NCBI RefSeq assembly: GCF_050175855.1
Contig: NZ_JBFXIO010000001.1
Span: forward strand, 3,471-67,470
DNA length: 64,000 nucleotides
Reading direction: 5' to 3'
Origin: Piscinibacter sp.
GTDB lineage: Bacteria > Pseudomonadota > Gammaproteobacteria > Burkholderiales > Burkholderiaceae_C
The notes under the pieces: generated by a model
Told to the model about the DNA's origin: nothing
The model's input: the letters and a program-made list of their open reading frames with translations, nothing else
The model's database searches: none
In this document: positions 1 through 64,000 of the stretch, piece after piece
Numbering within the stretch: position 1 is the stretch's first letter
How the letters are laid out: every line of letters starts with the position of its first letter
Program-made: the position numbers and the translations under genes

Positions 1-653
1 GCAGCCTGGATGCGGCGGCGCACCGTGGCATGCGGCAGGCCCCCGAGCCACTGAAACTGGGGCAGGCGCGCTGCCAGCGCGGTGGCTTCGGCGCCGAGCG
101 CCGGGTCCAGCGCGTCGCCGATGTGATCCAGGCGGATGTCCGTCCGCACGGCGAGGCGCTCGGCAGCGCGCCAGTACGTCCGCGGGTCCTTCTCCTCGCG
201 AAGATGGCCGACCATCAGTGCGCGCAGATGGCGTGGCGTGCGGGTCATCGGCAGGCGTGCCGTGCAGGATTGCAGCACCACGTGGGCCTTGCCGCGCAGT
301 GCCTCGGGCAGTGGGTCGGCACCCCGCTCGTTCAGCACCACCAGGGCATCGGCCAGCGTCAGCGAATGCCGGGCCTGGGCATCGGTGTCGATGTCGCGGT
401 ACAGGTCGGTGCCGGTGAGCACCAATGTCAGCGGGCGGTCTGGGTGTGCTGCATGCCATGCTTCGACGGACGCGGCGGATCGCCGTGCGTGCAGCGCGAT
501 CATCATTGCCTCGTCCCCGTGGGCCCAGCGATCCGTGAGGCGGACACGGTAAGCTGGCTGCAAGAGGCGGGCCCAGCGTTGGGCCGTCTGCCAATTGCCG
601 TTGTTGGCCGCAGCCAGTGCCGGCGTCACGATGACCAGGGGTTCTCGATGCAC
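1..653 (-). CDS. senB: Selenosugar synthase SenB (TIGR04348-type glycosyltransferase), 3' end beyond window edge
   Basis: Manual translation of the minus strand from GTG at 653: VHREPLVIVTPALAAANNGNWQTAQRWARLLQPAYRV...LHARRS...LVLTGTDLYRDI...VGHLREEKDP. Open to the window edge. An in-frame TAG at 665-663 fixes the start. Absent from the ORF track. Confidence 0.9.
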   Translation of the reverse strand, partial: MHREPLVIVTPALAAANNGNWQTAQRWARLLQPAYRVRLTDRWAHGDEAMMIALHARRSAASVEAWHAAHPDRPLTLVLTGTDLYRDIDTDAQARHSLTLADALVVLNERGADPLPEALRGKAHVVLQSCTARLPMTRTPRHLRALMVGHLREEKDPRTYWRAAERLAVRTDIRLDHIGDALDPALGAEATALAARLPQFQWLGGLPHATVRRRIQA

Positions 654-1868
654 GATGCAAGCCTACCGCGGATGGCCCGGGCGGCCCGCCAGGGCTCGGC
701 CGCCGCCCTGGCCGAGGCGCTGAGGGCCAGCCGTGCCGACACGCTGGCGACGTTCACCGCCTACGAGCGGGCCCTGCCGGGCTGCTCGGTGCCACTGCGC
801 GCCGAACTCAACCCGCCGCTGTGGGAACTGGGGCACGTCGGCTGGTTCCAGGACTTCTGGATCGCACGCAATCCGCAGCGGGCGCTCGGTGAGCGCGCGG
901 ACCCCGACGTGCCCCGGCGCGCGGCATTTCGGGCCAATGCCGATGCGTTCTACAACTCCAGCCGCGTGCCTCACGACAGCCGCTGGCAGCTGCCGCTGCC
1001 CGGCGCCGACGCCACACGAGACGACATGGCGCGGCAGCTCGAGGAAACGCTGGCGCTGCTGCGCGAGGCGGGGGCCGGTGACCCGGATCTGTACTTCTTC
1101 CGTCTGGCGCTGCTGCACGAGGACATGCACCACGAGGCTGCGCTGTACATGGCCCGCAGCCTGGGCATAGCCTTCGAGGATCCGCGCTGGCAGGCCCGAC
1201 CCTTGCCCCCGCCGGGCGCGCCGCTGGCGTTCGCCGCATGCACTTGGCGGCTGGGCGGGCAGGCCGGCAACGGGTTCGCGTTCGACAACGAGTTGCCGGG
1301 CCGCACGGTCGCACTGGGACCGTTCGAGATCGACCGCCAGGCCGTGCGCTGGGCCGAATTCCTGCCCTTCGTGGAGGCCGGCGGCTATGACGATCCGCGC
1401 TGGTGGACCGAAGACGGCGCGCGGTGGCGCGCCGTGCAGCCGGTGGCCAGCCCCCGCTACACGCGTCGCAGTTCTTCCGGGTGGGCGCTCTGGCGCGATG
1501 GCCGCTGGGGCACGCTCGATCTGCAGCAGGCCGCCAGCCATCTCACGCTGCACGAGGCGCAGGCCTGGTGCCGCTGGGCAGGGCGGCGGCTGCCCAGCGA
1601 GGCCGAGTGGGAACGCGCCGCCTGCCAAGCACCGGAGGACCTCCGCTGGGGCGACGTCTGGGAATGGACCGCCAGCCCGTTCGCGCCCTTCGACGGATTC
1701 GAGCCGCATCCCTACCGCGACTACTCCGCGCCCTGGTTCGATGGGCGCCCGGTGCTGCGCGGCGCTTCGCATTGCACGCAGCCGCGTATGCGCCACCCGC
1801 GCTACCGCAACTTCTTTCCCGCCCACCGCAACGATGTGCCGGCGGGCTTCCGCACCTGCGCACCGTAA
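648..1868 (+). CDS. senA: Selenoneine synthase SenA (EgtB-like: DinB_2 + FGE-sulfatase domains)
   Basis: LNPPLWELGHVGWFQ, HEDMHHEA iron motif, GDVWEWT and RYRNFF...GFRTC. Adjacent to senB and egtD. Start is 648 or 672, not 30. Confidence 0.88.
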   Translation: MHDASLPRMARAARQGSAAALAEALRASRADTLATFTAYERALPGCSVPLRAELNPPLWELGHVGWFQDFWIARNPQRALGERADPDVPRRAAFRANADAFYNSSRVPHDSRWQLPLPGADATRDDMARQLEETLALLREAGAGDPDLYFFRLALLHEDMHHEAALYMARSLGIAFEDPRWQARPLPPPGAPLAFAACTWRLGGQAGNGFAFDNELPGRTVALGPFEIDRQAVRWAEFLPFVEAGGYDDPRWWTEDGARWRAVQPVASPRYTRRSSSGWALWRDGRWGTLDLQQAASHLTLHEAQAWCRWAGRRLPSEAEWERAACQAPEDLRWGDVWEWTASPFAPFDGFEPHPYRDYSAPWFDGRPVLRGASHCTQPRMRHPRYRNFFPAHRNDVPAGFRTCAP

Positions 1869-1869
1869 C

Positions 1870-2832
1870 TCAACCGCTGGCCAGGAACAGGCCGAACCAG
1901 TCGCGCGCATCGGTCCACAACTGCGGCGCGCCAAAGCCGGCCTCGCGCAGGAGATCGCCGAAGCCATCCTTCGTCCACTTGTAGGAGTTCTCGGTGTGGA
2001 TGCGCTCGCCGGCGGCAAAGCGCCGTTCGCCACCGGGCCATTCAACGACCTGGGCCTTGCGGGCCTCCAGATGCATCTCGATGCGCGACTCGACGCGGTT
2101 GAACAGCGCGACGTGCCGCCACTGGCGCACATCGAAGTTCGCGCCGAGGAGGGTGTTCAGGTGGCGCAGCAGGTTGAGGTTGAAGGCCGCCGTCACGCCC
2201 AGGGCGTCGTCGTAGGCCGCTTCGAGCACCGCGGTCGCCTTGACCAGGTCCACCCCGATCAGCAGCGCACCGCCCGCGGACAGGTCGCGCACCTGGCGCA
2301 GCAGCGCCAGCGCCCCTGATCGGTCGAAGTTGCCGATGCTCGAACCCGGGTAGAAGACCAGGGCCTGCGGTCCGACCAGGTCGGGCGGCATGGCCAGGCG
2401 GCTGGAGAAGTCCAGACCGACGCCGACCAGGTCCAGCGCCGGGTGTTCGCGCTGCAGGTGAGCCAGCGCCGCGGCCACGTAGTTCGCCGAGATGTCGACT
2501 GCGATGTAGCGTCGCGGCGCCAGCAGCGGAAACAGGCCCACACCCTTGGCACAGTTGCCGGCACCGAGGTCCACGATCACGGGGTGGTCGCCGGTGCAAC
2601 GGCGAACGGCCTGCGCGATCGCCGGGCCGCTTGCCGCCAGGATCGCCGCTTCCGTGCGCGTCGGGTAGTACTCGGTGAGCTCGGTGATGGCGTCGAACAG
2701 GCGCGAACCCTGTGCGTCGTAGAAGAACTTTGGCGACACGGCGGCCTGCGGTCGCAGCAGGCCCGAGGCGGCCTCGGCGGCCAGGTCGGTGCCGCTGGTG
2801 TCATGCAACTGCAGCAATCGGGGAGTCGGCAT
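1870..2832 (-). CDS. egtD: L-histidine N-alpha-methyltransferase EgtD
   Basis: PKFFYDAQGSRLFDAITELTEYYPTRTE, DLGAGNC, YPGSSIGNF, AAYDDALGVTAAFNLN and IHTENSYKW motifs. Confidence 0.93.
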   Translation of the reverse strand: MPTPRLLQLHDTSGTDLAAEAASGLLRPQAAVSPKFFYDAQGSRLFDAITELTEYYPTRTEAAILAASGPAIAQAVRRCTGDHPVIVDLGAGNCAKGVGLFPLLAPRRYIAVDISANYVAAALAHLQREHPALDLVGVGLDFSSRLAMPPDLVGPQALVFYPGSSIGNFDRSGALALLRQVRDLSAGGALLIGVDLVKATAVLEAAYDDALGVTAAFNLNLLRHLNTLLGANFDVRQWRHVALFNRVESRIEMHLEARKAQVVEWPGGERRFAAGERIHTENSYKWTKDGFGDLLREAGFGAPQLWTDARDWFGLFLASG

Positions 2833-2939
2833 CGTGCGCGCGCCAGCGGCGGGCCTTTGTCTCGGTCCTGCCACTCTACCGGGGCCGAGCCGCTAGAGTG
2901 CACAGCCATCCCGCCCCTTTTCCGTTGCGCAGGTGCCCC

Positions 2940-3803
2940 ATGATCAGCTTCTCGCCCTCCCGGACCCTCCGCTCGCTACTCACCTGTGCCGTGATGGCCT
3001 GGTGCGGCATCAGCCACGCGCAGCAGGTGCTCCGCGTCACGGCCATTCCGGACGAATCGCCGACCGAACTCGCGCGCAAGGCGGCGCCGCTGATGAAGTA
3101 CCTGGAGTCCAAACTGGGCGTCAAGGTCGAATACACGCCCGTCACCGACTACGCCGCGGCGGTGGAGACCCTGGTCAACCGCAAGGTCGACCTCGCCTGG
3201 TTCGGCGGCTTCACCTTCGTCCAGGCCCACGTGCGTTCGGGCGGCAAGGTGATCCCGCTGGTGCAGCGCGAAGAGGACACGCGCTTCCGCTCGGTGTTCA
3301 TCACCACCGACCCCGGCATCCGGACGCTGGCAGACCTGAAGGGCAAGGACGTGAGCTTCGGCTCGGCCAGCAGCACCTCGGGCCACCTGATGCCGCGCAG
3401 CTTCCTGCTGCAGGCCGGGCTCGACCCCGACAAGGACTTCAAGCGCGTGGCCTTCAGCGGAGCGCATGACGCCACCATCGCCGCCGTGGCCGCCGGCAAG
3501 GTGCAGGCCGGTGCGCTCAACGTGTCGGTGTGGGAGAAGTTCGTGGCCGATGGCAAGGTCGACACGACCAAGGTGCGCGTGTTCTTCACCACGCCCACCT
3601 ACTACGACTACAACTGGACGGTGCATGCCGACATGCCCGCTGCACTGCGCGAGAAGTTGACGCAGGCGTTGCTGGCCCTGTCGCGCGACACAGCCGAGGG
3701 CAAGGAGATCCTGGAACTCCAGCGCGCCACCCGATTCGTGCCGGCGCAAGCCGACCAGTACAAGGGCATCGAGGCCGCGGCGCGCAGCGCCGGTCTGCTC
3801 TGA
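2940..3803 (+). CDS. PhnD-like ABC substrate-binding protein (putative selenate ABC transporter family)
   Basis: Signal peptide; VTAIPDESPTEL, SFGSASSTSGHLMPR, FSGAHDAT, YYDYNW; next to sen genes. Confidence 0.85.
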   Translation: MISFSPSRTLRSLLTCAVMAWCGISHAQQVLRVTAIPDESPTELARKAAPLMKYLESKLGVKVEYTPVTDYAAAVETLVNRKVDLAWFGGFTFVQAHVRSGGKVIPLVQREEDTRFRSVFITTDPGIRTLADLKGKDVSFGSASSTSGHLMPRSFLLQAGLDPDKDFKRVAFSGAHDATIAAVAAGKVQAGALNVSVWEKFVADGKVDTTKVRVFFTTPTYYDYNWTVHADMPAALREKLTQALLALSRDTAEGKEILELQRATRFVPAQADQYKGIEAAARSAGLL

Positions 3804-3813
3804 CCGCTGCGTC

Positions 3814-4644
3814 GTGAAGCTGGAACTCGCCGGGCTTGCCGCCCGACATGCCACCGCGCGACGGAACGCGCCGGACGCGCTGCTGAACCTGGGTTTCCGT
3901 GTCGAGTCAGGCGAGGCGGTGGCGGTGATCGGTCCCTCCGGCGCCGGCAAGACGACCCTGCTCGAGGTGCTGGCCTGCGCCCGCCCGCCGTCGCGGGGCG
4001 TGCTGAAGATCGATGGCGCGGATCCCAGGCGCCTGCACCGGCGCCTGCTGCGTGCCTTGCGGGGCCGGCTCATCCTGGTGCCCCAGGTGCCACCACTGCC
4101 ACCACGCCAGCGCGTGGTCACCGCTGTGCTGGCCGGTCGGCTGCCATCGTGGAACCTGTGGACCAGCCTGCGCTCGCTGTTCTATCCGGTGGACATCGGC
4201 GCGGCCGACGAGGCGCTGGAGGTGTTCGAACTCGCCGACAAGTTGTTCGACCGCGTCGACCGGCTCTCCGGCGGCGAACGCCAGCGTGTCGGCCTGGCGC
4301 GCGCGCTGGTGTCGCCAGCCCGCCTGTGGCTGGTCGACGAGCCGCTCTCGGCGCTGGACCCGGCGCGGGCGCAGCGCGCCGCTGCATCACTGGTGCGCGA
4401 GGCCGGCGCACGCGGGGTCACGCTCGTGGCGTCCCTGCACCAGGTGGATGCTGCGCTGGCGCACTTTCCGCGCATCCTCGGCCTGCGCGAAGGGCAGCTG
4501 CTGTTCGACCTGCCTGCGGCCCAGGTCACACCGGAGCTGCTGGCCGCCCTGTACGCGCAGCACGAGGACGAACTGTGCGGCGAAGCGCCGCCTGTCGACG
4601 AGCCTCCCGCACCGGCGCCGCCGGTCGTGATGCAGTGCCGATGA
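3814..4644 (+). CDS. PhnC-like ABC ATP-binding protein
   Basis: Walker A GPSGAGKT, signature LSGGERQR, Walker B WLVDEP. Confidence 0.9.
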   Translation: MKLELAGLAARHATARRNAPDALLNLGFRVESGEAVAVIGPSGAGKTTLLEVLACARPPSRGVLKIDGADPRRLHRRLLRALRGRLILVPQVPPLPPRQRVVTAVLAGRLPSWNLWTSLRSLFYPVDIGAADEALEVFELADKLFDRVDRLSGGERQRVGLARALVSPARLWLVDEPLSALDPARAQRAAASLVREAGARGVTLVASLHQVDAALAHFPRILGLREGQLLFDLPAAQVTPELLAALYAQHEDELCGEAPPVDEPPAPAPPVVMQCR

Positions 4645-5483
4645 GTACCGCGTTCGTCGCGCAACGCCAGGCGGCACAGCGCGACCCGGCCTGGCCGGGA
4701 CGCTTGGGCTGGCTGCTGGCCGCAGTGGTGCTGCTGTGGCCGCTGCTCGTGACCACCGAGTTCAAACCCTGGGTGCTGCTGGACCCGCAGGCACTGCGCG
4801 TCACCGGTCACTTCATCTCCAGCTTCGTACCGCCGGCGCATTCGCTCGAGTTCCTGTCGCTGGTGGCGCGCGAGACCTGGCGCACGGTGGCCATCGCCAC
4901 CGCGGGCATTACGCTGGGCCTGCTGCTGGCCGTGCCGCTCACGCTGGTGGCCACGCGGGCGTTGTCGATGTCGGCGCTGACCGGTCGCATGGCCCCGCTG
5001 CCCCTGGCGCTGCGGCAGGCCGTGCGCATGCTGCTCATTGGGCTGCGCAGCGTGCCGGAGTTGGTCTGGGCACTGGTCTTCGTGCGGGTGGTCGGCCTGG
5101 GCCCGGCTGCCGGGGTGCTGGCCATCGCGCTCACCTACGGCGGCATGCTGGGCAAGGTGTACGCGGAGATCCTGGAAAGCGGTGACGCGCAGGTCACGCA
5201 GACGCTGCTGCGCAACGGCGCCTCACGCCTGCAGGCCTTTGCCTACGGGCTGCTGCCGCAGAACGCGGCCGAGCTGACCAGCTACACCGTGTACCGCTGG
5301 GAATGCGCGATCCGCAGTTCGGTGGTGCTCGGCTTCGTGGGTGCGGGCGGGCTCGGGCAGTTGATGGACGGCTCGTTGAAGATGTTCGCCGGCGGCGAGG
5401 TGCTGGCCATGCTCATCGTGTTCGTGGCGCTGGTGGCGCTGGCCGACCGGCTGAGTGCGGTGCTGCGCCGCGCGCTGGGCTGA
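4641..5483 (+). CDS. PhnE-like ABC permease
   Basis: RSVPELVWAL, GLGP and YRWECAIRSSVVLGFVGAGGLG; ATGA overlap with the ATPase gene. Confidence 0.9.
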   Translation: MSTAFVAQRQAAQRDPAWPGRLGWLLAAVVLLWPLLVTTEFKPWVLLDPQALRVTGHFISSFVPPAHSLEFLSLVARETWRTVAIATAGITLGLLLAVPLTLVATRALSMSALTGRMAPLPLALRQAVRMLLIGLRSVPELVWALVFVRVVGLGPAAGVLAIALTYGGMLGKVYAEILESGDAQVTQTLLRNGASRLQAFAYGLLPQNAAELTSYTVYRWECAIRSSVVLGFVGAGGLGQLMDGSLKMFAGGEVLAMLIVFVALVALADRLSAVLRRALG

Positions 5484-5502
5484 GCGTTCGAGAGGCCATC
5501 CG

Positions 5503-6327
5503 ATGCGCCCGCCCGCCGCCAACCGCCCCTACCGGCTGCCGCCGCCGCTCTTCGATGCACGCTGCCGCGCCTGCCGGCTGACAGCAGGCGTGCTGTTGCT
5601 CGTGGTGGCGAGCTTCGCTTCGCTCGACATGCATTGGGGCGATTTCCTGTCGGTGGCCGCGCTGGCCAGCATGGGGCGCTTCCTGGGCGAATTCGCCCCG
5701 CCCGAACTCAGCGCAGGCTTCGTGCGCAGCGTGGTCGACGCCGCCTGGGAAACACTGGCCATGTCGGCGCTGGGCACGCTGCTGGCCGCTGCGGCCGGCG
5801 TGCTGCTGGCGCTGCCTGCCAGCCGGCTGCACGACCAGGACCGGGCGCCCGGCCGCGCGCCGGCCCGCCTGCTGCTCAACGCGCTGCGTGCCGTGCCCGA
5901 GCTGGTGTGGGCGGCGCTGCTGCTGATCGCGGCCGGCCTGGGCCCCTTCGCCGGGACGCTGGCGCTGGCGGTGCACACCACCGGCGTGCTGGGCCGGCTG
6001 TTCGCCGAGGCCATCGAGAACGCCGCGCCGGGCCCGGCCGCCGCGCTGCGGACGCAAGGCTGCGGCACGGCACGCGTGTTCCTCTACGCCACCTTGCCCC
6101 AGGTGCTGCCGCAGCTGATGAGCTACTCGCTCTATCGCTGGGAGAACAACATCCGCGCAGCCGCCGTGCTGGGCGTCGTGGGCGCGGGCGGCCTGGGCCA
6201 GATGCTGTCGTTCCACATGGGCTTGTTCCAGATGCACAAGACCGCCACCGTGCTGCTGGCCATGCTGCTGCTGGTGGCCCTGGTGGATGGCGCCAGCTTC
6301 GCGTGGCGCCGCTGGCTCACCCGCTAG
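5503..6327 (+). CDS. PhnE-like ABC permease (second subunit)
   Basis: LRAVPELVWA, GLGPFAG and YRWENNIRAAAVLGVVGAGGLG. Confidence 0.9.
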   Translation: MRPPAANRPYRLPPPLFDARCRACRLTAGVLLLVVASFASLDMHWGDFLSVAALASMGRFLGEFAPPELSAGFVRSVVDAAWETLAMSALGTLLAAAAGVLLALPASRLHDQDRAPGRAPARLLLNALRAVPELVWAALLLIAAGLGPFAGTLALAVHTTGVLGRLFAEAIENAAPGPAAALRTQGCGTARVFLYATLPQVLPQLMSYSLYRWENNIRAAAVLGVVGAGGLGQMLSFHMGLFQMHKTATVLLAMLLLVALVDGASFAWRRWLTR

Positions 6328-6367
6328 GGCACATACTGTGGCCGGTCCATTTGATGGGAGCGCCAGC

Positions 6368-7741
6368 ATGGATGCCGAGTCTTTCGATGCCATCGTCGTT
6401 GGCGCCGGTCAGGCGGGCCCGGCTATCGCGGCACGCTGCAGCCGCGAGGGCCTGAAGACCGCCGTGATCGAACGCCACCACTTCGGCGGCACCTGCGTCA
6501 ACGTGGGCTGCGTGCCGACGAAGACGCTGGTGGCCAGCGCGCGCGCCGTCCGGCTTGCGCAGCGCGGCGCCGACTTCGGCTTCGACATCACCGGCCTGCG
6601 CGTCGACATGGCCCGCGTGATGGCCCGCAAGGACGCGATCGTCGCGAAGTCGCGGGACGGCGTGGAGACCTGGATGCGCGGGCTGAAGGGCACGGACGTC
6701 ATCGTCGGCGATGCCCGGTTCGTCGGCCCGGCCACGCTCGAGGCAGCAGGGCGCCGATTGACCGCGCCGCGCATCTTCCTCAACGTCGGCGGACGCGCGG
6801 TACGGCCCGCGTTGCCCGGCATCGAGACGGTGCCGACCCTGGACAACGTGTCGGTGATGCAGCTGGACTCCGTGCCGGAGCATCTCGTCGTTGTGGGCGG
6901 CAGCTACATCGGTCTGGAGTTTGCGCACCTGATGCGCCGCCTGGGTGCCGCCGTCACGGTGGTGGAGCGCTCCGCGCGCCTGCTTCCGCGGGAGGACCCC
7001 GACGTGTCCGACGGCATCCGTTCGATCCTGGAGGCCGAAGGCGTGCGCTTCGAACTGGGCGCTGAGTGCCTGTCGCTCGCCCGGGCGGGCGAGGGCATCG
7101 TCGTCGGCGCAGCCTGCGGTGGCGGTGACGGCATTCTCGGAAGCCACGTGCTGCTGGCCGTCGGCCGCCAGCCCAACACCGACGGGCTGGGCCTGGAACT
7201 GGCCGGCATCCGCACCGATGCGCGCGGGTACATCGAGGTCGACGACCAGTGTCGCACCAGCGCCGAAGGCGTCTGGGCCGTGGGCGACTGCAACGGACGC
7301 GGCGCATTCACGCACACCTCGTGGAACGACCACGAGATCGTGGTCGCGAACCTGTTCGATGGCGATCCACGCCGCATCGGCGACCGCATCCCCTGCTATG
7401 CACTCTTCATCGATCCGGCTCTGGGGCGCGTCGGCATGACCGAGACCGAAGCGCTGGCCAGTGGCAAGCGTGTGCTGCGCGCCAAGATGCCGATGCAGCG
7501 CGTGGGCCGAGCGCGCGAGGCGGGTGAAACCTCGGGCTTCATGAAGGTGCTGGTCGATGCCGACACGCAGCGCATCCTGGGCGCGGCCATCCTCGGGATG
7601 AACGGGGACGAGGTGGTGCACGGGCTGCTGGACATCATGGCGGCCGACCAGCCGTACACCGTGATCTCGCGGGCCGTGCACATCCACCCGACCGTGAGCG
7701 AACTGGTGCCGACCTTGCTGCAGCAATTGAAGCCGGTCTGA
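6368..7741 (+). CDS. Flavin disulfide oxidoreductase (MerA/RclA-like, no C-terminal Cys pair)
   Basis: GAGQAG FAD motif, [11 protein letters not shown] redox disulfide, GGSYIGLE, HIHPT. Confidence 0.88.
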   Translation: MDAESFDAIVVGAGQAGPAIAARCSREGLKTAVIERHHFGGTCVNVGCVPTKTLVASARAVRLAQRGADFGFDITGLRVDMARVMARKDAIVAKSRDGVETWMRGLKGTDVIVGDARFVGPATLEAAGRRLTAPRIFLNVGGRAVRPALPGIETVPTLDNVSVMQLDSVPEHLVVVGGSYIGLEFAHLMRRLGAAVTVVERSARLLPREDPDVSDGIRSILEAEGVRFELGAECLSLARAGEGIVVGAACGGGDGILGSHVLLAVGRQPNTDGLGLELAGIRTDARGYIEVDDQCRTSAEGVWAVGDCNGRGAFTHTSWNDHEIVVANLFDGDPRRIGDRIPCYALFIDPALGRVGMTETEALASGKRVLRAKMPMQRVGRAREAGETSGFMKVLVDADTQRILGAAILGMNGDEVVHGLLDIMAADQPYTVISRAVHIHPTVSELVPTLLQQLKPV

Positions 7742-7922
7742 TCTGAATTCACCCCGGCGAAGCGGGATTCAAGATCGCAAGCGAAACCTGCATGGTTCGC
7801 CGCGGCAGATGCAGCGGAAGAGCCTTGGCTTGAGCGCTTCGGATGGGAACTCCAAGTCCCCGAAGCGGACGCGCCGTTGATGCCGGCAGTGTGTTCACCC
7901 CCGGCGTCTTGGCGCAGGTTTC

Positions 7923-8495
7923 CTACTTGGCTCCCGCCTGCCCTACCTGAGCAGCTTGCAGGATGCTCAGCAACGGCGCGTATCCGGCCTCCTGCAAGGC
8001 CTGTCCGCGCGCCACGTACAGATCCGCCGACCCCTTGACACCGTGACCTTCGAGCAACCGGTTCATGAAGTTGAAGAGGCAGACCGTGAGGACGGCGTCA
8101 TGCAGGTCGCGCTCCGTCCAACCCGCAGCGACGATGGCGTCCACATGGCGCTGCGTGGCCTTGGCCGGGGCGAGGGTCAGCACCTTGGCGTAGGCCAGGA
8201 TCGGCTTGAGTTTCGGGTCGACCGGTGCGCTGTCGATGTCGTCCAGCAGCGCGACGATGAGCGATTCCCCCACCCCATAGGCCTTGGCCGTTTCCGTGTG
8301 CACGCCGAAGCAGTATTGGCAGGCATTGAGGCCGGAGACGTAGGCCGCGATCAATTCCTTTTCCTTCGCCGTGAGCTGCGTGTCGGCGCGCAACACGGCG
8401 GTGTGGAACTCGATCAGCGCGCGGCCGGCGGCAGGGTTGAGCGTGAGGATGTGCCGCACGCCTGCATCGTCGGGCAAAGAAGAGATGAACGGCAT
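7923..8495 (-). CDS. AhpD/carboxymuconolactone-decarboxylase family peroxidase-related enzyme
   Basis: ELIAAYVSGLNACQYCFGVH (CxxC...H) and FNFMNRL. Confidence 0.85.
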   Translation of the reverse strand: MPFISSLPDDAGVRHILTLNPAAGRALIEFHTAVLRADTQLTAKEKELIAAYVSGLNACQYCFGVHTETAKAYGVGESLIVALLDDIDSAPVDPKLKPILAYAKVLTLAPAKATQRHVDAIVAAGWTERDLHDAVLTVCLFNFMNRLLEGHGVKGSADLYVARGQALQEAGYAPLLSILQAAQVGQAGAK

Positions 8496-8555
8496 GAGTC
8501 CTCCATGTGACGCGAACACGCGACCCCACGAGGTCGCCCTGATGGGATGAGCCGA

Positions 8556-8864
8556 TCAGCCGCCCCCGCGTTGCGTGGCGAGGTCGAATCGGCGTTGCAC
8601 CTCGTGCCGACGTTCTGCCGACAGGCCCGCGTACTGAAAGCGCACCTGCAGGCGCGGAATCTCGAGCAAGGCGATGCGGCGTGCGGCCAGCGGCTGCCAG
8701 ACCAACCGGAGCATGCCGTCAGGGAACACACCACGGACCTCATTTGAAGCGGAGTCCGTCTCGATGTCCGCACCGGGCAGCGCGGCGGGCAGCGCTCGCA
8801 GCAGATCCGCCACGGTGCATCCCATGGTCTGCTCGAATTCCTCGGGGACGAATTCCGGCGTCAT
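8556..8864 (-). CDS. Hypothetical protein ending in RGGG
   Basis: 102-aa ORF with RBS-like spacing between the two AhpD genes; MGCT near the N-terminus, FDLATQRGGG at the C-terminus. Confidence 0.7.
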   Translation of the reverse strand: MTPEFVPEEFEQTMGCTVADLLRALPAALPGADIETDSASNEVRGVFPDGMLRLVWQPLAARRIALLEIPRLQVRFQYAGLSAERRHEVQRRFDLATQRGGG

Positions 8865-8900
8865 CTCAGGATGGTCGTGGCGGTCTGTGCCGCGGAGTGG

Positions 8901-9470
8901 TCAATCGACCTTGTAGGCCGAGAACACGGCATCCACCGGTGTGGCGAAGGCGTGGTTGCTGTAGTTGCTGAGCGTCTTCACGGCGATGGCCAGGACGATG
9001 TAGAGCACGTCCTTCTCCTGGAAGCCGGCGCCGAGGAACGCCTGCACAGTATCGGCGGCGGGACGCCCCTGGGTCTTGACCATCTCGGCCGTCAGTGCGT
9101 ACAGGGCCGCGAGCCTGGCGTCGGGAATCGGCTGGCCGGCACGAACGGCCTGCAGCACAGGCCCCGGTACACCTGACTTCTTGTCGGCGATCATGCTGTG
9201 CGCGGCCGTGCAATAGGTGCAGCCATTGACCTGGCTGACGGCCAGGAACACCACCTCCTGCTCGGCGGGCTTCAGTCCCGACTCCGAACGGAACAGCGCG
9301 TAGCCGTGCAGGTAGGTGCTCAGCACGGCCGGCGCGTTGACCATGTTGGCGTACATGTTCGGCAGGAACCCCACCGCCTTGACGGCCTGGTCGAGGATGG
9401 CCTTCTGGGCATCGTTGGCGGTGGCGGGGTCGACGGCGTGCAGGGTGTGCAGGATGGGTTTGGCAGACAT
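8901..9470 (-). CDS. AhpD/CMD family protein
   Basis: GFLPNMY and EQEVVFLAVSQVNGCTYCTAAHS; AGGAAC RBS. Confidence 0.85.
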   Translation of the reverse strand: MSAKPILHTLHAVDPATANDAQKAILDQAVKAVGFLPNMYANMVNAPAVLSTYLHGYALFRSESGLKPAEQEVVFLAVSQVNGCTYCTAAHSMIADKKSGVPGPVLQAVRAGQPIPDARLAALYALTAEMVKTQGRPAADTVQAFLGAGFQEKDVLYIVLAIAVKTLSNYSNHAFATPVDAVFSAYKVD

Positions 9471-9608
9471 GGCGGTTCCTTTGGGCGTGGGTGAGCTGAG
9501 AAAGCCGTTCATCCTAGGAATGGCCGGGGTCGACGTGGATACTGTCCGTCGCGGACTGATGACCCGGCGTCTCGCCGGGCCCGTCGGGCGGTTGACTCGT
9601 CGATTCGG

Positions 9609-10451
9609 TCAGGCCTGCGGCGCCGCTTCCGCCTCGACATTGCGCAGCCAATGTGTCGGGGCTTTGCCGGTCTTGCGGATGAAGGCCCGGGTGAACGCGC
9701 TGGCACTGCCATAGCCCACGTCCAGGGCCACGTGTTTCAAGGGCCGTCCGGCTCGCAGCAGCCCCTGAGCCAGGGTGACGCGCCACGTCGCCAGGTAGTC
9801 CGCGGGTGTGTCCCCGATGACCTCGCGGAAGTGCACCGCGAACCGGGCCCGAGACATCCCCGCGAGTTGGGCCATGTCCGACAGCTCCCAGGCGCGCATG
9901 GCGTCCTCGTGGACCGCCACCAGGGCCTTGGCCAGACGCGGGTCTGCAAGCCCGGCCAGGGTGCCGCCCTGGGTCAGTCCGCGATCCAGGCAGTGGCGCA
10001 GCAGGCGGATCAGCAGCAGTTCACACAGGCGGTCCAGCGCGGCCTGGCGCCCGCACTGCTCGGTGAAGGCTTCGTCGTACAGCAGGTCCAGCAGGGCCTG
10101 CGCACCGGGAAGATCGCGCAGCGGCACCAGAACCATCGGCGGCAGCGAGTCCGTGATCGGGTTGCGTCCACCGCCACCAAACTGGATCGATGCGCACACC
10201 ACGTCGGCACCGTCCCGGTCGTTGGCGATCAGGCGGTGGGCGTCCGGCCGGGGCAGGAACAGCAGGGTCGGTTCGGTGATGGTCAAGGTGCCTTCGATGC
10301 CGCCGGTCAGCGTCACCGGTCCGCGCTTGATCAGGTGGACGTGGCCACGCTGCGTGTCGCGTTCGAAGTGGTGGATGCCGCAGATCTGGCCGGTATAGAA
10401 GACCCCGGCGCTCAGCGAGAAGCGTTGCAGCAGCAGGGAGAGGCGGTCCAT
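9609..10451 (-). CDS. AraC family regulator with cupin_6 domain (RclR-like)
   Basis: N-terminal MDRLSLLL...GQICG, VVCASIQFGG; C-terminal HTH GMSRARFA...VGYGSASAFTRAF. Confidence 0.88.
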   Translation of the reverse strand: MDRLSLLLQRFSLSAGVFYTGQICGIHHFERDTQRGHVHLIKRGPVTLTGGIEGTLTITEPTLLFLPRPDAHRLIANDRDGADVVCASIQFGGGGRNPITDSLPPMVLVPLRDLPGAQALLDLLYDEAFTEQCGRQAALDRLCELLLIRLLRHCLDRGLTQGGTLAGLADPRLAKALVAVHEDAMRAWELSDMAQLAGMSRARFAVHFREVIGDTPADYLATWRVTLAQGLLRAGRPLKHVALDVGYGSASAFTRAFIRKTGKAPTHWLRNVEAEAAPQA

Positions 10452-10591
10452 GGCGAGTGCGAAACGTTTGGTCAACAGGATGGTACTTGAGGACGCCGAA
10501 CGTTTCATCGGAGGGCCCAAAGTTCACCGCAACGCCGGCAGCAACCCACACCGGCGTGAACCCCCAACCACCTCGATGAAGGACCTTCGTC

Positions 10592-11098
10592 ATGACACCC
10601 TCCACGACCCGACCGCGCCGGCGGTTTCTCGCCAACCTGATCGTTGCCGCCAGTGCGGTCACGCTGTTGAACAGCCCCGCACTGGCCTATGACGAGAACT
10701 CGACCAGTGCCGTGAACGTCGACGCCAGCGGCCTCGCACTCAAGGGCCACGACCCGGTGGCCTACTTCAACGCCGCGAAGCCGACGCCAGGCCTTGCCCA
10801 GTTCAGCGCACAACACCAGGGCGCGACCTATCGGTTCGCGACCGCCGCCAACCGCGATGCCTTCATCGCCAACCCGGGCAAGTACGCGCCGGCCTACGGC
10901 GGCTTCTGCGCGATGGGCGTGGCGCTGGAGAAGAAGCTCGACGTCGATCCGCAGGCCTGGCGGGTGGTGGACGGCAGGCTGTACCTGAACGTCAACAAGG
11001 ACGTGCAGAAGCGCTGGCTCGACGATGTGCCCGGCAACCTGGCCACGGCCGACAAGAACTGGCCGCGCCTGAAGGACCGGGTGCCGAAGACGCTCTGA
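10592..11098 (+). CDS. YHS-domain (seleno)protein family, Tat-type signal
   Basis: RRRFL twin-arginine; ALKGHDPVAYF, KYAPAYGGFCAMGV, DPQAWRVVDGRLYLN. Confidence 0.85.
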   Translation: MTPSTTRPRRRFLANLIVAASAVTLLNSPALAYDENSTSAVNVDASGLALKGHDPVAYFNAAKPTPGLAQFSAQHQGATYRFATAANRDAFIANPGKYAPAYGGFCAMGVALEKKLDVDPQAWRVVDGRLYLNVNKDVQKRWLDDVPGNLATADKNWPRLKDRVPKTL

Positions 11099-11114
11099 GT
11101 GCCTGTCCGGAACC

Positions 11115-11537
11115 TCAGGAGCTTTCCCGCCACCGTTGCCGGACGTTTGCCACGAACCCGTCCCGGTCGGCGCGCATGTTGCGCACGACGGCTGCTGGCG
11201 CATCGGTCTGCTCGTGACGAGCGGACCAGATGACGAGCTCGACCAGGACAGGCGCCAGGTCGATGCCCTTGGAGGACAGGCGATAGATGAAGCGACGCGC
11301 GTCCTGCGGGTCGCGCCGCTTCTCGACGATGTTCGCATCCTCCAGCTTGCGAAGCCGGTCAGCCAGGATGTTGGATGCGATGCCTTCGCCTCCCGTCAGG
11401 AAGTCGTTGAAGGTCCGTCGTTCCTTGAACATCAGGTCGCGCACGACCAGCAGCGACCAGGCGTCGCCAAGAAGTTCGAGCGCAATGCTGATCGGGCAAC
11501 CCGATCGTCGTTGACGAGATGCAGGGGGAGGGGCCAT
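11115..11537 (-). CDS. HxlR family winged-helix regulator
   Basis: RSGCPISIALELLGDAWSLLVVRDL...GIASNILADRL. Confidence 0.88.
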   Translation of the reverse strand: MAPPPASRQRRSGCPISIALELLGDAWSLLVVRDLMFKERRTFNDFLTGGEGIASNILADRLRKLEDANIVEKRRDPQDARRFIYRLSSKGIDLAPVLVELVIWSARHEQTDAPAAVVRNMRADRDGFVANVRQRWRESS

Positions 11538-11647
11538 GGGCGAGCATCGATGATCGCATATCACTTGCCATTTGCAAGTGATTGACTACACTGACGCACC
11601 CTTTGCCAAGCAACCCGCGCCGGCTGCGCCTGCAGGAGGTCAACGTC

Positions 11648-12082
11648 ATGCGCAAGTCCTTCTGGTTGTCGGTCCTGGCCTACCTGGTACCGACCTTCCC
11701 ACTCGGCTACTTCTGGCATCTGGTCACGTTCGCGGATCGATACCATCGGCTCGAGATGTACCGGGACGATGTGATCATCCCGTTGGGCTTGGCCTCGATG
11801 GTGATCCAGGCGCTGGTCTTCGCCTGGGCCTATCCGCGACTGTTTCCCTCCACGCGCATGCCATGGCAGCGCGGGGCCTTCGGTTTCGCGTGCATCTTCG
11901 GCGTCATGGCCTGGTCGTTCGCGGTGCTGCCGGTCGCGGCCAAGTACCGCATGACCTCGGTGCAGGACTTCATGGTGCTGGAGACTGCCTTCACGGTGTT
12001 GCAGTTCGCCGTCGTCTCTCCGCTGATTGCGCTGGCCCACCGGCTCGGCGAGGGCAAGTCGGCGGCGGCCGTGTCGGCCTGA
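11648..12082 (+). CDS. Hypothetical membrane protein
   Basis: Four hydrophobic segments; divergent from the HxlR gene; start 11648 or 11582. Confidence 0.7.
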   Translation: MRKSFWLSVLAYLVPTFPLGYFWHLVTFADRYHRLEMYRDDVIIPLGLASMVIQALVFAWAYPRLFPSTRMPWQRGAFGFACIFGVMAWSFAVLPVAAKYRMTSVQDFMVLETAFTVLQFAVVSPLIALAHRLGEGKSAAAVSA

Positions 12083-12095
12083 TCGGGCGACGCTG

Positions 12096-12422
12096 ATGCC
12101 CTACGACCCTCAGCTGGCAGAACGGATGCGCACAGCGCTGCAGGCACGCGCTGGCGTGGTCGAGAAGAAGATGTTTGGCGGCTACTGCTGGATGCTCCGC
12201 GGCAACATGCTGTGTGGCGTCGAGGTCGGACGCTTCATGTTCCGTGTCGGCAAGGATCAGGAGGCCGAAGCGCTGTCGCGGCCCGGCGCCAGCCCCATGG
12301 ACATCACCGGCAGGCCGATGAAGGGCTTCGTGTGGGTGGATGCCTCCCAGGCCGTGGGCGAAGGGCTCGAATCGTGGATTGACATGGCGGCGCGCTACAT
12401 CGACGGGCTTGAGCCGAAGTAG
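12096..12422 (+). CDS. TfoX/Sxy N-terminal domain protein
   Basis: MPYDPQLAERMR, EKKMFGGYCWM, PMDITGRPMKGFVWV. Confidence 0.85.
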   Translation: MPYDPQLAERMRTALQARAGVVEKKMFGGYCWMLRGNMLCGVEVGRFMFRVGKDQEAEALSRPGASPMDITGRPMKGFVWVDASQAVGEGLESWIDMAARYIDGLEPK

Positions 12423-12821
12423 AGCTTCGGCTGTCACGGGCGGCGGTGCGCACATGACGTTCGCATCGTCGAGCTTGTCGGCGATGAGCCGGAGCGAATC
12501 GAGACACGGAAGGAAGCACAGCATCGGCTCGCCGACGGCGGCCGTGCAGTCGCGGCTGACGTTTGGGCCGTTGTTCCCAACTTCGTGACCATGAGGTGGC
12601 CGCACCCGTCGACCGATTGATCGCAGGGCGGAATGGCTGCAACGGGCCTGACAGTCCACGGCGATACGCCGAACCGAGGATCGCCAACCCCACATGCCTG
12701 CACCGCGAGCCTTCAGGTGCGTGGGCGTCACGCATTGCCCGAACCGACCGACCAATGAAGACGGAAGGGCGCAAACGAACTCAGGCGGCCCGCCGGACCC
12801 ACCACTGACCCAGGAGTCATC

Positions 12822-13241
12822 ATGAACAGGTTCATTGCCACCACGCTGCTGTCGGTAGTTGCCTCGACCGTCCTCGCCAGCCCTGCTTCTGCCTCGGACG
12901 ACACCGGCTACCAGTCCTATCGCCGAGTGGTGCTCGGCGATTCGGCGCTTGCGCCTGCCGGGCAGGCCACGACCGCCAGTCTGGACGCCGGAGGAAATCC
13001 GGGCGCCTATGCCCGCTACCTCATCCACCTGGGGCTGTCCGAACGCGATGCCATGGCACGTGCGGCAGGTGTCGATGGAGCGGAGTCGTCGGCAGTTCGC
13101 CGCACGTCCGAAGCTCTGATTGCGCTCGACTCCCGCGAGCTCTACGAAAGGGCCGTGCTCGGCCACACGATCAGCGAGTTGCTGGCCCGTCGATCCGACG
13201 GCGACCGTCGTGTCGTGCGAGCCGAAGATCGGCGGCAGTAG
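12822..13241 (+). CDS. Hypothetical secreted protein
   Basis: AGGAG RBS, signal peptide ending ASA; internal repeat YRRVVLGD / YERAVLGH. Confidence 0.7.
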   Translation: MNRFIATTLLSVVASTVLASPASASDDTGYQSYRRVVLGDSALAPAGQATTASLDAGGNPGAYARYLIHLGLSERDAMARAAGVDGAESSAVRRTSEALIALDSRELYERAVLGHTISELLARRSDGDRRVVRAEDRRQ

Positions 13242-13317
13242 ATGCTGCGTCGGCGAGCCGCCCGAGGCGAGGCGAAACGCCTCGGGCCGGTGCCGACGGC
13301 GAGTCGGCTCTTGCTGG

Positions 13318-13650
13318 CTATCGAGCCAGCGCTTCGTCCAGAAATGCCGCAAGCGCCTGCTTAGGCAGGCTGCCGGCACGAGCGGCGACGACCTGACCGT
13401 CCATGACGACCATCAGCGTCGGGACACTTCGAATGCCAACTTCGCCAGCGATGACGGAGAACTCGTCGACGTCGACCTTGATGACCTTGAGCTTGCCGGC
13501 GCGCTCATCCGCGAAGTCCTCGAGGACCGGGGCGAACGCCTTGCATGGGCCGCACCAGGTCGCCGAGAAGTCGACCAGGACCGGTGTTCCCTCGGTGCCG
13601 AGCACGGCGCGGGCATGGTCGAGGCTGGTGGGTTCGATGACGTGGGACAT
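13318..13650 (-). CDS. trxA: Thioredoxin
   Basis: VLVDFSATWCGPCK and GIRSVPTL. Confidence 0.92.
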   Translation of the reverse strand: MSHVIEPTSLDHARAVLGTEGTPVLVDFSATWCGPCKAFAPVLEDFADERAGKLKVIKVDVDEFSVIAGEVGIRSVPTLMVVMDGQVVAARAGSLPKQALAAFLDEALAR

Positions 13651-13988
13651 GTCGATACCTTGATGGAATGGTGGGACTCGGTCCAAGTCCAGATAGGGCC
13701 TGGAAGGCCTGCTGCAAGATGCCGAGCGTCACCGAGCGTCTCGGGGTTGTTGCCATTCGTCTCGCGCTGGCGTCCGCAGAGATGGCGCCAACGCCACGAT
13801 GGCTTGTTCGTTGCCTGTGCCCTTGGACGTGGCGCCTTCCAACTGCATGGGCCGGGTGATGCAAGCCCCGGCCGCAAATCGTCGAGTTGGCCCATGCGAG
13901 CCGACCGCGCAAGGCGGTCGACAGTGGGCGTCCAGACCGGGTCAGCCGATGTCAGGTCCGACACCGGAGTCGACGGTTCCGGCACGGC

Positions 13989-14360
13989 CTATTGCGCAGA
14001 CGTGGTGGGTCGCGCGGCCAAGGTCGCGGCCGAGTTCGCCCGAATGCGCTGAGTTTGCAGCGGGTCGGGGCCGGCCTCCCCGTAGGACAGGCGCTCGCCC
14101 CGCGCGATCGCAGCGAGCACTTCGGCCCGCGCGTCGGCGCGCGTGCGCGTCGAGGCGATCTTCTCGAATTCCGGGGCGTAGCTGGCCTCGCCCTGCGAGG
14201 GGCGCCAGCCGCCCGCGAGAGCGGCCTGCAGTTCGGCGCGCACCTCGGCGCGGGTACGCATCGAGACGAAGTTGTCGAACTCCGGAGCGCGCGTGGCTTC
14301 CTGCGCGAACGACGTGAGCGTGGCGAGCGCCAGGGCAGCGGCTGTGATGAACGTCTTCAT
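13989..14360 (-). CDS. DUF4148-like small secreted protein with two repeat units
   Basis: MKTFITAAALALA signal; APEF...RTRAEVRAE and APEF...RTRADARAE. Confidence 0.8.
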   Translation of the reverse strand: MKTFITAAALALATLTSFAQEATRAPEFDNFVSMRTRAEVRAELQAALAGGWRPSQGEASYAPEFEKIASTRTRADARAEVLAAIARGERLSYGEAGPDPLQTQRIRANSAATLAARPTTSAQ

Positions 14361-14539
14361 GGTGGTGTCCTTCGGTTGTGCGTCTGGGCCACCTTGGCCC
14401 GTGCCGGCATTGCGGTCTGCAGTGCTGACAAACTCTTGGACGTACCTCGATCGGAAAACGTGACTGTGAACGCGCGCGCCAGATCGCCCGCGCTCGGGTC
14501 GCGGCGCCAGGGCAATTTGGCGTGCAAGACGTGACGGCC

Positions 14540-14568
14540 TGTCACGGATCGGCGATCTCCTGCGTCGA
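14540..14568 (+). promoter_or_regulatory. ECF-type promoter variant TGTCAC-N17-CGTCGA
   Basis: Same spacing as the TGTAA-N17-CGTC family; 54 bp upstream of the 14623 ORF. Confidence 0.5.
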
Positions 14569-14622
14569 ATACGAGCAGTCGTCTGGGCGGATGGCTGCTC
14601 AACCGTTTTTCAGGAGCCGACG

Positions 14623-15294
14623 ATGAACCCGTCTACGAACGCATGGAGCGGACGACCGCCATTCCGCCAAACCGCAATTGCCGCGGCAGGTCGCGCGGGT
14701 ATCCGCTCGAGAGTGATGCAACTGGGCTTCATCGCGGCGCTGATTGGTGGTGCGCTCGTCTCACAGACCCACGCCGCCACGGCCGCGGCGGGTGCAGACC
14801 TGGTAGGGCAGGTCGCGGGCTATTCGGCGGATGTGGCCAATGAGGAGGGCTACTGGTACTCCCGCTACAGCATGATGACGCTCACGATGCAAAGTGGGCT
14901 GGGGACGACCATTCCCATGGACGCCGCGCTCATGTCCATGATGCAGCAGATGATGACCGCCGTCGGTGCCACGCCGGACGATCCGGTGATGCCGCCCGTC
15001 AACCCGAGGCTGCTCCTGACCATCCACGCTGGCGGCGATCCGCACTATGTGAGCGAGCCAAATCAGGCTGATTTCGCCACGCTGGCATGGGCCGGCGGCC
15101 CTTCGACGCTGACGACCGAGGCCACGGCGATGACGATCGCCAAGGAACTCGAATGGGCGAAGCTCTTTCACCGCAACGAGCACTTCGGTCAGGCGCAGGT
15201 CGACCGGTTCGGTTCGACCCAGCGCTTCGTGGGCATGCTGCTCGCGGCGATGCCCAAGATGCAGCTCCAGGCCTATCTCGCGGCACAGGCCTGA
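14623..15294 (+). CDS. Hypothetical Met-rich exported protein, possibly truncated
   Basis: CAGGAG RBS; hydrophobic signal-like segment; EEGYWYSRYSMM and MSMMQQMM. Confidence 0.65.
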   Translation: MNPSTNAWSGRPPFRQTAIAAAGRAGIRSRVMQLGFIAALIGGALVSQTHAATAAAGADLVGQVAGYSADVANEEGYWYSRYSMMTLTMQSGLGTTIPMDAALMSMMQQMMTAVGATPDDPVMPPVNPRLLLTIHAGGDPHYVSEPNQADFATLAWAGGPSTLTTEATAMTIAKELEWAKLFHRNEHFGQAQVDRFGSTQRFVGMLLAAMPKMQLQAYLAAQA

Positions 15295-15336
15295 ACCGAG
15301 AACGGAAGTACTCGCGGCCGCGGCAGCGGCCGCCTG

Positions 15337-15561
15337 TCAGCGTGGCGGCACTGGCGATGCGGGTTCGTCGAGTTCGAGTCCATTCGACAACATCTCTGCC
15401 GAGGCGGCATGCACGGCCCCGATCTGCTCTGCCACGTTGCTGCAGTTGCGGCACATCGACAGGTGCAGCCTCAGCCTCATCTCGTCGATCAGCCCCAGGG
15501 GCTCGTCGAGTCGTTGCGACAGGAGTTCGGCCACGCGTTTGCACGAGTACATCAGGTTCAT
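15337..15561 (-). CDS. zf-HC2 anti-sigma factor
   Basis: SCKRVAELLS...LRLHLSMCRNC (HxxxCxxC); ATGA-coupled to the sigma gene. Confidence 0.85.
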   Translation of the reverse strand: MNLMYSCKRVAELLSQRLDEPLGLIDEMRLRLHLSMCRNCSNVAEQIGAVHAASAEMLSNGLELDEPASPVPPR

Positions 15562-16199
15562 GTGCTTGCCCTCTTGCCGATCCAGTCGCGCTGCATGCAA
15601 TCGCGCAAGGACATCCTGGCGCGGTGAAGAATTGTCCGGCAGTTCTCGGCGCTGACGCCCAGCCGTTCGCAGATTTCCGCGGTCTCGAAGCCCAGCCACT
15701 CGCGCATCATGAACACGCGGCCCGCCTGTCGCGGCAGGCAGCTCACGCAGCGCTCCAGCACGGTCATCATCTGTCGCTGTTCGGCGCGGTTGTCAGGCTG
15801 CTGCCAGGCCGGAATCGGCTCGACGTACGCTCCGTCGGCGTCGTACAGGGCATCGATGGCCTCGTCGTTGCTTCCGGCGTCGGCGTTGAAGTAGACGACA
15901 CGCTTTCGGCCGGGAGAGCGGTACCAGTCCGCGACCTTGTTCTTCAGGATGGCCGTGGCCCAGGTAAGCAGCGATGAGTCGCCACGGCGTGTCGCGTGTT
16001 GTTCCACGACGACCATCAAGGTGTCCTGCACCAGATCTTCCGCCAGCCCGTCATCGTGCATCGCATAGCGCGCATGTCGGACGAGACGAACTCGCAGGGC
16101 AGGCAGCTGCGTTTCCAGGCCGGCGGCGTCGGCAGCAACCCTTGCCGCGCCCCTTGGGGCCGCTCCCGCGTCCTGCGGCTCAGCGTGAATGTGGGCCAT
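15558..16199 (-). CDS. ECF sigma-70 factor (TIGR02943-like)
   Basis: AEDLVQDTL, TWATAILKNKVADWYR, VFMMREWLGFETAEIC, LHRARMSLR. Confidence 0.9.
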   Translation of the reverse strand: MAHIHAEPQDAGAAPRGAARVAADAAGLETQLPALRVRLVRHARYAMHDDGLAEDLVQDTLMVVVEQHATRRGDSSLLTWATAILKNKVADWYRSPGRKRVVYFNADAGSNDEAIDALYDADGAYVEPIPAWQQPDNRAEQRQMMTVLERCVSCLPRQAGRVFMMREWLGFETAEICERLGVSAENCRTILHRARMSLRDCMQRDWIGKRAST

Positions 16200-16218
16200 C
16201 CTGAGCCTCCTTGGGTTG

Positions 16219-17307
16219 CTAGGGGACGATGGGCGGGCGCACTTCGGCGCAGCCCGCCTCGGTGCAGTGGGTCAAGGGCATCGGCATCTGCGTGCGTCGC
16301 ATCAGCCACAGCACCATCGCGATGCCGCCCAGCATGGCCGCATAGGCACCCATCGCTTGCAGGGCCAGCGTCGGCAGGGCATTGAGCAAGAGCGTGTCGT
16401 TGCCGCCGGGGACCATGGCCGCACCGGCGCCCATCAGCATGCCGCCTCCTGTGTGGCGCACCCACGCGAGAGCTTCCTGGGGACGGCGCCAGGCGATCGA
16501 GCCGCGCTGCATCGCGGACAGCACCATCCCCAGAACCAGGGCAATGACGAGGGAAGAGTGCGTGATTTCGGGTGCACGGCCGCCCCACCCGGCGTGCAGG
16601 ACGCTGGTGCGCAAATGGTTGGTATACGACCACGCCCCTTGTGTCGCGTAGAGGGCGCCGCCGGCCAGCCCCAACAGTGCGGCCGCCACCGTCAGGTGGT
16701 AGCGCGGTGCCAGCAGGCGATCGCGGACCGACGTGGACGGCGAGCTTTGTGCAAGCCGCCACAGCGTCAGCAGCCGCATCATGGCCCACAGCCCCAGCGC
16801 GACAAGCAGCCACGGCGCAAGCGCCGGCCAGCGCGCCCAGACTGTCGGCACCGCCATCAGCTCGCCTGGCATCAAGACCCCGGGGTGGGTCCGCAACACC
16901 GCCTGCGATACGGCCCACAGCGCCACGCCCAACGCAAACCCGACCAGCGTCGCCAGCATGCCGAGTTCGCCATCGGCCAGGCGATGCAGGGTGGACAACG
17001 AACAACCCCCATTGAGCGCTGCGCCGACGCCGAAGAGCCAGCCACCCGCGAGGGCCCAGGCCGCGGGAGTCGGCATCGAAACCGGGGGCAAGCTGCGGCC
17101 GGCCACCAGCGACAGTACCCCGGCGAGCAGGGCCATCCACAAGGCGGCCTGCATCAGGCTGCCGAGCATGTGGGTGGTGCCGCTGGTCATGATCTCGGCT
17201 ACGGCACGTACGTTGCACAGGCTGGCCCGGTGGGCTGCAAAGCCGACCAGCGCCGCGCAGACCAGGGCGAGGGCGAAGTCGAGCATCGGGGCGGCGGACG
17301 GCGTCAT
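16219..17307 (-). CDS. YeeE/YedE (thiosulfate transporter-type) membrane protein
   Basis: GFAAHRASLC, GAALNGGCSLSTL, GAAMVPGGND motifs; many TM segments. Confidence 0.85.
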   Translation of the reverse strand: MTPSAAPMLDFALALVCAALVGFAAHRASLCNVRAVAEIMTSGTTHMLGSLMQAALWMALLAGVLSLVAGRSLPPVSMPTPAAWALAGGWLFGVGAALNGGCSLSTLHRLADGELGMLATLVGFALGVALWAVSQAVLRTHPGVLMPGELMAVPTVWARWPALAPWLLVALGLWAMMRLLTLWRLAQSSPSTSVRDRLLAPRYHLTVAAALLGLAGGALYATQGAWSYTNHLRTSVLHAGWGGRAPEITHSSLVIALVLGMVLSAMQRGSIAWRRPQEALAWVRHTGGGMLMGAGAAMVPGGNDTLLLNALPTLALQAMGAYAAMLGGIAMVLWLMRRTQMPMPLTHCTEAGCAEVRPPIVP

Positions 17308-17329
17308 GGTGAGCTTCGCGGTGACGCCG

Positions 17330-18277
17330 CTACGGAGCGCGCAGCACGTCGGTACGAGGATAGAAGGCCACCCAGGCAAACCAGAAGGACAGGGTGCCGG
17401 TCAGCGCCTTGCCCTGGGCGTCGAAGGCCTCCGCGGTGCGGTTCGCGCGGTCGTAGCGGATGAGCAGTGCCTGCCCACCGAGGGTGTCGGTCATGCGGCC
17501 TGCGGAGTCCACTGTCCGCTCCAGCACGCTGAAGGGGTAGGCCTTGGCCGCGCCGTTGACGCGCAAGCCGAGCACCCATTCCTTGAGCGGAAGGCGTCCG
17601 TCGCGGTGCTGCACATCGAACAACAGTTGCTGCACGCGGTCGTAGCCGGCGTAGGGGTCGCGACCATAGTCGCGCTCGAAGCCGGTGTCGGTGGACAGGA
17701 CCTCGGTGGCCGGGTGCCGTCTTCGCCAGTCGGCCCAGGTCGTGTGCGTCAAGGGCACAGCAGTCAGCGTTGTCCCGACGAGCGGGCCGCTGATCGCCGC
17801 GGACAGGATTTGCGACCACAACGACTGGGTGGTGTGGTCGTACAGCAGCACGTCGCTGTTGTAGAGCAGTCCCGACACACCGAAGCCCGAGACGCCAGTG
17901 CTTGCAGGAGGCTCGAAGGCCATGCCGGTGCCGCACAGAGGGCAGTAGGTCACGACGATGGCACGCGTGCCGAACCGATCGTTCACCACCTCGTGCCAGT
18001 TCAGAATGCGCAGGGGGTATGCGCGAGTGATGCCATCAAGCGTGATGCCCAGCACACGGTCCTCTTCGGCCAGCCTGGCGCGGGTAGCAGAGACGAACTT
18101 TGGTCTGTCGATGGCGGGGATGCCGTCTTTCGGTGGGCCACCGCGCTCGATGGCCTGGATGGGGATCGACGCGCCCGCCAGATCGAACCCATTGAGCACC
18201 GGCCCGGCACTGACCATCTGCATTGCGCTTGCCGATGCGAGGGCAACCAGAAGCGGGGCCAGACGGCGGCGATTCAT
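17330..18277 (-). CDS. DUF3179 domain (seleno)protein family, exported
   Basis: GGPPKDGIPAIDRPKF, RAYPLRILNWHEVVND, TYCPLCGTG, SGLLYNSD, SFWFAW. Confidence 0.88.
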   Translation of the reverse strand: MNRRRLAPLLVALASASAMQMVSAGPVLNGFDLAGASIPIQAIERGGPPKDGIPAIDRPKFVSATRARLAEEDRVLGITLDGITRAYPLRILNWHEVVNDRFGTRAIVVTYCPLCGTGMAFEPPASTGVSGFGVSGLLYNSDVLLYDHTTQSLWSQILSAAISGPLVGTTLTAVPLTHTTWADWRRRHPATEVLSTDTGFERDYGRDPYAGYDRVQQLLFDVQHRDGRLPLKEWVLGLRVNGAAKAYPFSVLERTVDSAGRMTDTLGGQALLIRYDRANRTAEAFDAQGKALTGTLSFWFAWVAFYPRTDVLRAP

Positions 18278-18383
18278 GAGCGTGGCGCTTTGCGGTGAGT
18301 TGGCGACGAGGCCCCGGGCGTGAAACGCTGGGCGCTGCAAGTGCTGCGTTCTGCTCACGACCCGGGCCTACCCCGTCGTCCAT

Positions 18384-18412
18384 TGGACGGGAGAGGGCGG
18401 GCTTTCATTACA
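18384..18412 (-). promoter_or_regulatory. ECF-type promoter TGTAAT-N17-CGTCCA
   Basis: Upstream of the DUF3179-YeeE-ECF operon; shares the 14-bp string gctttcattacagg with the site at 21241. Confidence 0.7.
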
Positions 18413-18448
18413 GGCCACAGCGCCGTCCGACCGCCGTTCGAGGGCGGC

Positions 18449-19618
18449 TCAGATCGGGGTGTCCAGGTCGTGCACGACTAGTCCTTCCGTCGGCCCCACG
18501 GGAGCCGTCCAGGCCTGTTTCGCGAGGGTGCGTCGCGCATCGTTCAGGCCTGCCTGCCAGCGCTGTTGGATCCGTGGGACATTGAAGTCCATGTCCTTCG
18601 TGTGATCTTCGTCGGGCAAGCGGGGTGCGACCAGGCGCATCAAGTGCATGACGGTGCCGCAACCGTAACCGGCCATTTCGCGCACGTCGGACTGGGCCAG
18701 GGTTGAGGCCGGCAGCTGGCGTGTCAGCTCGCGCACGATGTGGCGCAACTGGTGGATCTGCGCCTGGCGCTGCACATGGCTGTCGACGCGGCTCGAGAAC
18801 TGGATGTCCTTCTGCCGCCCGCTCACCTGCCACATGGTCTGAGGCGCATCGCCTGCGCCTTGCCACAGCTGCACCGCAAAGACGAGCGAGTTGCGTCTCG
18901 GGTTGTCGTCGAACACGGCCTCGACCGGGGTGTTGGAGTAGATGCCGCCGTCCCAGAACAGGTCGTCGCCGATGCGCACCGCCGGAAAGGCCGGTGGTAG
19001 CGCGCCGGACGCCAGGATGTGGCGCAGGTCGAGTGGCTCGTCGCGGCTGTCGAAGTAACGCATCCGGCCCGACTTCACGTTCACCGCGCCCACCGTCAGA
19101 CGCGGCGCGCAGGCGGTCAGCAGCCCGCTGTCGACGAGGCCGGCCAGGGTGTCGCGCAGACGGGAGGTCTCGTAGTAGCCCGAGGTCTCCTCACCCAGCG
19201 CCAGGTGCGGGCTCAGCCATGCGCGGTGGTGCGGCGCGAAGAAGCCCGGCAGCCCATGGTTCATCGCACTCAGGGTCGTCCAGAACGTCGGCAGGCCCGG
19301 CAGGCCCGGCCACAGGGCAGGCAACCCCTTGTGGGCGACCTTGTCCCAGAAGGCGCGCAGCCGATCGAGCCGGCGGCCAGGCGCATTGCCCGCAATGAGC
19401 GCGGCGTTGATCGCGCCGATCGACGTGCCGATGACCCAGTCCGGCTCGACGCCGGCTTCGTGCAGGCCCTCGTAGACGCCGGCCTGGTACGCCCCCAGTG
19501 CGCCGCCGCCTTGAAGCACCAGGACCACCTGGCGATCGCCCGCCGGCTGGCATGCGTCGCCCGTGTTCGTGGCGCGTCGAGTGGCCGCGCCGGCGCTCTT
19601 GCGTTGTCGTGTGGCCAT
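18449..19618 (-). CDS. Patatin-like phospholipase/esterase (DUF3734-type C-terminus)
   Basis: LQGGGALGAYQAG, GTSIGA (GxSxG) and WDGG. Confidence 0.9.
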   Translation of the reverse strand: MATRQRKSAGAATRRATNTGDACQPAGDRQVVLVLQGGGALGAYQAGVYEGLHEAGVEPDWVIGTSIGAINAALIAGNAPGRRLDRLRAFWDKVAHKGLPALWPGLPGLPTFWTTLSAMNHGLPGFFAPHHRAWLSPHLALGEETSGYYETSRLRDTLAGLVDSGLLTACAPRLTVGAVNVKSGRMRYFDSRDEPLDLRHILASGALPPAFPAVRIGDDLFWDGGIYSNTPVEAVFDDNPRRNSLVFAVQLWQGAGDAPQTMWQVSGRQKDIQFSSRVDSHVQRQAQIHQLRHIVRELTRQLPASTLAQSDVREMAGYGCGTVMHLMRLVAPRLPDEDHTKDMDFNVPRIQQRWQAGLNDARRTLAKQAWTAPVGPTEGLVVHDLDTPI

Positions 19619-19629
19619 TTTCGTCGCTC

Positions 19630-20424
19630 CTACGTTGCCAGGTAATCGTGGATCACGCGGCCATAGGGCAGGGTGAGGTCGGCGATGAAGTGCAGGCCGC
19701 CGAGCATGCTGCGCACCGGCAGGTCGGCCACCGGGGCGTTGACGTGTGGCACGAGGTGCAGCCGGGCCGGGCCGGACCATGCGCCATGGACCTGAATGTC
19801 CGCCAACTCGTAGGCCACCAGCTGTGCGATCGCCGGCGTGCCGTCGACATGGGGGATGAGCTTGAGGTTGACCTGGGTCTTGCTCATCTTCTCGATGATC
19901 GATCCCGACGAGCAGGCCTTGCGTCCGTCGACGTCGTACAGCAGGTGCTGGTGCTTGTAGCCCATGGTGGCGATGGCCACCTGGATGCCGGCGTACTCCA
20001 GCACGCCGGTCAGCGTGTCGTGAACCACCGAGAGCTTCGGGTTGCCGTGCTTCTTCGGGAAGCCCCAGATCTCGCGGCCTCCGGCGATCGGCGGCTCGTC
20101 GTCGAGGTACATCTGGGCCGTGAAGTTCACAGGCTGCCCCTGGAACAGCGCCGGAATGACGACACCCGACTCGGTGTAGTCGCCGAAGCCGGCCGAATCG
20201 GGCATGCGGATGAATTCATACAGCACCTGGCCCGAGCCGTCGGGCTCCAGCGGGACGGGCAGAGCGGCGCGAATGGCCTCGGCGTCGCTCATGTAGGTGA
20301 CGATCAGGTATTCCCGCTGCAGGAAGCGGTAGGGGCCGCGCGGGTAGGACGGCGAGGCCATCGGCATCGACGGCAGGTCGAGCACGGACAGCGCACCGGC
20401 GGGGGTGTGGGGTGCGTTCATCAA
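19630..20424 (-). CDS. adc: Acetoacetate decarboxylase
   Basis: YPRGPYRFLQREY, GGREIWGFPKK catalytic Lys motif, DLTLPYG. Confidence 0.9.
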   Translation of the reverse strand: MMNAPHTPAGALSVLDLPSMPMASPSYPRGPYRFLQREYLIVTYMSDAEAIRAALPVPLEPDGSGQVLYEFIRMPDSAGFGDYTESGVVIPALFQGQPVNFTAQMYLDDEPPIAGGREIWGFPKKHGNPKLSVVHDTLTGVLEYAGIQVAIATMGYKHQHLLYDVDGRKACSSGSIIEKMSKTQVNLKLIPHVDGTPAIAQLVAYELADIQVHGAWSGPARLHLVPHVNAPVADLPVRSMLGGLHFIADLTLPYGRVIHDYLAT

Positions 20425-21206
20425 TGCGCCGTCCAGCCGCCGTCGATCGGCAGCACGGTGCCGGTGATCGACGCCGCCGCGTCACCGCAAAGGAAGGCGA
20501 CCAGTTGCGCCACCTCGTCGGTGGTGACGAAGCGCTTGGTGGGCTGCGCAGCCAGCAGCACGTCGCGCTTGACCTGCTCTTCGGTGATGCCGCGCGCCTT
20601 GGCCGTGTCGGGAATCTGCTTCTCCACCAGCGGCGTCAGCACGTAGCCCGGGCACACGGCATTGGCGGTGATGCCTTGCTCGGCCACCTCCAGCGCCACC
20701 GTCTTGGTGAACCCGGCGATGCCGTGCTTGGCCGCCACGTAGGCCGACTTGTACGGGCTGGCAACGAGCGCATGGGCCGAGGCGATGTTCACGATGCGGC
20801 CCCAGCGGTTGAACTTCATGTGGGGCAGGGCCAGCCGGGTAGTGTGGAAGGCCGCCGTGAGGTTGATGGCCAGAATGGCGTGCCACTTGTCCACCGGGAA
20901 TTCGTCCACTGGCGCCACATGCTGGATGCCGGCGTTGTTGACCAGCACGTCGATGCCGCCCCACTGCTGGGCTGCTCGGGCCAGCATGGTTTCGATGGCG
21001 TCCTGCCGGCCCATGTCGGCGCCGTCGTACAGCACCTTGACGCCATGCGTGTTCGCAAGACCTGCTCGAAGGTCCTCGATCGTCGCAGCGTCACCAAAGC
21101 CGTTGAGCATGATGTTCATGCCGGCGGAGGCCAGTTCGCTCGCGATGGCCAGGCCGATGCCGCTGGTCGAGCCGGTGACGAGGGCGCTTCTTCTTCGATG
21201 CTGCAT
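20421..21206 (-). CDS. bdhA: 3-hydroxybutyrate dehydrogenase (SDR)
   Basis: TGSTSGIG, NNAGIQHVAP, KSAYVAAKHG, PGYVLTPLV. Confidence 0.92.
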   Translation of the reverse strand: MQHRRRSALVTGSTSGIGLAIASELASAGMNIMLNGFGDAATIEDLRAGLANTHGVKVLYDGADMGRQDAIETMLARAAQQWGGIDVLVNNAGIQHVAPVDEFPVDKWHAILAINLTAAFHTTRLALPHMKFNRWGRIVNIASAHALVASPYKSAYVAAKHGIAGFTKTVALEVAEQGITANAVCPGYVLTPLVEKQIPDTAKARGITEEQVKRDVLLAAQPTKRFVTTDEVAQLVAFLCGDAAASITGTVLPIDGGWTAH

Positions 21207-21240
21207 GCGGTGCTCCTGCGGCGGGTGGTCCAAAAGGGGT

Positions 21241-21269
21241 TTGACGGTCGCGCAGCCGCTTTCATTACA
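21241..21269 (-). promoter_or_regulatory. ECF-type promoter TGTAAT-N17-CGTCAA
   Basis: Upstream of the bdh-adc-patatin operon. Confidence 0.68.
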
Positions 21270-21385
21270 GGTCCGTCCGGACCAGGGCCCTCAAGTGCTG
21301 CGCCCGGCCGCCGATAAAGCGCATGCCGGGGCGGTGCATGCGCTCGTCGGTCCCGTTACGGCTTGCGCTCGTCCAGCCCACCACC

Positions 21386-23542
21386 ATGTCATCGCTCTCA
21401 GCTCCGAAGCCGTCCTGGCGCTCGCCCCGCCTGGGCGTGCGGCTGGCGCTCGGATTCGGCGCGCTGGTGGCCTTCGTGGTTGTCGTCGTGATGCTCGCGG
21501 CGGCGCAGCTCACCACACTGGCGCGCCATGGCGAGCAGTTGGTCTCCGAGGACCTTCAGCGCATGCTGAAGGTGCAGGAGGTCGACCGCCACGTGCAGGG
21601 GCACGGCGTTGCGATGGCCCGGCTGCTGACGGCCGCGCGGTCGGAGCGCGAGCGCATCTATCCCATGGTCGATGCCGAGAACGCAGCGGTCGATGCCCTC
21701 ATCGCACAGCTGTCCAGCCACACCGGCGACGCCGAGACGCGAGCGCTGCTCGCCGATTTGGCATCGCTGCGCCGGCACTATGGCGACGTGTTCATCGACG
21801 TCGTCACCGAAATCGAGGCGGGCGACGTGGCCAAGGCCGGCCGCCTGTTCGATGGCGAGGGGCAACTCGCCATGCGCGCCGTGCTGAACGCTTCCGATGC
21901 CTTGTTGCGCCATGAGCAGACCGTGCTCGCGAGCCGGCAACAGCAGGTCCGGGAGCAGATCGAGGGTACCCAACGACGACTGGCGCTGCTGGCCTTGGCC
22001 GTGGTCGGCCTGTCGATCGTGCTGGCCTGGCGCACGACCATCAGTGTCACGCGCCCGCTCTCCCGCGTCGAACAGGCTGCGGACCGCATTGCAAGAGGTG
22101 ACTACAAGGCACGCGTGGCCGCGACCTCGGATGACGAGCTCGGGCGCGTGGCGCAAGCCATGAACGCGATGGCCGACGCCGTGGCCGCGCGCGAAGCGCA
22201 GCTCGAGGGCGTGGCCTACACCGACCGGCTCACCGGGCTGCCGAACCGGTCGATGCTGCGCAGACAGGTACGCGAGGGTGGCTGGGCGAGCGAGGGCTTC
22301 GCCGTCATCCTGATGGATGTGGCACGCCTGCGCACCGTCAACGAGGTGCTCGGATTCGAGACCGGCGACATGCTGCTGGTGGCCGTGGCGAAGCGCTTGC
22401 AGGCGGCCGTCGCTGCCGAGCCAGGCGCGAGCGGCCGGACCACGCTGGCACGCCTGCCCGGCGGTGTGTTTGCGGTGCTGTGTGAAGGCCGCGCCCGCGC
22501 CGCGATGGAAGCTGTGCGTGAACGACTCGACGCCCAGCTTGCGAAGGCGCTGGCATGCGACGGCCATGCGGTTGATGTCAATCTCGTGTTCGGGCTGGCG
22601 GAGGGGCAGCCTGCTGCTGGCGATGCCGAGGAGCGGGTCAGGGCACTGGACAGCGTGCTGCAAGGCGCGGAACTGGCCATCGCAGAGGCCAAGCGCCTGA
22701 AGCTGGCGTGGGCCTGGCACACGCCGACCGACGGCCATTCGCGCACGCGGCAGCTGAGCCTCTTGTCGGACCTCCGGCGCGCGGCGACCGAAGGGGAGCT
22801 CGAGATGTGGCTCCAGCCCAAGCAATGCCTGCGTCGCGGCCGCACGCTGGGCATGGAAGGCCTGGTGCGCTGGCGCCACCCGCAGCGCGGCTACATCTCG
22901 CCGGCCGAATTCATCCCATTCGCAGAGCGAACCGGCCACATCGGTGTCGTCACGACCGCCATGCTCGAGGCTGCGCTGGCCACCCTCGCCGGATGGTCGT
23001 CCCGCCATCCGGAGCTGAGCCTTGCAGTGAACGTGAGCGCGCTCGATGTGCGTGACCCCGGCTTCGTCTCCCAGGTGGAGCAGATGGCCCGGCGACACCG
23101 CGCGCCCCTATCCCGCTTGCGCTTGGAGATCACCGAGAGCAGTGTCATGGAGGACGCGGACCGTGTGCTGCCGGTGTTGCACGGGCTGCGGGCCCTGGGC
23201 GTGCAACTCTCCATCGACGACTTCGGCACCGGCTACTCGTCGCTGGCGTACCTGCAGCGCCTGCCCGTGAGCGAACTGAAGATCGATCGCAGCTTCGTCG
23301 CAGGGGCCGATCGGAGTGTGGAAGCCCGCGCGCTGCTCAGGACCATCATTGACCTGGGCCACAGCCTGAAGATGATCGTGACCGCCGAGGGCGTCGAGCG
23401 TACCGAGGAGCGGGACCTGCTGATCGAGCTGGGCTGCGATCAGGCGCAGGGTTATCTGATCTCGCGGCCGCTGGCGCCGGATGCCGCACGGCAATATATT
23501 GGAGCCGCCGCGGCAGAACCGAAAAGAGTTGCCGCGGCCTGA
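21386..23542 (+). CDS. Membrane sensor with four-helix-bundle, HAMP, degenerate GGDEF and EAL domains (c-di-GMP phosphodiesterase)
   Basis: Two TMs, HAMP (DELGRVAQAMNAM), DRLTGLPNR, RLPGGVF in place of GGDEF, MEGLVRW, LEITES, DDFGTGYSSL, AEGVE, QGY. Confidence 0.88.
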   Translation: MSSLSAPKPSWRSPRLGVRLALGFGALVAFVVVVVMLAAAQLTTLARHGEQLVSEDLQRMLKVQEVDRHVQGHGVAMARLLTAARSERERIYPMVDAENAAVDALIAQLSSHTGDAETRALLADLASLRRHYGDVFIDVVTEIEAGDVAKAGRLFDGEGQLAMRAVLNASDALLRHEQTVLASRQQQVREQIEGTQRRLALLALAVVGLSIVLAWRTTISVTRPLSRVEQAADRIARGDYKARVAATSDDELGRVAQAMNAMADAVAAREAQLEGVAYTDRLTGLPNRSMLRRQVREGGWASEGFAVILMDVARLRTVNEVLGFETGDMLLVAVAKRLQAAVAAEPGASGRTTLARLPGGVFAVLCEGRARAAMEAVRERLDAQLAKALACDGHAVDVNLVFGLAEGQPAAGDAEERVRALDSVLQGAELAIAEAKRLKLAWAWHTPTDGHSRTRQLSLLSDLRRAATEGELEMWLQPKQCLRRGRTLGMEGLVRWRHPQRGYISPAEFIPFAERTGHIGVVTTAMLEAALATLAGWSSRHPELSLAVNVSALDVRDPGFVSQVEQMARRHRAPLSRLRLEITESSVMEDADRVLPVLHGLRALGVQLSIDDFGTGYSSLAYLQRLPVSELKIDRSFVAGADRSVEARALLRTIIDLGHSLKMIVTAEGVERTEERDLLIELGCDQAQGYLISRPLAPDAARQYIGAAAAEPKRVAAA

Positions 23543-23560
23543 GCTCGCCGCGGCCGGCGC

Positions 23561-25992
<2,432 letters not shown>

Positions 25993-25996
<4 letters not shown>

Positions 25997-27645
25997 AACT
26001 CAAGACCTTCCTGATCGGCCTGATTGCGGCGGGTGTCCTTGGTGCTGCTGGCTACGGCCTGTACGCCACGGGCATGAACCGCGGCATGGGCATGGCCTCC
26101 TCGACGCCTGCACCGGCCGGCGGCGGCGATGCGGCAGTAGGCGCAAGCGCAACGAAGACTGTGCCGCAAAGCATCGCCCAGGGCGAAGACGCGACGCGCC
26201 GACACATCCTGTCCGGCATCAAGGCCGGCGATGTCGATCCAGCGACCGGCAAGAAGATCCTCTACTACCACGACCCCATGGTGCCGGGGAACAAGTTTGA
26301 CAAGCCGGCCAAGTCGCCGTTCATGGACATGATGCTGGTGCCCGTCTATGCCGACAGCGACGGCGGCGACGGCAGCAAGGTCACGGTCAGCCCGCGCGTC
26401 CAGCAGAACCTGGGTGTGCGCACCGCGGAGGTCACCGAAGGCACCCTGTCGACCCAGGTGTCCGCCGTCGGCAGCATCGCCTTTAACGAGCGCGATCAGG
26501 TCATCGTGCAGGCGCGCGCAACCGGCTACGTCGAGCGCCTGCATGTTCGTGCCACGCTCGACCGGGTATCAAAGGGGCAAGCGCTGGCCGAGCTCTATGT
26601 GCCGGACTGGATCGCTGCGCAGGAAGAGTTCCTGTCCGTTCGCCGCATGCAAGGCACCGACCTTGCGCCGCTCGTAGATGGAGCCCGCCAGCGCATGCGC
26701 CAGGTAGGCATGAGCGACGCGCAGATCGCGCTCGTCGACAGCAGCGGCCGCACGCAGCTGCGCATCGCGCTGGTGGCGCCGATCGGTGGCGTCGTCACCG
26801 AGCTGGTGGCGCGCGAAGGCATGACGGTGATGTCCGGAGCCACATTGTTCCGCATCAACGGTCTCGGCACGGTGTGGGCGAACGCCGAAGTGCCGGAGAG
26901 CCAATCGGCGTTGCTGCGCCCGGGTGCAAAGGTTCAAGCCATCAGCCCGGCCGTGCCAGGCAGGAAGTTCGACGGCAAGGTGCAAGCCATCCTGCCCGAG
27001 GTCAATGCGACCACACGCACCTTGAAGGCCCGCCTCGAACTCGCGAATCCCAGCGGCGCTTTGGTGCCCGGCATGTTCGTGCAGATGCAGTTCATGGACA
27101 TGCGCGACCAGAAGGCGCTGTTGGTGCCCACCGAAGCCATCATCCAGACCGGCAAGCGCACTGTGGCGATGCTGGCCGAAGACAACGGACGCTTCCGGCC
27201 GGTCGATGTCGAGATCGGCATCGAGAGCGGCGGGCAGACGGAAATCAAACGCGGCCTGCAACTCGGCCAGCGCGTGGTGGTGTCGTCGCAGTTCCTGATC
27301 GACTCTGAGGCGAGCCTCAAAGGCATCGAGGCGCGCCTGAACGTCGAGCCCAATCCGACAGCCGCGGACACGGCTCCCCGGCACACCGGTACCGCGAAGA
27401 TCGAAGCGATCGGCCGCGACACGATGACCTTGTCGCACGGCCCCATAGCGTCGCTGAAGTGGGGCGCGATGACGATGGAGTTCAAGCTGCCGAAGGGCGG
27501 TGTTCCGAGAGGCCTGGGGGCGGGAGATCGGATCGACTTCGAGTTCTACATGGACGCGGAGAGCCTGCCACAGCTCACCAGCACAAGCCTGCTGCCGCCG
27601 GAGCCGAAGGCTTCGAGCGTGGCAGCTTCGGGGAGCAAGCCATGA
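25993..27645 (+). CDS. cusB: CusB-type RND periplasmic adaptor with heavy-metal-binding motif and C-terminal CusF-like domain
   Basis: LYYHDPMVP...KSPFMDMML; [18 protein letters not shown]. Confidence 0.9.
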
Positions 27646-30600
27646 TCGCCAGGCTGATCCGCTGGTCGATCGCCAACCGCTTCCTGGTGCTGCTGGCCAC
27701 GCTGATGGTCAGCGCGTGGGGCGTGTACTCGGTGCTGCGCACGCCGCTCGACGCGCTGCCCGATCTTTCCGACGTGCAGGTGATCATCCGCACGACCTAT
27801 CCCGGCCAGGCGCCGCGCATCGTCGAAAACCAGATCACCTACCCGTTGACGACGACGATGCTGTCGGTGCCGGGGGCGAAGACGGTGCGTGGCTACTCGT
27901 TCTTCGGCGACTCGTTCGTCTACGTGCTGTTCGAGGACGGTACCGACATGTACTGGGCGCGCTCGCGGGTGCTGGAGTACCTGAACCAAGTGCAGTCGAA
28001 ATTGCCGCCCGGTGCGAAAGCTTCGCTGGGGCCGGATGCGACCGGAGTCGGTTGGATCTACCAGTATTCGCTGGTTGATCGCAGCGGCACGCAGGACGCG
28101 GGGCAGTTGCGTGCCTTGCAGGACTGGTTCCTGAAGTTCGAGCTGAAGACGGTTCCGAATGTGGCCGAGGTCGCCTCGGTGGGCGGCATGGTTCGCCAGT
28201 ATCAGATCCTGCTCGACCCGGACAAGCTGGCCGCCTATGGCATCCCACACGCCAGGGTGGTCGAGGCGATCCAGCGGTCGAACCAGGAAGCCGGCGGTTC
28301 GGTGCTCGAGTTGGGCGAGGCCGAATACGTGGTGCGCGCCTCGGGCTACCTCCAGTCGCTCGACGATTTTCGCAAGGTGCCGCTGGTCAGCACGGCGGCG
28401 GGCGTGTCGGTGCGCCTCGCAGACGTCGCGCGCATCCAGGTCGGGCCCGAGATGCGGCGTGGCATCGGGGAGCTCGACGGTGAAGGCGAGGCCACCGGCG
28501 GCGTGATCGTGATGCGCTCGGGCAAGAACGCTCTGGAGACGATCGCCGCGGTCAAGGAGAAGCTGAAGTCGTTGCAGTCCAGCCTGCCCAAGGGCGTCGA
28601 GATCGTGCCGGTCTACGACCGCTCCGGCCTGATCGAGCGCGCGGTGGAGAACCTCGGCCACAAGCTGCTCGAGGAATTCATCGTCGTCGCAGTGGTGTGC
28701 TTCATCTTCCTGTTCCACCTGCGCTCGGCCTTCGTCGCCATCGTCTCGCTGCCGCTGGGCATCCTGGCCGCGTTCATCGTGATGCACTACCAGGGCGTCA
28801 ACGCCAACATCATGTCGCTGGGCGGCATCGCCATCGCGATCGGTGCAATGGTCGACGCCGCGGTCGTGATGATCGAGAACGCGCACAAGCACCTGGAACG
28901 CTGGAGCCACGACCACCCGAACGAGAAGCTCGAAGGCGAAGCGCGCTGGCGGGTCATCGGCGACTCGGCGGCCGAGGTCGGGCCGGCGTTGTTCTTCTCG
29001 CTGCTGATCATCACGCTGTCGTTCATCCCGGTGTTCACGCTGGAGGCGCAGGAGGGGCGACTGTTCTCGCCGCTCGCCTTCACCAAGACCTATGCGATGG
29101 CCGCCGCGGCCGGGTTGTCCGCCACGCTGATCCCAGTGTTGATGGGCTACTTGATCCGCGGGCGCATTCCTGAAGAGAAGACCAACCCGCTCAATCGGCT
29201 GCTGATCGCGATCTACCGGCCGATGTTGAACGTGGTGCTTCGTGCGCCGAAGACGACGCTGGTGGTGGCCGCAGTGGCGCTGGTGCTGAGTCTGTGGCCG
29301 CTGCAACACATCGGTGGCGAGTTCATGCCACGACTCGACGAAGGTGACCTGCTCTACATGCCGTCCGCGCTGCCCGGGCTGTCGACCGGCAAGGCGGCGG
29401 AATTGCTGCAGCAGACCGACCGCCTGATCAAGACCGTGCCCGAAGTACTCAGGGTCTACGGCAAGGCAGGCCGCGCTGAGACCGCGACGGACCCGGCGCC
29501 GATGGAGATGTTCGAGACCACGATCCAGTTCAAGCCGAAGAGCCAGTGGCGGCCCGGCATGACGCAGGACAAGCTGGTCGACGAACTCGACCGCATCGTC
29601 AAGGTGCCGGGGGTGGCCAACATTTGGGTGCCGCCGATCCGCAACCGGATCGACATGCTCGCCACCGGCATCAAGAGCCCGGTGGGTGTGAAGGTGGCGG
29701 GCACCGACCTGGCCGTCATCGACCGGGTGACCGGCGAGATCGAGAAGGCGCTGAAGGACGTGCCAGGGGTCAGCAGCGCGCTGGCCGAGCGGCTGACGGG
29801 TGGTCGCTACGTGGATGTGACGATCAACCGCGACGCCGCCGCGCGCTTCGGCATGAACATCGCCGACGTGCAGTCGGTCATCACCTCGGCGGTGGGCGGC
29901 GACAACATCGGCGAGACGGTCGAAGGCTTGCAGCGCTTCCCGATCAACCTTCGCTACCCACGCGAGATTCGCGACTCACTGGAAAAGTTGCGCGTGCTGC
30001 CCATCGTCAGCGAGAAAGGTGCGCGGCTGGTGCTCTCGGATGTGGCCGACATCCGCATCACCGATGGGCCACCGATGCTGCGCAGCGAGAACGCACGGCT
30101 TTCCGGCTGGGTGTACGTGGATATCCGGGGCCGCGACCTTCGGTCGGCGGTCAAGGACATGCAGCGCGTGGTTGCCGAGAAGGTCGTCTTGCCGGCGGGC
30201 TATTCGATCTCGTGGTCCGGCCAGTTCGAGTTCCTCGAGCGTGCCACCGCGAAGCTGAAGGTGGTGGTGCCGTTCACGCTGCTGATCATCTTCGTGTTGC
30301 TGTACCTGACCTTCAAGCGTTTCGACGACGCGCTGCTGATCATGGCGACGCTTCCCTTTGCGCTGGTCGGGGGGATCTGGCTGCTGTACCTGCTCAGCTA
30401 CAACCTGTCGGTGGCCGGAGCTGTGGGCTTCATCGCGCTGGCCGGGGTCTCGGCAGAGTTCGGCGTGATCATGCTGCTGTACCTCAAGCAGGCCTGGGAC
30501 GCGCGCGTCGACGAGGGCAAGACCAGCACTGCCGACCTGCTCGACGCCATCCGCGAAGGTGCGGTGCTGCGCGTGCGCCCGAAGGCGATGACGGTGGCGG

Positions 30601-30812
30601 TGATCCTGGCGGGCCTGTTCCCAATCATGTGGGGCACCGGTACGGGCTCCGAGGTGATGCAGCGCATCGCGGCACCGATGGTGGGCGGCATGATTACCGC
30701 ACCGCTGCTGTCGATGTTCGTGATCCCGGCCGCCTATCTGCTGATGCGGCGCAAGCGTGAGCCCACGGCACGGCGCCTGGCGTTCTGGCCGAGGCAGCGT
30801 GCCGCGGCCTGA
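27642..30812 (+). CDS. cusA: CusA/SilA heavy-metal RND permease
   Basis: [60 protein letters not shown]. Confidence 0.95.
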
Positions 30813-30883
30813 CCTATTCGGCCGCTGGCGCCTCGCCTTGCACGCGGCCGCGTTCCTGTGCGTGGCCCTCGTTCGTCATGGCC

Positions 30884-33035
<2,152 letters not shown>

Positions 33036-33064
33036 GGTGCTTCTCCAGGAATGGATCGGAAGGA

Positions 33065-33340
33065 TCAGCGCTTTAGGCTGGACGGATACCCGGCGTTCTC
33101 GGTGGCCTGGGTCAGCTTCTGCACGCTGGCCTTCGCGTCGTCGAAGGTCACGACGGCTTCGCGCTTGTCGAAGTTCACGTCGACCTTGTTCACGCCGGCG
33201 ACCTTGGCAATCGCCGTCTTGACGGTGATCGGGCAGGCCGCGCAGGTCATGCCAGGCACCGCCAGCGTGACGGTCTGGGGAGCGGCCCAGACAGGGGCGG
33301 TGATGGCGGCGAGGGCGATGGCGGCAAACAGCGTCTTCAT
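33065..33340 (-). CDS. merP: Periplasmic mercury-binding protein
   Basis: Signal peptide followed by VPGMTCAACPITVK. Confidence 0.95.
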   Translation of the reverse strand: MKTLFAAIALAAITAPVWAAPQTVTLAVPGMTCAACPITVKTAIAKVAGVNKVDVNFDKREAVVTFDDAKASVQKLTQATENAGYPSSLKR

Positions 33341-33353
33341 GGTGGACTCCTGA

Positions 33354-33704
33354 TCAGTAGAACAAGGGAAGGACGTAGGGAAACCCGAGCGCGACGAGCA
33401 CCAGTGCGGCGACGACCCAGAAGATGAGCTTGTAGGCGCCGCGCACCTGCGGGATGGCGCAGACCTCGCCGGGCTTGCAGTCCTGCGCGGGCCGATAGAT
33501 GCGGCGCCAGGCGAAGTACATCGCGACCAATGCAGCACCGATGAAGATCGGGCGGTACGTCTCCAGGACGGCGAGATTGCCGATCCAAGCGCCGCTGAAG
33601 CCCAACGCCACGAGCACCAGCGGACCCAGGCAACAGGTGGACGCCAGGATCGCCGCCAACCCGCCGGCGAAGAGCGCGCCGCGCCCGGTCTGCGATTCGT
33701 TCAT
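33354..33704 (-). CDS. merT: Mercury transporter MerT
   Basis: ASTCCLGPLVL, CKPGEVCAIP. Confidence 0.95.
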   Translation of the reverse strand: MNESQTGRGALFAGGLAAILASTCCLGPLVLVALGFSGAWIGNLAVLETYRPIFIGAALVAMYFAWRRIYRPAQDCKPGEVCAIPQVRGAYKLIFWVVAALVLVALGFPYVLPLFY

Positions 33705-33740
33705 ACAACTTCCTCGGTGTGATGGGGAGACGACGGTGTA

Positions 33741-33771
33741 AGCTTATTGCCGTACTCAGGTACGGAGTCAA
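33741..33771 (-). promoter_or_regulatory. merT promoter with MerR operator
   Basis: TTGACT, a 19-bp spacer containing the dyad CCGTAC-ctga-GTACGG, then TAAGCT; near-identical to the Tn21/Tn501-type mer operator/promoter. Confidence 0.92.
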
Positions 33772-33776
33772 GCACC

Positions 33777-34184
33777 ATGCCAACCGATCCGCCGGGCCTC
33801 ACAATCGGGGCCGTCGCCAAGGCCGCCGGGGTCAATGTGGAGACCGTCCGCTTCTACCAGCGCAGAGCGCTTCTGCCCGAGCCGGACCGGCCTTACGGCA
33901 GCATCCGGCGCTACGGGGCCAAGGACGTGGCGCGGGTGAAGTTCGTGAAGGCCGCGCAGCGTCTGGGATTCAGCCTCGACGAAGTGGCAGGACTGATGAC
34001 GCTGGACGATGGGGCCCACTGTGCCGAAGCGCGCCAGCTTGCCGAGGGCAAGCTCGCCGACGTGCGCGCCAAGCTGAAGGACCTGCGGCGCATCGAGTCA
34101 CTCTTGAACGGCCTGGTGCGCGAGTGCGGCTCGCGCCGCGGCCGGATCTCATGCCCGTTGATCGCCGCGCTGCAAAGTCCGTGA
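33777..34184 (+). CDS. merR: Hg(II)-responsive regulator
   Basis: [21 protein letters not shown]; Hg-binding Cys in AHCAEA, RECG and ISCPLI. Confidence 0.95.
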
Positions 34185-34230
34185 TGCACGTCCGCCGGAC
34201 CTTGGGCGCAGGGGCCGGACACACAGCGTC

Positions 34231-34259
34231 TGTAAGAAAAGCGCGTCGGTCTGCGTCTG
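34231..34259 (+). promoter_or_regulatory. ECF-type promoter TGTAAG-N17-CGTCTG
   Basis: About 76 bp upstream of the 34336 gene. Confidence 0.68.
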
Positions 34260-34335
34260 GTCGACTTTCGGCCATTGAGATGGTGCACGTGATAGCACGA
34301 TGGACGACGGCAGCGCTGCACGAAGAAGGAGGCCC

Positions 34336-34729
34336 ATGATGTTCGCGCGATGGCAACAGCGGCACGGCGCGCAGGTGGCCTTGAACGGCAAGCCCGTGGC
34401 CATCGAATGGTCGCGCGCGGCGCAGGCTGCTCTCGCGCGACGAACGCAGCCGCTGACCCTGGAACTGGAGCTCTATTTCTCCTGCCTGGTCAAGAAGGTT
34501 CGTCCACTTTCACGAGTCCGTGCCCGAACGGGAAACGATTGCCATCAACGACCAGTTGCGGATCTGCTTCCGAACGGTCACGTCCACCGCCTGCTCGATG
34601 GACGTCGCACAGCGCCTTGGTCGCCAGCCCGAGATGGAGTTGGATGGCAGCGTCGTGTGCAAGCTGGCACCCAAGCGCGTCTGGATCGATCACCGCCGCG
34701 GTGCCTGGGCGGCAGAGTACTGGATGTGA
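34336..34729 (+). pseudogene. Conserved hypothetical gene with a +1 frameshift (or sequencing error)
   Basis: GGAGG RBS. Removing one G at 34497/34498 joins ELYFSCLVKK to FVHFHESVPERETIAINDQLRICFRTVTSTACS...AEYWM. Confidence 0.7.
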
Positions 34730-34734
34730 CGCCG

Positions 34735-35166
34735 ATGCATGACCTCCCGACGTCACTGCGGCGCTGGCTCCTGTGTGCCTGGGTCATCCCCCTTGTGCTG
34801 CTGTGCGTGCAGCCGATGAACGTCGCGGCGCAGGCAGCCAGCCTGCCCCTACAGAAACATCCCGACGTGGTGGCCGCCAAGGTACGTGCCAGCGGTCCCG
34901 GGCGTTTCGACTTCGACGTGACGGTCTCCTCACCTTACGACACGCCCGGGCGCTACGCTGACGGGTTCAGGGTGAGCACCGCAGACGGGGCCGTCTTGGG
35001 CGAGCGCAAGCTGCTGCACGACCATGCCGACGAGCAACCGTTCACGCGCGACCTCTACGGCATTGTGGTGCCGGTGGGGGTCAAGCGGGTCATGGTCCAG
35101 GCCCGCGACAGCACATTCGGCTACGGCGGCAAGATCGTCGAGGTGCTGTTGCCGGGGCGGAATTAG
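34735..35166 (+). CDS. Conserved hypothetical exported protein
   Basis: Hydrophobic leader; VTVSSPYDTPGRYAD and LLHDHADEQPFTR. Confidence 0.78.
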   Translation: MHDLPTSLRRWLLCAWVIPLVLLCVQPMNVAAQAASLPLQKHPDVVAAKVRASGPGRFDFDVTVSSPYDTPGRYADGFRVSTADGAVLGERKLLHDHADEQPFTRDLYGIVVPVGVKRVMVQARDSTFGYGGKIVEVLLPGRN

Positions 35167-35215
35167 GACGAAGCCAAGCATTGCGCCAGGTCGCCGGCGG
35201 TCCGAGGCGGCGGGC

Positions 35216-36151
35216 TCAGGCAGATGACGACAGTGCCGCAATGGCGGTGTCGCGGACGAAGCGTTGGATGAGCGCTGTGTCCGCCACAGGCGCGAGGTCT
35301 TTGGCCTGGCCCTGTCGGCCGGTGGGCTCGACACGATAGGGCCGGTCGTCGAGTGAGTGGTCGAGGCGGTACTCGCCGCCGCAGTTGCGGCAGTACACCG
35401 ACTCACCGACGAACTGCTCACGCCGCACGACCAGGGTCGGTCCGCAGTTCATGCAGTGCTGCAAGGGAATGCCGTCATCGCTGTGGGCGGCGATGTGGTC
35501 GAGCAGCCCCTCGGCGCCCAGCGCCAGAAAGTGACGGCAAAGCTCATCATCGAATTGCCGGCCCAGGGCGCCGGCCATGTGCTCCAAGGCTTGCGGCACG
35601 GGCATCGCGACCCTGTACGGGCGCGTGCTCGTCATCGCGTCGAAGGCGTCGCAGATGCCCACCACGCGTGCCGCATGGGGAACGGCATCGCCCACCAGCC
35701 CATCCGGGTAGCCCTGGCCATCAGGCCGCTCGTGGTGCGATCGAACGGCGTCGATGGCCCAGTGCGCCAGCGGATGACCCGCCAGCAGCCTGCCGCCCAG
35801 TTCCGGATGGGTCTGGATCACCGCGTGCTCGTCGTCGCTGAGCGCAGAGGGCTTGCGCAAGATCGCATCGGGAATGCCGACCTTGCCCAGGTCGTGCAGG
35901 AAGGCACCGATGCTCACACGCGCGCAGACCGACAGTGACGTTCCCGCACGCTCGCAAAGCAGGGCCGCGTAGCGCGACACGCGCCAAAGGTGGCCTCCGG
36001 TGTACGGGTCACGCGCCTCCACCACCCAGGCCATCGCGAGCAGGCTGGCCAGCAAGGCCTCCTGGTCGGCCCGCGAGGTGACCTGCCCTTCGGCTGCGCT
36101 ATGCACAGTGGCCGCGGTGCCGGACTTGGTGAACCACTTCAAGGACCACAT
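35216..36151 (-). CDS. HD-GYP phosphohydrolase with C-terminal 4-Cys zinc ribbon
   Basis: [39 protein letters not shown]; CMNC...CRNC. Confidence 0.9.
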   Translation of the reverse strand: MWSLKWFTKSGTAATVHSAAEGQVTSRADQEALLASLLAMAWVVEARDPYTGGHLWRVSRYAALLCERAGTSLSVCARVSIGAFLHDLGKVGIPDAILRKPSALSDDEHAVIQTHPELGGRLLAGHPLAHWAIDAVRSHHERPDGQGYPDGLVGDAVPHAARVVGICDAFDAMTSTRPYRVAMPVPQALEHMAGALGRQFDDELCRHFLALGAEGLLDHIAAHSDDGIPLQHCMNCGPTLVVRREQFVGESVYCRNCGGEYRLDHSLDDRPYRVEPTGRQGQAKDLAPVADTALIQRFVRDTAIAALSSSA

Positions 36152-36163
36152 GGGTTGGGCCTC

Positions 36164-37279
36164 CTAGGCAGCCGTGCCGAAGCGGCGCATGAACTTCCGG
36201 TCGATGTGATCCTTCCATCGCCAGACCCATTGGCCGCTCCAGGACCAACTGCCCCAGGTGGCCAGCGCGTGCCGGTCGCCGGTGCTGATGAGGTAGAGCG
36301 CGCGGGCCTGGGGTGTCCACGCGTCAAGGGCCCGACCCTCGCAGAACGCGCGCAGGTTCTTCGCCAGCACCGGCCCGGCACGCACGGCGAAGACGCCCGA
36401 TTTCGGGCGCGTGTCCGAATACGCCGCAACATCACCGGCGGCAAAGATGTTCGGATGCGAGCTGCTCTGCAGTGACCGATTCACGCGGATGAACCCGCGC
36501 TCGTCGGTGGCCAGTCCACAAGCCGCTGGCCAGGCCGGCGCCGCGGCACCGGTGGAGGCAATGCACGCGTCGAATGACAGTAGTGCACCGCCCTCGAGAT
36601 GAACGCGGCCCGCTTCCAGCCGGAGCGCGCGGCTGCCGCCCTTCCAGACGATGCCACGCTGTGCCAGCAGCCGCGCGGCGTGCCGACGGGTGCCGTCAGG
36701 CGCACCCGGCAGCGGCAAGTCTTCGGAGCTCACCACCGTGATGAACAGGTGCGACCAGCCGTCGGTGGCGGCGCGCCGTTGGACGGCGAAGGCCAGTTCG
36801 ATCCCGGCCGCACCGGCACCGAGGATCACGAGGTCGAAGCGGCGGCACTGGCCGAGGATGCGATCCACCAGGCTGGGCCAGGCGGCGATGAACGCCTCGA
36901 TGGGGCGCACGGGCAGGGCGTGTTCCGCGCTGCCCGGAAGGTCTCCCAGCGCGGGCATGGGGCCGGTGTCGACGGACAGCGTGTCGAAGCGCAGCGTGCT
37001 GCCATCGGCACAACGGACTGTGTCGTCATCCAGGTCGAGGCCGAGGCCGGCGGTTTCGTGGAAGGCCACGCCGGCGCGGCCCGCCAGCGCATCGAGTCGG
37101 ATCGCGCAGGCCTCGATGGGATAGTGGCTGGCCACCCAGCCCGGCAACATGCCCGAGTAGATCTGGCGGCGGTAGGGCGTGATCAGGTGGACATCCCAGC
37201 CGATCAAGGGCTGTTCCGCCAGGTCGGCCAGCACCTTGACATGGGCGTGCCCGCCACCGAGGAGCACCAGCCGCTTCAT
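36164..37279 (-). CDS. FAD-dependent oxidoreductase resembling the N-terminal NDH-2-like domain of SelD fusions
   Basis: MKRLVLLGGGHAH, YSGMLPG, GAGAAGIE, FAAGD, KSGVFAVRAGP, WKDHIDRKFM. Confidence 0.85.
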   Translation of the reverse strand: MKRLVLLGGGHAHVKVLADLAEQPLIGWDVHLITPYRRQIYSGMLPGWVASHYPIEACAIRLDALAGRAGVAFHETAGLGLDLDDDTVRCADGSTLRFDTLSVDTGPMPALGDLPGSAEHALPVRPIEAFIAAWPSLVDRILGQCRRFDLVILGAGAAGIELAFAVQRRAATDGWSHLFITVVSSEDLPLPGAPDGTRRHAARLLAQRGIVWKGGSRALRLEAGRVHLEGGALLSFDACIASTGAAAPAWPAACGLATDERGFIRVNRSLQSSSHPNIFAAGDVAAYSDTRPKSGVFAVRAGPVLAKNLRAFCEGRALDAWTPQARALYLISTGDRHALATWGSWSWSGQWVWRWKDHIDRKFMRRFGTAA

Positions 37280-37956
37280 GTGGCCGCCGCCAGAGATGGC
37301 TCGGGTGCTGGGCGCTCATCTCGCCACGCCTGCCAGCGCGCCAGGTCTGCCGGCACATCCAGGTCCCACAAGGTCTCGAACTCACGCCAGCGGACGCCGG
37401 CCTCTTTGGCGCGTTCGCGGGTCTGGGCCATGACCGCGTCGGTGCTCCAGGTGATGCCGCGGAACAGGGCCGCCTGCGGGCGGCGCAGGCCCACCAGCAC
37501 GTAACCGCCGTCCTCGGCCGGGAAGAAGACCGCCTCGTCGCCGTCGAGCAAGGCCTGGGCAGCCTGGCGCAGGTGAGCCGGCGTCAGCGGCGGGCAGTCG
37601 GTACCCGTCAGGATCAAGGGCCCTTGTTCGCAGTGCAGGCGGAACGCGGTATGCATGCGCTCGCCCAGGTCACCGCTGGCCTGCACGAGGCAGGGCACAC
37701 CGGTGGCCTGGTGCAGCGCCCTGAAGAAGCGATGCTGCGCATGGGGCGCGCACCACAGGGTCACGGCGCCGAGCCCGGCGTCGAGCGCGGTCTGCACCGC
37801 CGAGCGCGTCAGTTGCCGCTGCAGACGCGCAGCGCCTTGTGGCCCCAGGGCTGGAATCAGCCGGGTCTTGGCCAAGCCCGGCATCGGCGCCTTGGCGAGC
37901 ACGGCCACCTGCACCTGGTGCAGGCGATTCGACGGCTCAGCGGGGTCGGTAACCAT
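37276..37956 (-). CDS. TIGR04282/DUF2064 family transferase (CofC-like; 'arsenosugar' cluster)
   Basis: LAKAPMPGLAKTRLIP, GDLGERM, GTDCP, PAEDGGYVLVG, WDLDVPADL. Confidence 0.88.
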   Translation of the reverse strand: MVTDPAEPSNRLHQVQVAVLAKAPMPGLAKTRLIPALGPQGAARLQRQLTRSAVQTALDAGLGAVTLWCAPHAQHRFFRALHQATGVPCLVQASGDLGERMHTAFRLHCEQGPLILTGTDCPPLTPAHLRQAAQALLDGDEAVFFPAEDGGYVLVGLRRPQAALFRGITWSTDAVMAQTRERAKEAGVRWREFETLWDLDVPADLARWQAWRDERPAPEPSLAAAT

Positions 37957-38626
37957 ATTGGATGGCCAGTTGCCGCGGGTCGGCGCCGAAGAAGTAGGCG
38001 GCGCGCAGGCGCCACATCAGGAAGATGGTCCTCCACACGCCATGGCGCTCCCAGCGCCGCGCCGAAGTCGTCACCCGCTCGCGCAGGCAGGCCGGCGGAC
38101 CGTGGACCTTGAGGGCGCGCGAGATCGCGATGTCTTCCATCAGCGGCAGTTCCGGAAAACCTCCGACCTGGCGGAACAGATCGTGGCGCACGAACAGCGC
38201 CTGGTCGCCGGTGGCAATGCCGGTCCAGCGCGAGCGCAGGTTCATCATTGCGGACACCACGCGAAGCAGCGGCCGCGGGCTGTCGATCCGCACGTCGAAG
38301 CGTCCCCAGAAGAACGGTCCGAGCGTGGCGCGACGCACCAGCACATCGGCGTGCTCGGGCAAGACGGAGTCGGCATGCAGGAACAGCAGCGCGTCGGCCG
38401 GGCAGGCCGCGGCGCCCGCATTCATCTGCGCCGCACGGCCGCGCGGCGCGAGCAGCGCGAGGTCGGCATGCTGCCGGGCGATCTCCAGCGTGTCGTCCTG
38501 ACTGCCTCCGTCCACGACGACAACGCGCGCGCCGCGCTGCCGATAGGTCTGCAGCGCCTGCAGGCGCGGCGCCAGTGTCGGGGCCTCGTCCAGCACCGGG
38601 ACGACGATGCACAGCGCGGGTCTCAT
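37937..38626 (-). CDS. TIGR04283 family GT2 glycosyltransferase ('arsenosugar' cluster)
   Basis: VVPVLDE, VVDGGSQD, GRAAQMNAGA, FLHADS, TGDQALF, LMEDI, TSARRW. Confidence 0.9.
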   Translation of the reverse strand: MRPALCIVVPVLDEAPTLAPRLQALQTYRQRGARVVVVDGGSQDDTLEIARQHADLALLAPRGRAAQMNAGAAACPADALLFLHADSVLPEHADVLVRRATLGPFFWGRFDVRIDSPRPLLRVVSAMMNLRSRWTGIATGDQALFVRHDLFRQVGGFPELPLMEDIAISRALKVHGPPACLRERVTTSARRWERHGVWRTIFLMWRLRAAYFFGADPRQLAIQYGYRPR

Positions 38627-39414
38627 GCGGCCGGAACCCGCGTGTCGTCGTGCCAGGCGAGTGCACGGTGGTTGAAACCCGAGGCAATGGTCGGCTTGAT
38701 CACGGCAAAGTAGGGCGAGACATCGAAGTCGCGTGGCGCGAACAGGCTGTGGTGGCGCACGTGCAGGATCTCGTCCATGCAGCCTGGGCACATCGGGTCG
38801 GTGGACGGAACGTTCTCGATAAGCGGCAGGATGGGGTAGCGCACGGACTGGAAGGCCTGGGCAATGAGGGTGGAGCAGATGGCGCGGGTCGGGTCCCCGC
38901 TGCCCAGCGACAGCATGCGGCGCCGCCAGCGCACCGGCACCGGGGGCGTCGGCAACAGGTAGCGTGCCAGATCGACGACGTTCTTCAGGTCGTACTGGTG
39001 ACCCAGGCGTGCCATCGCATGCTGGACGAGGGCATCGACCTCACTCGCGTCCAGGCCCACGGGCCGGCACACGCGGCAGTGCAGTCCGGCGTACTCGGCC
39101 ACGCTGACCAGCCGCACGCCCTCGCGCAGGTCGGCTTCGAGAAAGCAGAGTGGGCGACCGTGCGCATCCGCCCGGCCATCCGCATCGCCCACGAACAAGG
39201 CCGCGTGGGACCAGGTCGACTGGGTCAGGTACTTGATCGCCACGCTGAATCGGCTCTGGCCCTCGACGAGCAGCACATCGCCGGGCTGCAGGCAGGCCAT
39301 CAGCCGCACGGGATCCGTGGGCGCAGCCAGGCTGTGCGTGTGGTGGGTCTGGCTCAGGTAGCGGCTCAGGCGTTCGCCGAGCCAGCGGGTGATGCCGTCG
39401 AGAAGGCTTGCCAT
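38623..39414 (-). CDS. YiiX/YebB-like permuted NlpC/P60 cysteine hydrolase
   Basis: LQPGDVLLVEG, STWSHAAL, LGHQYD, ICSTLIA. Confidence 0.82.
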   Translation of the reverse strand: MASLLDGITRWLGERLSRYLSQTHHTHSLAAPTDPVRLMACLQPGDVLLVEGQSRFSVAIKYLTQSTWSHAALFVGDADGRADAHGRPLCFLEADLREGVRLVSVAEYAGLHCRVCRPVGLDASEVDALVQHAMARLGHQYDLKNVVDLARYLLPTPPVPVRWRRRMLSLGSGDPTRAICSTLIAQAFQSVRYPILPLIENVPSTDPMCPGCMDEILHVRHHSLFAPRDFDVSPYFAVIKPTIASGFNHRALAWHDDTRVPAA

Positions 39415-39439
39415 GGGGTGGATGGGGCCGCGTCGCCCT

Positions 39440-40309
39440 TCAACGGGCGTCGTTGAGCGCCCAGTCGTAGTCCAGGAAGGCCAGCTTGTAGCGGCCGGCG
39501 CGGATCTCGGCCTGCGCCTGGGGCGTTGGTCCCAGCACCTCGGCATGGCGGGCGAACAAGGTCTGCAGCGAATCGATGCCCTTGTGCCCGCGCTCGAAGT
39601 CCTTGCGGTACCAGTCGAAGATCTTCGATACCGACAGGGTCGCCGTGCCGGCATCGAAGCGGTTGCGCGACCGGTCGGACAGGAAGCGGTGCAGGGCGTC
39701 GTCGAGCTGCGCATCGAGCCGCTCCGCCACGAAGGCCTCGTTGCGCAGCATCGGACAGCCGATGGAGGCGCAGACCACCGCCACGTGGATGCGCGGGTCG
39801 TCGAAGACCCCGGGGGCGCGGATCATCTCGTGCTCCACCTCGTCGAGCGAGCGCTCTTGCCCCAGCAGGCGGAAGAACTTCTTCTTCCACGGGCTCTGCA
39901 CGAAGCTGCCCAGGTCCTTGATGGACTTCAGGTCCGGGTAGCGCGAGAGGATCAACTCGACCGTGAACGTGTTGTAGGCATTGATGAGGAAGGCCAGTTG
40001 CTGGGCGCGCGTCCACGTGCTGTAGCTCGCCGGGGCGACGGCCGACAGGCTGTCGAGGTAGGCCTTGAGGGCTGGGCGCTGCGTCTGCAGCGCGGCATAG
40101 CGCAGCGTCGACGCGTTGCCGCTCGGGGCGACCACCACATGCTGCTTGAGCAGCGCGTCCCAGGCGGCATGCCGGTGGTCGAACCCTCCGGCAGAACTCT
40201 GGGCCCAGGCCGGAATCGCCCGCACCATCAGCGCGACCGGCACGGCGCCGATCAGGACACGGCGGCGCCGGGACACGGGGTCGGTTCGAGTGAGGCAGGC
40301 AGGTGTCAT
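39440..40309 (-). CDS. DUF547 domain protein, Tat-like signal
   Basis: LAFLINAYN, SLDEVEH, DPRIHVAVVCASIGCP, SKIFDWY, YDWALN. Confidence 0.88.
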   Translation of the reverse strand: MTPACLTRTDPVSRRRRVLIGAVPVALMVRAIPAWAQSSAGGFDHRHAAWDALLKQHVVVAPSGNASTLRYAALQTQRPALKAYLDSLSAVAPASYSTWTRAQQLAFLINAYNTFTVELILSRYPDLKSIKDLGSFVQSPWKKKFFRLLGQERSLDEVEHEMIRAPGVFDDPRIHVAVVCASIGCPMLRNEAFVAERLDAQLDDALHRFLSDRSRNRFDAGTATLSVSKIFDWYRKDFERGHKGIDSLQTLFARHAEVLGPTPQAQAEIRAGRYKLAFLDYDWALNDAR

Positions 40310-41400
40310 GGCTCGGTGGGGTCGGCGCCTTCATCGGCGGACATGCCGGTGAAGCGGTAGTAGAAGGCCCCATCGATGACGGGACGCGATTGCGTGACGT
40401 GCTCGATCAGGCCGAACTGCATCAGGCGGTGCAGCAGCACCCAGGCGTCGTGGCGCTTCAGGCCTTGCACGGCCACCAGGTGGTCCACGGCTTCCGAGCC
40501 GACCCAGCAGCGCGGATAGGTCTTGCCCAGGTAGCTGCGGTCGGCGATGGGGACGCCGCGGCCCGACACCAGTGCTGTCAGTGCGTCGCCGAGGTCGATG
40601 GCGTCTGCCGCCACCGAGATGGCCAGGCGGTAGTAGAGCTTGTCGTCGAGGAAGGGATGTTCGTGCGCCACATGCACCAGCAGCCCGAGCGACATCAACG
40701 CCTGGCCCATCGCAAGCGCCTCGGGCGCCGACCGCTTGAAGTGGCGAGCCATCCAGGCCACGGCCTCGCTGCCCACGAAGCAATCCGGGTAGCGCTGCAG
40801 CCGCCAGGTCCGGTCGCCGATGTCCAGCGAGCGGCTCAGCAGATCGCCCAGCCCTTCGGCGGACAGGCCGCTGAGCGCGCGGATCGTGGCGCGCGGGGAG
40901 CTGGTGTCGCGTGCGTCGTTCATCACCCGCGCATAGCGGGCCAGCTCGGCCGGCGTCACCGGTTCGAGCGCCAGCGCGCGGGCCACGAGGTCGAGTGCGC
41001 TGCGCAGGCTGCCCTCGCAGTCCATCGGATCGAACTCGGGAATCAGGTCGGCGAAGCCCAGCTTCTGAACCCAGCGCCGATCGGCTTCACTGAGGTGCCC
41101 CATGCCCGGGCCTGGGGCCAGTCTCGTGAGAACGATGCGGCGGCGGCTTTCGCCGCGCGGCAGGGTGGCGTCCAGTTGCAGCAGGGTCGGCACCGTGGTC
41201 GAGCCGCCGCGTGAAATGTCGACGAAAGCCAGGGCATGGGGCTTGTCGGCCAGGCCGCGCAGCACCGTGTCGCGTCCCCGTCGGTCGGTCGGCAAGGGTG
41301 TCGGTGCCAGGCGCATGGCCATCAGGCCGGCCCGCAGGGCCGCACGGCCAGCGACATCGGGCAGGTCCAGCAGGACGGTGGATTCGGAGAGGCGTGCCAT
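40306..41400 (-). CDS. Protein with two C-terminal DEP domains
   Basis: DRTWRLQRYPDCFVGSEAVAWM...FLDDKLYYR and DRSYLGKTYPRCWVGSEAVDHL...DGAFYYRF. Confidence 0.8.
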   Translation of the reverse strand: MARLSESTVLLDLPDVAGRAALRAGLMAMRLAPTPLPTDRRGRDTVLRGLADKPHALAFVDISRGGSTTVPTLLQLDATLPRGESRRRIVLTRLAPGPGMGHLSEADRRWVQKLGFADLIPEFDPMDCEGSLRSALDLVARALALEPVTPAELARYARVMNDARDTSSPRATIRALSGLSAEGLGDLLSRSLDIGDRTWRLQRYPDCFVGSEAVAWMARHFKRSAPEALAMGQALMSLGLLVHVAHEHPFLDDKLYYRLAISVAADAIDLGDALTALVSGRGVPIADRSYLGKTYPRCWVGSEAVDHLVAVQGLKRHDAWVLLHRLMQFGLIEHVTQSRPVIDGAFYYRFTGMSADEGADPTEP

Positions 41401-41412
41401 GGCGAACGCCCG

Positions 41413-43569
41413 TCAACCGCGCCGCCAGGCGTGAAAGCGCTCGACCCAGGCCAGCAGCGCCTGCGGCGCGTGTGCGCGCTTCCAGTTGCCGGCGGCGTAT
41501 TTGTTGGCCTCGGCCAGCGTCGGGTAGGTGTGGATCGTGCCGAGGATCTTGTTCAGGCCGATGCCGTGTTTCATCGCCAGCACGTACTCGGCGAGCAGAT
41601 CGCCGGCATGTTCGCCCGCGATCGTCACACCGAGGATGCGGTCCTTGCCCGGCACGGTCAGCACCTTGACGAAGCCGTGCGCCTCGCTGTCGGCGATGGC
41701 GCGGTCCAGATCGTCCAGGCCGTAGACCGTCACCTCGTACGGGATCTTCTTCTCCTTCGCCTCCAGCTCGTTCAGGCCGACCCGCGCCACCTCGGGTTCG
41801 ACAAAGGTCGCCCAGGGGATCACGCGGTAGTCGGCGCTGAACTTCTTGAGGGGGTCGAACAGCGCGTTGACGGCCGCGTACCAGGCCTGGTGCGCGGCAG
41901 TGTGGGTGAACTGGTAGGGCCCGGCCACGTCACCGGCGGCGTAGATGTTGGGGAAGTTGGTCTGCAGGTAGCCATTGACCTCGACGGTGCGCCCGGTGGT
42001 CACGCCCAGTTCCTCCAGGCCATAGCCCTTGAGGTTGGCCACACGCCCGACGGCCACGAGGATGGCATCGAAGGGAATCTGCTTCTCCTGACCGCCAGCC
42101 TCGACGACCAGCACCTTCTCGAGCCCGCCACCCTGCACCCGAAGCGCCTTGTGACCGGTCAGCACGGTGATGCCTTCGGCGCGAAAGCGGGCTGTGACCA
42201 GCTCCGACACTTCCGAGTCTTCGCGCACGAGGACGCGCGGCAGCATCTCGACCTGCGTCACGCGCGATCCCAGCCGCGCGAAGGTCTGCGTCAGTTCGCT
42301 GCCGATCGGGCCGCCACCCAGCACTACCAGGCGCCCCGGCCGCTGGCGCAGTTGCCAGACGTTGTCGGATGTGAGCAGCTCGGTCGGGCCGAGTTCAGCC
42401 ATGCCCGGAATTGGCGGCACGAAGGGCCGCGCCCCGGCCGCGATGACGATGGCGCGCGTGGTGAGGGTCTCGACACGGCCATCGCGGTGGGTAATCTCGA
42501 CCTCCCACGGCGACACGATGCGCGCCGTGCCCTGCGCCACGTCGACGCCCAGGCCGGTGTAGCGCTCGACCGAGTCGTGCGGCTCGATGTCCTTGATGAC
42601 CCGCTGCACCCGTTCCATCACTTCGCCGAAATCGAAGTCGGCGGTGGCGCCACGCATGCCGAATTCCTTCGCCCGCTGCACGTGGGAGAGGAACTTGGCA
42701 GATCGGATCAGCGCCTTGGACGGCACGCAGCCGGTGTTCAGGCAGTCGCCCCCTAGCGCGTGCTTCTCCACCAGCGTGACCTTGGCCTTGATGGCCGCCG
42801 CGATGTAGGCCGTGACCAGGCCGGCCGAGCCGCCGCCGATGACGATGAGGTTGCGGTCGAAGGACTTGGGCTTCTTGAAACGGGCGTAGATCCTTCTGGC
42901 CTTGAACATGTCGATGATCTTCTTGGCGACGAGCGGAAAGATACCCAGCAGCACCAGCGAGCCCAGCACGCCCGGCGAGACGATGCCGGACAGGGAGTCG
43001 ATGCGGGCCAGCTGCGTGCCGGCGTTGACGTAGACCAGCGTGCCGGCGAGCATGCCGAGCTGGCTGACCCAGTAGAAGGTCCAGGTGCGCAGCGTGGTCA
43101 CGCCCATCGCCAGGTTGATGACGAAGAAGGGCAGCACGGGCACCAGGCGCAGCGTGAACAGGTAGAAGCCGCCTTCCTTCGCGATGCCGGCGTTGAGGGC
43201 GGCCAGCCGGTCGCCGAAGCGCGACTGCACCCAGCTGCCGAGCAGCCAGCGTGCGGCCAGGAACGCGAGTGTGGCGCCGATCGAGGAGGCGAACGAGACG
43301 ATCAGCGTGCCCCAGCCCAGCCCGAACAGCGCGCCGGCGGCCAGCGTCATTACCGCGGCGCCGGGCAAGGACAGCGCCGCCACCGCCACGTAGCCGGTGA
43401 AGAACACCAGTCCAGCCAGCAGCGGCTGGCCCGCGCGCCAGGCCTGCAGATCGGCCTGGCTGCTCTTGATGGCGGCCAGGCTCAGGAACCGGCCGAGGTC
43501 CAGCCCGAAGAACAGCGCCAGCAGCAGCACCAGCCCCACCAGCAACCACCACCGCTTGTCCAGACGCAT
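41413..43569 (-). CDS. VTT/DedA membrane domain fused to a DLD/MerA-like flavin disulfide reductase
   Basis: LSLPGA...LFTLRLVP...GMLAGT; GGGSAG, GGDCLNTGCVPSK, HTYPTLAE. Confidence 0.9.
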   Translation of the reverse strand: MRLDKRWWLLVGLVLLLALFFGLDLGRFLSLAAIKSSQADLQAWRAGQPLLAGLVFFTGYVAVAALSLPGAAVMTLAAGALFGLGWGTLIVSFASSIGATLAFLAARWLLGSWVQSRFGDRLAALNAGIAKEGGFYLFTLRLVPVLPFFVINLAMGVTTLRTWTFYWVSQLGMLAGTLVYVNAGTQLARIDSLSGIVSPGVLGSLVLLGIFPLVAKKIIDMFKARRIYARFKKPKSFDRNLIVIGGGSAGLVTAYIAAAIKAKVTLVEKHALGGDCLNTGCVPSKALIRSAKFLSHVQRAKEFGMRGATADFDFGEVMERVQRVIKDIEPHDSVERYTGLGVDVAQGTARIVSPWEVEITHRDGRVETLTTRAIVIAAGARPFVPPIPGMAELGPTELLTSDNVWQLRQRPGRLVVLGGGPIGSELTQTFARLGSRVTQVEMLPRVLVREDSEVSELVTARFRAEGITVLTGHKALRVQGGGLEKVLVVEAGGQEKQIPFDAILVAVGRVANLKGYGLEELGVTTGRTVEVNGYLQTNFPNIYAAGDVAGPYQFTHTAAHQAWYAAVNALFDPLKKFSADYRVIPWATFVEPEVARVGLNELEAKEKKIPYEVTVYGLDDLDRAIADSEAHGFVKVLTVPGKDRILGVTIAGEHAGDLLAEYVLAMKHGIGLNKILGTIHTYPTLAEANKYAAGNWKRAHAPQALLAWVERFHAWRRG

Positions 43570-43616
43570 CTCGTTCTTTCTTGGTTCGTCGAGGCATGTG
43601 CGCCTTCGCTGCTTCA

Positions 43617-43645
43617 TAGACGCGCTGGCGGTACGGATCCTTACA
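43617..43645 (-). promoter_or_regulatory. ECF-type promoter TGTAAG-N17-CGTCTA
   Basis: Upstream of the VTT-reductase...HD-GYP operon; back-to-back with the site at 43656. Confidence 0.72.
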
Positions 43646-43655
43646 GACGCCGGGG

Positions 43656-43684
43656 TGTAAGCAATTCACGCCGGCGTTCGTCCA
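43656..43684 (+). promoter_or_regulatory. ECF-type promoter TGTAAG-N17-CGTCCA
   Basis: 26 bp upstream of the mtnP ATG. Confidence 0.7.
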
Positions 43685-43710
43685 TGGGGGATCGACGACC
43701 AGGAGACCCG

Positions 43711-44595
43711 ATGAACTCGACCCCCATCCATCCGCGCATCGGCATCTTCGGCGGCAGCGGCCTGTACCGCATGGAAGGGCTGACCGACGTTCGCGAGCAG
43801 GTCCTCGACACGCCTTTCGGAGCGCCGTCCGACGCATTCCTGCTCGGCCGGTTGGGAGGCGTGGACGTGGCTTTCCTGGCGCGACATGGCCGCAGCCACG
43901 GCTTGATCCCCAGCCAGATTCCGTTCCGCGCCAACGTCTATGCGATGAAGGCGCTGGGTGTGCAATATCTGCTGTCGGTCTCGGCCGTCGGCTCGATGCG
44001 CGAGGACATCGCGCCGCTGGACATGGTGCTGGTCGACCAGTTCATCGATCTCACGCGCAAGCGCGAAGGCAGCTTCTTCGGCGATGGCGCGGTGGCGCAC
44101 GTCTCGCTGGCCGATCCGGTGTGCGCCGTCCTGCGCGACGTGCTGGCCGCTTCGTTTGCGGATACGGGGCTGGCCGATGTGCGCCTGCACACGCAGGGCA
44201 CCTACGTCTGCATCGAAGGGCCGGCGTTCTCGACGCGTGCCGAATCGCGCTGGTACCGCAGCCTGGGCGCCGCGGTGATCGGCATGACCAACATGCCCGA
44301 GGCCCGCCTGGCCCGCGAGGCCGAGATGGCCTATGCCACGCTGGCGCTGGCCACCGACTGGGACTGCTGGCACCCGCACCAGGCCTGCGTCACCGCCGAG
44401 ATGGCGATCGCCAACCTGCAGGGCAATGCACAGCGTGCGCAGCAGGTGCTGGCCCATGCGGTGCGCCGCATTGCAGCCAACTGGCCGGTGTCGGCAGCGC
44501 ACAGCGCACTGGGCGCGGCGCTGGTGACGCCGCCGGCGGCCATGGCGGCCCCGGTCCGGGAGCGGCTGCACGCCTTGATCTCGCGCTTTCTGTGA
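43711..44595 (+). CDS. mtnP: S-methyl-5'-thioadenosine phosphorylase
   Basis: IGIFGGSGLY, FLARHG, RANVYA, EGPAFSTRAES, GMTNMPEA, TDWDCW; AGGAG RBS. Confidence 0.92.
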   Translation: MNSTPIHPRIGIFGGSGLYRMEGLTDVREQVLDTPFGAPSDAFLLGRLGGVDVAFLARHGRSHGLIPSQIPFRANVYAMKALGVQYLLSVSAVGSMREDIAPLDMVLVDQFIDLTRKREGSFFGDGAVAHVSLADPVCAVLRDVLAASFADTGLADVRLHTQGTYVCIEGPAFSTRAESRWYRSLGAAVIGMTNMPEARLAREAEMAYATLALATDWDCWHPHQACVTAEMAIANLQGNAQRAQQVLAHAVRRIAANWPVSAAHSALGAALVTPPAAMAAPVRERLHALISRFL

Positions 44596-44621
44596 AACCG
44601 GCTCGAAATCTGCGGCAGGCC

Positions 44622-44650
44622 TGTAAGACCTCGACGACCTGCCTCGTCTA
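44622..44650 (+). promoter_or_regulatory. ECF-type promoter TGTAAG-N17-CGTCTA
   Basis: 79 bp upstream of the DUF2282 precursor gene. Confidence 0.72.
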
Positions 44651-44729
44651 TTCGCCACGAAGGCCGTGCTCGGCACGGCGCTTCGGCCAGTCCCACCGCT
44701 AGGTCCATCCACTGTTTCAGGAGATTCCC

Positions 44730-45029
44730 ATGACCCAAACCACCCCCAAGTTGCCCGCGATCGCCCTGGCCCTGGCGCTGGGCGCCGCGTTCACGGCCTT
44801 GCCCGCCGCCGCACAGATGGCCGACAAGGACAAGTGTTTCGGCGTCGCCTTGAAGGGCAAGAACGACTGCAAGGCTGGTGCCGGCACCACCTGCGCTGGC
44901 ACGTCCAAGGTGGATCACCAAGGCAACGCCTGGTCGCTGGTCCCGAAGGGCACCTGCGAAAACACGGTCTCCAAGACCTCGCCCACAGGCTTCGGCCAAC
45001 TTGCCGAGTTCAAGGAAAAGAAGGCCTGA
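44730..45029 (+). CDS. bufA1: DUF2282 bufferin-type RiPP precursor
   Basis: Signal peptide followed by EKC-like [30 protein letters not shown] (4 Cys). Confidence 0.9.
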
Positions 45030-45065
45030 GCGGCGGACCCTGCCGAGCACCCCGAGCCGCCGCCC

Positions 45066-46004
45066 ATGTCTGCCGCTGATCAAGGCCTGCGCCACGCCAC
45101 AGTCGGCTCGCCGGCCGCGGGCGTGCGCGGCGGCGCGCCCGGCTTGCCGTGGCGCGCCGGCATTGGCCTGAAGCCGGAGCACTTCCGCGAGGTGCTGGCC
45201 ACGCGCCCGGACATCGGCTTCTTCGAGGTGCATGCCGAGAACTACATGGTCGACGGCGGGCCATTCCACCACTTTCTGGCGCGCGTGCGGGAACACTACG
45301 CGCTGTCTCTGCACGGCGTGGGCCTGTCGATCGGTGGCTCGGATCCGCTCGACGAATCGCATCTCGACCGGCTGGCCGCATTGATCGAGCGCTACCAGCC
45401 GGCTTCATTCTCCGAGCACCTGGCGTGGTCCAGCCACGGCGAGGTGTTCTACAACGACCTGCTGCCGGTGCCCTACGACCGGCAGACGCTGGCCCGCGTG
45501 TGCGAACACATCGACCGCGTGCAGGAGCGGCTCGGCCTGCGCATGCTGCTCGAGAACCCGTCGACCTACCTCGAGTTCGAGGCCTCGACGATGAGCGAGA
45601 CCGCGTTCCTGCGCGAGGTGATGAAGCGCACCGGTTGCGGGCTGCTGCTGGACGTCAACAACGTGCACGTGTCGTGCACGAACCACGGGCGCGACGCGAT
45701 GGCCTACCTGCGCGAGCTTCCTTTGGGAGCAGTGGGCGAAGTTCATCTGGCCGGTTTTGCGCGCGACCAGGACGCCGCCGGTGCGCCGCTGCTGATCGAC
45801 AGCCATGGCAGCCCGGTGGACGAGGCCGTCTGGGGCCTCTTTGCCCACGTCATCGCGCAACTCGGCGCTGTGCCGACGCTGCTCGAACGCGACAACGACG
45901 TGCCTGCCCTGCAGACGCTCCTGGCCGAAGCCGGCCGCGCCGAGGCGACGATGGGTGCGCGGGCCGAACCGCGGCGCTGTGGCCTCTACTGGGGCGGCGC
46001 ATGA
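45066..46004 (+). CDS. bufB: MNIO (DUF692) multinuclear non-heme iron oxidase
   Basis: [60 protein letters not shown]. Confidence 0.93.
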
Positions 46005-46801
46005 CAGGCGCGGCGACGCTCCCCGGCAGCCAGCGCGACTTCGCAGCTGCGCTGCTCGACCCGCAGCGCGCTGTTCCGCCGGGACTGCGCACCTGGAACG
46101 GCTCGGACCCGGCAGCGCGCCTGGCCGTGTACCGCAACAACGTCGTCAGCTCGCTGGTCGATGCGCTGGCCGACACCTTTCCGGTGGTCCAGCGACTGGT
46201 GGGCGTTGAGTTCTTCCGCGCCATGGCAGTCCTGTTCGTGCGTGAGTCGCCACCACGCTCGCAGGTGCTGGCGCACTACGGGCGCGACTTCCCAGCCTTC
46301 GTTGCCGCGTTCGAGCCGGCTCGAGGGCTGCCCTACCTGGCCGACGTGGCGCGGCTGGAGGTGGCGCGCGTGCAGGCCTATCACGCGGCCGATACGGAAT
46401 TGATCTCCGACGAGATGGTGAGCTTGGCGCTGGCCAGCGGCGAGCGCATGGGCGAGCTGCGTTTGGTGCTGCATCCCTCGGTCCATACGCTCGCGTCGCC
46501 TCATGCCGTCGTGACCTTGTGGGCGGCGCATCAGGTGGACGGTGACGACGTTGCGCAGGTCGACGTCGACGCGCCGGAGAGCGCCCTGATCCTTCGCGTG
46601 GGCCTCGAGGTGCTGGTCCTGCCTTCGGCCCTCGGGACGGTCTGTTTCGTCGAGGCCGTCCGTGAGGGCCAGAACCTGGGTGACGCTGCGGCGCGCGCCA
46701 TCACGGCCGCGCCCGGCTTCGATCTCAGCGGCACCTTGACCCAATTGCTGGCGCACGGCGCGCTGAGTGCTATCCATCTTCCACCGAGGTTGTCCTCATG
46801 A
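46001..46801 (+). CDS. DUF2063 MNIO partner protein
   Basis: [32 protein letters not shown]. Confidence 0.88.
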
Positions 46802-47346
46802 CCACGTCCGCATCGTCCACCGCCCGTGCCGGCCATCGCGCCGCCTCATCCGGCGCTTCCTCCATGGCGCGACTGATTGATGCGGCCATCGGTGTGTTCG
46901 AGCGCATCCCGCACTCGCTGATCGCGTTCATCGCGCGCTTCTCGATCGCGGCGGTCTTCTGGAATTCAGGGCAGACCAAGGTCCAGGGCTTCGTGGTCAA
47001 CCTGGTCTCCGGCGAGTTCAAGCTCGGCTGGCCGAGTCTGTCGGATTCGGCGCTGGCGCTGTTCCAGGACGAATACAAGCTGCCGTTCATTCCGCCCGAG
47101 TTCGCGGCGCCGATGGCGGCCACGGCCGAGCATCTGTTCCCGCTGTTGATCCTGATCGGCCTGGGGACGCGCTTCTCGGCCCTGGCCCTTCTGGGCATGA
47201 CCCTGGTGATCCAGCTCTTCGTCTACCCCGGCGCCTACGCGACGCACGGCACCTGGGCCGCGGTGCTCTTGGTTCTCATCGCTCGCGGGCCAGGCATGTT
47301 GTCGGTGGATCACTGGCTCGCGTCGCGCCGGGCGGCGATCCGATGA
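46798..47346 (+). CDS. DoxX family membrane protein
   Basis: FWNSGQTK, LFQDEY, EHLFPLL...GLGTR, IQLFVYP, GPGMLSVD. Confidence 0.88.
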   Translation: MTTSASSTARAGHRAASSGASSMARLIDAAIGVFERIPHSLIAFIARFSIAAVFWNSGQTKVQGFVVNLVSGEFKLGWPSLSDSALALFQDEYKLPFIPPEFAAPMAATAEHLFPLLILIGLGTRFSALALLGMTLVIQLFVYPGAYATHGTWAAVLLVLIARGPGMLSVDHWLASRRAAIR

Positions 47347-47511
47347 TGGCCGCCGGCCGACCACTTATCAGCCGTCGCTCGCCCGCCTGGTGCGCGACGC
47401 CACCCCATGTCGAGTCGCGCGCACGCGCCCCTCAACATGTCCGCACCGTTGCACGGGCTCGGTGAGGTCCCTTTCCTTCCCCTCGACTTGATCCATACAC
47501 AGGAGATCTCC

Positions 47512-47790
47512 ATGAGCAAGCTTTCATCCCACCTGACCAAGGCCTTGGCCTCGGCCGTGGTGACCGCCGCCGCACTCGGCGGCAACGTCATGGCCGCCAC
47601 CTGCGCGGGCGCCAAGTGCGGCCCGAAGAAGATGGCGGCCAAGTGCGGCGCCTGCAGCGCCAAGGGTGCTGCCTGCGCGGCCAGCGGTGCCAAACACAAG
47701 ATGAAGGCCAAGGCGAAATGCGGCGCGAAGTGTGGCGCCAAGTGCGGTGCCACCAAGGCCAAGTGCGGCGCCTGCGGCGCCAAGAAGTGA
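47512..47790 (+). CDS. Secreted Cys/Lys/Ala-rich peptide with six KCG repeats (92 aa, 10 Cys)
   Basis: CAGGAG RBS; leader LASAVVTAAALGGNVMA; core AKCGAKCGAKCGATKAKCGACGAKK. Confidence 0.82.
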   Translation: MSKLSSHLTKALASAVVTAAALGGNVMAATCAGAKCGPKKMAAKCGACSAKGAACAASGAKHKMKAKAKCGAKCGAKCGATKAKCGACGAKK

Positions 47791-47824
47791 CCCGTCGAAC
47801 CCCACAACCTGAAGGAGACACGAC

Positions 47825-48022
47825 ATGAACTCACTTTCATCGACCCTCGCCCGCACACTGGCCTCCGCCGTCGTGACCGCCGCCGCCCTCGGCGGCTGCG
47901 CCATGATGTGCGGCGCCAAGAAGTGCGGCGCGGGTACTTCCGCGCAAGCCTGCGGTGCGTGCAAAGGTAAGTGCGGCGCCTGCAAGGGCAAGTGCGGTGC
48001 TTGCGGCGCGAAGAAGAAGTAG
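47825..48022 (+). CDS. Paralogous Cys/Lys-rich peptide (65 aa, 9 Cys)
   Basis: AAGGAG RBS; same leader LASAVVTAAALGG then C; core CGACKGKCGACKGKCGACGAKKK. Confidence 0.82.
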   Translation: MNSLSSTLARTLASAVVTAAALGGCAMMCGAKKCGAGTSAQACGACKGKCGACKGKCGACGAKKK

Positions 48023-48100
48023 GAGCATCGCCACCAGTTGCCTCGGCTCCCGACCTGTTGTCGGAGCTGAGGCCGTATCGGATTTCACCTGCACCCCGGG

Positions 48101-48808
48101 ATGAGTGCCCATCCATTGCTGCGCCGTCGTTGGCGGCAGGCGTCCGACGAAGTGTTTGCCTCGGACCTGAGGCAGGCACGCGACAGCGTGGCCGCGTTCA
48201 GCCAAACCACGGAGGCCTCGGGTTCCCTGCTGCAGAGCTGGATCGAAGGGCGGCCCGTCGTCGAGTTCGAGCACTATCCGCCCGACGATGTGGTCGACTT
48301 CCGCAACGGCTCGCAGTTCTACTACCACGCCCACCGCGACGGCGACCAGGAACACGGCCACCTGCACCTGTTCTGGCACGCTACCGCGTCGGGGCGACGC
48401 CGATACCTGCGTCCCGGCAATCCACGATGGGTTCGCACGGCGCCGACGCATCTGTTCGCGATCTCGCTCGATGCCCGGGGGCTGCCGGTGGGTCTGTTCA
48501 CCGTCAATCGCTGGGTCACCGACGGTCACTGGTTCGATGCCGCGACGACGCTCTCGTTCGTCGACCGCTTTGCACTGGATGCTGTGGAAAGCCATGCAGC
48601 TTCGTGCCGCTGGCTCACCAACTTCGTGAGGCTCTACCGGCCCCTGATCGAAGCGATCCTGTTGAAGCGCGATGCTCGCCTGGCCCGACGCGCATCGCTC
48701 GAAGACGCATTGATCGACCACCGCCTGGAGGTGCTGAGTCTTCAGCCCATCGACTGGGCGGCCGACCTGGATGCGCTCGAAGCCGAGGCCGCACGGCGCG
48801 GCTTGTGA
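48101..48808 (+). CDS. DUF6969-like His-rich hypothetical protein
   Basis: SQFYYHAH...EHGHLHLF and PTHLFAISLDARGLPVGLFTVNRWVT; family name from memory of the motif. Confidence 0.72.
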   Translation: MSAHPLLRRRWRQASDEVFASDLRQARDSVAAFSQTTEASGSLLQSWIEGRPVVEFEHYPPDDVVDFRNGSQFYYHAHRDGDQEHGHLHLFWHATASGRRRYLRPGNPRWVRTAPTHLFAISLDARGLPVGLFTVNRWVTDGHWFDAATTLSFVDRFALDAVESHAASCRWLTNFVRLYRPLIEAILLKRDARLARRASLEDALIDHRLEVLSLQPIDWAADLDALEAEAARRGL

Positions 48809-48817
48809 CGTGGTGAG

Positions 48818-49453
48818 CTACCAGCGCAGCAGCAATGGACCCAGCAGGGCGCCCAGGGCTGCGGGGAGCAGCACCCCTGCCGTGTACCAGACCAGCACGA
48901 ACAGCGGCGACAACTCTGGGCAGTACAGCGCATACCCCAGCGCACCCAAGCCGCCGGCGAACAGGCCCGCGGCGAAGCCTGCCCATCGTGGCCTGGTCGG
49001 CGCCAGGCCGCGCAGCGCCCACATGGCAGCGGCGAGTGCCGGCACCGAGAGTGACGCCACGCGCCAGGGGCAGGAGGTCCAGGACCGCCCGAGCAGCAGA
49101 TCGAGGCGCTGTGTCTCACCGGCTTGCGTCCACACCGTGACCGCCAGCAACGCCATCGCCAGCACCACCCCGACGACGGCCCAGAGCGCCCGTCGCCACG
49201 GTGTGCCCGGACGGGCGATGCGGTCGACGAACCAGGCAGCGGACAGGATCAGCGCGACGACGTACCCAAGCTTCACTGCCAGCGCCACACCCATGTCCGT
49301 GAGGCTGGCATTCAAACCCAGTGCACCAATTGCACCGGCGATGCTTCCGGCAGCCCCCAGGCTTGCGGCCATCGCGACGCGGCGTTCCACCGCATGGCGG
49401 GGTGCCGGCCCGGCCTGGCGTGCCAGCAGCTCGACGAGTTGCTCGGTCTTCAT
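48818..49453 (-). CDS. nrsF: NrsF/DUF1109 membrane anti-sigma factor
   Basis: MKTEQLVELL, SCPWRV, RGLAPTRP, YALYCPE. Confidence 0.9.
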   Translation of the reverse strand: MKTEQLVELLARQAGPAPRHAVERRVAMAASLGAAGSIAGAIGALGLNASLTDMGVALAVKLGYVVALILSAAWFVDRIARPGTPWRRALWAVVGVVLAMALLAVTVWTQAGETQRLDLLLGRSWTSCPWRVASLSVPALAAAMWALRGLAPTRPRWAGFAAGLFAGGLGALGYALYCPELSPLFVLVWYTAGVLLPAALGALLGPLLLRW

Positions 49454-49998
49454 GGCCTGCCCCGGATCAAGCCGGCCAGGCGCTTGAGGCCACGATGGAC
49501 ATTGACCTTGATGGCCGATTCCGACACACCCGCGCGCCGCGCTGCGTCGGCGACCGAGAGGCCCTCGAGCTTGGTGTCGACGATGGCCTGCCGCTGCGCC
49601 GCTGTCAGGCTGCCCAGAAGCTGTTCCAGGTCGTGCTGGACGCCGGCTTCTTCATGGATCGCCGGATGCAGGTCATCCGGCAGTTCGTCGAAGGACTCGA
49701 ACAGACCTTCGCTGCGCCCACGGCGCCGCCACAGATCGACCAGCTTGTGGCGCGCGATGCCATACACCCAGGCCGTCACCGGAACGCTGGTGTCGTAGGT
49801 GCCGCGCTGCAGGTGCAGCGCCAGCAGGGTTTCCTGCACGAGATCCTCCACGTCAGGGGACAGGCCGCCCATGCGGCGGGCGAAGTAGCCGCGCAGCCGG
49901 TCGGCGATCAATGCCAGGGCTCGTCGATACGCGGCTTCGTCGCCCGCATGGGCGTCCAACCAGATCGGCCGCAGTTGATCTTCGAAGTCGTTGCGCAA
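49450..49998 (-). CDS. sigF: ECF sigma factor (SigF/ECF16-type)
   Basis: GDEAAYR, VEDLVQETLLALH, WVYGIARHKLVD, KVNVHRGLKRL; ATGA-coupled to nrsF; TTG start. Confidence 0.85.
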   Translation of the reverse strand: MRNDFEDQLRPIWLDAHAGDEAAYRRALALIADRLRGYFARRMGGLSPDVEDLVQETLLALHLQRGTYDTSVPVTAWVYGIARHKLVDLWRRRGRSEGLFESFDELPDDLHPAIHEEAGVQHDLEQLLGSLTAAQRQAIVDTKLEGLSVADAARRAGVSESAIKVNVHRGLKRLAGLIRGRP

Positions 49999-50012
49999 TC
50001 GTCACCCTGTAT

Positions 50013-50038
50013 TTCGTCGGGCGCGGCGATCCGGTTAC
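50013..50038 (-). promoter_or_regulatory. SigF-type promoter GTAACC-N16-CGAA (sigF-nrsF autoregulation)
   Basis: Reverse strand reads GTAACC GGATCGCCGCGCCCGA CGAA. Confidence 0.78.
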
Positions 50039-50070
50039 ACGGACAGCCGAAAAAAAGTTCTGGCGTCGCT

Positions 50071-50096
50071 GTAACCGAAGCGCGATGTCAAACGAA
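50071..50096 (+). promoter_or_regulatory. SigF-type promoter GTAACC-N16-CGAA (trx-ccdA operon)
   Basis: GTAACC GAAGCGCGATGTCAAA CGAA. Confidence 0.78.
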
Positions 50097-50170
50097 CTTG
50101 CCCTTCGTCGCGCTGGCGTTTCGGCAGCGCCATCTCCCACCCACCCCTCACCTGCTTGAAAGGCCGAACC

Positions 50171-50551
50171 ATGAAGCTCGCCCGTCTCATTGTCGCCGCC
50201 GCCCTCGTCGGCAGCGCCGCGCTCGCCCACGCGCTCGATATCAAGCCCTATTCGGCAGACGCGCTTGCCAACGCGGAGAAGGCGGGCCAGCCCGTCGCGT
50301 TGCACTTCCGGGCCGACTGGTGCCCGACCTGCCGTGCTCAGGACAAGGCACTGCAATCCTTGAAGGCGGAGAAGGGCCTGGACATCACCGTACTGTCGGT
50401 CAACTACGACACCGAGAAGGACATGAAGCGCCGCTTCAAGATCAGTTCGCAATCGACCCTTGTCGTGCTGAAGGGTGACAAGGAATCGGCCCGACTCGTC
50501 GGCGACACGTCCTCGTTGAACATCATGATGGCTCTGAAGTCGGCACTCTGA
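50171..50551 (+). CDS. Periplasmic thioredoxin-family protein
   Basis: Signal peptide; HFRADWCPTC and QSTLVV. Confidence 0.88.
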   Translation: MKLARLIVAAALVGSAALAHALDIKPYSADALANAEKAGQPVALHFRADWCPTCRAQDKALQSLKAEKGLDITVLSVNYDTEKDMKRRFKISSQSTLVVLKGDKESARLVGDTSSLNIMMALKSAL

Positions 50552-50563
50552 TCGTCGCCGGGC

Positions 50564-51298
50564 ATGTCGATCGCACTCTCGCTGCCGCAACTGGGGCTGA
50601 GCCTGGCGGCGGGCGGATTGACCACGCTGTCGCCTTGCGTGTTCCCCTTGCTGCCGCTGGTGCTGGGCGGCGCGCTACAGGGCAACCGCTTCGCGCCGGT
50701 GGCGATGGGCGCCGGCATGATCGCCTCCTTCGCAGCCATCGGGATGGTGCTCGGTGCACTCGGCCCGTCCTTGGGCATCGACGCCGACACCGTGCGCACC
50801 GCCGGGGCGGCGATGCTGATCGCCTTCGCGCTAGTGATGCTGGTGCCAGCCCTGGGCGAACGCTTCACGCGATGGATGTTGCCGATCGCCAGCACGGCGA
50901 ACGCCGCGTCGGCCAAGCTCGATGGCGGATCCGTCGTCGGCGCGCTGCTGCTGGGCGGCGTGCTGGGGCTGGTCTGGAGCCCGTGCTCGGGGCCGCTGCT
51001 CGGGTCGGCCTTGACGCTGGTGGCCAGCGAAGGCGGAGTCGCGCGCGGCGGGCTCGTGCTGGGCATTTTTGGGTTGGGCGCGGCAATCCCGCTGGTCGCC
51101 GTGGCCTATGCGTCGCGCAGAGGTTTCGTTGCCGTGCGTGACTGGGTGATGGCACGCATCGAACGCGTGCGCCATGTCTTCGCCGTGCTGCTGGGCGCCA
51201 TGGGCGTGGCCATCCTGACCGGTGGCGACAAGTGGCTGGAGGCGCGCGTGCTGCAGTGGTTGCCGGACGCCTGGGTCAACCTGACGGTTGGCATCTGA
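50564..51298 (+). CDS. ccdA: CcdA/DsbD transmembrane electron transporter
   Basis: LSPCVFPLLP and VWSPCSGPLL. Confidence 0.9.
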   Translation: MSIALSLPQLGLSLAAGGLTTLSPCVFPLLPLVLGGALQGNRFAPVAMGAGMIASFAAIGMVLGALGPSLGIDADTVRTAGAAMLIAFALVMLVPALGERFTRWMLPIASTANAASAKLDGGSVVGALLLGGVLGLVWSPCSGPLLGSALTLVASEGGVARGGLVLGIFGLGAAIPLVAVAYASRRGFVAVRDWVMARIERVRHVFAVLLGAMGVAILTGGDKWLEARVLQWLPDAWVNLTVGI

Positions 51299-51320
51299 TT
51301 TCAACAAAGAGGGAGACCTG

Positions 51321-52397
51321 ATGATCAAGAACACTCTGATCGTGGCGGCACTGGCCGCGGCTGTTGCCGGCTGCGCGACGCCGCCGCCCAATGTCCCGAT
51401 GAAGGCGCTAATGACGGCGCCGGCGCCGGTCACCTTCGATGGCAACGTGGCCGGTCAGGCCACCGATTTCGTCTTCATGCTCGTGCCGGATTCGAACCCG
51501 GCTGCGCCGGGCTTCGGCATGCGCGCCGGCGAGTCGCTGCGGCTGGCGTTGCCGGCGGCCTTCAAGCGCAACACCACGGTAGCGATCAGCGCCGACACGG
51601 ACGTCAACCTCGTCCTGACCAAGGGCTGGCCCCAGGGCGCGGTGAAGCTGGCCGGGCAGTACCGCGTCGGTTACGACGAGAAGGGCAATGCGATGGTCGT
51701 GACTGCGGCCCAGGACGTACCTGCCGAAGGCGCCAATGCGCCGGGCATCAAGGTCATCCACCTGCGCGGGCGCAGCTTCGTCAATCCGATGCCGGGCGAC
51801 TTTCCCGTCCGTGTCGATCATGTCGCGAGCGACGGCAAGGTGCTGGCCACCTGGCAGGGGCAGCTCAAGGTGCTGGACAGCGCGCCGACGGCACGTCTGG
51901 CACCGACGAACTTCCATCTCGCGCCCGGCGTGAACAGTGACTTCCAGAAGGTGACCCCCGGTCAGGTCGCCCCGTACGCGCTCGGCCTGCTGCTGTGGGG
52001 AGCGCAGGGCGCTGCACTCAACGACGTCGGCATCGCGCCGCGCGACCTGACGCGCTTCCCGCGCTACACCGGTGGTCTGCTGGTGCAGGACAGCAATCAC
52101 GACGGCAAGCTCGACCCCGCCACGGACACGGTGGTCGGCGGCATCATCGGCGCAGCACCGCAGGGCGCCACAGGGCAGGCGGCGACGAGCCCCATGGGAG
52201 CGAACGGCGCGCTGGTGCTGTCGGGTCAGACCGTGCGCCATGCCGCTTATCCGCCCGCCGCCGGCGGTGGCAAGCCGAATCCCGGGCTGCTGACCATCCA
52301 GTTCAAGGCGGGTTCGCTGCCGGGCTTGTATCGGCCGACCGTCGAGCTGATCGGCGGCAACGCCTATCAGTTCACGATCGAGGCGATCGCTCGCTGA
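51321..52397 (+). CDS. Hypothetical lipoprotein
   Basis: GAGGGAG RBS; lipobox VAGC; DSNHDGKLD motif. Confidence 0.75.
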   Translation: MIKNTLIVAALAAAVAGCATPPPNVPMKALMTAPAPVTFDGNVAGQATDFVFMLVPDSNPAAPGFGMRAGESLRLALPAAFKRNTTVAISADTDVNLVLTKGWPQGAVKLAGQYRVGYDEKGNAMVVTAAQDVPAEGANAPGIKVIHLRGRSFVNPMPGDFPVRVDHVASDGKVLATWQGQLKVLDSAPTARLAPTNFHLAPGVNSDFQKVTPGQVAPYALGLLLWGAQGAALNDVGIAPRDLTRFPRYTGGLLVQDSNHDGKLDPATDTVVGGIIGAAPQGATGQAATSPMGANGALVLSGQTVRHAAYPPAAGGGKPNPGLLTIQFKAGSLPGLYRPTVELIGGNAYQFTIEAIAR

Positions 52398-52433
52398 AGT
52401 CGCTTGTTCCTACTGCCCTGGCCCGTCTGGAGG

Positions 52434-52727
52434 TCACCGACCGGCTGGGTCGCCGCGTTCGCCGCAACGTCGTTGTGACCGCTCGAGATCGTCCAGTTGC
52501 ATGAGCAGCGATGTGCGGTCTTCGCGTGCGACCACGCGCCAGTGGCGACCGGTCAATGCGCCTTCCAGCGCCCACAGCAGGTTCAGGCTGGCGTTCGCCC
52601 CAGAAGCCTTGACTGCGAAGTAGGCGGCGACAGCTCCGAGTGCGCGCAAGTCCTGCTCGGAGTGGATGCCCACGCCGTTCAGCATGCGGACAGACGCGGG
52701 GCCGAGATTGGCGAGCGGCTTCATCAT
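52434..52727 (-). CDS. TfoX C-terminal domain protein
   Basis: LANLGPASVRML...SLNLLWALEGAL. Confidence 0.85.
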   Translation of the reverse strand: MMKPLANLGPASVRMLNGVGIHSEQDLRALGAVAAYFAVKASGANASLNLLWALEGALTGRHWRVVAREDRTSLLMQLDDLERSQRRCGERGDPAGR

Positions 52728-53917
52728 CGCGTTGCCGGCGCGCCGGTGAGGCTGCGAGCCCGCCAGAGCGGGTAGAGCCCCACCAGGCCGAGCAGCGGAC
52801 CCGGCAACAGCAGCCAGGCGATGTGCGCACCCCAGTCACTCAGTTCGCGCGTGCCGAGGTGGATCGAGACCATGGTGATGGCGAACCCGATGGCATTCTG
52901 CAGGGCCAGTGCGCTTCCCAGCACCTCTGGCGGGCAGGCTCCGGCGGACAGTGCCGAGAAGTGAGGCGAGTCCGCCACCACGGCGCCGCCCCAGACCAGC
53001 AGCAGCCCGCCTGCAGCCCACGCGTTCCAGCCGGTGCTGACGGGATAGACCATGCAGCACAGGGCCGACACCACCAACGCAGTGGCCGCCACCCGCGCAC
53101 TGCCGATGCGCTGGCTCCACCAGCCGCCGGCCATGCAGCTGACCGCGCCGATGCCGATGACGGCGAACGACAGGCCGAACTGCGCTGGTGTGCCGGTGCC
53201 GGCCAGACCGCTCAGCACGACCATGCTGGGCACCAGGGTCCACATCGCGTACAGCTCCCACATGTGCCCGAAATAGCCCAAGGCCGAGGCCCGGAACGCC
53301 GGCACCGAGAAGGCCCGCAGCACCTGACCCAGCCGCAAGGCCGGCGCATCGCGGCGGCGCTTGAAGTGAGGACCGTCGCCGAGCCACATGACCATCAGCG
53401 CGCCGGCCAGCGCCAGCGCCGACGAGACGCCGATCGTCGCCTGCCAGGAGGTGCCCAGGCCGGACAGTCGCACACCATGCGGCAGCGCGGTGCCCAAGGT
53501 GAGCATGCCCACCAGCAAGGACAGCGCCGCGCCGGCCTGTTGCGGCACCCAGCTCACCACGAGCTTCATGCCCAGTGGGTACACGCCGGCGAGGCATACC
53601 CCGACCGCGAAGCGCAAAGGCACGCCCGAGGACATGCCGTCGGCGAGCAGCGCGAACGCTCCGTTGAAGATCGCGCCCAGCGCGGCACAGAACGCGAAGA
53701 TCCGGCTCGCTGGGAAGCGGTCGGCCAGCCCGGTCAGAGCAAAGGTCAACGTGCCGAGGATGAAGCCGGCCTGCACCGCATTCGTCAAGGCGCCGATCGC
53801 CGACGGCGCGATGCCCCAGTCGCGCACCAGATCGTCGGCCGCGCTGTTGACCGAGAACCACAGCGACGTGCCGAACAGCTGGGCGACCACGATGACAGGA
53901 ACCGGCCGCCGAAGCAT
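52724..53917 (-). CDS. MFS transporter
   Basis: LFGTSLWFS, GVCLAGVYPLGMK, GHMWELYAMW, VADSPHFSA. Confidence 0.88.
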   Translation of the reverse strand: MLRRPVPVIVVAQLFGTSLWFSVNSAADDLVRDWGIAPSAIGALTNAVQAGFILGTLTFALTGLADRFPASRIFAFCAALGAIFNGAFALLADGMSSGVPLRFAVGVCLAGVYPLGMKLVVSWVPQQAGAALSLLVGMLTLGTALPHGVRLSGLGTSWQATIGVSSALALAGALMVMWLGDGPHFKRRRDAPALRLGQVLRAFSVPAFRASALGYFGHMWELYAMWTLVPSMVVLSGLAGTGTPAQFGLSFAVIGIGAVSCMAGGWWSQRIGSARVAATALVVSALCCMVYPVSTGWNAWAAGGLLLVWGGAVVADSPHFSALSAGACPPEVLGSALALQNAIGFAITMVSIHLGTRELSDWGAHIAWLLLPGPLLGLVGLYPLWRARSLTGAPATR

Positions 53918-53943
53918 GGACGCACCTGCGGCAGGGGGTGGCG

Positions 53944-54657
53944 CTATGACCGCGAGAGCACGCGTTGCCGTAGCGCGTCGAAGTTGTCTTCGATGAAGTC
54001 GTACGCCATGTTCGGATTCGGGTCGGGCGGGCCTTCGGGCCCCCACTCATCGGGCCGCCGGACGAATGCGGTGCGAAATCCGGCCTTGTGAGCGGCGTTC
54101 AGGTCGAAGTTGTGGCACGCCACCATCAGGATCTGCGAGGGCTCGAGCGCCATCCAGCGCGCGGCGGTAGCGTAGGCCTGCGCATGCGGCTTGTAGACGC
54201 CGATCATTTCGCAGGAGATCACCGCATCCCAGGTGACGCCGTTGCGGCGCGACACATCGACCACCAACGCGGTGGGCAGCATCGTGAACGACACCACCGG
54301 GAACTTCTCGCGCAGCGCCGCCTGCGCAGCTGGAAAGTCCGGCCAGGCGTCGAGCTCGTGCCAGGCGCGCCAGAGGCGATGCCGCTCGGCGTCGTTGAAG
54401 GCGCTCAGGCCATGCTGGGCCAGCACCTCGTCGAGCGTGCGGCGGTGCACGTCGTCCATGTTGAAGCCTGGATGCTCCGTATCAGCGATGTGACCGACGA
54501 TGCCCTTCATCGCGCGCCGTCGCCAGTCGTTCGCGACGGCATCCCAGTCTAGGCTGATCGCGTGAACGGCACCGACCTGCGACAGCGCGGCGACCAGCCC
54601 GCCATGCCAGTCCAGGACGGTACCGCCGGTGTCGAATGCCAGGGCACGGATGTCCAT
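53944..54657 (-). CDS. Haloacid dehalogenase type II (HAD superfamily)
   Basis: AFDTGGTVLDW, GVYKP, MVACHNFDL. Confidence 0.88.
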   Translation of the reverse strand: MDIRALAFDTGGTVLDWHGGLVAALSQVGAVHAISLDWDAVANDWRRRAMKGIVGHIADTEHPGFNMDDVHRRTLDEVLAQHGLSAFNDAERHRLWRAWHELDAWPDFPAAQAALREKFPVVSFTMLPTALVVDVSRRNGVTWDAVISCEMIGVYKPHAQAYATAARWMALEPSQILMVACHNFDLNAAHKAGFRTAFVRRPDEWGPEGPPDPNPNMAYDFIEDNFDALRQRVLSRS

Positions 54658-54708
54658 GGGCGGTCCCCTTGTCAGTTGGTTCGTGGTTGCGCGGATCTCG
54701 CGCGCACT

Positions 54709-55656
54709 CTACCGGTCAGCGCCTGCAAGCGCCTGGGCGGGCGAGAACTTCGGCCCCTGGCTGATGCGTTGGAAGTAGGACTCCCAGGCCGGCGTGCCGG
54801 GCGGCCATTGCGCCAGGAACTCGCGCTGCCACCGGTCTGCATCGAAGCGCACCGGCAGCAGTGACACCCATGCGCCGGCCATGTGTGATTCGTGCAGCAC
54901 CGGGTGCGGCGAGGGCGTCGTCGCGATACGGGTGCACAAGCCGGACAGGTCGCCGCTGAAATTCGGCATGCCAGCCGCGCCGTTGTTCACGACGACGGCT
55001 TCTCGGCGCTCAGCGTGCCCCACCTGTCGCAGCGCCGGCAGACAGGTGTGCGTGCTGGCGAAGACGTCGACCTGTGCTGCTTCGAACACCGACTCTCGCC
55101 AAGCCGCCTGGGTTGGATCATCGAGTGCGTTCACGTCGAAGCGCCAGCCCGCGAGCGACTCGGCGTCGCCGTGCACGACGCCGACGCGGCATTCGCCGAC
55201 GCGGTAGCGCGCGACCATTGGCAATTGGGCGATGCGCTGCAGCAGCCCGCCATGGCGCCGTGCCGTCGCCTTGAGCGTCGCGTGGATCCGGTTCGAGCGC
55301 TGCACCACACCGGCATCCACGCTGTCGGGGTAGGCGCAGCCGCAGCCTGCGTCGTCCAGCTGCGCGTCGAGTTCGGCTTCGACATTGCCGAGGATCGCAT
55401 CGTTGGCCAGTACACGCAGGTTGATCTCCGCAAACGCCCGGTCGTCGACATTGAACCAGTTGAAGTCGCCGTTGAAGCACAGGGTGGGGGGCTGCGCCTC
55501 CGTGCGCGCCATCTGCTCGATGGCGTCGAGCGCGGGCACATTGCCGTAGAGCCCGCCGACGACATAGAGCGTCTGGGCTTCGCGCGTTTCGGCCGCGGCG
55601 ATGGCGCGCGGCCCGTAACGGTAGCGTAGCGGGCAGACCCGACCCGGCGTGCTCAT
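54709..55656 (-). CDS. Calcineurin-like metallophosphoesterase-fold protein (atypical)
   Basis: VVGGLYGN, FNGDFNWF, LGNVE, GCGCAYP, VHGD, STHTC, NNGAAG. Confidence 0.7.
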   Translation of the reverse strand: MSTPGRVCPLRYRYGPRAIAAAETREAQTLYVVGGLYGNVPALDAIEQMARTEAQPPTLCFNGDFNWFNVDDRAFAEINLRVLANDAILGNVEAELDAQLDDAGCGCAYPDSVDAGVVQRSNRIHATLKATARRHGGLLQRIAQLPMVARYRVGECRVGVVHGDAESLAGWRFDVNALDDPTQAAWRESVFEAAQVDVFASTHTCLPALRQVGHAERREAVVVNNGAAGMPNFSGDLSGLCTRIATTPSPHPVLHESHMAGAWVSLLPVRFDADRWQREFLAQWPPGTPAWESYFQRISQGPKFSPAQALAGADR

Positions 55657-57062
55657 GCCGCTGATCCAGCGCTCGCGACGCCAGTGCCGGCCCGGTAGCG
55701 CGGCAGCAGCAGCGGCAGGAAGAAGCCCGCGGTGCACAGGGCCAGCCCATAGAGGTTCGTGCCAAGCAGGATCGCGTACTTGCCGCTGCCGATGGCCCAG
55801 GCTGCCGGGATCAGGTTCACGGCTTGCAGCACGCCCAACACGATGCCGGGCCAGAAGGCCAGGTGGAAGGACAGCGGCGAGTATCCGACCCGGCCCGAGA
55901 ACAGGAAGATCGGCGCCAGGCCGATCACCATCGTGCCGCTGATGGTCGTGGCCTTGAGGATGTCGGTGCCGGCGATCATCGGCAGGTTGCCCAGCAGCGC
56001 AAAAGCCACCATCGTCAGCGAACCGATCGTCAAGGCCTTGGGCGACGGCAAGCGGCCGGCCAGCACCGGCAGGTCGCGTGCCACCAGTTTAGAGAGCGAC
56101 GTGAAGGTCGAGTCCAAGGTCGAACCGGCAGACGTGACCATCACCACGATCATTGCGAACCAGCCGGCGAGCCCCAATCCGCGCGCCACGTCCGCGGGCA
56201 CGTTGCCGCTGGCCGCGATGCCTTCGAGCCGCGCATGCACACCCACCAGGCTGAAGGCGAAGATCGCCACGAAGCCCAGCACGCCAGCGACGATGAAGGC
56301 GCGCAGCATGGCCTTCTCGCGCGTGATGAAGCCGCGGTCGGTCAGAACCGGGTCATGGAAGGGGTACGACAGGGTCTGCAGGAGTGCCACCAGCAGCAGG
56401 TCGCCACCCGCATCCAGTGCGAAGTGTCCTTGCGACAGCAGCACGCCGGGCGCGTGCGCCGGCAGCACGAAGGCCAGCACCACGCCCAGGAACAGGATGA
56501 ACACGACGGCCTGGATCACGTCGCTGAAGATCGAGCTGCGCAGGCCGCCCTTCAGGCTGTAGAACAGCACTGCCGCGGTGAACAGCAGTGCCGCTCCGAT
56601 GAAGCCGGCCGAGCCATTGGCACCGTAGTAGCCACCGACCACGGCGGTGTTGCTCCAGACCTCGTTGAACAGCCGCACCAGGATGGCCAGCGAGAACGCC
56701 AGTGCGGCGCCGCGGCCGTACTTGCCGATCAGGAAGGGCACCAGGCCGGTGGCTCCCTCGCGGGTGCGCAGGCGGTAGATCACCAGCCCCGCCACGGGGA
56801 TTGACAGCCAGTAGGCGGCGTAGGCCAGCCCGCCAACCACGCCGTAGGTGGCGCCCAGGTTGGCCGCATTGGTCACGGACTTGGCGAAGATCCAGCTGAT
56901 GAAGATGCTCAGCATCAGCGCCCACTCCGAGGCCGGTCTCCCCTGGTCATCGTGGCCGCGAAAGAAGCCGGCCTCGTCCTTCGAGCGCGGCACCACCAGG
57001 TACATCACGGCGCCGAAGACCAGCAGAAAGCCCCAGAAGAACAGTCCCTGCCATTCACTCAT
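55653..57062 (-). CDS. Sodium:solute symporter family protein
   Basis: About 13 TM segments; SWIFAKSVTNAA, GGLRSSIFSD, SAGSTLDS. Confidence 0.85.
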   Translation of the reverse strand: MSEWQGLFFWGFLLVFGAVMYLVVPRSKDEAGFFRGHDDQGRPASEWALMLSIFISWIFAKSVTNAANLGATYGVVGGLAYAAYWLSIPVAGLVIYRLRTREGATGLVPFLIGKYGRGAALAFSLAILVRLFNEVWSNTAVVGGYYGANGSAGFIGAALLFTAAVLFYSLKGGLRSSIFSDVIQAVVFILFLGVVLAFVLPAHAPGVLLSQGHFALDAGGDLLLVALLQTLSYPFHDPVLTDRGFITREKAMLRAFIVAGVLGFVAIFAFSLVGVHARLEGIAASGNVPADVARGLGLAGWFAMIVVMVTSAGSTLDSTFTSLSKLVARDLPVLAGRLPSPKALTIGSLTMVAFALLGNLPMIAGTDILKATTISGTMVIGLAPIFLFSGRVGYSPLSFHLAFWPGIVLGVLQAVNLIPAAWAIGSGKYAILLGTNLYGLALCTAGFFLPLLLPRYRAGTGVASAGSAA

Positions 57063-57086
57063 GTCGCGGTCCTCGAAGTCGTTGAA

Positions 57087-58085
57087 TCAGGCGCCGCAGC
57101 TCGGCGCAGAGGCGGTCGTGGCCTCGAGGGCGCCGCCGCAGCTGGAACCCTGGCCGGCGGTGCAGCCGAAGCAGTGGTCGGCCACACGGATGGGGCGGTC
57201 GTCCAAGGCTGCAGCCGTGATGTCGGAGATGTGCAGACGGGGCTTGCCCGCCTGCTGGATCGGCAGGCCCAGCTGCTGGTTGAAGTCGCAGTCGTACAGG
57301 TAACCCTGCCAGTCCACGCTCACGAGGCTCCGGCACATCACCTGTTCGAGGTTGTCGTCCCGGTGTGCGCTGCGCAGCAGGTCCATGTAGCTGTTGAACT
57401 GGCCCTTGGACACCAGCATCGAGCCGAATCGCTGGATCGGCATGTTGGCCAGCGTGAACAGCTGGTTGAAGACGACACCGAAGTGCGCCGCCAGATGCCG
57501 CTTGTAGTCGCGCTCCAGCGCCTCCTGCGGCGGAGGCAGGCTGGCGCCCTGCGGGTTGTAGACGAGGTTCAGCGTGAGGGCGCTGCCCGGCTGGCCGTAG
57601 CCGAGGGCGTTGAGCCGTTGCAGGCCCCGAATGCTCGCGTCGAAGGTGCCCTTGCCGCGCTGGCGGTCGACGTTGTCTTCCAGATAGCAGGGCATCGATG
57701 CCACCACCTCGACGCCATGCGCGGCCAGGAACTCCGCCAGGCCTTCCTGGCCGGGTTCCTCCAGGATGGTCAGGTTGCAGCGGTCGATGACCCGCACCCC
57801 TCGGGCCCGGGCGGCCACGACCAGGTCGCGGAAGTGGCGGTTGAGCTCAGGCGCGCCACCGGTCAGATCCAGGGTGCGCACGTCCGGGCTGCCGGCCAGG
57901 AAGGCGATCACCGCATCGATGGTGTCGCGCGACATCTCCTCGGTGCGGTTCGGGCCGGCGTTGACGTGGCAGTGTTGGCAGCTCTGGTTGCAGCGGTAGC
58001 CCAGGTTGATCTGCAGGGTGTCGACCGTGCGGCGACGCAGCGCCGGAAAGTCGGTGCGGAGGAGAAGGGGGAGGGTGGCGTGCAT
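57087..58085 (-). CDS. arsS: ArsS-like radical SAM / Cys-rich protein (DUF3641 C-terminus)
   Basis: QINLGYRCNQSCQHCHV (CxxxCxxC), DLTGGAPE, ASMPCY, YDCDFNQ, HCFGCTAGQGSSCGG. Confidence 0.9.
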   Translation of the reverse strand: MHATLPLLLRTDFPALRRRTVDTLQINLGYRCNQSCQHCHVNAGPNRTEEMSRDTIDAVIAFLAGSPDVRTLDLTGGAPELNRHFRDLVVAARARGVRVIDRCNLTILEEPGQEGLAEFLAAHGVEVVASMPCYLEDNVDRQRGKGTFDASIRGLQRLNALGYGQPGSALTLNLVYNPQGASLPPPQEALERDYKRHLAAHFGVVFNQLFTLANMPIQRFGSMLVSKGQFNSYMDLLRSAHRDDNLEQVMCRSLVSVDWQGYLYDCDFNQQLGLPIQQAGKPRLHISDITAAALDDRPIRVADHCFGCTAGQGSSCGGALEATTASAPSCGA

Positions 58086-58111
58086 GTCGATCCGTGGTGG
58101 CTTCCCCTTCC

Positions 58112-58139
58112 TAGACGGTCGCCGCGGCGATTCCTTACA
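58112..58139 (-). promoter_or_regulatory. ECF-type promoter TGTAAG-N16-CGTCTA
   Basis: 26 bp upstream of the arsS ATG. Confidence 0.68.
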
Positions 58140-58156
58140 GCTGGTGGAACCGTCGG

Positions 58157-58185
58157 CGTAAGAAAAATGAGGCATCGACCGTCTG
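58157..58185 (+). promoter_or_regulatory. ECF-type promoter CGTAAG-N17-CGTCTG
   Basis: Back-to-back with the site at 58112; upstream of the operon ending in the second ECF/anti-sigma pair. Confidence 0.62.
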
Positions 58186-58300
58186 AGTTTCTTGTCGAGC
58201 CGAATACCTCGCATCTGCGTGGCGTTCGGACCGCCGGACCTTGAGTTCTCGGCTGCCGGAGCCGAAAACGCCGATATCAGGAAAACCCCGAGGATTCCCC

Positions 58301-58762
58301 ATGGCCGTCGAAAAGCGCGTCCTGCTCGCCCGACCGCATGCCTTCATCGTCAACCAGATGCGCCCCTTCCTGCTCGAGGCGGGTTACACACCCGTCGGAG
58401 CCCAAAGCGTGGAGCATCTGGCACAGGAACTGCGCGGGACCTTCCACGGTGCGATCATCTCGACGGCTGTCAGCTCGACCGTTGACGCCGATGCCGCGAC
58501 GGTGTTCCGCCTGGTGCGCGAGAAGCTTCCCCGGCTGCCGATCGTTTTTGCGGGCATGGCGGACGCCGCCACGATGAAACTGAGCGCGGAGCGCGCAGTG
58601 AAGGCTTTGGTCAGCACGCCCACCATCACCAGCCCTCAGGACCTACGAATCTCGACCGCTGCGGACCGCTCAGCCACGTTCCTCGTGCTGCGCAAGGAAG
58701 ATCTCATGCCGGGAGAGTCGCAGGAGGCTGCCATGCGCGCTTTGCGCACGCTCTTCGGTTAG
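58301..58762 (+). CDS. Hypothetical protein (possible degenerate receiver-like fold)
   Basis: Alternating beta/alpha pattern KRVLLA...GAIIST...LPIVFAG; no clear phospho-Asp. Confidence 0.6.
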   Translation: MAVEKRVLLARPHAFIVNQMRPFLLEAGYTPVGAQSVEHLAQELRGTFHGAIISTAVSSTVDADAATVFRLVREKLPRLPIVFAGMADAATMKLSAERAVKALVSTPTITSPQDLRISTAADRSATFLVLRKEDLMPGESQEAAMRALRTLFG

Positions 58763-58771
58763 AAACTGGAC

Positions 58772-59056
58772 ATGTCGACGATTCCACCGAATTCGACCCC
58801 TGGTGCTGCCGAGTGCGGCGACAGGCTGAGCCCGTCGTCCGTCATCGCACTGATGACCAGTCGGCGCATTGCATGGTCCGCGCTGAAGGTGTCGCTGGTG
58901 GTCGGTACGGTGCTGAACGTGGTCAACAATGGCGAACGACTGATGGCCCACGGCAGCGTGAGCCTCTGGCAGGTCGTCATGAACTTCGTCGTGCCGTTTT
59001 GCGTGTCGAGCTACAGCGCGGCGCGCAACGAAGTCCAGCGTGCAAAGGGCGGGTGA
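58772..59056 (+). CDS. nrtS: NrtS-family small membrane protein
   Basis: ALKVSLVVGTVLNVVNNG...NFVVPFCVSSYS. Confidence 0.8.
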   Translation: MSTIPPNSTPGAAECGDRLSPSSVIALMTSRRIAWSALKVSLVVGTVLNVVNNGERLMAHGSVSLWQVVMNFVVPFCVSSYSAARNEVQRAKGG

Positions 59057-59701
59057 ATGCGGCGCGCCTCGTCCCCATCTGTCGGACCGGTTCCCACGTC
59101 GGCTTCGAAAGAGTCGATGCAAGGCATCAGTGCCGAGGCCCTGCTGTCCCTGCGGGCCGACATGCTGCGCTTCGCCCAGCTCCAGCTGCGCAATACCGAG
59201 ACGGCGGAGGACCTGGTGCAGGAGTCCATCGAGGCGGCGCTTCGCAAGTCGTCTTCGTTCGCGGGCCAATCGACGCTGAAGACCTGGGTCTTCGCGATCC
59301 TGCGCAACCGCATCATCGATCACCTGCGGCAGGCGTCCCGTACCGTGACGCTGTCCAGCCTGGTCGACGACGGCGAAGATTGGGAGGAGCGCCTGGATGC
59401 GCTGTTCAACGAGCGCGGCGCCTGGCGTGACGGGCCAAGGCCGGTGGCGTGGCCAAACCCCGAGGAGTCGATGCAGACGAGGCAGTTCTGGGCCGTGTTT
59501 GAGACCTGCCTGGATCACCTTCCTCCGGCCACCGGCAAGGTCTTCATGATGCGTGAGTTCCTCGGGTTCGAGTCCGACGAGATCTGCGCGCAACTGGGTA
59601 TCACGACGAGTAACTGCCACGTGATCCTGCATCGCGCCCGGCTGAAGCTGCGTGGATGCATGGACACCGGCTGGGGTCGTCCGGAGGGCTCGACATGCTG
59701 A
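59057..59701 (+). CDS. ECF sigma-70 factor (TIGR02943-like), paralog of 15558-16199
   Basis: AEDLVQES, KTWVFAILRNRIIDH, VFMMREFLGFESDEIC, LHRARLKLRGC; start may be 59117. Confidence 0.9.
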   Translation: MRRASSPSVGPVPTSASKESMQGISAEALLSLRADMLRFAQLQLRNTETAEDLVQESIEAALRKSSSFAGQSTLKTWVFAILRNRIIDHLRQASRTVTLSSLVDDGEDWEERLDALFNERGAWRDGPRPVAWPNPEESMQTRQFWAVFETCLDHLPPATGKVFMMREFLGFESDEICAQLGITTSNCHVILHRARLKLRGCMDTGWGRPEGSTC

Positions 59702-59910
59702 ACTGCAAGGAAGTCACCGAGGTCTGCTCGGCGGAGATGGAGCGGCCGTTGCGTCTGGGCGAGCAGGTGTCGCTGCGCACGCACCTGATGATGTGCACCG
59801 GATGCTCGGAGTACCGCAGGCAGCTGAAGACCTTGCGACAGGTGATGCAGGCCTACGCGGAAGGCAAAGCGATTGCCGACGACGCGGCGCCCGGCCAGGG
59901 GAACGGTTGA
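59695..59910 (+). CDS. zf-HC2 anti-sigma factor
   Basis: MLNCKEVT...RTHLMMCTGC. Confidence 0.87.
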   Translation: MLNCKEVTEVCSAEMERPLRLGEQVSLRTHLMMCTGCSEYRRQLKTLRQVMQAYAEGKAIADDAAPGQGNG

Positions 59911-60110
59911 TCGTGGAATGATGCGGCCGATCCTCCGCCGAGCGTGACCGCGCAGAGGCTCCTCGTCCGCGGAGTCCCCACGCTGGTCGTCGTCGGATTC
60001 GGAATACTTGCCGCCGAGTTGCTTGAACGCGTCGAGCTTCCCGAAGGCATGACGCTTCCGCGGGAAGACCTGGACCTTGAGGCCGCGCTCGCAGCGTCCG
60101 CCGCCTGTTT

Positions 60111-61277
60111 CTAGTGTCCTGTCCCGTTAGTAAGTGGCATTAATCATGCGTGCCTGTGCGGTATCTTGGGAACGGAGATACCGCGATGAGGACGGGCAGG
60201 CCGAAGGCTGAGTTGGTGTTGTCGGACGAAGAGCGATCGCAATTGCAGTCTTTCGCTCGCAGCCGCTCGCTGCCGTCGGGTTTGGGCCACCGAGCGCGCA
60301 TCATTCTCAGCAGCGCCGAGGGCGAGGCCAACAACTCGATCGCCGAGCGTCTGAAGCTGACCAAGGCCACTGTGGGCAAGTGGCGCGCGCGGTTCATCGA
60401 GCGACGCATCGCCGGGCTGTACGACGATGTCCGTCCGGGCAAGCCGCGCACGATCGACGACGAACGCGTGGCGCAGTTGATCAAGACCACGCTGCACACC
60501 AAGCCGGCCAACGGCTCGACGCACTGGAGCGTGCGCACGGTGGCCGCCGAGACCGGCATCTCCAAGACCAGCGTTCAACGGTACTTCCAGCTCTTCGGGC
60601 TGCAGCCGCATCGCACCGAAAGCTTCAAGCTGTCCAACGACCCGTTCTTCATCGAAAAGTTGCGCGACGTGGTCGGCCTGTACCTGAGCCCGCCGGACAA
60701 CGCGCTGGTCATCTGCGTGGATGAGAAGAGCCAGTGCCAAGCGCTTGAGCGTACGCAGCCGATGCTGCCCATGGGATTCGGCTATGTCGAAGGAGTCACC
60801 CACGACTACAAGCGCCATGGCACGACCACGTTGTTCGCGGCGCTGAACGTGCTCAACGGCGCGGTGCTGGCGGCGTGCAAGCCGCGTCACCGGCACCAGG
60901 AGTTCTTGTCCTTCCTGCGCGAGATCGACAAGGCCGTGCCGGCCGAACTGGACATCCATTGCATCGCCGACAACTACGCCACCCACAGCCATCCGAAGAT
61001 CAAGGCGTGGCTGGCGGCGCGGCCGCGCTGGCACATGCACTTCATCCCAACCTACAGCTCTTGGCTCAACCAGGTCGAACGATTCTTCTCGCTGATCACC
61101 GACAAGGCCATCCGCCGCGGCTCGTTCACCAGCGTCAAACAACTCGTGCAGCGCATCGACCACTTCGTCTCGGCCTACAACACGAACTGCCAGCCATTTA
61201 CGTGGACCGCTACCGCCGATTCGATCCTCGAGAAGCTGCATCGACTTTGTTCACGTATCAGCGGGACAGGACACTAG
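60111..61277 (+). mobile_element. IS630-family insertion sequence, apparently intact
   Basis: Terminal inverted repeats CTAGTGTCCTGTCCCG (16 bp perfect including the flanking CTAG, imperfect to about 26 bp); TA target inside CTAG at both ends. Confidence 0.93.
60186..61277 (+). CDS. IS630 family transposase
   Basis: THWSVR HTH, CVDEK, HDYKRHGTT, IADNYATH, YSSWLNQVERFF (DDE); stop codon is the terminal TAG. Confidence 0.95.
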   Translation: MRTGRPKAELVLSDEERSQLQSFARSRSLPSGLGHRARIILSSAEGEANNSIAERLKLTKATVGKWRARFIERRIAGLYDDVRPGKPRTIDDERVAQLIKTTLHTKPANGSTHWSVRTVAAETGISKTSVQRYFQLFGLQPHRTESFKLSNDPFFIEKLRDVVGLYLSPPDNALVICVDEKSQCQALERTQPMLPMGFGYVEGVTHDYKRHGTTTLFAALNVLNGAVLAACKPRHRHQEFLSFLREIDKAVPAELDIHCIADNYATHSHPKIKAWLAARPRWHMHFIPTYSSWLNQVERFFSLITDKAIRRGSFTSVKQLVQRIDHFVSAYNTNCQPFTWTATADSILEKLHRLCSRISGTGH

Positions 61278-61501
61278 TTGACATAAACATTATTGTCGCG
61301 CATTGAGCGTTTGGACGACAATCGCACCAGAAGCATACGAGATGAGCGCTGCTCCCGCCAGCGCTGGCTCGGCCAGGGAACTCGTCGCCCTGGTGGTGCG
61401 GTGCTTCCGCACTCTCATCGAATCTCGCGCTTGGGCCGGCGGTCGTTGCAAGACTTCTGTCAACTGTGCACAATGATTCCATTTCTGATGCGGTGGATCC
61501 T

Positions 61502-61969
61502 ATGGACAGCATGACCTTGGAACAACTGCGCGCCACTGCGGCCGCCGGCGGCGTCGCCGGTGTCACGCTCAAGGGCCAGGGCGGCGCCTTCATGCTGCGC
61601 ATCGCCACCCGCAGCGGCCAGGACGCCGTGCTGGCCAAGGCCCGCAGCACCGAGCCGCGCCGCTTCGGCAATCCAGCCTCAGCCATGATCCTGCTGCGCG
61701 AGGTTGGCATCGCCGTGGCGCAGCTCGACGCCACCGACTGGAACCCCGATGAGAAGGACATGAGCCGCAGCCGCTCCAGCCAGGCCGAAGCGATGCGCAC
61801 GGCCCACCAGGCCGCGGCCCACAACCGGTGGCTCGCCGCCGAGATCCAGGAATCGCTCGACGATCCGCGCGCGAGCGTCCCGCACGACGAAGTCATGGCG
61901 GCCATGGACGCCGAAATCGACGCGATCGAGCTTCAGCGTGCCGGCTCCGCGCGAAGGAAAGGCGCATGA
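61502..61969 (+). CDS. Putative antitoxin/stability protein (ParD-like C-terminus)
   Basis: C-terminal AHNRWLAAEIQESLDDPRASVPHDEVMA; upstream of a ParE-like toxin. Confidence 0.65.
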   Translation: MDSMTLEQLRATAAAGGVAGVTLKGQGGAFMLRIATRSGQDAVLAKARSTEPRRFGNPASAMILLREVGIAVAQLDATDWNPDEKDMSRSRSSQAEAMRTAHQAAAHNRWLAAEIQESLDDPRASVPHDEVMAAMDAEIDAIELQRAGSARRKGA

Positions 61970-62331
61970 GCACGACGCCGCGCCAACCGGAGCAGGTCAT
62001 TGCGCAGGCGATGCTGGCCGCCGCCGCTGAAGCGCCGCCCCCTGCGATCACCGCCGAGGAAGTGGCGGCGCTCGAGCGCCTGCTCGCGCATGCCAGGCGA
62101 GATTCCGGGCAGAGCCGGGTCGTTGCGGACTTTCTGCTGGCTTGGTGGAACACAGGCAGCTGCGGTGCCTTCGACCTGACCTCGCTGTGGGCACTGGACA
62201 CCGACATCGTGGCCGACATGACGACCGTGTTCGGCCTGATCGGCCGCGTGCACCGCTACCCCGACAGCCTGGGCTACGAGGCCGAGTTCAAGGCCATCGT
62301 GCAGGCCTGGAGGCCGGAGCTCGGGGACTGA
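61966..62331 (+). CDS. Hypothetical protein of mobile-element type
   Basis: ALERLL...DSGQSRVVADFLLAWWN...FDLTSLWALD; coupled to both neighbours. Confidence 0.72.
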   Translation: MSTTPRQPEQVIAQAMLAAAAEAPPPAITAEEVAALERLLAHARRDSGQSRVVADFLLAWWNTGSCGAFDLTSLWALDTDIVADMTTVFGLIGRVHRYPDSLGYEAEFKAIVQAWRPELGD

Positions 62332-62633
62332 TGCCGGGGGCCGACTACAGCATCGCCTGGCGCCCCAAGGCTCTGGAAGACCTGCGCAGCATCGTCCGCT
62401 ACATCGCCCAGGACAGTCCTACCCGTGCACGCACCTTCGGCAAGAAGCTGCGCGAGAAGGTCCAGCCGCTGGCCCAGCACCCAAGGCTCGGCCATGAGGG
62501 CCGGCCCGGGCTGCCGGCCGGCGTTCGCGAACTCGTGCTGCACGCCAACTACATCGCCTTCTATCGGGTGATCGACACCTCTCGCACCGTCGAGATCCTT
62601 CGCGTCAAGCACGTGGCGCAGCAAACGCCGTGA
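62331..62633 (+). CDS. RelE/ParE family toxin
   Basis: WRPKALEDLRSIVRYIAQDSPTRA...LAQHPRLG...RELVL...VEILRVKH. Confidence 0.88.
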   Translation: MPGADYSIAWRPKALEDLRSIVRYIAQDSPTRARTFGKKLREKVQPLAQHPRLGHEGRPGLPAGVRELVLHANYIAFYRVIDTSRTVEILRVKHVAQQTP

Positions 62634-62777
62634 ATCGCAGGGGCGCGTGCGCACAGGCGACGGAACGGCTGACCATCTGAAATCGACGGCCGATTTCGAC
62701 GGGGGGTTGGACCGGGGTTTCGAGTTGCGCGCTCCCGCGGTCAGCCGCACGATGGGGCGCCCTGCACCTGCTTCGCC

Positions 62778-63056
62778 ATGAACCCCCGGACATCACCGTT
62801 GCGAACCGCGCTCGCCGGCCTGTGTGGTCCTTCTGGACAACGGGATCGGCCCAGCGCCGACGGCCTGCTCGCGGTCGCCGGGCTTCAACTGCAGGCCTAC
62901 GATCCGCCGGCGAGCTTTGCGGACCCGCGGCTCGATGCGCTCTGTCGGGAGGCGGCGCGAAGGGGCCTGGTGATCACCGACGTCCAGGGTCGACTGGTCG
63001 GCGATCTGCGCGCGGTGTCTGTCAACGAAGTGCTGCCGGCTTTCAGAGGCCGTTGA
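62778..63056 (+). CDS. Hypothetical protein
   Basis: 92-aa ORF with no recognisable motif. Confidence 0.4.
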   Translation: MNPRTSPLRTALAGLCGPSGQRDRPSADGLLAVAGLQLQAYDPPASFADPRLDALCREAARRGLVITDVQGRLVGDLRAVSVNEVLPAFRGR

Positions 63057-63107
63057 CGAACCCGTCTGCGCCCGCAGCGCGCGCGGCGATGCAGCGTCGG
63101 CGCCGAT

Positions 63108-64000
63108 TCACGCTGTGTTCGATGCTCCGCTCGAGTTGCTCAGGGGGGCCGCATTGGCCGCGGTGGTGCGACCTTGCGCCAGGGTCTGGATGATCGTGCC
63201 GACCATCTTGTCGGCCTTCGAGGGCTTGGCGACGTAGGCGTTGAAGAGATGGCCCTGCTCCTCTGCCAGTCCGAAGGCGCTCATGGCGATCAGCCTCGTC
63301 TCGCATTCCGGGTAGCGAGACCTGAGCCGCCGCGCAAGTTCGTAGCCGTCCGCACCGGGCATCTGGATGTCGACCAGCGCTACCTCGAATGCCCTCGAAC
63401 CGAGCTCTTGCAGCGCCTCGTCCGTACCAGGCGCTTCAACGCACTCCGCGCCCTTGGCGCGCAGGAGATCCGCCACGGCGCTGCGAACGGAGTCCTCGTC
63501 ATCGACGACAAGCACGTGCAGGCCTGACAGGCTGGCCGAGCCAGAGAGCGGACGAAGCGGCTGCTGGTCCAGCACCTTCACCGGGATGTGCACGGTGGCC
63601 CGGGTACCGCGCCCCTTCTCCGACTTGATCTCCGCAGTTCCGCCGAGTTGCGCGACCAGGGATCGCACGATCGACAGTCCGAGCCCCAGGCCGCGCGCTT
63701 CGCGGGTGCCTCGAAACCACGGGTCGAAGACATTCGGCAGGACCTCTTCGGCGATGCCGCTGCCCGTGTCGCTCACCCACAAGGTCATGCTGTGGGGCCC
63801 GTCGCCATCCACGTCCGCGTGGATCTCGATGTGGCCATGGCTCGTGTACTTGACGGCGTTGCTCACCAGGTTCCCGATGATCTGCTGCAGGCGCATGTCG
63901 TCGGCATGCAGCGAGATGGCCGGGACGGTGACGCGCACGTCGACCCCCTTGCGGTTGGCCAATTCCCGGAGTTCGGTGATCGACGCGGCCACCACTTCGT
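63108..64000 (-). CDS. Hybrid sensor histidine kinase (HATPase_c + receiver), 5' end beyond window
   Basis: QIIGNLVSNAVKYT, VSDTGSGI, GLGLGLSIV; VLVVDDE, LVDIQMPGADG, VAKP. Confidence 0.9.
   Translation of the reverse strand, partial: EVVAASITELRELANRKGVDVRVTVPAISLHADDMRLQQIIGNLVSNAVKYTSHGHIEIHADVDGDGPHSMTLWVSDTGSGIAEEVLPNVFDPWFRGTREARGLGLGLSIVRSLVAQLGGTAEIKSEKGRGTRATVHIPVKVLDQQPLRPLSGSASLSGLHVLVVDDEDSVRSAVADLLRAKGAECVEAPGTDEALQELGSRAFEVALVDIQMPGADGYELARRLRSRYPECETRLIAMSAFGLAEEQGHLFNAYVAKPSKADKMVGTIIQTLAQGRTTAANAAPLSNSSGASNTA

Follow-up and report, generated by a model that had tools for sequence, protein, structure and literature searches.

The 64-kb stretch of DNA analysed here (hereafter, the window) carries a metal-resistance island in which eight transcription units, two of them encoding ECF sigma factors, each lie behind a copy of one bipartite motif (P1 to P8). 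Match scores come from a position matrix that was trained only on other genomes and then applied to the window and the assembly. The sigma-1 operon (15337..18358, minus strand; Pfam, NCBIfam) encodes a DUF3179 protein (17330-18358), a YeeE/Sulf_transp protein (16219-17379), the TIGR02943 ECF sigma-1 (15558-16199) and the 74-aa anti-sigma-1 (15337-15561), and is headed by P1 (18382..18414, minus strand, CCTGTAATGAA-N14-CGTCCAAT, 25.2 bits). The sigma-2 operon (58301..59910, plus strand; Pfam, NCBIfam) encodes a 153-aa unknown protein, an NrtS-like small membrane protein (58853-59056), the TIGR02943 ECF sigma-2 (59057-59701) and the 71-aa anti-sigma-2 (59695-59910), and is headed by P8 (58155..58187, plus strand, GGCGTAAGAAA-N14-CGTCTGAG, 22.3 bits).

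Back-to-back with P8, site P7 (58110..58141, minus strand, GCTGTAAGGAA-N13-CGTCTAGG, 24.3 bits) heads the ArsS operon (52434..58085, minus strand; Pfam, NCBIfam, AF2 and Foldseek). Its genes encode the TIGR04167 radical-SAM protein ArsS, an SSF-like permease, a metallophosphoesterase-fold protein (54709-55656), a HAD hydrolase, an MFS transporter and a TfoX_C protein. P4 (43615..43647, minus strand, TCTGTAAGGAT-N14-CGTCTATG, 25.9 bits) heads an operon of eight genes with gaps of -20 to +49 nt (35216..43569, minus strand; Pfam, NCBIfam): a MerA-like flavin disulfide reductase fused to a VTT/DedA domain, a tandem-DEP protein, a DUF547 protein, a C92 amidase, a TIGR04283 glycosyltransferase, a TIGR04282 (DUF2064) protein, a TIGR03169 'Nterm_to_SelD' oxidoreductase and an HD-GYP protein. 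Three of these proteins score above the curated cut-offs of the 'arsenosugar biosynthesis' HMMs (ArsS TIGR04167, 464.7 versus 300 bits; TIGR04282, 193.8 versus 134; TIGR04283, 256.9 versus 182), which places them in the 'arsenosugar' gene set, whose substrate may be arsenic, selenium or something else.

P5 (43654..43686, plus strand, GGTGTAAGCAA-N14-CGTCCATG, 23.3 bits), back-to-back with P4, heads a gene for an S-methyl-5'-thioadenosine phosphorylase-family protein, MTAP (43711..44595, plus strand; Pfam; TIGR01694, 297.8 versus 274.85 bits). It is followed by P6 (44620..44652, plus strand, CCTGTAAGACC-N14-CGTCTATT, 20.5 bits) and the bufferin-type operon bufABCD (44730..47346, plus strand), encoding a DUF2282 precursor, an MNIO enzyme of the MbnB/TglH/ChrH family, a DUF2063 protein and DoxX. 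The four families (PF10048, PF05114, PF09836, PF07681) occur in this order in one operon, as in the definition of Buf1 clusters (PMC11626156, PMC12452194), and the operon may extend to 47407-47790 and a DUF6969 gene (48101-48808). P2 (21239..21271, minus strand, CCTGTAATGAA-N14-CGTCAAAC, 24.1 bits) heads a ketone-body/lipase operon (18449..21233, minus strand; Pfam) encoding a 3-hydroxybutyrate-dehydrogenase-like SDR, an acetoacetate decarboxylase (ADC; 19630-20424) and a patatin-like phospholipase (18449-19780). From the sequence and a paralog on contig C305, the SDR gene likely starts at an ATG near 21202. P3 (34229..34261, plus strand, TCTGTAAGAAA-N14-CGTCTGGT, 22.5 bits) lies directly 3' of merR and heads a unit (34336..35166, plus strand) for which a search returned no family matches to the proteins. 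It consists of a small ORF (ATG at 34336), whose frame is seemingly broken at about 34500-34730, followed by a gene (34726-35166) whose 146-aa product is predicted to be secreted. A search of 34000-53900 for sigma-70-like promoters found none.

In the window, TGTAAK-N17-CGTC matches six times against 0.05 expected, a number that none of 100 shuffles reached, at 18386-18412(-), 21243-21269(-), 34231-34257(+), 43619-43645(-), 43656-43682(+) and 44622-44648(+). Two further sites depart from the strict pattern, an N16 form at 58114-58138(-) and a CGTAAG form at 58158-58183(+). The preliminary description had found all eight by eye, to within 2 nt, and had judged them intergenic, correctly oriented and just upstream of genes. 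Indeed, each points toward a start codon 25-115 nt downstream, and the two back-to-back pairs it had reported span 43615-43686 and 58110-58187. The eight score 20.5-25.9 bits, against at most 12 bits for the rest of the window. A ninth site that had been proposed at 14540 drops out: it reads TGTCAC-N17-CGTC, with two mismatches in the core of the -35 element, stays under 12 bits and is not backed by comparison with other genomes.

Across the 5.0-Mb assembly, in which roughly 7% of the sequence is called non-coding, the strict pattern has 14 matches, 13 of them intergenic; the fourteenth, on C60, falls inside the over-extended 5' end of a gene call. With the matrix, 16 matches reach 19.9 bits or more, the C60 site being the only one that is not intergenic; two more, of about 18 bits, lack a downstream gene. 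Noise, mostly in coding sequence, reaches no more than 15.5 bits, and the score distribution is bimodal. Outside the listed units, the only assembly site of at least 19 bits is an orphan on C424.

The same promoters recur elsewhere. In a set of 80 ArsS loci from other genomes, 44 have the motif about 55 nt before arsS; it also precedes the DedA-MerA-like gene at 12 loci, the sigma operon's first gene at six (L062, L063, L067, L070, L093, L130), bufA at three (L060, L063, L074), and MTAP, SDR and DUF3179 genes. The preliminary description had linked radical-SAM/transferase/MTAP, MNIO (bufferin), YeeE/DUF3179 and ketone-body genes through this motif, and these pairings recur in dozens of other genomes. 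Within the assembly, a near-identical copy of P4 and conserved copies of P5 and P6 lie on C60, the paralog of P1 is kept on C337, and that of P2 heads the C305 operon. In other genomes, P1 has a counterpart in L063 and P5 in L130, and in L096 the motif stands before an SDR-patatin-sigma-antisigma operon. Two diverged copies of the arsS-sigma-2 intergenic region (window and C275) align in little more than the -35 and -10 blocks. Taken together, sequence and comparison support the view that the bipartite motif is a genuine conserved ECF-type promoter.

Comparison also ties this promoter to the TIGR02943 sigma family. Of 25 genomes with the motif before arsS, 18 had a TIGR02943 sigma above the cut-off, compared with nine of 25 that lack the motif there (Fisher p = 0.022), a moderate association (72% versus 36%) in a sample of incomplete MAGs. 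In more than ten relatives, a TIGR02943 sigma adjoins a buf operon headed by TGTAAG-N16/17-CGAC. In the assembly there are exactly four such sigmas, all in motif-headed operons: sigma-1 (180.7 bits), sigma-2 (240.9 bits) and the copies on C337 and C275 (189.7 and 244.9 bits); no other sigma exceeds the TIGR02943 (Sig70_famx1) cut-off of 162.2 bits. Sigma-1 and sigma-2 (213 and 214 aa) contain only Sigma70_r2 and Sigma70_r4_2, the architecture of ECF (group 4 sigma-70) factors. They are 37% identical and have in common a region 4.2 helix, NC(H/R)xILHRAR, which fits a common -35 element. Their putative anti-sigmas match zf-HC2 (PF13490) and NF052368, have no membrane segment and are encoded directly 3' of the sigma genes, which they overlap by 4-7 nt. 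Each carries an HxxxCxxC motif (HLSMCRNC in anti-sigma-1, HLMMCTGC in anti-sigma-2), which makes them ZAS-type proteins predicted to bind zinc and sense redox state. As had been proposed, each pair closes an operon that begins with the motif, a layout suggestive of autoregulation that is repeated in the paralogs and orthologs of both operons. In several relatives, a buf-adjacent sigma gene lacks its own motif, so autoregulation is not universal.

This combination of features resembles the sigmaE-MseR system of Neisseria (sigmaE, NMB2144 in N. meningitidis and NGO1944 in N. gonorrhoeae; MseR, NMB2145), in which the sigma is autoregulated and held by a ZAS protein (Hopman et al. 2010, PMC2893595; PMC3240639). 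The sigmaE consensus is GTMAGBWTT at -35 and CGTCTAAH at -10 with a spacer of 12-13, and the start expected from it agrees with the mapped start of gonococcal msrAB (PMC2893595). All eight sites fit this consensus, for example as GTAAGGAAT-N12-CGTCTAGG and GTAAGGATC-N13-CGTCTATG. In short form, GTAAGGTT and CGTCTAA in Neisseria, 12-13 nt apart, correspond to GTAAG(G/A)AA-N12-13-CGTC(T/C)A here. It is in promoter, anti-sigma type and target operon that the two systems resemble each other. In both systems, a small ZAS gene lies 3' of the sigma gene and is co-transcribed with it (here, judging by gene layout), the promoter heading a multigene operon would serve autoregulation, and a DoxX-containing operon is a target (NMB2140 in Neisseria is DoxX-like). 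The systems differ in size: the single sigma/anti-sigma pair of Neisseria serves a very small regulon of its own operon, msrAB and an sRNA, whereas the window has two diverged pairs (the assembly, four) and eight units. The predicted targets that are new relative to Neisseria comprise ArsS, the reductase/transferase operon, MTAP and the ketone-body genes, and the buf genes form a separate operon rather than being fused to the sigma operon. The single msrA of the assembly (C161:9285-9839) begins 6 nt after another gene and lacks the motif, and msrA is not among the predicted targets.

We consider it quite probable that the eight sites are the promoters of one ECF regulon governed by two TIGR02943 sigma/ZAS pairs; most likely, then, these two island-encoded, zinc-finger-controlled sigmas read all eight. 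In the unstressed cell, each ZAS anti-sigma would hold its sigma. Release of the sigma would follow attack on the Zn-Cys site by a thiol-reactive signal, for example an oxidant, electrophile or soft metal(loid); we infer this thiol or metal trigger by analogy with RsrA and MseR. Free sigma would guide RNA polymerase to (T)GTAAG(G/A)AA-N12-13-CGTC(T/C)A, with transcription, as in Neisseria, expected to start about 6 nt past the 8-nt -10 block. Its outputs would be both sigma operons, giving positive feedback and probably cross-activation between the pairs, along with the ArsS, DedA-MerA-like reductase/transferase, MTAP, bufferin and SDR-ADC-patatin units and the P3 unit. Which sigma reads which site and what chemistry the output pathways perform are likewise matters of inference.

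The assignment of sites to sigmas could also be different. A single TIGR02943 sigma might read most or all sites, or the regulon might be split into separate sub-regulons, with sigma-1 reading TGTAATGAAAGC and sigma-2 reading TGTAAG. The split had been suggested on the basis of the TGTAAT and TGTAAG forms, and several observations agree with it: the three TGTAAT sites in the genome head two sigma-1-type operons (C1, C337) and the SDR operon, P1 and P2 have an identical 14-mer, CCTGTAATGAAAGC, and sigma-1 forms a long branch of its own in the family tree. However, the closest ortholog of sigma-1 (75% identical) belongs to an operon, in L063, that lies behind TGTAAGCAATGG, TGTAAGGAAAAGC stands before the second copy of SDR-ADC-patatin, on C305, AAAGC is also present in P3, which is a G-type site, and T at the split position is rare in other genomes. 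The split as originally drawn does not stand, and we regard a single reader or separate sub-regulons as possible but unlikely.

Two regulators of another kind deserve attention, the first being a true sigmaF-NrsF pair (ECF16 type, 48818-49998) that lies inside the island and adjoins the buf cluster. Were it to read the sites, the TIGR02943 sigmas would merely be members of the regulon. Caulobacter sigmaF, a metal-stress ECF sigma (Kohler et al. 2012, PMC3511200), drives buf1 and buf2, bufferin operons of the DUF2282-MNIO-DUF2063-DoxX type (PMC11626156, PMC3511200). Its promoter has the GTAA core and spacing in common with our motif, and hybrid sites (TGTAACC...CGACTAA) stand before arsS in L090 and L095, so that cross-recognition by sigmaF is possible. 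Yet the discriminating bases differ (GTAACC/CGAA against GTAAGG/CGTC). Canonical GTAACC-N16-CGAA occurs at 50013-50038(-) and 50071-50096(+), before sigF and trx-ccdA; none of the eight sites contains GTAACC or CGAA, and membership in a Caulobacter-type sigmaF-NrsF regulon was rejected. Where the TGTAAG motif stands before arsS, eight of 25 genomes have NrsF and 17 have none; without the motif there, ten of 25 have it (p = 0.77). SigmaF also belongs to a different family (25% identity to the TIGR02943 sigmas) with a membrane anti-sigma rather than a soluble ZAS, and the TGTAAG-type code has been published for a ZAS-controlled sigma, not for sigmaF (PMC2893595). Control by sigmaF is therefore very unlikely; its own operon and trx-ccdA are apparently all that it retains in this genome. 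The second, a DNA-binding regulator for which the motif would be an operator, is highly improbable: the island does encode MerR-family and other metal regulators, and fixed-spacing bipartite sites can be operators, but the motif is asymmetric and always gene-facing at 25-115 nt from start codons, combines a -35/-10 geometry with a CGTC -10 block, as is typical for ECF promoters, equals a Neisseria consensus whose expected start agrees with a mapped one (PMC2893595), and forms back-to-back pairs that are two oriented copies rather than a palindrome.

Other ECF systems bear comparison. Streptomyces SigR-RsrA and mycobacterial SigH-RshA similarly combine a soluble HxxxCxxC ZAS anti-sigma, autoregulation and thiol-redox outputs, the last represented here by flavin disulfide reductases and the sulfur-transport-family YeeE. 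They belong to a different ECF group with a GGAAT-N18-GTT promoter, and metal(loid)-handling and RiPP genes, not thioredoxin or mycothiol, form the core of the present regulon. RpoQ-RsqA of Cupriavidus metallidurans is a betaproteobacterial ECF sigma system divergent from the bufferin-type gigPABT in a metal-resistance setting; that study placed RpoQ in ECF16, paired it with a membrane anti-sigma, did not identify its promoter and could not demonstrate that gig depends on RpoQ (PMC13492112). ECF18 (ECF Hub) was considered and rejected on published descriptions, which give it an RskA-like anti-sigma (PMC7826278) and a predicted GCATCC / CGTAT promoter (PMC13492112, Table 4), as against 71-74-aa soluble ZAS proteins and GTAAG/CGTC here.

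The regulon had been put forward as one not previously described, which holds in part. For sigmaE-MseR, published work already covers the promoter consensus, a small ZAS anti-sigma and a DoxX/bufferin-type target (PMC2893595), and since the promoter equals the Neisseria consensus and differs from the sigmaF type, sigma, anti-sigma and promoter are of a known kind. For the enlarged, ArsS-centred part, with its reductase, MTAP and ketone-body genes, our literature search found no paper.

ArsS radical-SAM proteins and their partner transferases occur in thousands of genomes and are named after a cyanobacterial arsenosugar step; to our knowledge, their role in most bacteria is not known. If the set is induced through a zinc-thiol stress sensor that also controls a copper-binding peptide operon and a membrane-anchored disulfide reductase, it would gain a concrete, testable physiological context, and a sigma regulon thought tiny in Neisseria would be enlarged. 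More tentatively, and with rather less confidence than in the regulon itself, we speculate that an MseR-type (TIGR02943/ZAS) sigma is the conserved master switch of the ArsS, DedA-MerA-like, TIGR04282-04283 and MTAP set across Betaproteobacteria. The 'arsenosugar' pathway would then protect, when induced, against soft metal(loid)s that react with thiols (As, Se, Cu, Hg), acting alongside bufferins, and the regulon would be cross-wired with sigmaF-NrsF. With one promoter code serving both pairs, the regulon would be the meeting point of two different signals. The same targets would be divided or shared between two ECF families, sigmaF-NrsF and the ZAS type, in different lineages, and the clean promoter code could be used to annotate the regulon in betaproteobacterial genomes.

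The window contains six matches to TGTAAK-N17-CGTC where 0.05 would be expected, together with an N16-spaced site at 58114-58138(-) and a CGTAAG site at 58158-58183(+). These eight putative ECF promoters, P1 to P8, had been located in the preliminary description with coordinates that are each right to within 2 nt. It was also correct in placing all eight between genes and in the proper orientation, and in recognising two back-to-back pairs among them; a start codon follows each site at a distance of 25-115 nt. Gene calling used a codon model fitted to the same genome, and annotation relied on Pfam and NCBIfam. The assembly, in which the window occupies C1:3471-67470, comprises 5.0 Mb in 573 contigs (~68% G+C), with completeness estimated at 94% and contamination at 4.3%. 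Across it, the strict pattern has 14 matches, 13 of them in the ~7% of sequence called non-coding. In public data, the assembly is most closely related to Rubrivivax/Sphaerotilaceae-type Burkholderiales MAGs. When scored by a position matrix trained solely on instances from other genomes, the eight sites reach 20.5-25.9 bits, and the rest of the window nowhere exceeds 12 bits. The genome-wide score distribution is bimodal, with 16 sites at 19.9 bits or more, all intergenic except one in a mis-called gene on contig C60, and noise, mostly coding, that ends at 15.5 bits. A ninth, variant site once proposed at 14540 (TGTCAC-N17-CGTC) scores below 12 bits with this matrix, has no conserved counterpart, and is not retained. 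Matches of ~18 bits on contigs C158 and C441 were set aside, having no gene downstream. An orphan site of 19.9 bits, C424:2658-2690(+), faces the 3′ end of an rlpA-like gene in convergent orientation and might serve as an sRNA or antisense promoter; an sRNA is also driven by Neisseria sigmaE (PMC3240639). A promoter and terminator scan of 34000-53900 returned no sigma-70-like promoter and was otherwise uninformative in this high-GC DNA.

The transcription units behind these sites are diverse. P1 (18382-18414, minus strand) heads genes for DUF3179, YeeE, sigma-1 and anti-sigma-1, and P2 (21239-21271, minus) an SDR, an acetoacetate decarboxylase and a patatin. P3 (34229-34261, plus) lies directly after merR and heads unknown ORFs. 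P4 (43615-43647, minus) heads eight genes, encoding a DedA-fused MerA-like reductase, a DEP protein, DUF547, a C92 amidase, TIGR04283, TIGR04282, a TIGR03169 oxidoreductase and an HD-GYP protein. P5 (43654-43686, plus) heads MTAP, and P6 (44620-44652, plus) the bufferin operon bufABCD. P7 (58110-58141, minus) heads the TIGR04167 radical-SAM protein ArsS, an SSF-like permease, a metallophosphoesterase-fold protein, HAD, MFS and TfoX_C. Lastly, P8 (58155-58187, plus) heads an unknown protein, an NrtS-like protein, sigma-2 and anti-sigma-2. The metallophosphoesterase-fold protein (54709-55656(-)) had no match in Pfam, NCBIfam or a PDB-sequence search. Its fold was recognised in an AF2 model (pLDDT 86), for which the best Foldseek match is the Ap4A hydrolase SapH (3qfm, E 6e-10); the protein is conserved, with invariant GD, GN-E and HGD blocks. 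Behind P3, within 34336-35166(+), an ORF has a plausible start (MMFARWQQ...), and its codon statistics change frame at ~34500-34730, which points to a frameshift or an error in assembly; the ORF after it encodes a predicted secreted protein of 146 aa.

Three ECF sigma factors are encoded in the window. Sigma-1 and sigma-2 both score above the TIGR02943 cut-off, are 37% identical to each other, and share the region-4.2 helix NC(H/R)xILHRAR. Each is paired with a short anti-sigma (74 and 71 aa, respectively) that contains HxxxCxxC and lacks a membrane segment. PDB sequence searches with sigma-2 and anti-sigma-2 returned nothing beyond distant ECF matches or noise. The autoregulatory layout noted earlier holds, in that P1 and P8 each head an operon ending in a TIGR02943 sigma and its anti-sigma. 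The genome has exactly four TIGR02943 sigmas, and all four lie within motif-headed operons.

The third ECF sigma belongs to a Caulobacter-type SigF-NrsF pair (48818-49998), which could in principle be the reader of the motif. Its gene is accompanied by two promoters of its own type, GTAACC-N16-CGAA, placed back-to-back (50013-50038(-) and 50071-50096(+)) in the intergenic region between sigF and trx-ccdA; one faces sigF and the other trx-ccdA. This sequence is the Caulobacter sigmaF consensus (PMC3511200); the discriminating -35 bases and the -10 block set it apart from the eight sites. The sigmaF promoters form another ECF regulon within the island, separate from that of the eight sites. The phyletic record points the same way. 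A TIGR02943 sigma above cut-off occurs in 18 of 25 genomes with a TGTAAG motif before arsS, versus 9 of 25 without (p = 0.022). NrsF shows no association (8/25 versus 10/25, p = 0.77), and is missing from 17 of the 25 genomes with the motif. We therefore reject SigF as the reader, given its distinct motif in the same genome and the lack of phyletic association of NrsF. Because of the phyletic association and the autoregulatory layout, we assign the motif, on sequence grounds, to the TIGR02943/ZAS pairs. Some cross-talk between SigF and the TIGR02943 sigmas is possible, and hybrid promoters stand before arsS at two loci (L090, L095). In a same-order relative (L055, G058:C2), sigF lies behind a TGTAAG-type and a GTAACC-type promoter in tandem, and a TIGR02943-like sigma gene behind a GTAACC-N16-CGAA promoter (sites at 7855-7881(+), 9815-9841(-) and 9893-9918(-)); the two ECF systems seem cross-wired. 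The sigmaF-type pattern also occurs on contigs C60, C276, C193 and C308 of the present assembly.

How the sites might be divided between sigma-1 and sigma-2 is a further question. The three TGTAAT sites in this genome precede two sigma-1-type operons and one SDR operon, and P1 and P2 share an identical 14-mer. The idea that T or G at position 6 marks sigma-1 or sigma-2 targets is contradicted by L063, the nearest sigma-1 ortholog operon, which has TGTAAGCAATGG at its head, and by the second SDR copy on contig C305, which has TGTAAGGAAAAGC at its promoter. Since the region-4.2 helix is also common to both, a strict partition appears unlikely, and cross-activation would be the default expectation. 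In many relatives (L033, L035, L036, L039-L049), TGTAAGGAACTGGGC...CGAC occurs inside the region-4 coding sequence (C-K-E-L-G-I-T) of TIGR02943 sigma genes, and is either a false positive or an anti-sigma promoter lying within the sigma gene; the window's sigma-1 and sigma-2 genes lack it.

Every regulon unit has a diverged second copy in the assembly, on contigs C60 (1-15908), C275 (3061-5401), C337 (258-3320) and C305 (3049-5900). The copies share 72-93% amino acid and 81-84% nucleotide identity, and the motif is kept in each. When the two arsS-sigma2 intergenic regions are aligned, essentially only the two -35 and two -10 blocks match. The second set may have arisen by true duplication or may belong to a co-binned relative (the contamination estimate being 4.3%). 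The gene arrangement of C60 is closer to that of another genome's locus, L062, than to the window. At C60:3330-4060, an NrsF-like gene with 51% identity to the window NrsF lies behind a sigmaF-type promoter, with no sigF beside it.

Conservation extends well beyond this assembly. We compared 80 ArsS loci from other species, with sources including Rubrivivax, Roseateles, Caldimonas, Accumulibacter, Sulfuritalea, Propionivibrio, Aromatoleum, Thiolinea, Ferrigenium and a Mariprofundaceae MAG; many of the genomes are incomplete MAGs. [CT]GTAA[GT]-N16/17-CG[TA]C lies within 160 nt upstream of arsS in 44 of the 80, typically ~55 nt before the ATG, and several further loci have one-mismatch versions. 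Among the same loci, the motif precedes the orthologous DedA-MerA-like gene in 12, the first gene of a sigma-2-type operon in six, and bufA in three, and is also found before MTAP. It precedes SDR-patatin-sigma-antisigma at L096 and DUF3179-YeeE-sigma1 at L063. At locus L093 of Roseateles puraquae CCUG 52769, two copies stand back-to-back in the gap separating arsS from the sigma-2-type operon. A TIGR02943 sigma adjoins a bufferin operon headed by TGTAAG-N16/17-CGAC in more than 10 genomes of relatives from the window's own family. In a tree of 49 TIGR02943 members, the motif occurs in several sub-clades (ArsS-, buf-, YeeE- and SDR-linked), so the promoter code seems to characterise the family in its entirety. 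Three same-genus genomes (G006-G008, loci L051-L053) cluster an SDR (60% identity), a TIGR02943-like sigma and a patatin, tying the ketone-body and patatin genes to these sigmas independently of the motif. In these clusters the motif was not found directly upstream, the operon beginning further up, and a similarity search beside the sigmas found no anti-sigma gene.

The system had been thought undescribed, which is true in part. Neisseria sigmaE has the consensus -35 GTMAGBWTT, spacer 12-13, -10 CGTCTAAH (Hopman et al. 2010, PMC2893595), with a conserved A six nt downstream that matches the mapped gonococcal msrAB start. Autoregulation is described for the operon that runs from the DoxX-like NMB2140 to NMB2145, with the ZAS protein MseR acting as its repressor (PMC2893595). 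The sites here, GTAAG(G/A)AA(T)-N12-13-CGTC(T/C)A, use the same code, and the sigma/anti-sigma/promoter module is consequently of a known kind. The Piscinibacter system differs in having two sigma/anti-sigma pairs rather than one, eight units rather than two or three, and new targets, with msrA not among them. In the full-text literature we found no paper joining ArsS, TIGR04167/04282/04283 or DUF3641 to a sigma factor, and the only regulators mentioned in bufferin papers are SigF-NrsF and unspecified sigma genes. RpoQ/gig of Cupriavidus was rejected as the closest system, since RpoQ is an ECF16 sigma whose promoter was not identified. The ECF16 consensus in Table 4 of PMC13492112 (-35 AATTCG, -10 GGTTAC) corresponds to the Caulobacter sigmaF site GTAACC-N16-CGAA(TT) read as its reverse complement, a possible reason for the failure to find an RpoQ promoter ahead of rpoQ or gig in C. 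metallidurans. Assignment to ECF18 fits neither the anti-sigma type nor the predicted motif.

The soluble Zn-Cys anti-sigmas suggest that the trigger would be cytoplasmic and thiol-reactive. The predicted outputs would include a periplasmic metal-chelating RiPP, a membrane-anchored flavin disulfide reductase, the sulfur-transport-family membrane protein YeeE, the radical-SAM enzyme ArsS, a 5′-substituted-adenosine phosphorylase, two transferases, one phosphoesterase and permeases. In cyanobacteria, an ArsS-type radical-SAM enzyme adenosylates a metalloid. Together with the position of the units between mer, cus and sigmaF genes, this gene content fits an inducible defence against soft-metal(loid) and thiol stress. 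The P4 operon also includes the HD-GYP phosphodiesterase (35216-36151(-)) and the tandem-DEP protein (40306-41400(-)), and a HAMP-GGDEF-EAL gene (21323-23542(+)) is divergent from P2, a hint that the stress response may have a c-di-GMP output.

Follow-up and report, generated by a model that had tools for sequence, protein, structure and literature searches.

The known systems against which the present locus can be set are the arsM-arsS genes of Synechocystis, the arsenosugar protein families of NCBIfam and, for its regulation, the sigmaF/NrsF system of Caulobacter. Cyanobacterial ArsS, a radical SAM enzyme, turns DMAs(III) into DDMAA (PMC13598754), and in the literature that we searched no enzyme is assigned to the steps after ArsS. 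The sigmaF site of Caulobacter has been published as GTAACC-N16-CGAA (PMC3511200).

Here, we describe a locus in a window of 64,000 nucleotides from Piscinibacter sp. (Burkholderiales; contig NZ_JBFXIO010000001.1), in which ArsS, TIGR04283 and TIGR04282 are spread over two minus-strand operons together with a TIGR03169 protein and a VTT/DedA-reductase fusion. We propose that these operons form an ArsM-less module which shares one TIGR02943-type ECF regulon with the methylthioadenosine phosphorylase gene mtnP and a bufferin operon, and that the encoded route would lead from ArsS via MtnP to an NDP-sugar and a GT2 glycosyltransferase; taken as a whole, we give this reading about an even chance. 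If true, MtnP would fill the adenine-removal step after ArsS in an arsenosugar-type pathway.

Profile matches place the genes of both blocks and the divergent mtnP where a first-pass annotation of the bare sequence had put them. The first operon (36164-43569, minus strand) begins with the fusion of a VTT/DedA membrane domain to a FAD/NAD(P)H disulfide reductase (41413-43569; PF09335, PF07992 and PF02852), which carries the redox motif CLNTGC and adjoins ArsS in 39 of the 80 other ArsS loci that we compared. It is followed by a protein with two DEP domains (40306-41400; PF00610, E = 9e-34), whose position is conserved in a Rhodanobacteraceae MAG (L153), by a DUF547 protein (39440-40309; PF04784, E = 1.6e-24; 11/80 loci) and by a permuted-papain (Peptidase_C92)-like protein that is also kept in this MAG (38623-39414; PF05708, E = 8e-7; its reading frame extends to 39714, with a probable start at 39414). 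Next come the TIGR04283 GT2 glycosyltransferase (37937-38626; 255.9 bits, cut-off 182; the frame extends to 38791, with Met56 as probable start), the CofC-like nucleotidyltransferase TIGR04282 or DUF2064 (37276-37956; 193.8 bits, cut-off 134), whose NCBIfam label is glycosyltransferase, not nucleotidyltransferase, and, at the far end, the TIGR03169 pyridine-nucleotide-disulfide oxidoreductase of the 'N-terminal to SelD' type (36164-37279; 369.7 bits, cut-off 310; 15/80 loci). An HD-GYP-like response regulator on the same strand (35216-36151; NF053512, 99 bits, under the cut-off) lies 12 nt downstream and is possibly the last gene of this operon; beyond it, a gene for a 288-residue protein of unknown function runs on the plus strand (34300-35166). 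On the other side, mtnP is read on the plus strand (43711-44595; TIGR01694, 298 bits, cut-off 275), followed by the plus-strand bufferin operon, which runs to 47346 and encodes a BufA1-like protein (44730-45029), MbnB/DUF692 (45066-46004), DUF2063 (46001-46801) and DoxX (46798-47346); bufferin operons adjoin ArsS in five of the 80 loci.

The second operon, 14 kb away (52724-58085, minus strand), starts with arsS (57087-58085; TIGR04167, 464.7 bits, cut-off 300), whose CX3CX2C motif and C-terminal HCxGCTAGxGSSCGG motif show no variation in our alignment. Behind it lie an SSS-family permease (55653-57062; weak SSF/TIGR00813 matches) and a cysteine-rich protein outside any Pfam family, u54709 (54709-55656), for which the AF2 model (pLDDT 90.5) and Foldseek matches to 1NNW, SapH and LpxH at E = 2e-10 indicate a metallophosphoesterase fold. 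Its residues C8, C105, C107 and C205 are invariant, and its motif I is degenerate. ArsS-SSS-u54709 is a gene order seen repeatedly among the 80 loci: u54709 occurs in 20 of them and is associated with SSS (odds ratio 15.6, p = 6e-4), and it was found in none of the 13 loci with ArsM (p = 0.03). In other ArsS loci, a PhnD-like ABC importer replaces the SSS importer, which makes the permease a candidate importer of the ArsS substrate, as judged from gene context. The operon closes with a HAD type II hydrolase (53944-54657; TIGR01428, 133.6 bits, cut-off 125.4), which has the N-terminal motif DTGGT and lacks the second Asp of phosphatases, and an MFS transporter (52724-53917; PF07690, E = 1.2e-21), a family not seen beside ArsS in the 80 other loci.

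Both operons, the divergent mtnP, the bufferin operon and an ECF sigma operon have the motif TGTAAG-N16/17-CGTC in common. By pattern count, GTAAG-N15-18-CGTC occurs seven times in the window against 0.51 sites expected, a 14-fold enrichment that none of 100 shuffled windows reached, and sites lie directly upstream of the two blocks and mtnP, in line with the single ECF motif that had been claimed for them. They are found ahead of the arsS operon (TGTAAGG-N16-CGTCTA, 58114-58139, minus), the VTT-reductase operon (43619-43645, minus), mtnP (43656-43682, plus), the bufferin operon (44622-44648, plus), the sigma operon (58157-58183, plus) and the gene of the 288-residue protein (34231-34257, plus). 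The VTT-reductase and mtnP motifs stand back to back within 43619-43682, a layout kept on contig C60. Throughout the assembly (5.0 Mb), hardly any TGTAAG-type sites lie outside the loci of the window and their second copies; the exact motif was found in none of the genomes beyond the closest relatives. Among the latter, Roseateles puraquae retains it, with unrelated spacers, in front of four of these units, as back-to-back sites between mtnP and the VTT-reductase operon and as a divergent pair between arsS and the sigma operon.

The SigF/NrsF pair between the blocks (nrsF, 48818-49453; sigF, 49450-49998) does not own this motif; it uses a GTAACC-N16-CGAA site of its own, shared with a divergent trx-dsbD operon (50013-50038, minus; 50071-50096, plus). 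The probable owner of the TGTAAG motif is instead the TIGR02943-type ECF sigma factor (59057-59701, plus; 241 bits), which is encoded in one operon with two unknown genes (58301-58762 and 58772-59056, plus) and a 71-residue anti-sigma factor with a zf-HC2 match (about 59695-59910, plus). The motif precedes the operon of this sigma factor in the window, on contig C275 and in Roseateles, and the anti-sigma factor is intact and of equal length in the latter two. We envisage that this small cytoplasmic zinc-finger protein (HxxxCxxC) would free the sigma factor under thiol-reactive or metalloid stress.

How general is the module? In our class sample (146 genomes with and 154 without ArsS), TIGR04283 and TIGR04282 accompany ArsS in 143 of the 146 genomes, at a distance of at most 3 kb in 89, and the TIGR04283 gene nearly always lies directly before or after that of TIGR04282, which bears out the co-occurrence on which the first-pass annotation had relied. 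By these patterns, ArsS, TIGR04283 and TIGR04282 are a tight and widespread core. The CofC-like nature ascribed to TIGR04282 holds as well: its signature AKAPxPGxxKTRL is of the nucleotidyltransferase type (KTRL), and its AF2 model (pLDDT 94) yields Foldseek matches to guanylyl-, cytidylyl- and thymidylyltransferases (3CGX, 3-phosphoglycerate guanylyltransferase, CofC, FbiD, KdsB, IspD and RmlA), so that the model would fit a role in NDP-activation.

The distribution of MtnP follows that of ArsS, as had been suggested as a check: it is present in 139 of the 146 ArsS-bearing but only 57 of the 154 ArsS-lacking genomes (odds ratio 34, uncorrected for shared ancestry), a correlation in which genome size is a possible confounder. 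In ten families, a sampled genome without ArsS retains MtnP, and the phyletic signal therefore runs in one direction. Conversely, seven ArsS-bearing genomes of the class and at least three ArsS-bearing alphaproteobacteria gave no MtnP match at the E thresholds applied (1e-60 or 1e-20). A relative from the same family (G149) misses ArsS, TIGR04283 and MtnP jointly, and among 23 other genomes with MtnN, none was found to encode ArsS. Physical linkage is sparser: mtnP adjoins arsS in 8 of the 80 loci, compared to 13 for arsM, and lies within 3 kb of it in only 2 of the 146 genomes, while most gammaproteobacterial genomes with ArsS have an unlinked mtnP of a short type (clade A). Adjacency is also seen in genomes G066 and G264, and two of the four ArsS-bearing alphaproteobacteria sampled have mtnP within the cluster, in the orders TIGR04282-VTT-reductase-ArsS-MtnP-TIGR04283 and VTT-reductase-ArsS-DUF3179-hydroxylase-MtnP-TIGR04283-TIGR04282.

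The window MtnP, which matches a solved MTAP (PDB 4GLF) with 372 bits, belongs to a clade linked to such clusters. In our maximum-likelihood tree, all 14 cluster-linked MtnPs fall into two well-supported, taxonomically mixed clades, B1 and B2 (the window protein in B2), and none into the other two; the label 'linked' changes four times on this tree, compared to 12.5 times when shuffled, and none of 500 shuffles gave as low a value. Starting the search from MtnP gave the same picture, as three of three B2 homologs adjoin either VTT-reductase-GT2-DUF2064 or ArsS. The first-pass annotation would have given up its idea had MtnP shown no phylogenetic link to arsS clusters; such a link is found. The phyletic pattern, the repeated operon membership and the two dedicated clades thus support a tie between MtnP and the ArsS core, and make MtnP, by comparative genomics, a strong candidate for the adenine-removing step.

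MtnP might, however, be a pure housekeeping enzyme that is kept near arsS to keep ArsS active; radical SAM and SAM-dependent enzymes are inhibited by 5'-deoxyadenosine and by MTA, both of which MtnP would clear. 5'-Deoxyadenosine is a known substrate of MTAP-type enzymes, as in the DHAP shunt, relatives without ArsS still hold MtnP, and the gene is not the extra paralog it had been taken for: the only other full-length MtnP of the assembly belongs to a second, syntenic island copy on contig C60, and each of the eight linked genomes tested likewise has a single full-length MtnP. The linked enzymes must therefore also perform ordinary MTA and 5'-deoxyadenosine salvage. Yet ArsS uses up the 5'-deoxyadenosyl radical as a substrate, which leaves 5'-deoxyadenosine as a mere abortive by-product, and salvage alone accounts neither for the two dedicated, taxonomically mixed clades nor for the two genomes in which mtnP stands between arsS and the transferase genes. 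Furthermore, TIGR04282 requires a sugar 1-phosphate or a similar ester, which must come from a phosphorylase or from a nucleosidase acting with a kinase. We thus consider an exclusively housekeeping role unlikely.

A second alternative concerns the substrate. Arguing from the lack of arsM and the presence of selenoneine genes, the first-pass annotation had suggested that selenium or sulfur, rather than arsenic, may be involved, in which case ArsS would adenosylate selenide or methylselenol to 5'-seleno-adenosines, which MtnP would turn into selenoribosides. An arsM is indeed missing, not only from the window but, as our search showed, from the genome (best NF008823 match 52 bits, cut-off 263). 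The selenoneine genes noted earlier are also there (SenA with 510 bits, a partial SenB and EgtD), SelD and SenC follow just beyond the window edge, and a putative selenate ABC transporter is encoded on the same contig. In addition, TIGR03169 occurs elsewhere as a domain fused to SelD, the ArsS family includes selenoproteins, and YedE-like genes carry a TGTAAT variant of the motif in this genome and are also part of the L153 island. While this lends circumstantial support, the absence of ArsM is the rule: ArsM is present in 46 of the 146 ArsS-bearing genomes and absent from about two thirds, and where present, it shares the ArsS cluster (13/80 loci). Moreover, DMAs(III) is the only demonstrated ArsS substrate, and the ABC importers encoded in other ArsS operons resemble PhnD (172-188 bits) rather than the selenate type TIGR04553 (87-90 bits, cut-off 250), as would suit methylarsonate and dimethylarsinate, both phosphonate analogs. 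The importers found in ArsM-less clusters are no less compatible with an uptake of methylarsenicals than with selenium, and we judge a selenium or sulfur module to be distinctly improbable.

It is also conceivable that mtnP merely rides on a mobile island for metal stress, with mer, czc, bufferin and IS630, and that its correlation with ArsS reflects lineage and genome size. The island is present in two to three copies in this bin and has the same layout in the Rhodanobacteraceae MAG, the genomes without ArsS and MtnP are mostly small, and the association was calculated without phylogenetic correction. Against this, adjacency occurs in differing orientations and orders across alpha-, beta- and gammaproteobacteria, clades B1 and B2 are separate but both cluster-linked, and the motif upstream of mtnP survives although its spacer is altered, which together render hitch-hiking very unlikely. 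Finally, that MtnP is an accessory arsenate reductase, acting by nucleoside arsenolysis to an unstable, thiol-reducible ribose 1-arsenate, seems hardly credible, since, despite the disulfide reductases beside mtnP and the reduction of arsenate by PNP with dithiols (as cited in PMC12608789), it leaves unexplained why mtnP should lie between arsS and the transferases and why TIGR04282 needs a phosphate ester, and the cluster contains no hint of arsenate.

In the arsenosugar-type route that we prefer, the SSS permease would import a reduced metalloid compound, which u54709 and the two flavin disulfide reductases may prepare. By homology to the cyanobacterial enzyme, ArsS would then join the 5'-deoxyadenosyl group of SAM to this compound, X. 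Because the genome lacks ArsM, X would most simply be an imported methylated arsenical. The substrate breadth of MTAP includes 5'-substituted adenosines, and together with the gene context this suggests that MtnP could strip the adenine by phosphorolysis, yielding 5-deoxy-5-X-alpha-D-ribose 1-phosphate. Judging by its fold and signature, TIGR04282 may couple this sugar phosphate with an NMP to an NDP-sugar, which TIGR04283, as an inverting GT2 enzyme, would pass to an acceptor as a beta-riboside, the anomer of natural arsenosugars.

Compared to the arsM-arsS genes of Synechocystis sp. PCC 6803 and the NCBIfam arsenosugar set (TIGR04167, TIGR04282, TIGR04283), the window has ArsS at equivalog level, TIGR04282 and TIGR04283 likewise above their cut-offs, and presumably the same adenosylation of a trivalent metalloid. 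Unlike these, the set here comes from a genome without ArsM, is distributed over two operons under probable ECF sigma control, and additionally includes SSS, u54709, VTT-reductase, TIGR03169, the DUF547 and DEP proteins and MtnP. With the MtnP/MTAP of methionine salvage and the DHAP shunt, it should share its chemistry, a phosphorolysis that yields a ribose 1-phosphate from a 5'-substituted adenosine. However, this MtnP belongs to a clade that travels with ArsS clusters, has no mtnA, mtnB or aldolase genes beside it in the window, and its proposed product would go to a nucleotidyltransferase rather than an isomerase. RmlA with its glycosyltransferase, and CofC/FbiD with CofD, resemble TIGR04282 and its paired GT2 gene in fold and arrangement, whereas TIGR04282 is a separate family. 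Lastly, the window shares with the Caulobacter sigmaF/NrsF regulon a SigF/NrsF pair with the exact sigmaF site and a bufferin operon, but here, bufferin, mtnP and the ArsS module carry the TGTAAG motif instead, a motif associated with a second ECF sigma factor of the TIGR02943 type and its soluble zf-HC2 anti-sigma factor.

The window (C1:3471-67470 of the assembly) has a G+C content of about 68%, and its ArsS homologs point to Burkholderiales; family scans confirmed every gene named in the first-pass annotation. The arsenosugar genes lie in two minus-strand operons with one common promoter motif, and ArsS, TIGR04282 and TIGR04283 all score above their cut-offs. The first operon (block 1) starts with a VTT/DedA-reductase fusion (41413-43569), followed in order by a protein with two DEP domains (40306-41400), a DUF547 protein, a Peptidase_C92-like protein, TIGR04283, TIGR04282 and TIGR03169 (370 bits); an HD-GYP-like regulator lies 12 nt downstream. 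The second (block 2) starts with ArsS (57087-58085; 464.7 bits against a cut-off of 300), followed by an SSS permease, a Cys-rich protein of 315 aa that we call u54709 (54709-55656), a HAD type II hydrolase (53944-54657) and an MFS transporter. The gene for the MTA phosphorylase homolog, mtnP (43711-44595; TIGR01694, 298.1 bits against a cut-off of 274.85), is divergent from block 1. Between the blocks lie a bufferin operon (BufA1-like, MbnB/DUF692, DUF2063, DoxX), a sigF-nrsF pair and a trx-dsbD operon. Elsewhere in the window are a selenoneine locus with SenB, SenA, EgtD and an ABC transporter of type TIGR04553, an RclR/AhpD-like region as well as cus/czc and mer genes.

Two of these genes deserve a separate remark. 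The HAD protein matches the type II haloacid dehalogenases and has the first motif DTGGT, and since the second Asp of HAD phosphatases is missing, a role as a simple sugar-phosphate phosphatase is doubtful. In a Rhodanobacteraceae MAG (locus L153:6619-7686), the two-DEP-domain gene occupies the same place, between the VTT-reductase gene and the C92-like gene. It is absent from the copy on contig C60, which forms part of a wider duplication: most of the island is present a second time in the assembly, in syntenic order and at 70-92% aa identity, with pieces of a third copy at 44-70%, on contigs C60, C275, C193 and C36 and also on C166, C287 and C163. Joint binning of related strains would explain this, as would an island that is mobile or exists in several copies.

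ArsS carries the precomputed domains PF04055 and PF12345, and both the radical SAM cysteines (C32, C36 and C39 of CX3CX2C) and the C-terminal HCxGCTAGxGSSCGG are invariant in our alignment. Adenosylation of DMAs(III) to 5'-deoxy-5'-dimethylarsinoyl-adenosine (DDMAA) has been demonstrated only for the cyanobacterial enzyme (PMC13598754). In the literature, this reaction counts as the first committed step towards arsenosugars, and our literature search found no enzymes assigned to the conversion of the ArsS product into arsenosugars, notably to adenine removal or formation of the beta-riboside. Neither did the search, which left most subscription journals uncovered, find a publication that assigns MtnP or a nucleosidase step to arsenosugar synthesis. 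A candidate route for the ArsS product would lead from ArsS via MtnP to the nucleotidyltransferase TIGR04282 and the inverting GT2 enzyme TIGR04283.

The two last members of this route are consistent with such roles. TIGR04282 (194 bits) has the signature AKAPxPGxxKTRL, with K30, T31, R32 and L33 nearly invariant, and its structural model (pLDDT 94) finds in Foldseek, after the uncharacterised 3CGX, 3-phosphoglycerate guanylyltransferase, FbiD/CofC, KdsB, IspD and RmlA as best matches, all of them nucleotidyltransferases acting on phosphate esters or sugars. It thus combines the GxxKTRL-type NTP-binding signature with the fold of CofC/FbiD/RmlA-like nucleotidyltransferases, and this signature and the matches of the modelled fold lend independent structural support to the role predicted for it in the first pass. 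TIGR04283 belongs to GT2 (256 bits), an inverting family; accordingly, an alpha-linked NDP-sugar would give a beta-riboside, the anomer of natural arsenosugars. The protein accompanies ArsS in 143 of the 146 ArsS-containing genomes of our class sample, which comprises 300 genomes from about 230 families.

As to the step assigned to MtnP, phosphorolysis by MTAP-type enzymes yields an alpha-D-ribose 1-phosphate, and the family accepts a wide range of 5' substituents. In the class sample, 146 genomes have ArsS, 196 have MtnP and 139 have both, corresponding to an odds ratio of 34 that is uncorrected for phylogeny or genome size. The nucleosidase MtnN occurs in only 24 genomes, none of which, besides the window assembly, has ArsS, and in the window's own family, genome G149 is without ArsS, TIGR04283 and MtnP alike, its only gene of this kind being MtnN-like. 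The association is one-directional: MtnP persists in 10 families in which one sampled genome is without ArsS, so it keeps its usual role as well. Among 235 alphaproteobacterial genomes, four have ArsS; MtnP is present in three of these, compared with a background frequency of 48%, a comparison that is underpowered at n = 4.

Within the class sample, only genomes G066 and G264 have mtnP and arsS at most 3 kb apart, in the order SSS-ArsS-MtnP. Among 80 named loci retrieved with the ArsS profile, mtnP directly adjoins arsS in eight (Hylemonella, Caldimonas, Noviherbaspirillum, two Microbulbifer species and three MAGs) and arsM does so in 13. Two of the four ArsS-containing alphaproteobacteria have mtnP inside the ArsS operon, in the orders T04282-VTTred-ArsS-MtnP-T04283 (G333) and, tightly packed, VTT-reductase-ArsS-DUF3179-fatty-acid-hydroxylase-MtnP-T04283-T04282 (G404), so that mtnP is positioned between arsS and transferase genes. 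The 323-aa gene of the G404 operon was considered as a relative of u54709 and proved to encode a DUF3179 protein (L109:10102-11073). In the reverse direction, starting from MtnP, three of three homologs from its own clade (B2, below), 78-86% identical and on unrelated contigs, adjoin VTT-reductase-GT2-DUF2064 genes or ArsS. In the Rhodanobacteraceae MAG nearly all of the island recurs, with DEP and C92 genes, an ECF sigma factor and its zf-HC2 anti-sigma factor, a bufferin operon and SigF/NrsF.

A maximum-likelihood tree of 54 MtnPs resolves four groups. Clade A (21 sequences from the class, of a short type with about 250 aa) and clade B3 (15 sequences, dominated by Alphaproteobacteria) contain no cluster-linked MtnP. 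All 14 linked sequences fall into the well-supported and taxonomically mixed clades B1 (G066, G264, G125, G333, G404, Noviherbaspirillum and G185) and B2 (the window, Roseateles, Burkholderiales MAGs, Caldimonas, Hylemonella, Microbulbifer and JA6). The label 'linked' changes four times on this tree versus 12.5 times when shuffled, and none of 500 shuffles is as low. Co-occurrence, gene order, clades and the reverse test thus provide independent comparative support for the proposed link between MtnP and the ArsS module. Within clade B1, the mtnP of genome G185 (L011; C42:54001-74000) stands beside a DUF547 gene and an ArsM-like methyltransferase gene (185 bits, below cut-off) in a genome with MtnN and without ArsS; the same sub-cut-off ArsM-like type adjoins ArsS in genomes G009, G090, G141, G148 and G229.

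The notion that mtnP is an extra, dedicated paralog had to be abandoned. The assembly has no separate housekeeping MtnP, its only other full-length copy being that of the syntenic second island on C60, and the linked MtnP is the sole full-length copy in seven of eight linked genomes tested, which argues against a specialised paralog; a single enzyme would cover salvage as well as the module. In comparisons with solved MTAPs, the window MtnP scores 372 bits to 4GLF and about 225 bits to the human and archaeal enzymes. Its nearest solved structures, 4GLF/4GLJ ('RsfP'), are of an MTA phosphorylase that comes from the metagenome of an Antarctic soil, so the cluster-linked clade already has a structure. 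The specificity positions common to the two linked clades are few (only H160, C167 and L289) and constitute a lead; His160 and Cys167 (TYVCIEGP, window 44188-44211) are mostly replaced by Val and Ala in clades A and B3 in a small sample.

The window had been described as lacking arsM, and this holds for the whole assembly (573 contigs, 94% complete), where the best match to NF008823 scores 51.7 bits and so stays below the cut-off of 263; the ArsM that would supply DMAs(III) is therefore missing from the arsenosugar gene set of this genome. Such absence is normal in ArsS-containing genomes: roughly every second genome sampled from the class has ArsS, and most of these are without ArsM, which scores above cut-off in 46 of the 146 and reaches 66 at E = 1e-40. 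u54709 never occurs with ArsM in ArsS neighbourhoods (0 of 13 loci, p = 0.03) and is associated with the SSS permease (odds ratio 15.6). In other ArsS operons, a PhnD-like ABC importer (172-188 bits to PhnD, below cut-off) replaces the SSS permease (L150:11525-16113, L108:12336-14779), and in L150 it is followed by a u54709 homolog with 68% identity. Because u54709 excludes ArsM and goes with SSS, and because the PhnD-like importer replaces SSS elsewhere, the ArsM-less clusters point to a putative import-based entry of the ArsS substrate. Methylarsonate and dimethylarsinate are analogs of phosphonates. A 'selenate' type (TIGR04553) was ruled out for the PhnD-like importers by profile comparison. 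After uptake, the two disulfide reductases might provide the trivalent form needed by ArsS.

u54709 itself has no Pfam match, and its model (pLDDT 90.5) shows a metallophosphoesterase fold in which the metal-binding motifs of PF00149 are degenerate (motif I GGLYGN, motif III GNVE, motif V THTC). Four cysteines are invariant (C8, GCGC at 104-107, THTC), and a thiophilic metalloid compound is a possible ligand or substrate of the protein. Its family, annotated as 'hypothetical protein', is widespread, with more than 7,600 homologs.

The selenoneine set is complete (window 1-6327 and C1:2169-3098, on the window's own contig), comprising SelD/SenC, SenB, SenA (510 bits) and EgtD; SenB is cut by the window start, and SelD/SenC, the selD for which a search had been suggested, lies just before it. 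The TIGR04553 'putative selenate' ABC transporter beside these genes scores 404 bits. The case for selenium as the 5' substituent X consists entirely of such neighbours and of family names (TIGR03169, the selenoneine locus, YedE-like genes).

The originally proposed pathway is thus supported in part, namely in the link of MtnP and in the predicted action of TIGR04282 as a nucleotidyltransferase, and two points required correction, the paralog and the sigma factor that owns the motif. Judging from the gene content, window and comparisons yield a complete and chemically coherent candidate set in MtnP, TIGR04282 and TIGR04283. In its full form, the proposal is tentative, and we regard it as possible, if doubtful: ArsS, MtnP, TIGR04282 and TIGR04283 would make and use an undescribed sugar nucleotide, NDP-5-deoxy-5-X-ribofuranose, from a metalloid that ArsM-less organisms import via the permease and u54709, under a thiol-sensing ECF/zinc-finger anti-sigma switch, with X being a methylarsenical from the community or a selenium species and the VTT/DedA protein perhaps handling a lipid-linked product. 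Since the module is very common in heterotrophic bacteria, mostly without ArsM, the question bears on its physiological substrate and role, and the linked form is present in culturable strains (Roseateles puraquae CCUG 52769, Caldimonas manganoxidans ATCC BAA-369, Microbulbifer).

The motif GTAAG-N15-18-CGTC occurs seven times in the window versus 0.51 expected. Full TGTAAG-N16/17-CGTC(T/C)A sites lie upstream of the VTT-reductase operon, mtnP, the bufferin operon, arsS and an unidentified gene at 34300, which bears out the suggestion that the two blocks and mtnP have one motif in common; in the whole assembly, TGTAAG-type sites are nearly confined to these loci and their second copies on C60, C275 and C305. 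A CGTAAG variant precedes the sigma operon, which consists of two genes (u58301, u58773), the ECF sigma factor and the anti-sigma factor. TGTAAT variants (TGTAAT-N17-CGTC; window 17330-18412 and 19630-21290, minus strand) stand before a DUF3179/YedE-like pair, whose DUF3179 type recurs within the G404 ArsS operon, and before bdhA-adc (3-hydroxybutyrate dehydrogenase, acetoacetate decarboxylase), of which the C305 copy has a TGTAAG site. In Roseateles puraquae, whose mtnP is 77% identical, three flanking motif copies have the same layout as in the window but unrelated spacers, a pattern that speaks for selection acting on the -35 and -10 elements. Among more distant ArsS loci with a nearby ECF sigma factor, the TGTAAG motif was found only in Roseateles, which restricts co-regulation through this exact motif to close relatives.

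ECF sigma factors usually drive their own operon. As the motif precedes the sigma operon in three places (the window, C275 and Roseateles puraquae), its owner is likely the TIGR02943-type sigma factor (59057-59701). The anti-sigma partner is a soluble zf-HC2 protein of 71 aa (HLMMCTGC), intact and of equal length in relatives. With such a pair encoded behind its own motif, as in an ECF sigma regulon, sigma-dependent transcription is predicted, and motif and pair could serve to switch the pathway on. An IS630 transposase gene (60144-61277) follows about 230 nt after the anti-sigma gene (59695-61277 region), the insertion marking the island edge; truncation of the anti-sigma factor by it was ruled out, as the protein has 71-72 aa also in Roseateles and on C275.

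SigF/NrsF was rejected as owner of the motif. sigF carries its own site, GTAACC-N16-CGAA, as does the divergent trx-dsbD operon (window 49960-50160); sought before the ArsS, VTT-reductase and mtnP units, this site was absent, being present only at sigF-nrsF and trx-dsbD. The window would thus hold two distinct predicted ECF regulons side by side. The sigF site is identical to the consensus of Caulobacter sigmaF, GTAACC-N16-CGAA (PMC3511200). Unlike in Caulobacter, however, the bufferin operon here falls into the TGTAAG-motif regulon and not into that of SigF.

Follow-up and report, generated by a model that had tools for sequence, protein, structure and literature searches.

The window, by which we mean the whole stretch of 64,000 nucleotides from Piscinibacter sp. 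that was analysed, contains on its forward strand four consecutive genes that had been described as a canonical bufA1-MNIO-DUF2063-DoxX set, and profile matches recover all four of them. These are bufA1 (44730-45029), encoding a DUF2282 bufferin precursor (PF10048, 82 bits), bufB (45066-46004), encoding the MNIO bufferin maturase (NF050167, 388.6 bits, cut-off 310), bufC (46001-46801), encoding the DUF2063 (PME1) partner (PF09836, 96.5 bits), and the gene of a DoxX-family membrane protein (46798-47346; PF07681, 61 bits). Genes of the set overlap or abut, the bufB stop being overlapped by the bufC start. BufA1 has a signal peptide and four cysteines (positions 36, 47, 55 and 76), the PF10048 match spanning residues 33-80, while the HvfB model scores only 238 on BufB for a cut-off of 360. 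Judging from these matches, the region 44730-47346 is a full member of the Buf1 cluster. Indeed, the Bufferin 1 BGC of Caulobacter (CC3254-3257; PMC11626156, PMC3511200) comprises the same four genes in identical order and, as in the window, lies next to a sigF-nrsF pair and has an ECF-type promoter. The two differ in that the promoter in the window is a TGTAAG...CGTC variant, instead of GTAACC...CGAA, and in that the operon apparently continues into three genes that are absent from any described bufferin cluster.

The promoter motif of the bufferin operon, TGTAAGA-N16-CGTC (44622-44648, forward strand), is located ~82 nt upstream of bufA1; it is identical in the orthologous scaffold L129, conserved in C60 and found in L049 as the variant GTAAGG-N16-CGAC, and the pattern TGTAAG-N17-CGTC occurs four times in the window versus 0.05 times expected from shuffles. 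Canonical SigF motifs (GTAACC-N16-CGAA) are found in the window only as a divergent pair, one at 50013-50039 (reverse strand) preceding sigF-nrsF and the other at 50070-50096 (forward strand) preceding trx-ccdA, in agreement with the preliminary description, which had assigned the buf promoter to the TGTAAG type rather than to the neighbouring SigF type. The first of these units comprises nrsF, encoding the anti-sigma-F factor (48818-49453; PF06532, 199 bits), and a gene for a sigF-type ECF sigma factor identified by profile matches (49450-49998), both on the reverse strand, whereas the genes for an exported thioredoxin (50156-50551) and for a CcdA/DsbD_TM protein (50564-51298), which are predicted to form a periplasmic reducing pair, are on the forward strand. 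In Caulobacter, transcription of the buf operons is driven by SigF, which reacts to Cr and Cd (PMC3511200).

Beyond doxX, after exactly 165 bp of spacer (47347-47511), lie two genes on the same strand encoding small Lys/Cys-repeat peptides, as had been noted before. KCG1 (47512-47790) corresponds to a putatively exported peptide of 92 residues with 10 cysteines and AKCG repeats, for which no match was obtained in Pfam and NCBIfam, and KCG2 (47825-48022) to one of 65 residues with 9 cysteines. The peptides are exported-looking and, as originally proposed, have no relationship to BufA1, but the two are paralogous (46% identity, E 2e-11). Their N-termini, examined by eye, are hydrophobic with Ala-rich or lipobox ends, and in KCG2 the signal peptide appears to finish in a lipobox-like motif (ALGG followed by C). 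Both genes are preceded by an AGGAG ribosome-binding site, and comparison with L129 yields 19 synonymous and 4 non-synonymous codon differences for KCG1 and 24 and 1 for KCG2, with 25 of the 26 base changes in KCG2 falling at third positions, confirming that these are real coding genes under purifying selection. The notion that they are chance open frames, which might be raised for low-complexity peptides in a genome of ~68% G+C with many overlapping ORFs open, is refuted by this codon pattern and by the good ribosome-binding sites, by the occurrence of just 3 such ORFs in the whole 5-Mb genome, each beside a DUF6969 gene, and by signal-peptide-bearing homologues across dozens of taxa with G+C as low as 39%.

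The third additional gene (48101-48808, forward strand) starts 78 bp after the end of KCG2 and encodes a DUF6969 protein (PF22308, 200 bits) in whose sequence no signal peptide is apparent. Nine columns are invariant among 62 sequences of this family (H58, P60, D63, D66, H76, H78, G86, H87 and H89), and in the window protein they make up a cluster of the form HYP..D..D / YYHAH / EHGHxH. The AlphaFold2 model is confident (pLDDT 92.6), and a search of its fold against the PDB returned no match and hence no solved structural relative; the family goes unnamed in a search of about 8.4 million papers and preprints.

The spacer between doxX and KCG1 contains no ECF-type motif, no sigma-70-like site and no terminator, and its RNA has no stable fold (z = -0.27), making read-through from doxX into the KCG genes plausible. 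At three KC-type loci where the module stands alone (L130, L087 and L112) a GTAA[CG]-N17-CGAC motif is found 70-110 nt before the first peptide gene; a relative with a stand-alone copy has a TGTAAG-type promoter, and the canonical GTAACC-N16-CGAA motif lies upstream of the module in 7 of 80 loci, versus about 0.1 expected. The lack of promoter and terminator in the spacer, together with the TGTAAG-type promoter of the stand-alone relative, indicates that the module likely shares its regulation with the buf operon, but does not make a shared maturation likely.

We have analysed the surroundings of DUF6969 at 100 loci, drawn from alpha-, beta- and gammaproteobacteria, calling Cys-repeat ORFs with a strict Cys/Lys-repeat filter. 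At least 70 of them have a same-strand ORF for a Cys-repeat exported protein within 2.5 kb, versus only 2 such ORFs in the farther flanks (576 kb); about 20-30% of the loci, some of which are at contig ends, have none under these filters. The window follows the same pattern, with small Cys-repeat ORFs that have putative signal peptides adjoining the PF22308 gene, and in its own genome (5.01 Mb) there are exactly 3 Cys-repeat ORFs, all beside the 2 DUF6969 genes. In addition, the DUF6969 tree is perfectly partitioned by the repeat type of the neighbouring peptide, requiring 3 changes, which is the minimum (mean of 19.2 when shuffled), a congruence that co-inheritance can also produce without physical interaction. 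Across Proteobacteria, Cys-repeat peptides and DUF6969 are co-inherited. The module is found in over a thousand protein clusters.

This pairing is independent of MNIO. Within 6-9 kb of DUF6969, a bufB gene is present at no more than one of 20 same-order loci and at 2 of 80 genome-contig loci; outside the lineage of the window it appears in the fetched 6-9 kb flanks only at L032 and L072, and at L095 bufC and doxX are ~5-6 kb from the module. No PF05114 (MNIO) protein was found in 10 of the 19 DUF6969-bearing genomes searched, and one MNIO-free genome (G275) contains the peptides at a KC-type locus (L046). Furthermore, in a 70%-identical relative (L130) KCG1, KCG2, DUF6969, Trx and CcdA constitute an operon of their own, about 4-5 kb from the buf cluster. 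The arrangement with the module directly behind doxX is confined to the narrow Comamonadaceae-like lineage of the window, being observed in four related loci (the window, C60, L129 and L049). Such a position right after doxX is also what is expected of an MNIO substrate gene.

The preliminary description had in fact likened the KCG repeats to those of HvfA-type substrates and proposed that a single MNIO may mature two precursor classes. In such a model, BufB/BufC would act on BufA1 and on the KCG peptides, each cysteine of the KCG repeats becoming a 5-thiooxazole, and two classes of copper-binding captophorin would result. The gene layout suits this proposal, since the peptides follow doxX on the same strand with neither terminator nor promoter motif between and this order is kept in C60, L129 and L049; moreover, the Lys-Cys-Gly motif resembles captophorin 5-mers, AKCGA has been treated as a naturally occurring 5-mer repeat, 21 DUF2282 BGCs also have Lys-Cys repeat ORFs (Table S2) and the Lys-Cys-type MNIO FonBC was able to modify a test peptide, AKCGA-AKCGA, a single time in vitro (PMC13097082), and BGCs with tandem precursor genes are on record (PMC12452194). 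Precursors in PMC13097082 were, however, chosen by proximity and cysteine content only. HvfA, oxazolin and fontiphorin precursors (EGKCG; PMC11252979, PMC13097082) are likewise small proteins with repeated Lys-Cys-Gly that are exported, as is predicted for the KCG peptides, and the KCG genes too adjoin an MNIO-PME1-DoxX set, but the KCG repeats are devoid of the Glu-Gly part. Even at E<=10, KCG1 and KCG2 are matched by neither NF050137 (KCGExKCG_twice) nor NF050188, whereas a synthetic EGKCG control peptide scores 91.8 bits with NF050137, and the proposed HvfA likeness is not supported. The MNIO beside the peptides is of the DUF2282 type: Lys-Cys-type MNIOs conserve Arg15, Arg16 and Phe250 of FonB (PMC13097082), and in the alignment BufB, like both paralogues, has Lys-Pro and Asn at these positions. 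Across taxa, the partner of the peptides is DUF6969, with which they co-vary, also in MNIO-free genomes, which account for half of those bearing the module, and in L130 the peptide operon is separate. Maturation of both precursor classes by one MNIO is thus improbable, as BufB does not have the Lys-Cys-type residues and the peptides follow DUF6969, not MNIO. A classification of KCG1 and KCG2 as HvfA/oxazolin precursors is not supported, an HMM match, a consistent MNIO-PME1 association and the determinants in BufB all being absent.

As the peptides travel with DUF6969 and not with the bufferin enzyme, we favour, with a probability of roughly 0.7, a reading in which two separate stress systems stand side by side, a standard Buf1 operon and an autonomous, widely conserved module of Cys-repeat peptides and DUF6969, which are co-regulated but not co-matured. 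In the narrow lineage of the window the module has been placed directly behind doxX, ahead of nrsF-sigF and trx-ccdA, where read-through from the TGTAAG-type promoter (ECF) of bufA1 would account for its transcription; it would then be regulation, and not maturation, that is shared with the bufferin. KCG1 would be exported through Sec and KCG2 probably as a lipoprotein; in the periplasm, the peptides may present closely packed thiols, activated by Lys, for the binding or quenching of soft metals, oxyanions or reactive chlorine species, and the SigF-driven Trx-CcdA pair might keep them reduced. Trx-CcdA is found at most 4 kb from DUF6969 in 7 of 10 KC-type loci. DUF6969 itself, presumably cytoplasmic and with a metal-type His/Asp site, could act on the peptides before export, as maturase or holdase. 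Judging from genomic context, the KCG peptides would serve as thiol-rich stress peptides of the periplasm, with DUF6969 as their dedicated partner in the cytoplasm. A sacrificial periplasmic peptide under SigF/NrsF control with a re-reducing enzyme has a precedent in Azospira suillum, the MrpX-YedY(MsrP) system (PMC4436054), in which a low-complexity, signal-peptide-bearing peptide rich in one oxidisable residue is linked to SigF/NrsF and encoded together with a periplasmic re-reducing system, as may be the case for the KCG peptides. The differences are that the KCG peptides are rich in Cys and Lys and MrpX in Met, that the candidate reductant is Trx-CcdA and not a molybdoenzyme, and that MrpX has no counterpart to DUF6969, the presumed obligate cytoplasmic partner.

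A different function for the module, with the buf adjacency being incidental, would be that the peptides serve as periplasmic carriers of sulfane sulfur (persulfide or polysulfide) in the manner of SoxY arms, DUF6969 being an enzyme of sulfur or cysteine chemistry. We consider this unlikely, if slightly less so than maturation by BufB. Genes for a 162-aa periplasmic protein, DUF302, Sulf_transp (YeeE/YedE) and DUF3179 add to the module in the NPC-type clade, and fusions of the repeats to cytochrome c domains of the SoxA/TsdA type and to P460 haem domains occur in other taxa. However, the window's own clade, the KC-type one, is devoid of those sulfur genes, including sulfur-transport neighbours, and has instead Trx-CcdA, nrsF-sigF and buf nearby, and ECF stress promoters are found upstream of the module. 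As in SoxYZ with SoxAX/TsdA, the cysteines are on a flexible Gly/Ala-rich arm, but the KCG peptides have many of them per chain and no SoxY fold, and there are no sox genes in the window. For the NPC-type clade, the neighbours (YeeE/Sulf_transp and SoxA-like haem proteins) suggest sulfur chemistry over metal or oxidant buffering.

Closer to the favoured reading of two adjacent systems, and tentatively put forward as a less probable but still sizeable option, KCG1, KCG2 and DUF6969 could represent a new, MNIO-independent class of Sec-exported, post-translationally modified Cys peptides, DUF6969, with its multi-histidine metal site, modifying the cysteines of the repeats in the cytoplasm, prior to export, in parallel to the action of BufB on BufA1. 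In that case, two unrelated Cys-tailoring systems would coexist in one ECF-controlled transcription unit, and some of the Lys-Cys precursors counted in DUF2282 captophorin clusters would be DUF6969 substrates. When genomes are mined for MNIO/captophorin clusters, precursors are picked for their proximity and Cys content, a rule that can mislabel, since the AKCG-repeat ORFs of this locus adjoin a DUF2282 cluster and yet are part of a different module. The locus also raises the questions of whether DUF6969 represents a new enzyme for peptide modification and what role periplasmic poly-thiol peptides have under metal or oxidant stress, and it offers a test bed for them, with a known system for Cys modification, an unknown one of Cys peptides, a sigma/anti-sigma pair and a periplasmic reductant pair in one short stretch.

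The region is a standard bufferin cluster followed by an undescribed module of Cys-repeat peptides and a DUF6969 protein, the two being probably co-regulated but not co-matured. Family scans of the window place on the forward strand the bufferin precursor gene bufA1 (DUF2282; 44730–45029), the MNIO gene bufB (45066–46004), bufC (DUF2063; 46001–46801) and doxX (46798–47346), and after a spacer of 165 bp the genes for two small Lys/Cys-repeat peptides, KCG1 (47512–47790; 92 aa, 10 Cys) and KCG2 (47825–48022; 65 aa, 9 Cys), and for DUF6969 (48101–48808; PF22308, 200 bits). The MNIO scores 388.6 bits with the BufB model NF050167 (cut-off 310) and 238 bits with the HvfB model (cut-off 360). On the reverse strand nrsF (48818–49453) and a sigF-type ECF sigma factor gene (49450–49998) converge on this row, and beyond them lie genes for an exported thioredoxin and CcdA (50156–51298). 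Coordinates and the 165-bp distance are exactly those of the preliminary description.

As the region has a G+C content of about 68%, many frames are open. The KCG frames are genes: AGGAG-type ribosome-binding sites precede both, and codon differences from the syntenic metagenome scaffold L129 are biased towards synonymous changes (19 synonymous and 4 non-synonymous in KCG1, 24 and 1 in KCG2, where the third position accounts for 25 of 26 base changes), which confirms the earlier observation of a buf set with two KCG genes. KCG1 could in principle start at an upstream ATG, 47407, but this was rejected in favour of 47512 on three grounds: the ribosome-binding site, the alignment of the orthologues and the gene call in L129 (92 aa). 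The two peptides are paralogues (46% identity), and Pfam and NCBIfam scans assigned no family to them or to representative NPCAAK, GCCAAKK and NPCGP peptides. The N-terminus of KCG1 is signal-peptide-like, and that of KCG2 (47825–47905) ends in a lipobox-like AALGG-C that is kept in L129 and in a further relative, L130, so that KCG2 may be a lipoprotein and KCG1 soluble.

The KCG peptides belong with DUF6969 and not with the MNIO. DUF6969 is present in 21 of 301 genomes of the same order, and in nearly all of these a small protein with a signal peptide and Cys repeats (of the NPCAAK, NPCGP or KCGAK/KCAPK type) is encoded ahead of it in the same orientation. The pattern holds more widely: a survey of 185,579 species genomes yields at least 577 DUF6969 loci, spread over alpha-, beta- and gammaproteobacteria (carriers include Marinobacter, Undibacterium, Hahella, Accumulibacter, Hyphomicrobium and Halomonas), and one further repeat type, GCCAAKK. 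With a looser repeat filter that also admitted Ser, Thr and Arg, 1768 false ORFs came out of the GC-rich genome under study, and a strict Cys and Lys filter was used instead (per 30 residues: Cys ≥4, Lys ≥3, Arg ≤1). This genome (5.01 Mb; three MNIO clusters, two DUF6969 genes) contains exactly three ORFs that pass it, and all three adjoin DUF6969. Of 100 DUF6969 loci, 70 have such an ORF in the same orientation no more than 2.5 kb away (58 upstream, 13 downstream), against only two in 576 kb of sequence farther out. A tree of DUF6969 separates without exception according to the neighbour's repeat type, needing three changes, which is the minimum possible, where shuffling gives a mean of 19.2; as far as phylogeny goes, this shows that DUF6969 and peptide types have long been co-inherited, which does not by itself prove physical contact. 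By contrast, bufB is rare in the examined flanks, appearing at just one of 20 same-order loci and at two of 80 loci from the wider scan, and 10 of 19 DUF6969-bearing genomes, all at least 94% complete, have no MNIO; one of these ten has a KC-type peptide.

DUF6969 itself has no visible signal peptide. Residues H58, P60, D63, D66, Q72, H76, H78, G86, H87, H89, N136, W138, R190 and D191 are invariant in 62 sequences, and no second Pfam family was found in these aligned members at E≤1. AlphaFold2 models the protein with confidence (pLDDT 92.6, pTM 0.90); searches of the PDB gave nothing significant, neither by Foldseek (best E 0.8, TM at most 0.18) nor by sequence profile (best E 0.27). At 50% identity the family falls into 1185 clusters (E≤0.001; 1.84 billion representatives searched); homologues of about 70% identity bear the names Polaromonas and Rhodoferax. 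A full-text literature search found no paper naming DUF6969 or the repeat strings.

In the window, the module lies next to a copper-bufferin operon, a periplasmic reducing pair and the sigma/anti-sigma pair, whose homologues respond either to Cr and Cd (PMC3511200) or to reactive chlorine (PMC4436054). MrpX offers the closest worked precedent: this Met-rich periplasmic peptide, under SigF control, is sacrificially oxidised and then re-reduced (PMC4436054). On account of these neighbours, responses and precedent, we favour a role as periplasmic thiol buffer: the peptides would be Lys-flanked thiol arrays bound for the periplasm, where they would buffer metals, oxyanions or oxidants, with Trx-CcdA as reductant and DUF6969 as a cytoplasmic partner before export, either maturase or holdase. 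A sulfur-carrier role for the family as a whole stays a serious rival, because in loci of the NPC-type clade the repeats occur in fusion with haem domains (SoxA/TsdA-type and P460), DUF6969 is followed by a periplasmic protein of 162 aa that matches no Pfam family, DUF302, Sulf_transp (YeeE/YedE) and DUF3179, and alphaproteobacterial operons include an FGE-sulfatase-like protein.

As regards the architecture of these NPC-type loci, the extended row downstream of DUF6969 is seen in L029–L038, L067, L094, L097, L118 and L127. In many taxa an exported protein of 200–330 aa upstream of DUF6969 carries a SoxA/TsdA-type cytochrome c domain (CxxCH) with NPCAAK-type Cys repeats on both sides (L051, L053, L054, L056, L066, L071, L072, L079, L084, L092, L093, L105, L118, L120), and in L127 and L064 such repeats accompany a cytochrome P460 domain. 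In the alphaproteobacterial loci L064 (6579–7433) and L096 (6567–7451) the exported FGE-sulfatase-family protein (PF03781, 129 bits) comes after DUF6969 and is followed by proteins with CNPCNPCAAKK repeats; it may be a second tailoring enzyme.

The preliminary description had likened the KCG peptides to the EGKCG-repeat substrates of HvfA type and proposed that one MNIO may mature both BufA1 and these peptides. The likeness finds no support, since neither peptide matches the NCBIfam HvfA repeat model NF050137 ("KCGExKCG_twice") even at E≤10, whereas a synthetic EGKCG control scores 91.8 bits. Cross-reaction is chemically conceivable, as AKCGA was tested as a naturally occurring 5-mer repeat and the peptide AKCGA-AKCGA was modified once by FonBC, a Lys-Cys-type MNIO (PMC13097082), and this leaves maturation by a shared MNIO with a low probability. 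MNIOs of the Lys-Cys family conserve Arg15, Arg16 and Phe250 of FonB, the latter next to the catalytic Asp249 (PMC13097082), and upon alignment with FonB and NgoB the window BufB and its two paralogues carry Lys-Pro (or Lys-Asp) and Asn there; the window MNIO looks DUF2282-type. A Lys-Cys repeat ORF was also reported in 21 of 15,077 DUF2282 clusters, being picked by proximity and Cys content (Table S2 of PMC13097082); the window locus contributes the negative tests above and the notion that these published "Lys-Cys precursors" may be mis-assigned. Another survey admitted other genes only at 10 bp or less from one already known in the cluster (PMC12452194), and the KCG genes would therefore fall outside its clusters.

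What the window locus further adds is a physical and probably regulatory fusion of the module with the bufferin operon. The order doxX, KCG, DUF6969 is common only to close relatives: L129 (DUF6969 77% identical, full synteny), L049 (57%) and contig C60 of the same assembly, where locus L006 (2089–9118) is a colinear second copy with bufA1BC-doxX, one KCG gene instead of two, DUF6969, nrsF and trx-ccdA, its proteins being 75–91% identical to those of the window. In L130 (70% identical), KCG1-KCG2-DUF6969-Trx-CcdA form an operon of their own, 4 kb from the buf cluster; at 7 of 10 KC-type loci Trx-CcdA is found no more than 4 kb away. The third buf cluster of the assembly (contig C36) has sigF-nrsF and neither KCG peptide nor DUF6969. 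The C60 region could be a paralogous copy or belong to another strain in the bin, for which contamination is 4.3%; it lacks sigF between nrsF and trx, shares only 52% identity with the window in NrsF, and still has SigF-type motifs facing both ways in its nrsF-trx spacer.

The canonical SigF motif GTAACC-N16-CGAA is found in the window only in the sigF/trx divergent region, at 50013–50039 (−) and 50070–50096 (+), and upstream of bufA1 there is TGTAAGA-N16-CGTC (44622–44648). The TGTAAG promoter type of the preliminary description stands as a real, recurring ECF-type motif, since TGTAAG-N17-CGTC occurs four times in the window, at 34231–34257 (+), 43656–43682 (+), 43645–43619 (−) and 44622 (+), against 0.05 in shuffled sequences, with 11 in the whole genome; the three further copies suggest a small ECF regulon separate from the GTAACC/CGAA sites. 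Motif, promoter and terminator scans of the doxX-KCG1 spacer found neither ECF motif, sigma-70-like site nor terminator, terminator-like sites being at background level; RNA folding gave no stable structure (z = −0.27), and an ECF motif is likewise absent from this spacer in C60, L129 and L049. In L130, GTAAGC-N16-CGAC lies about 100 nt upstream of KCG1, similar motifs lie 70–110 nt upstream in the stand-alone KC-type loci L087 and L112, and canonical GTAACC-N16-CGAA precedes the module in 7 of 80 loci (about 0.1 expected). Most simply, the module would belong to a SigF-type stress regulon and, in the window lineage, would have docked behind the buf operon and be read from the buf promoter; we infer co-transcription of the two. 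Taken as a whole, the earlier interpretation is supported in part.

Some minor observations complete the description. The divergent TGTAAG pair (43645−/43656+) lies between a VTT/Pyr_redox gene (41413–43617, −) and a PNP_UDP_1/MTAP-like gene (ending at 44595, +). A radical-SAM/DUF3641 (ArsS-like) gene is located at about 57087–58214 (−) of the window (60557–61684 of contig C1 in assembly G000), and this family also occurs within 5 kb of DUF6969 in seven other loci. At 6706–6731 of L129, GTAAGC-N16-CGAC is found at the KCG1 3′ end, 38 nt ahead of KCG2; it is not kept in the window and may be either chance or an internal promoter.
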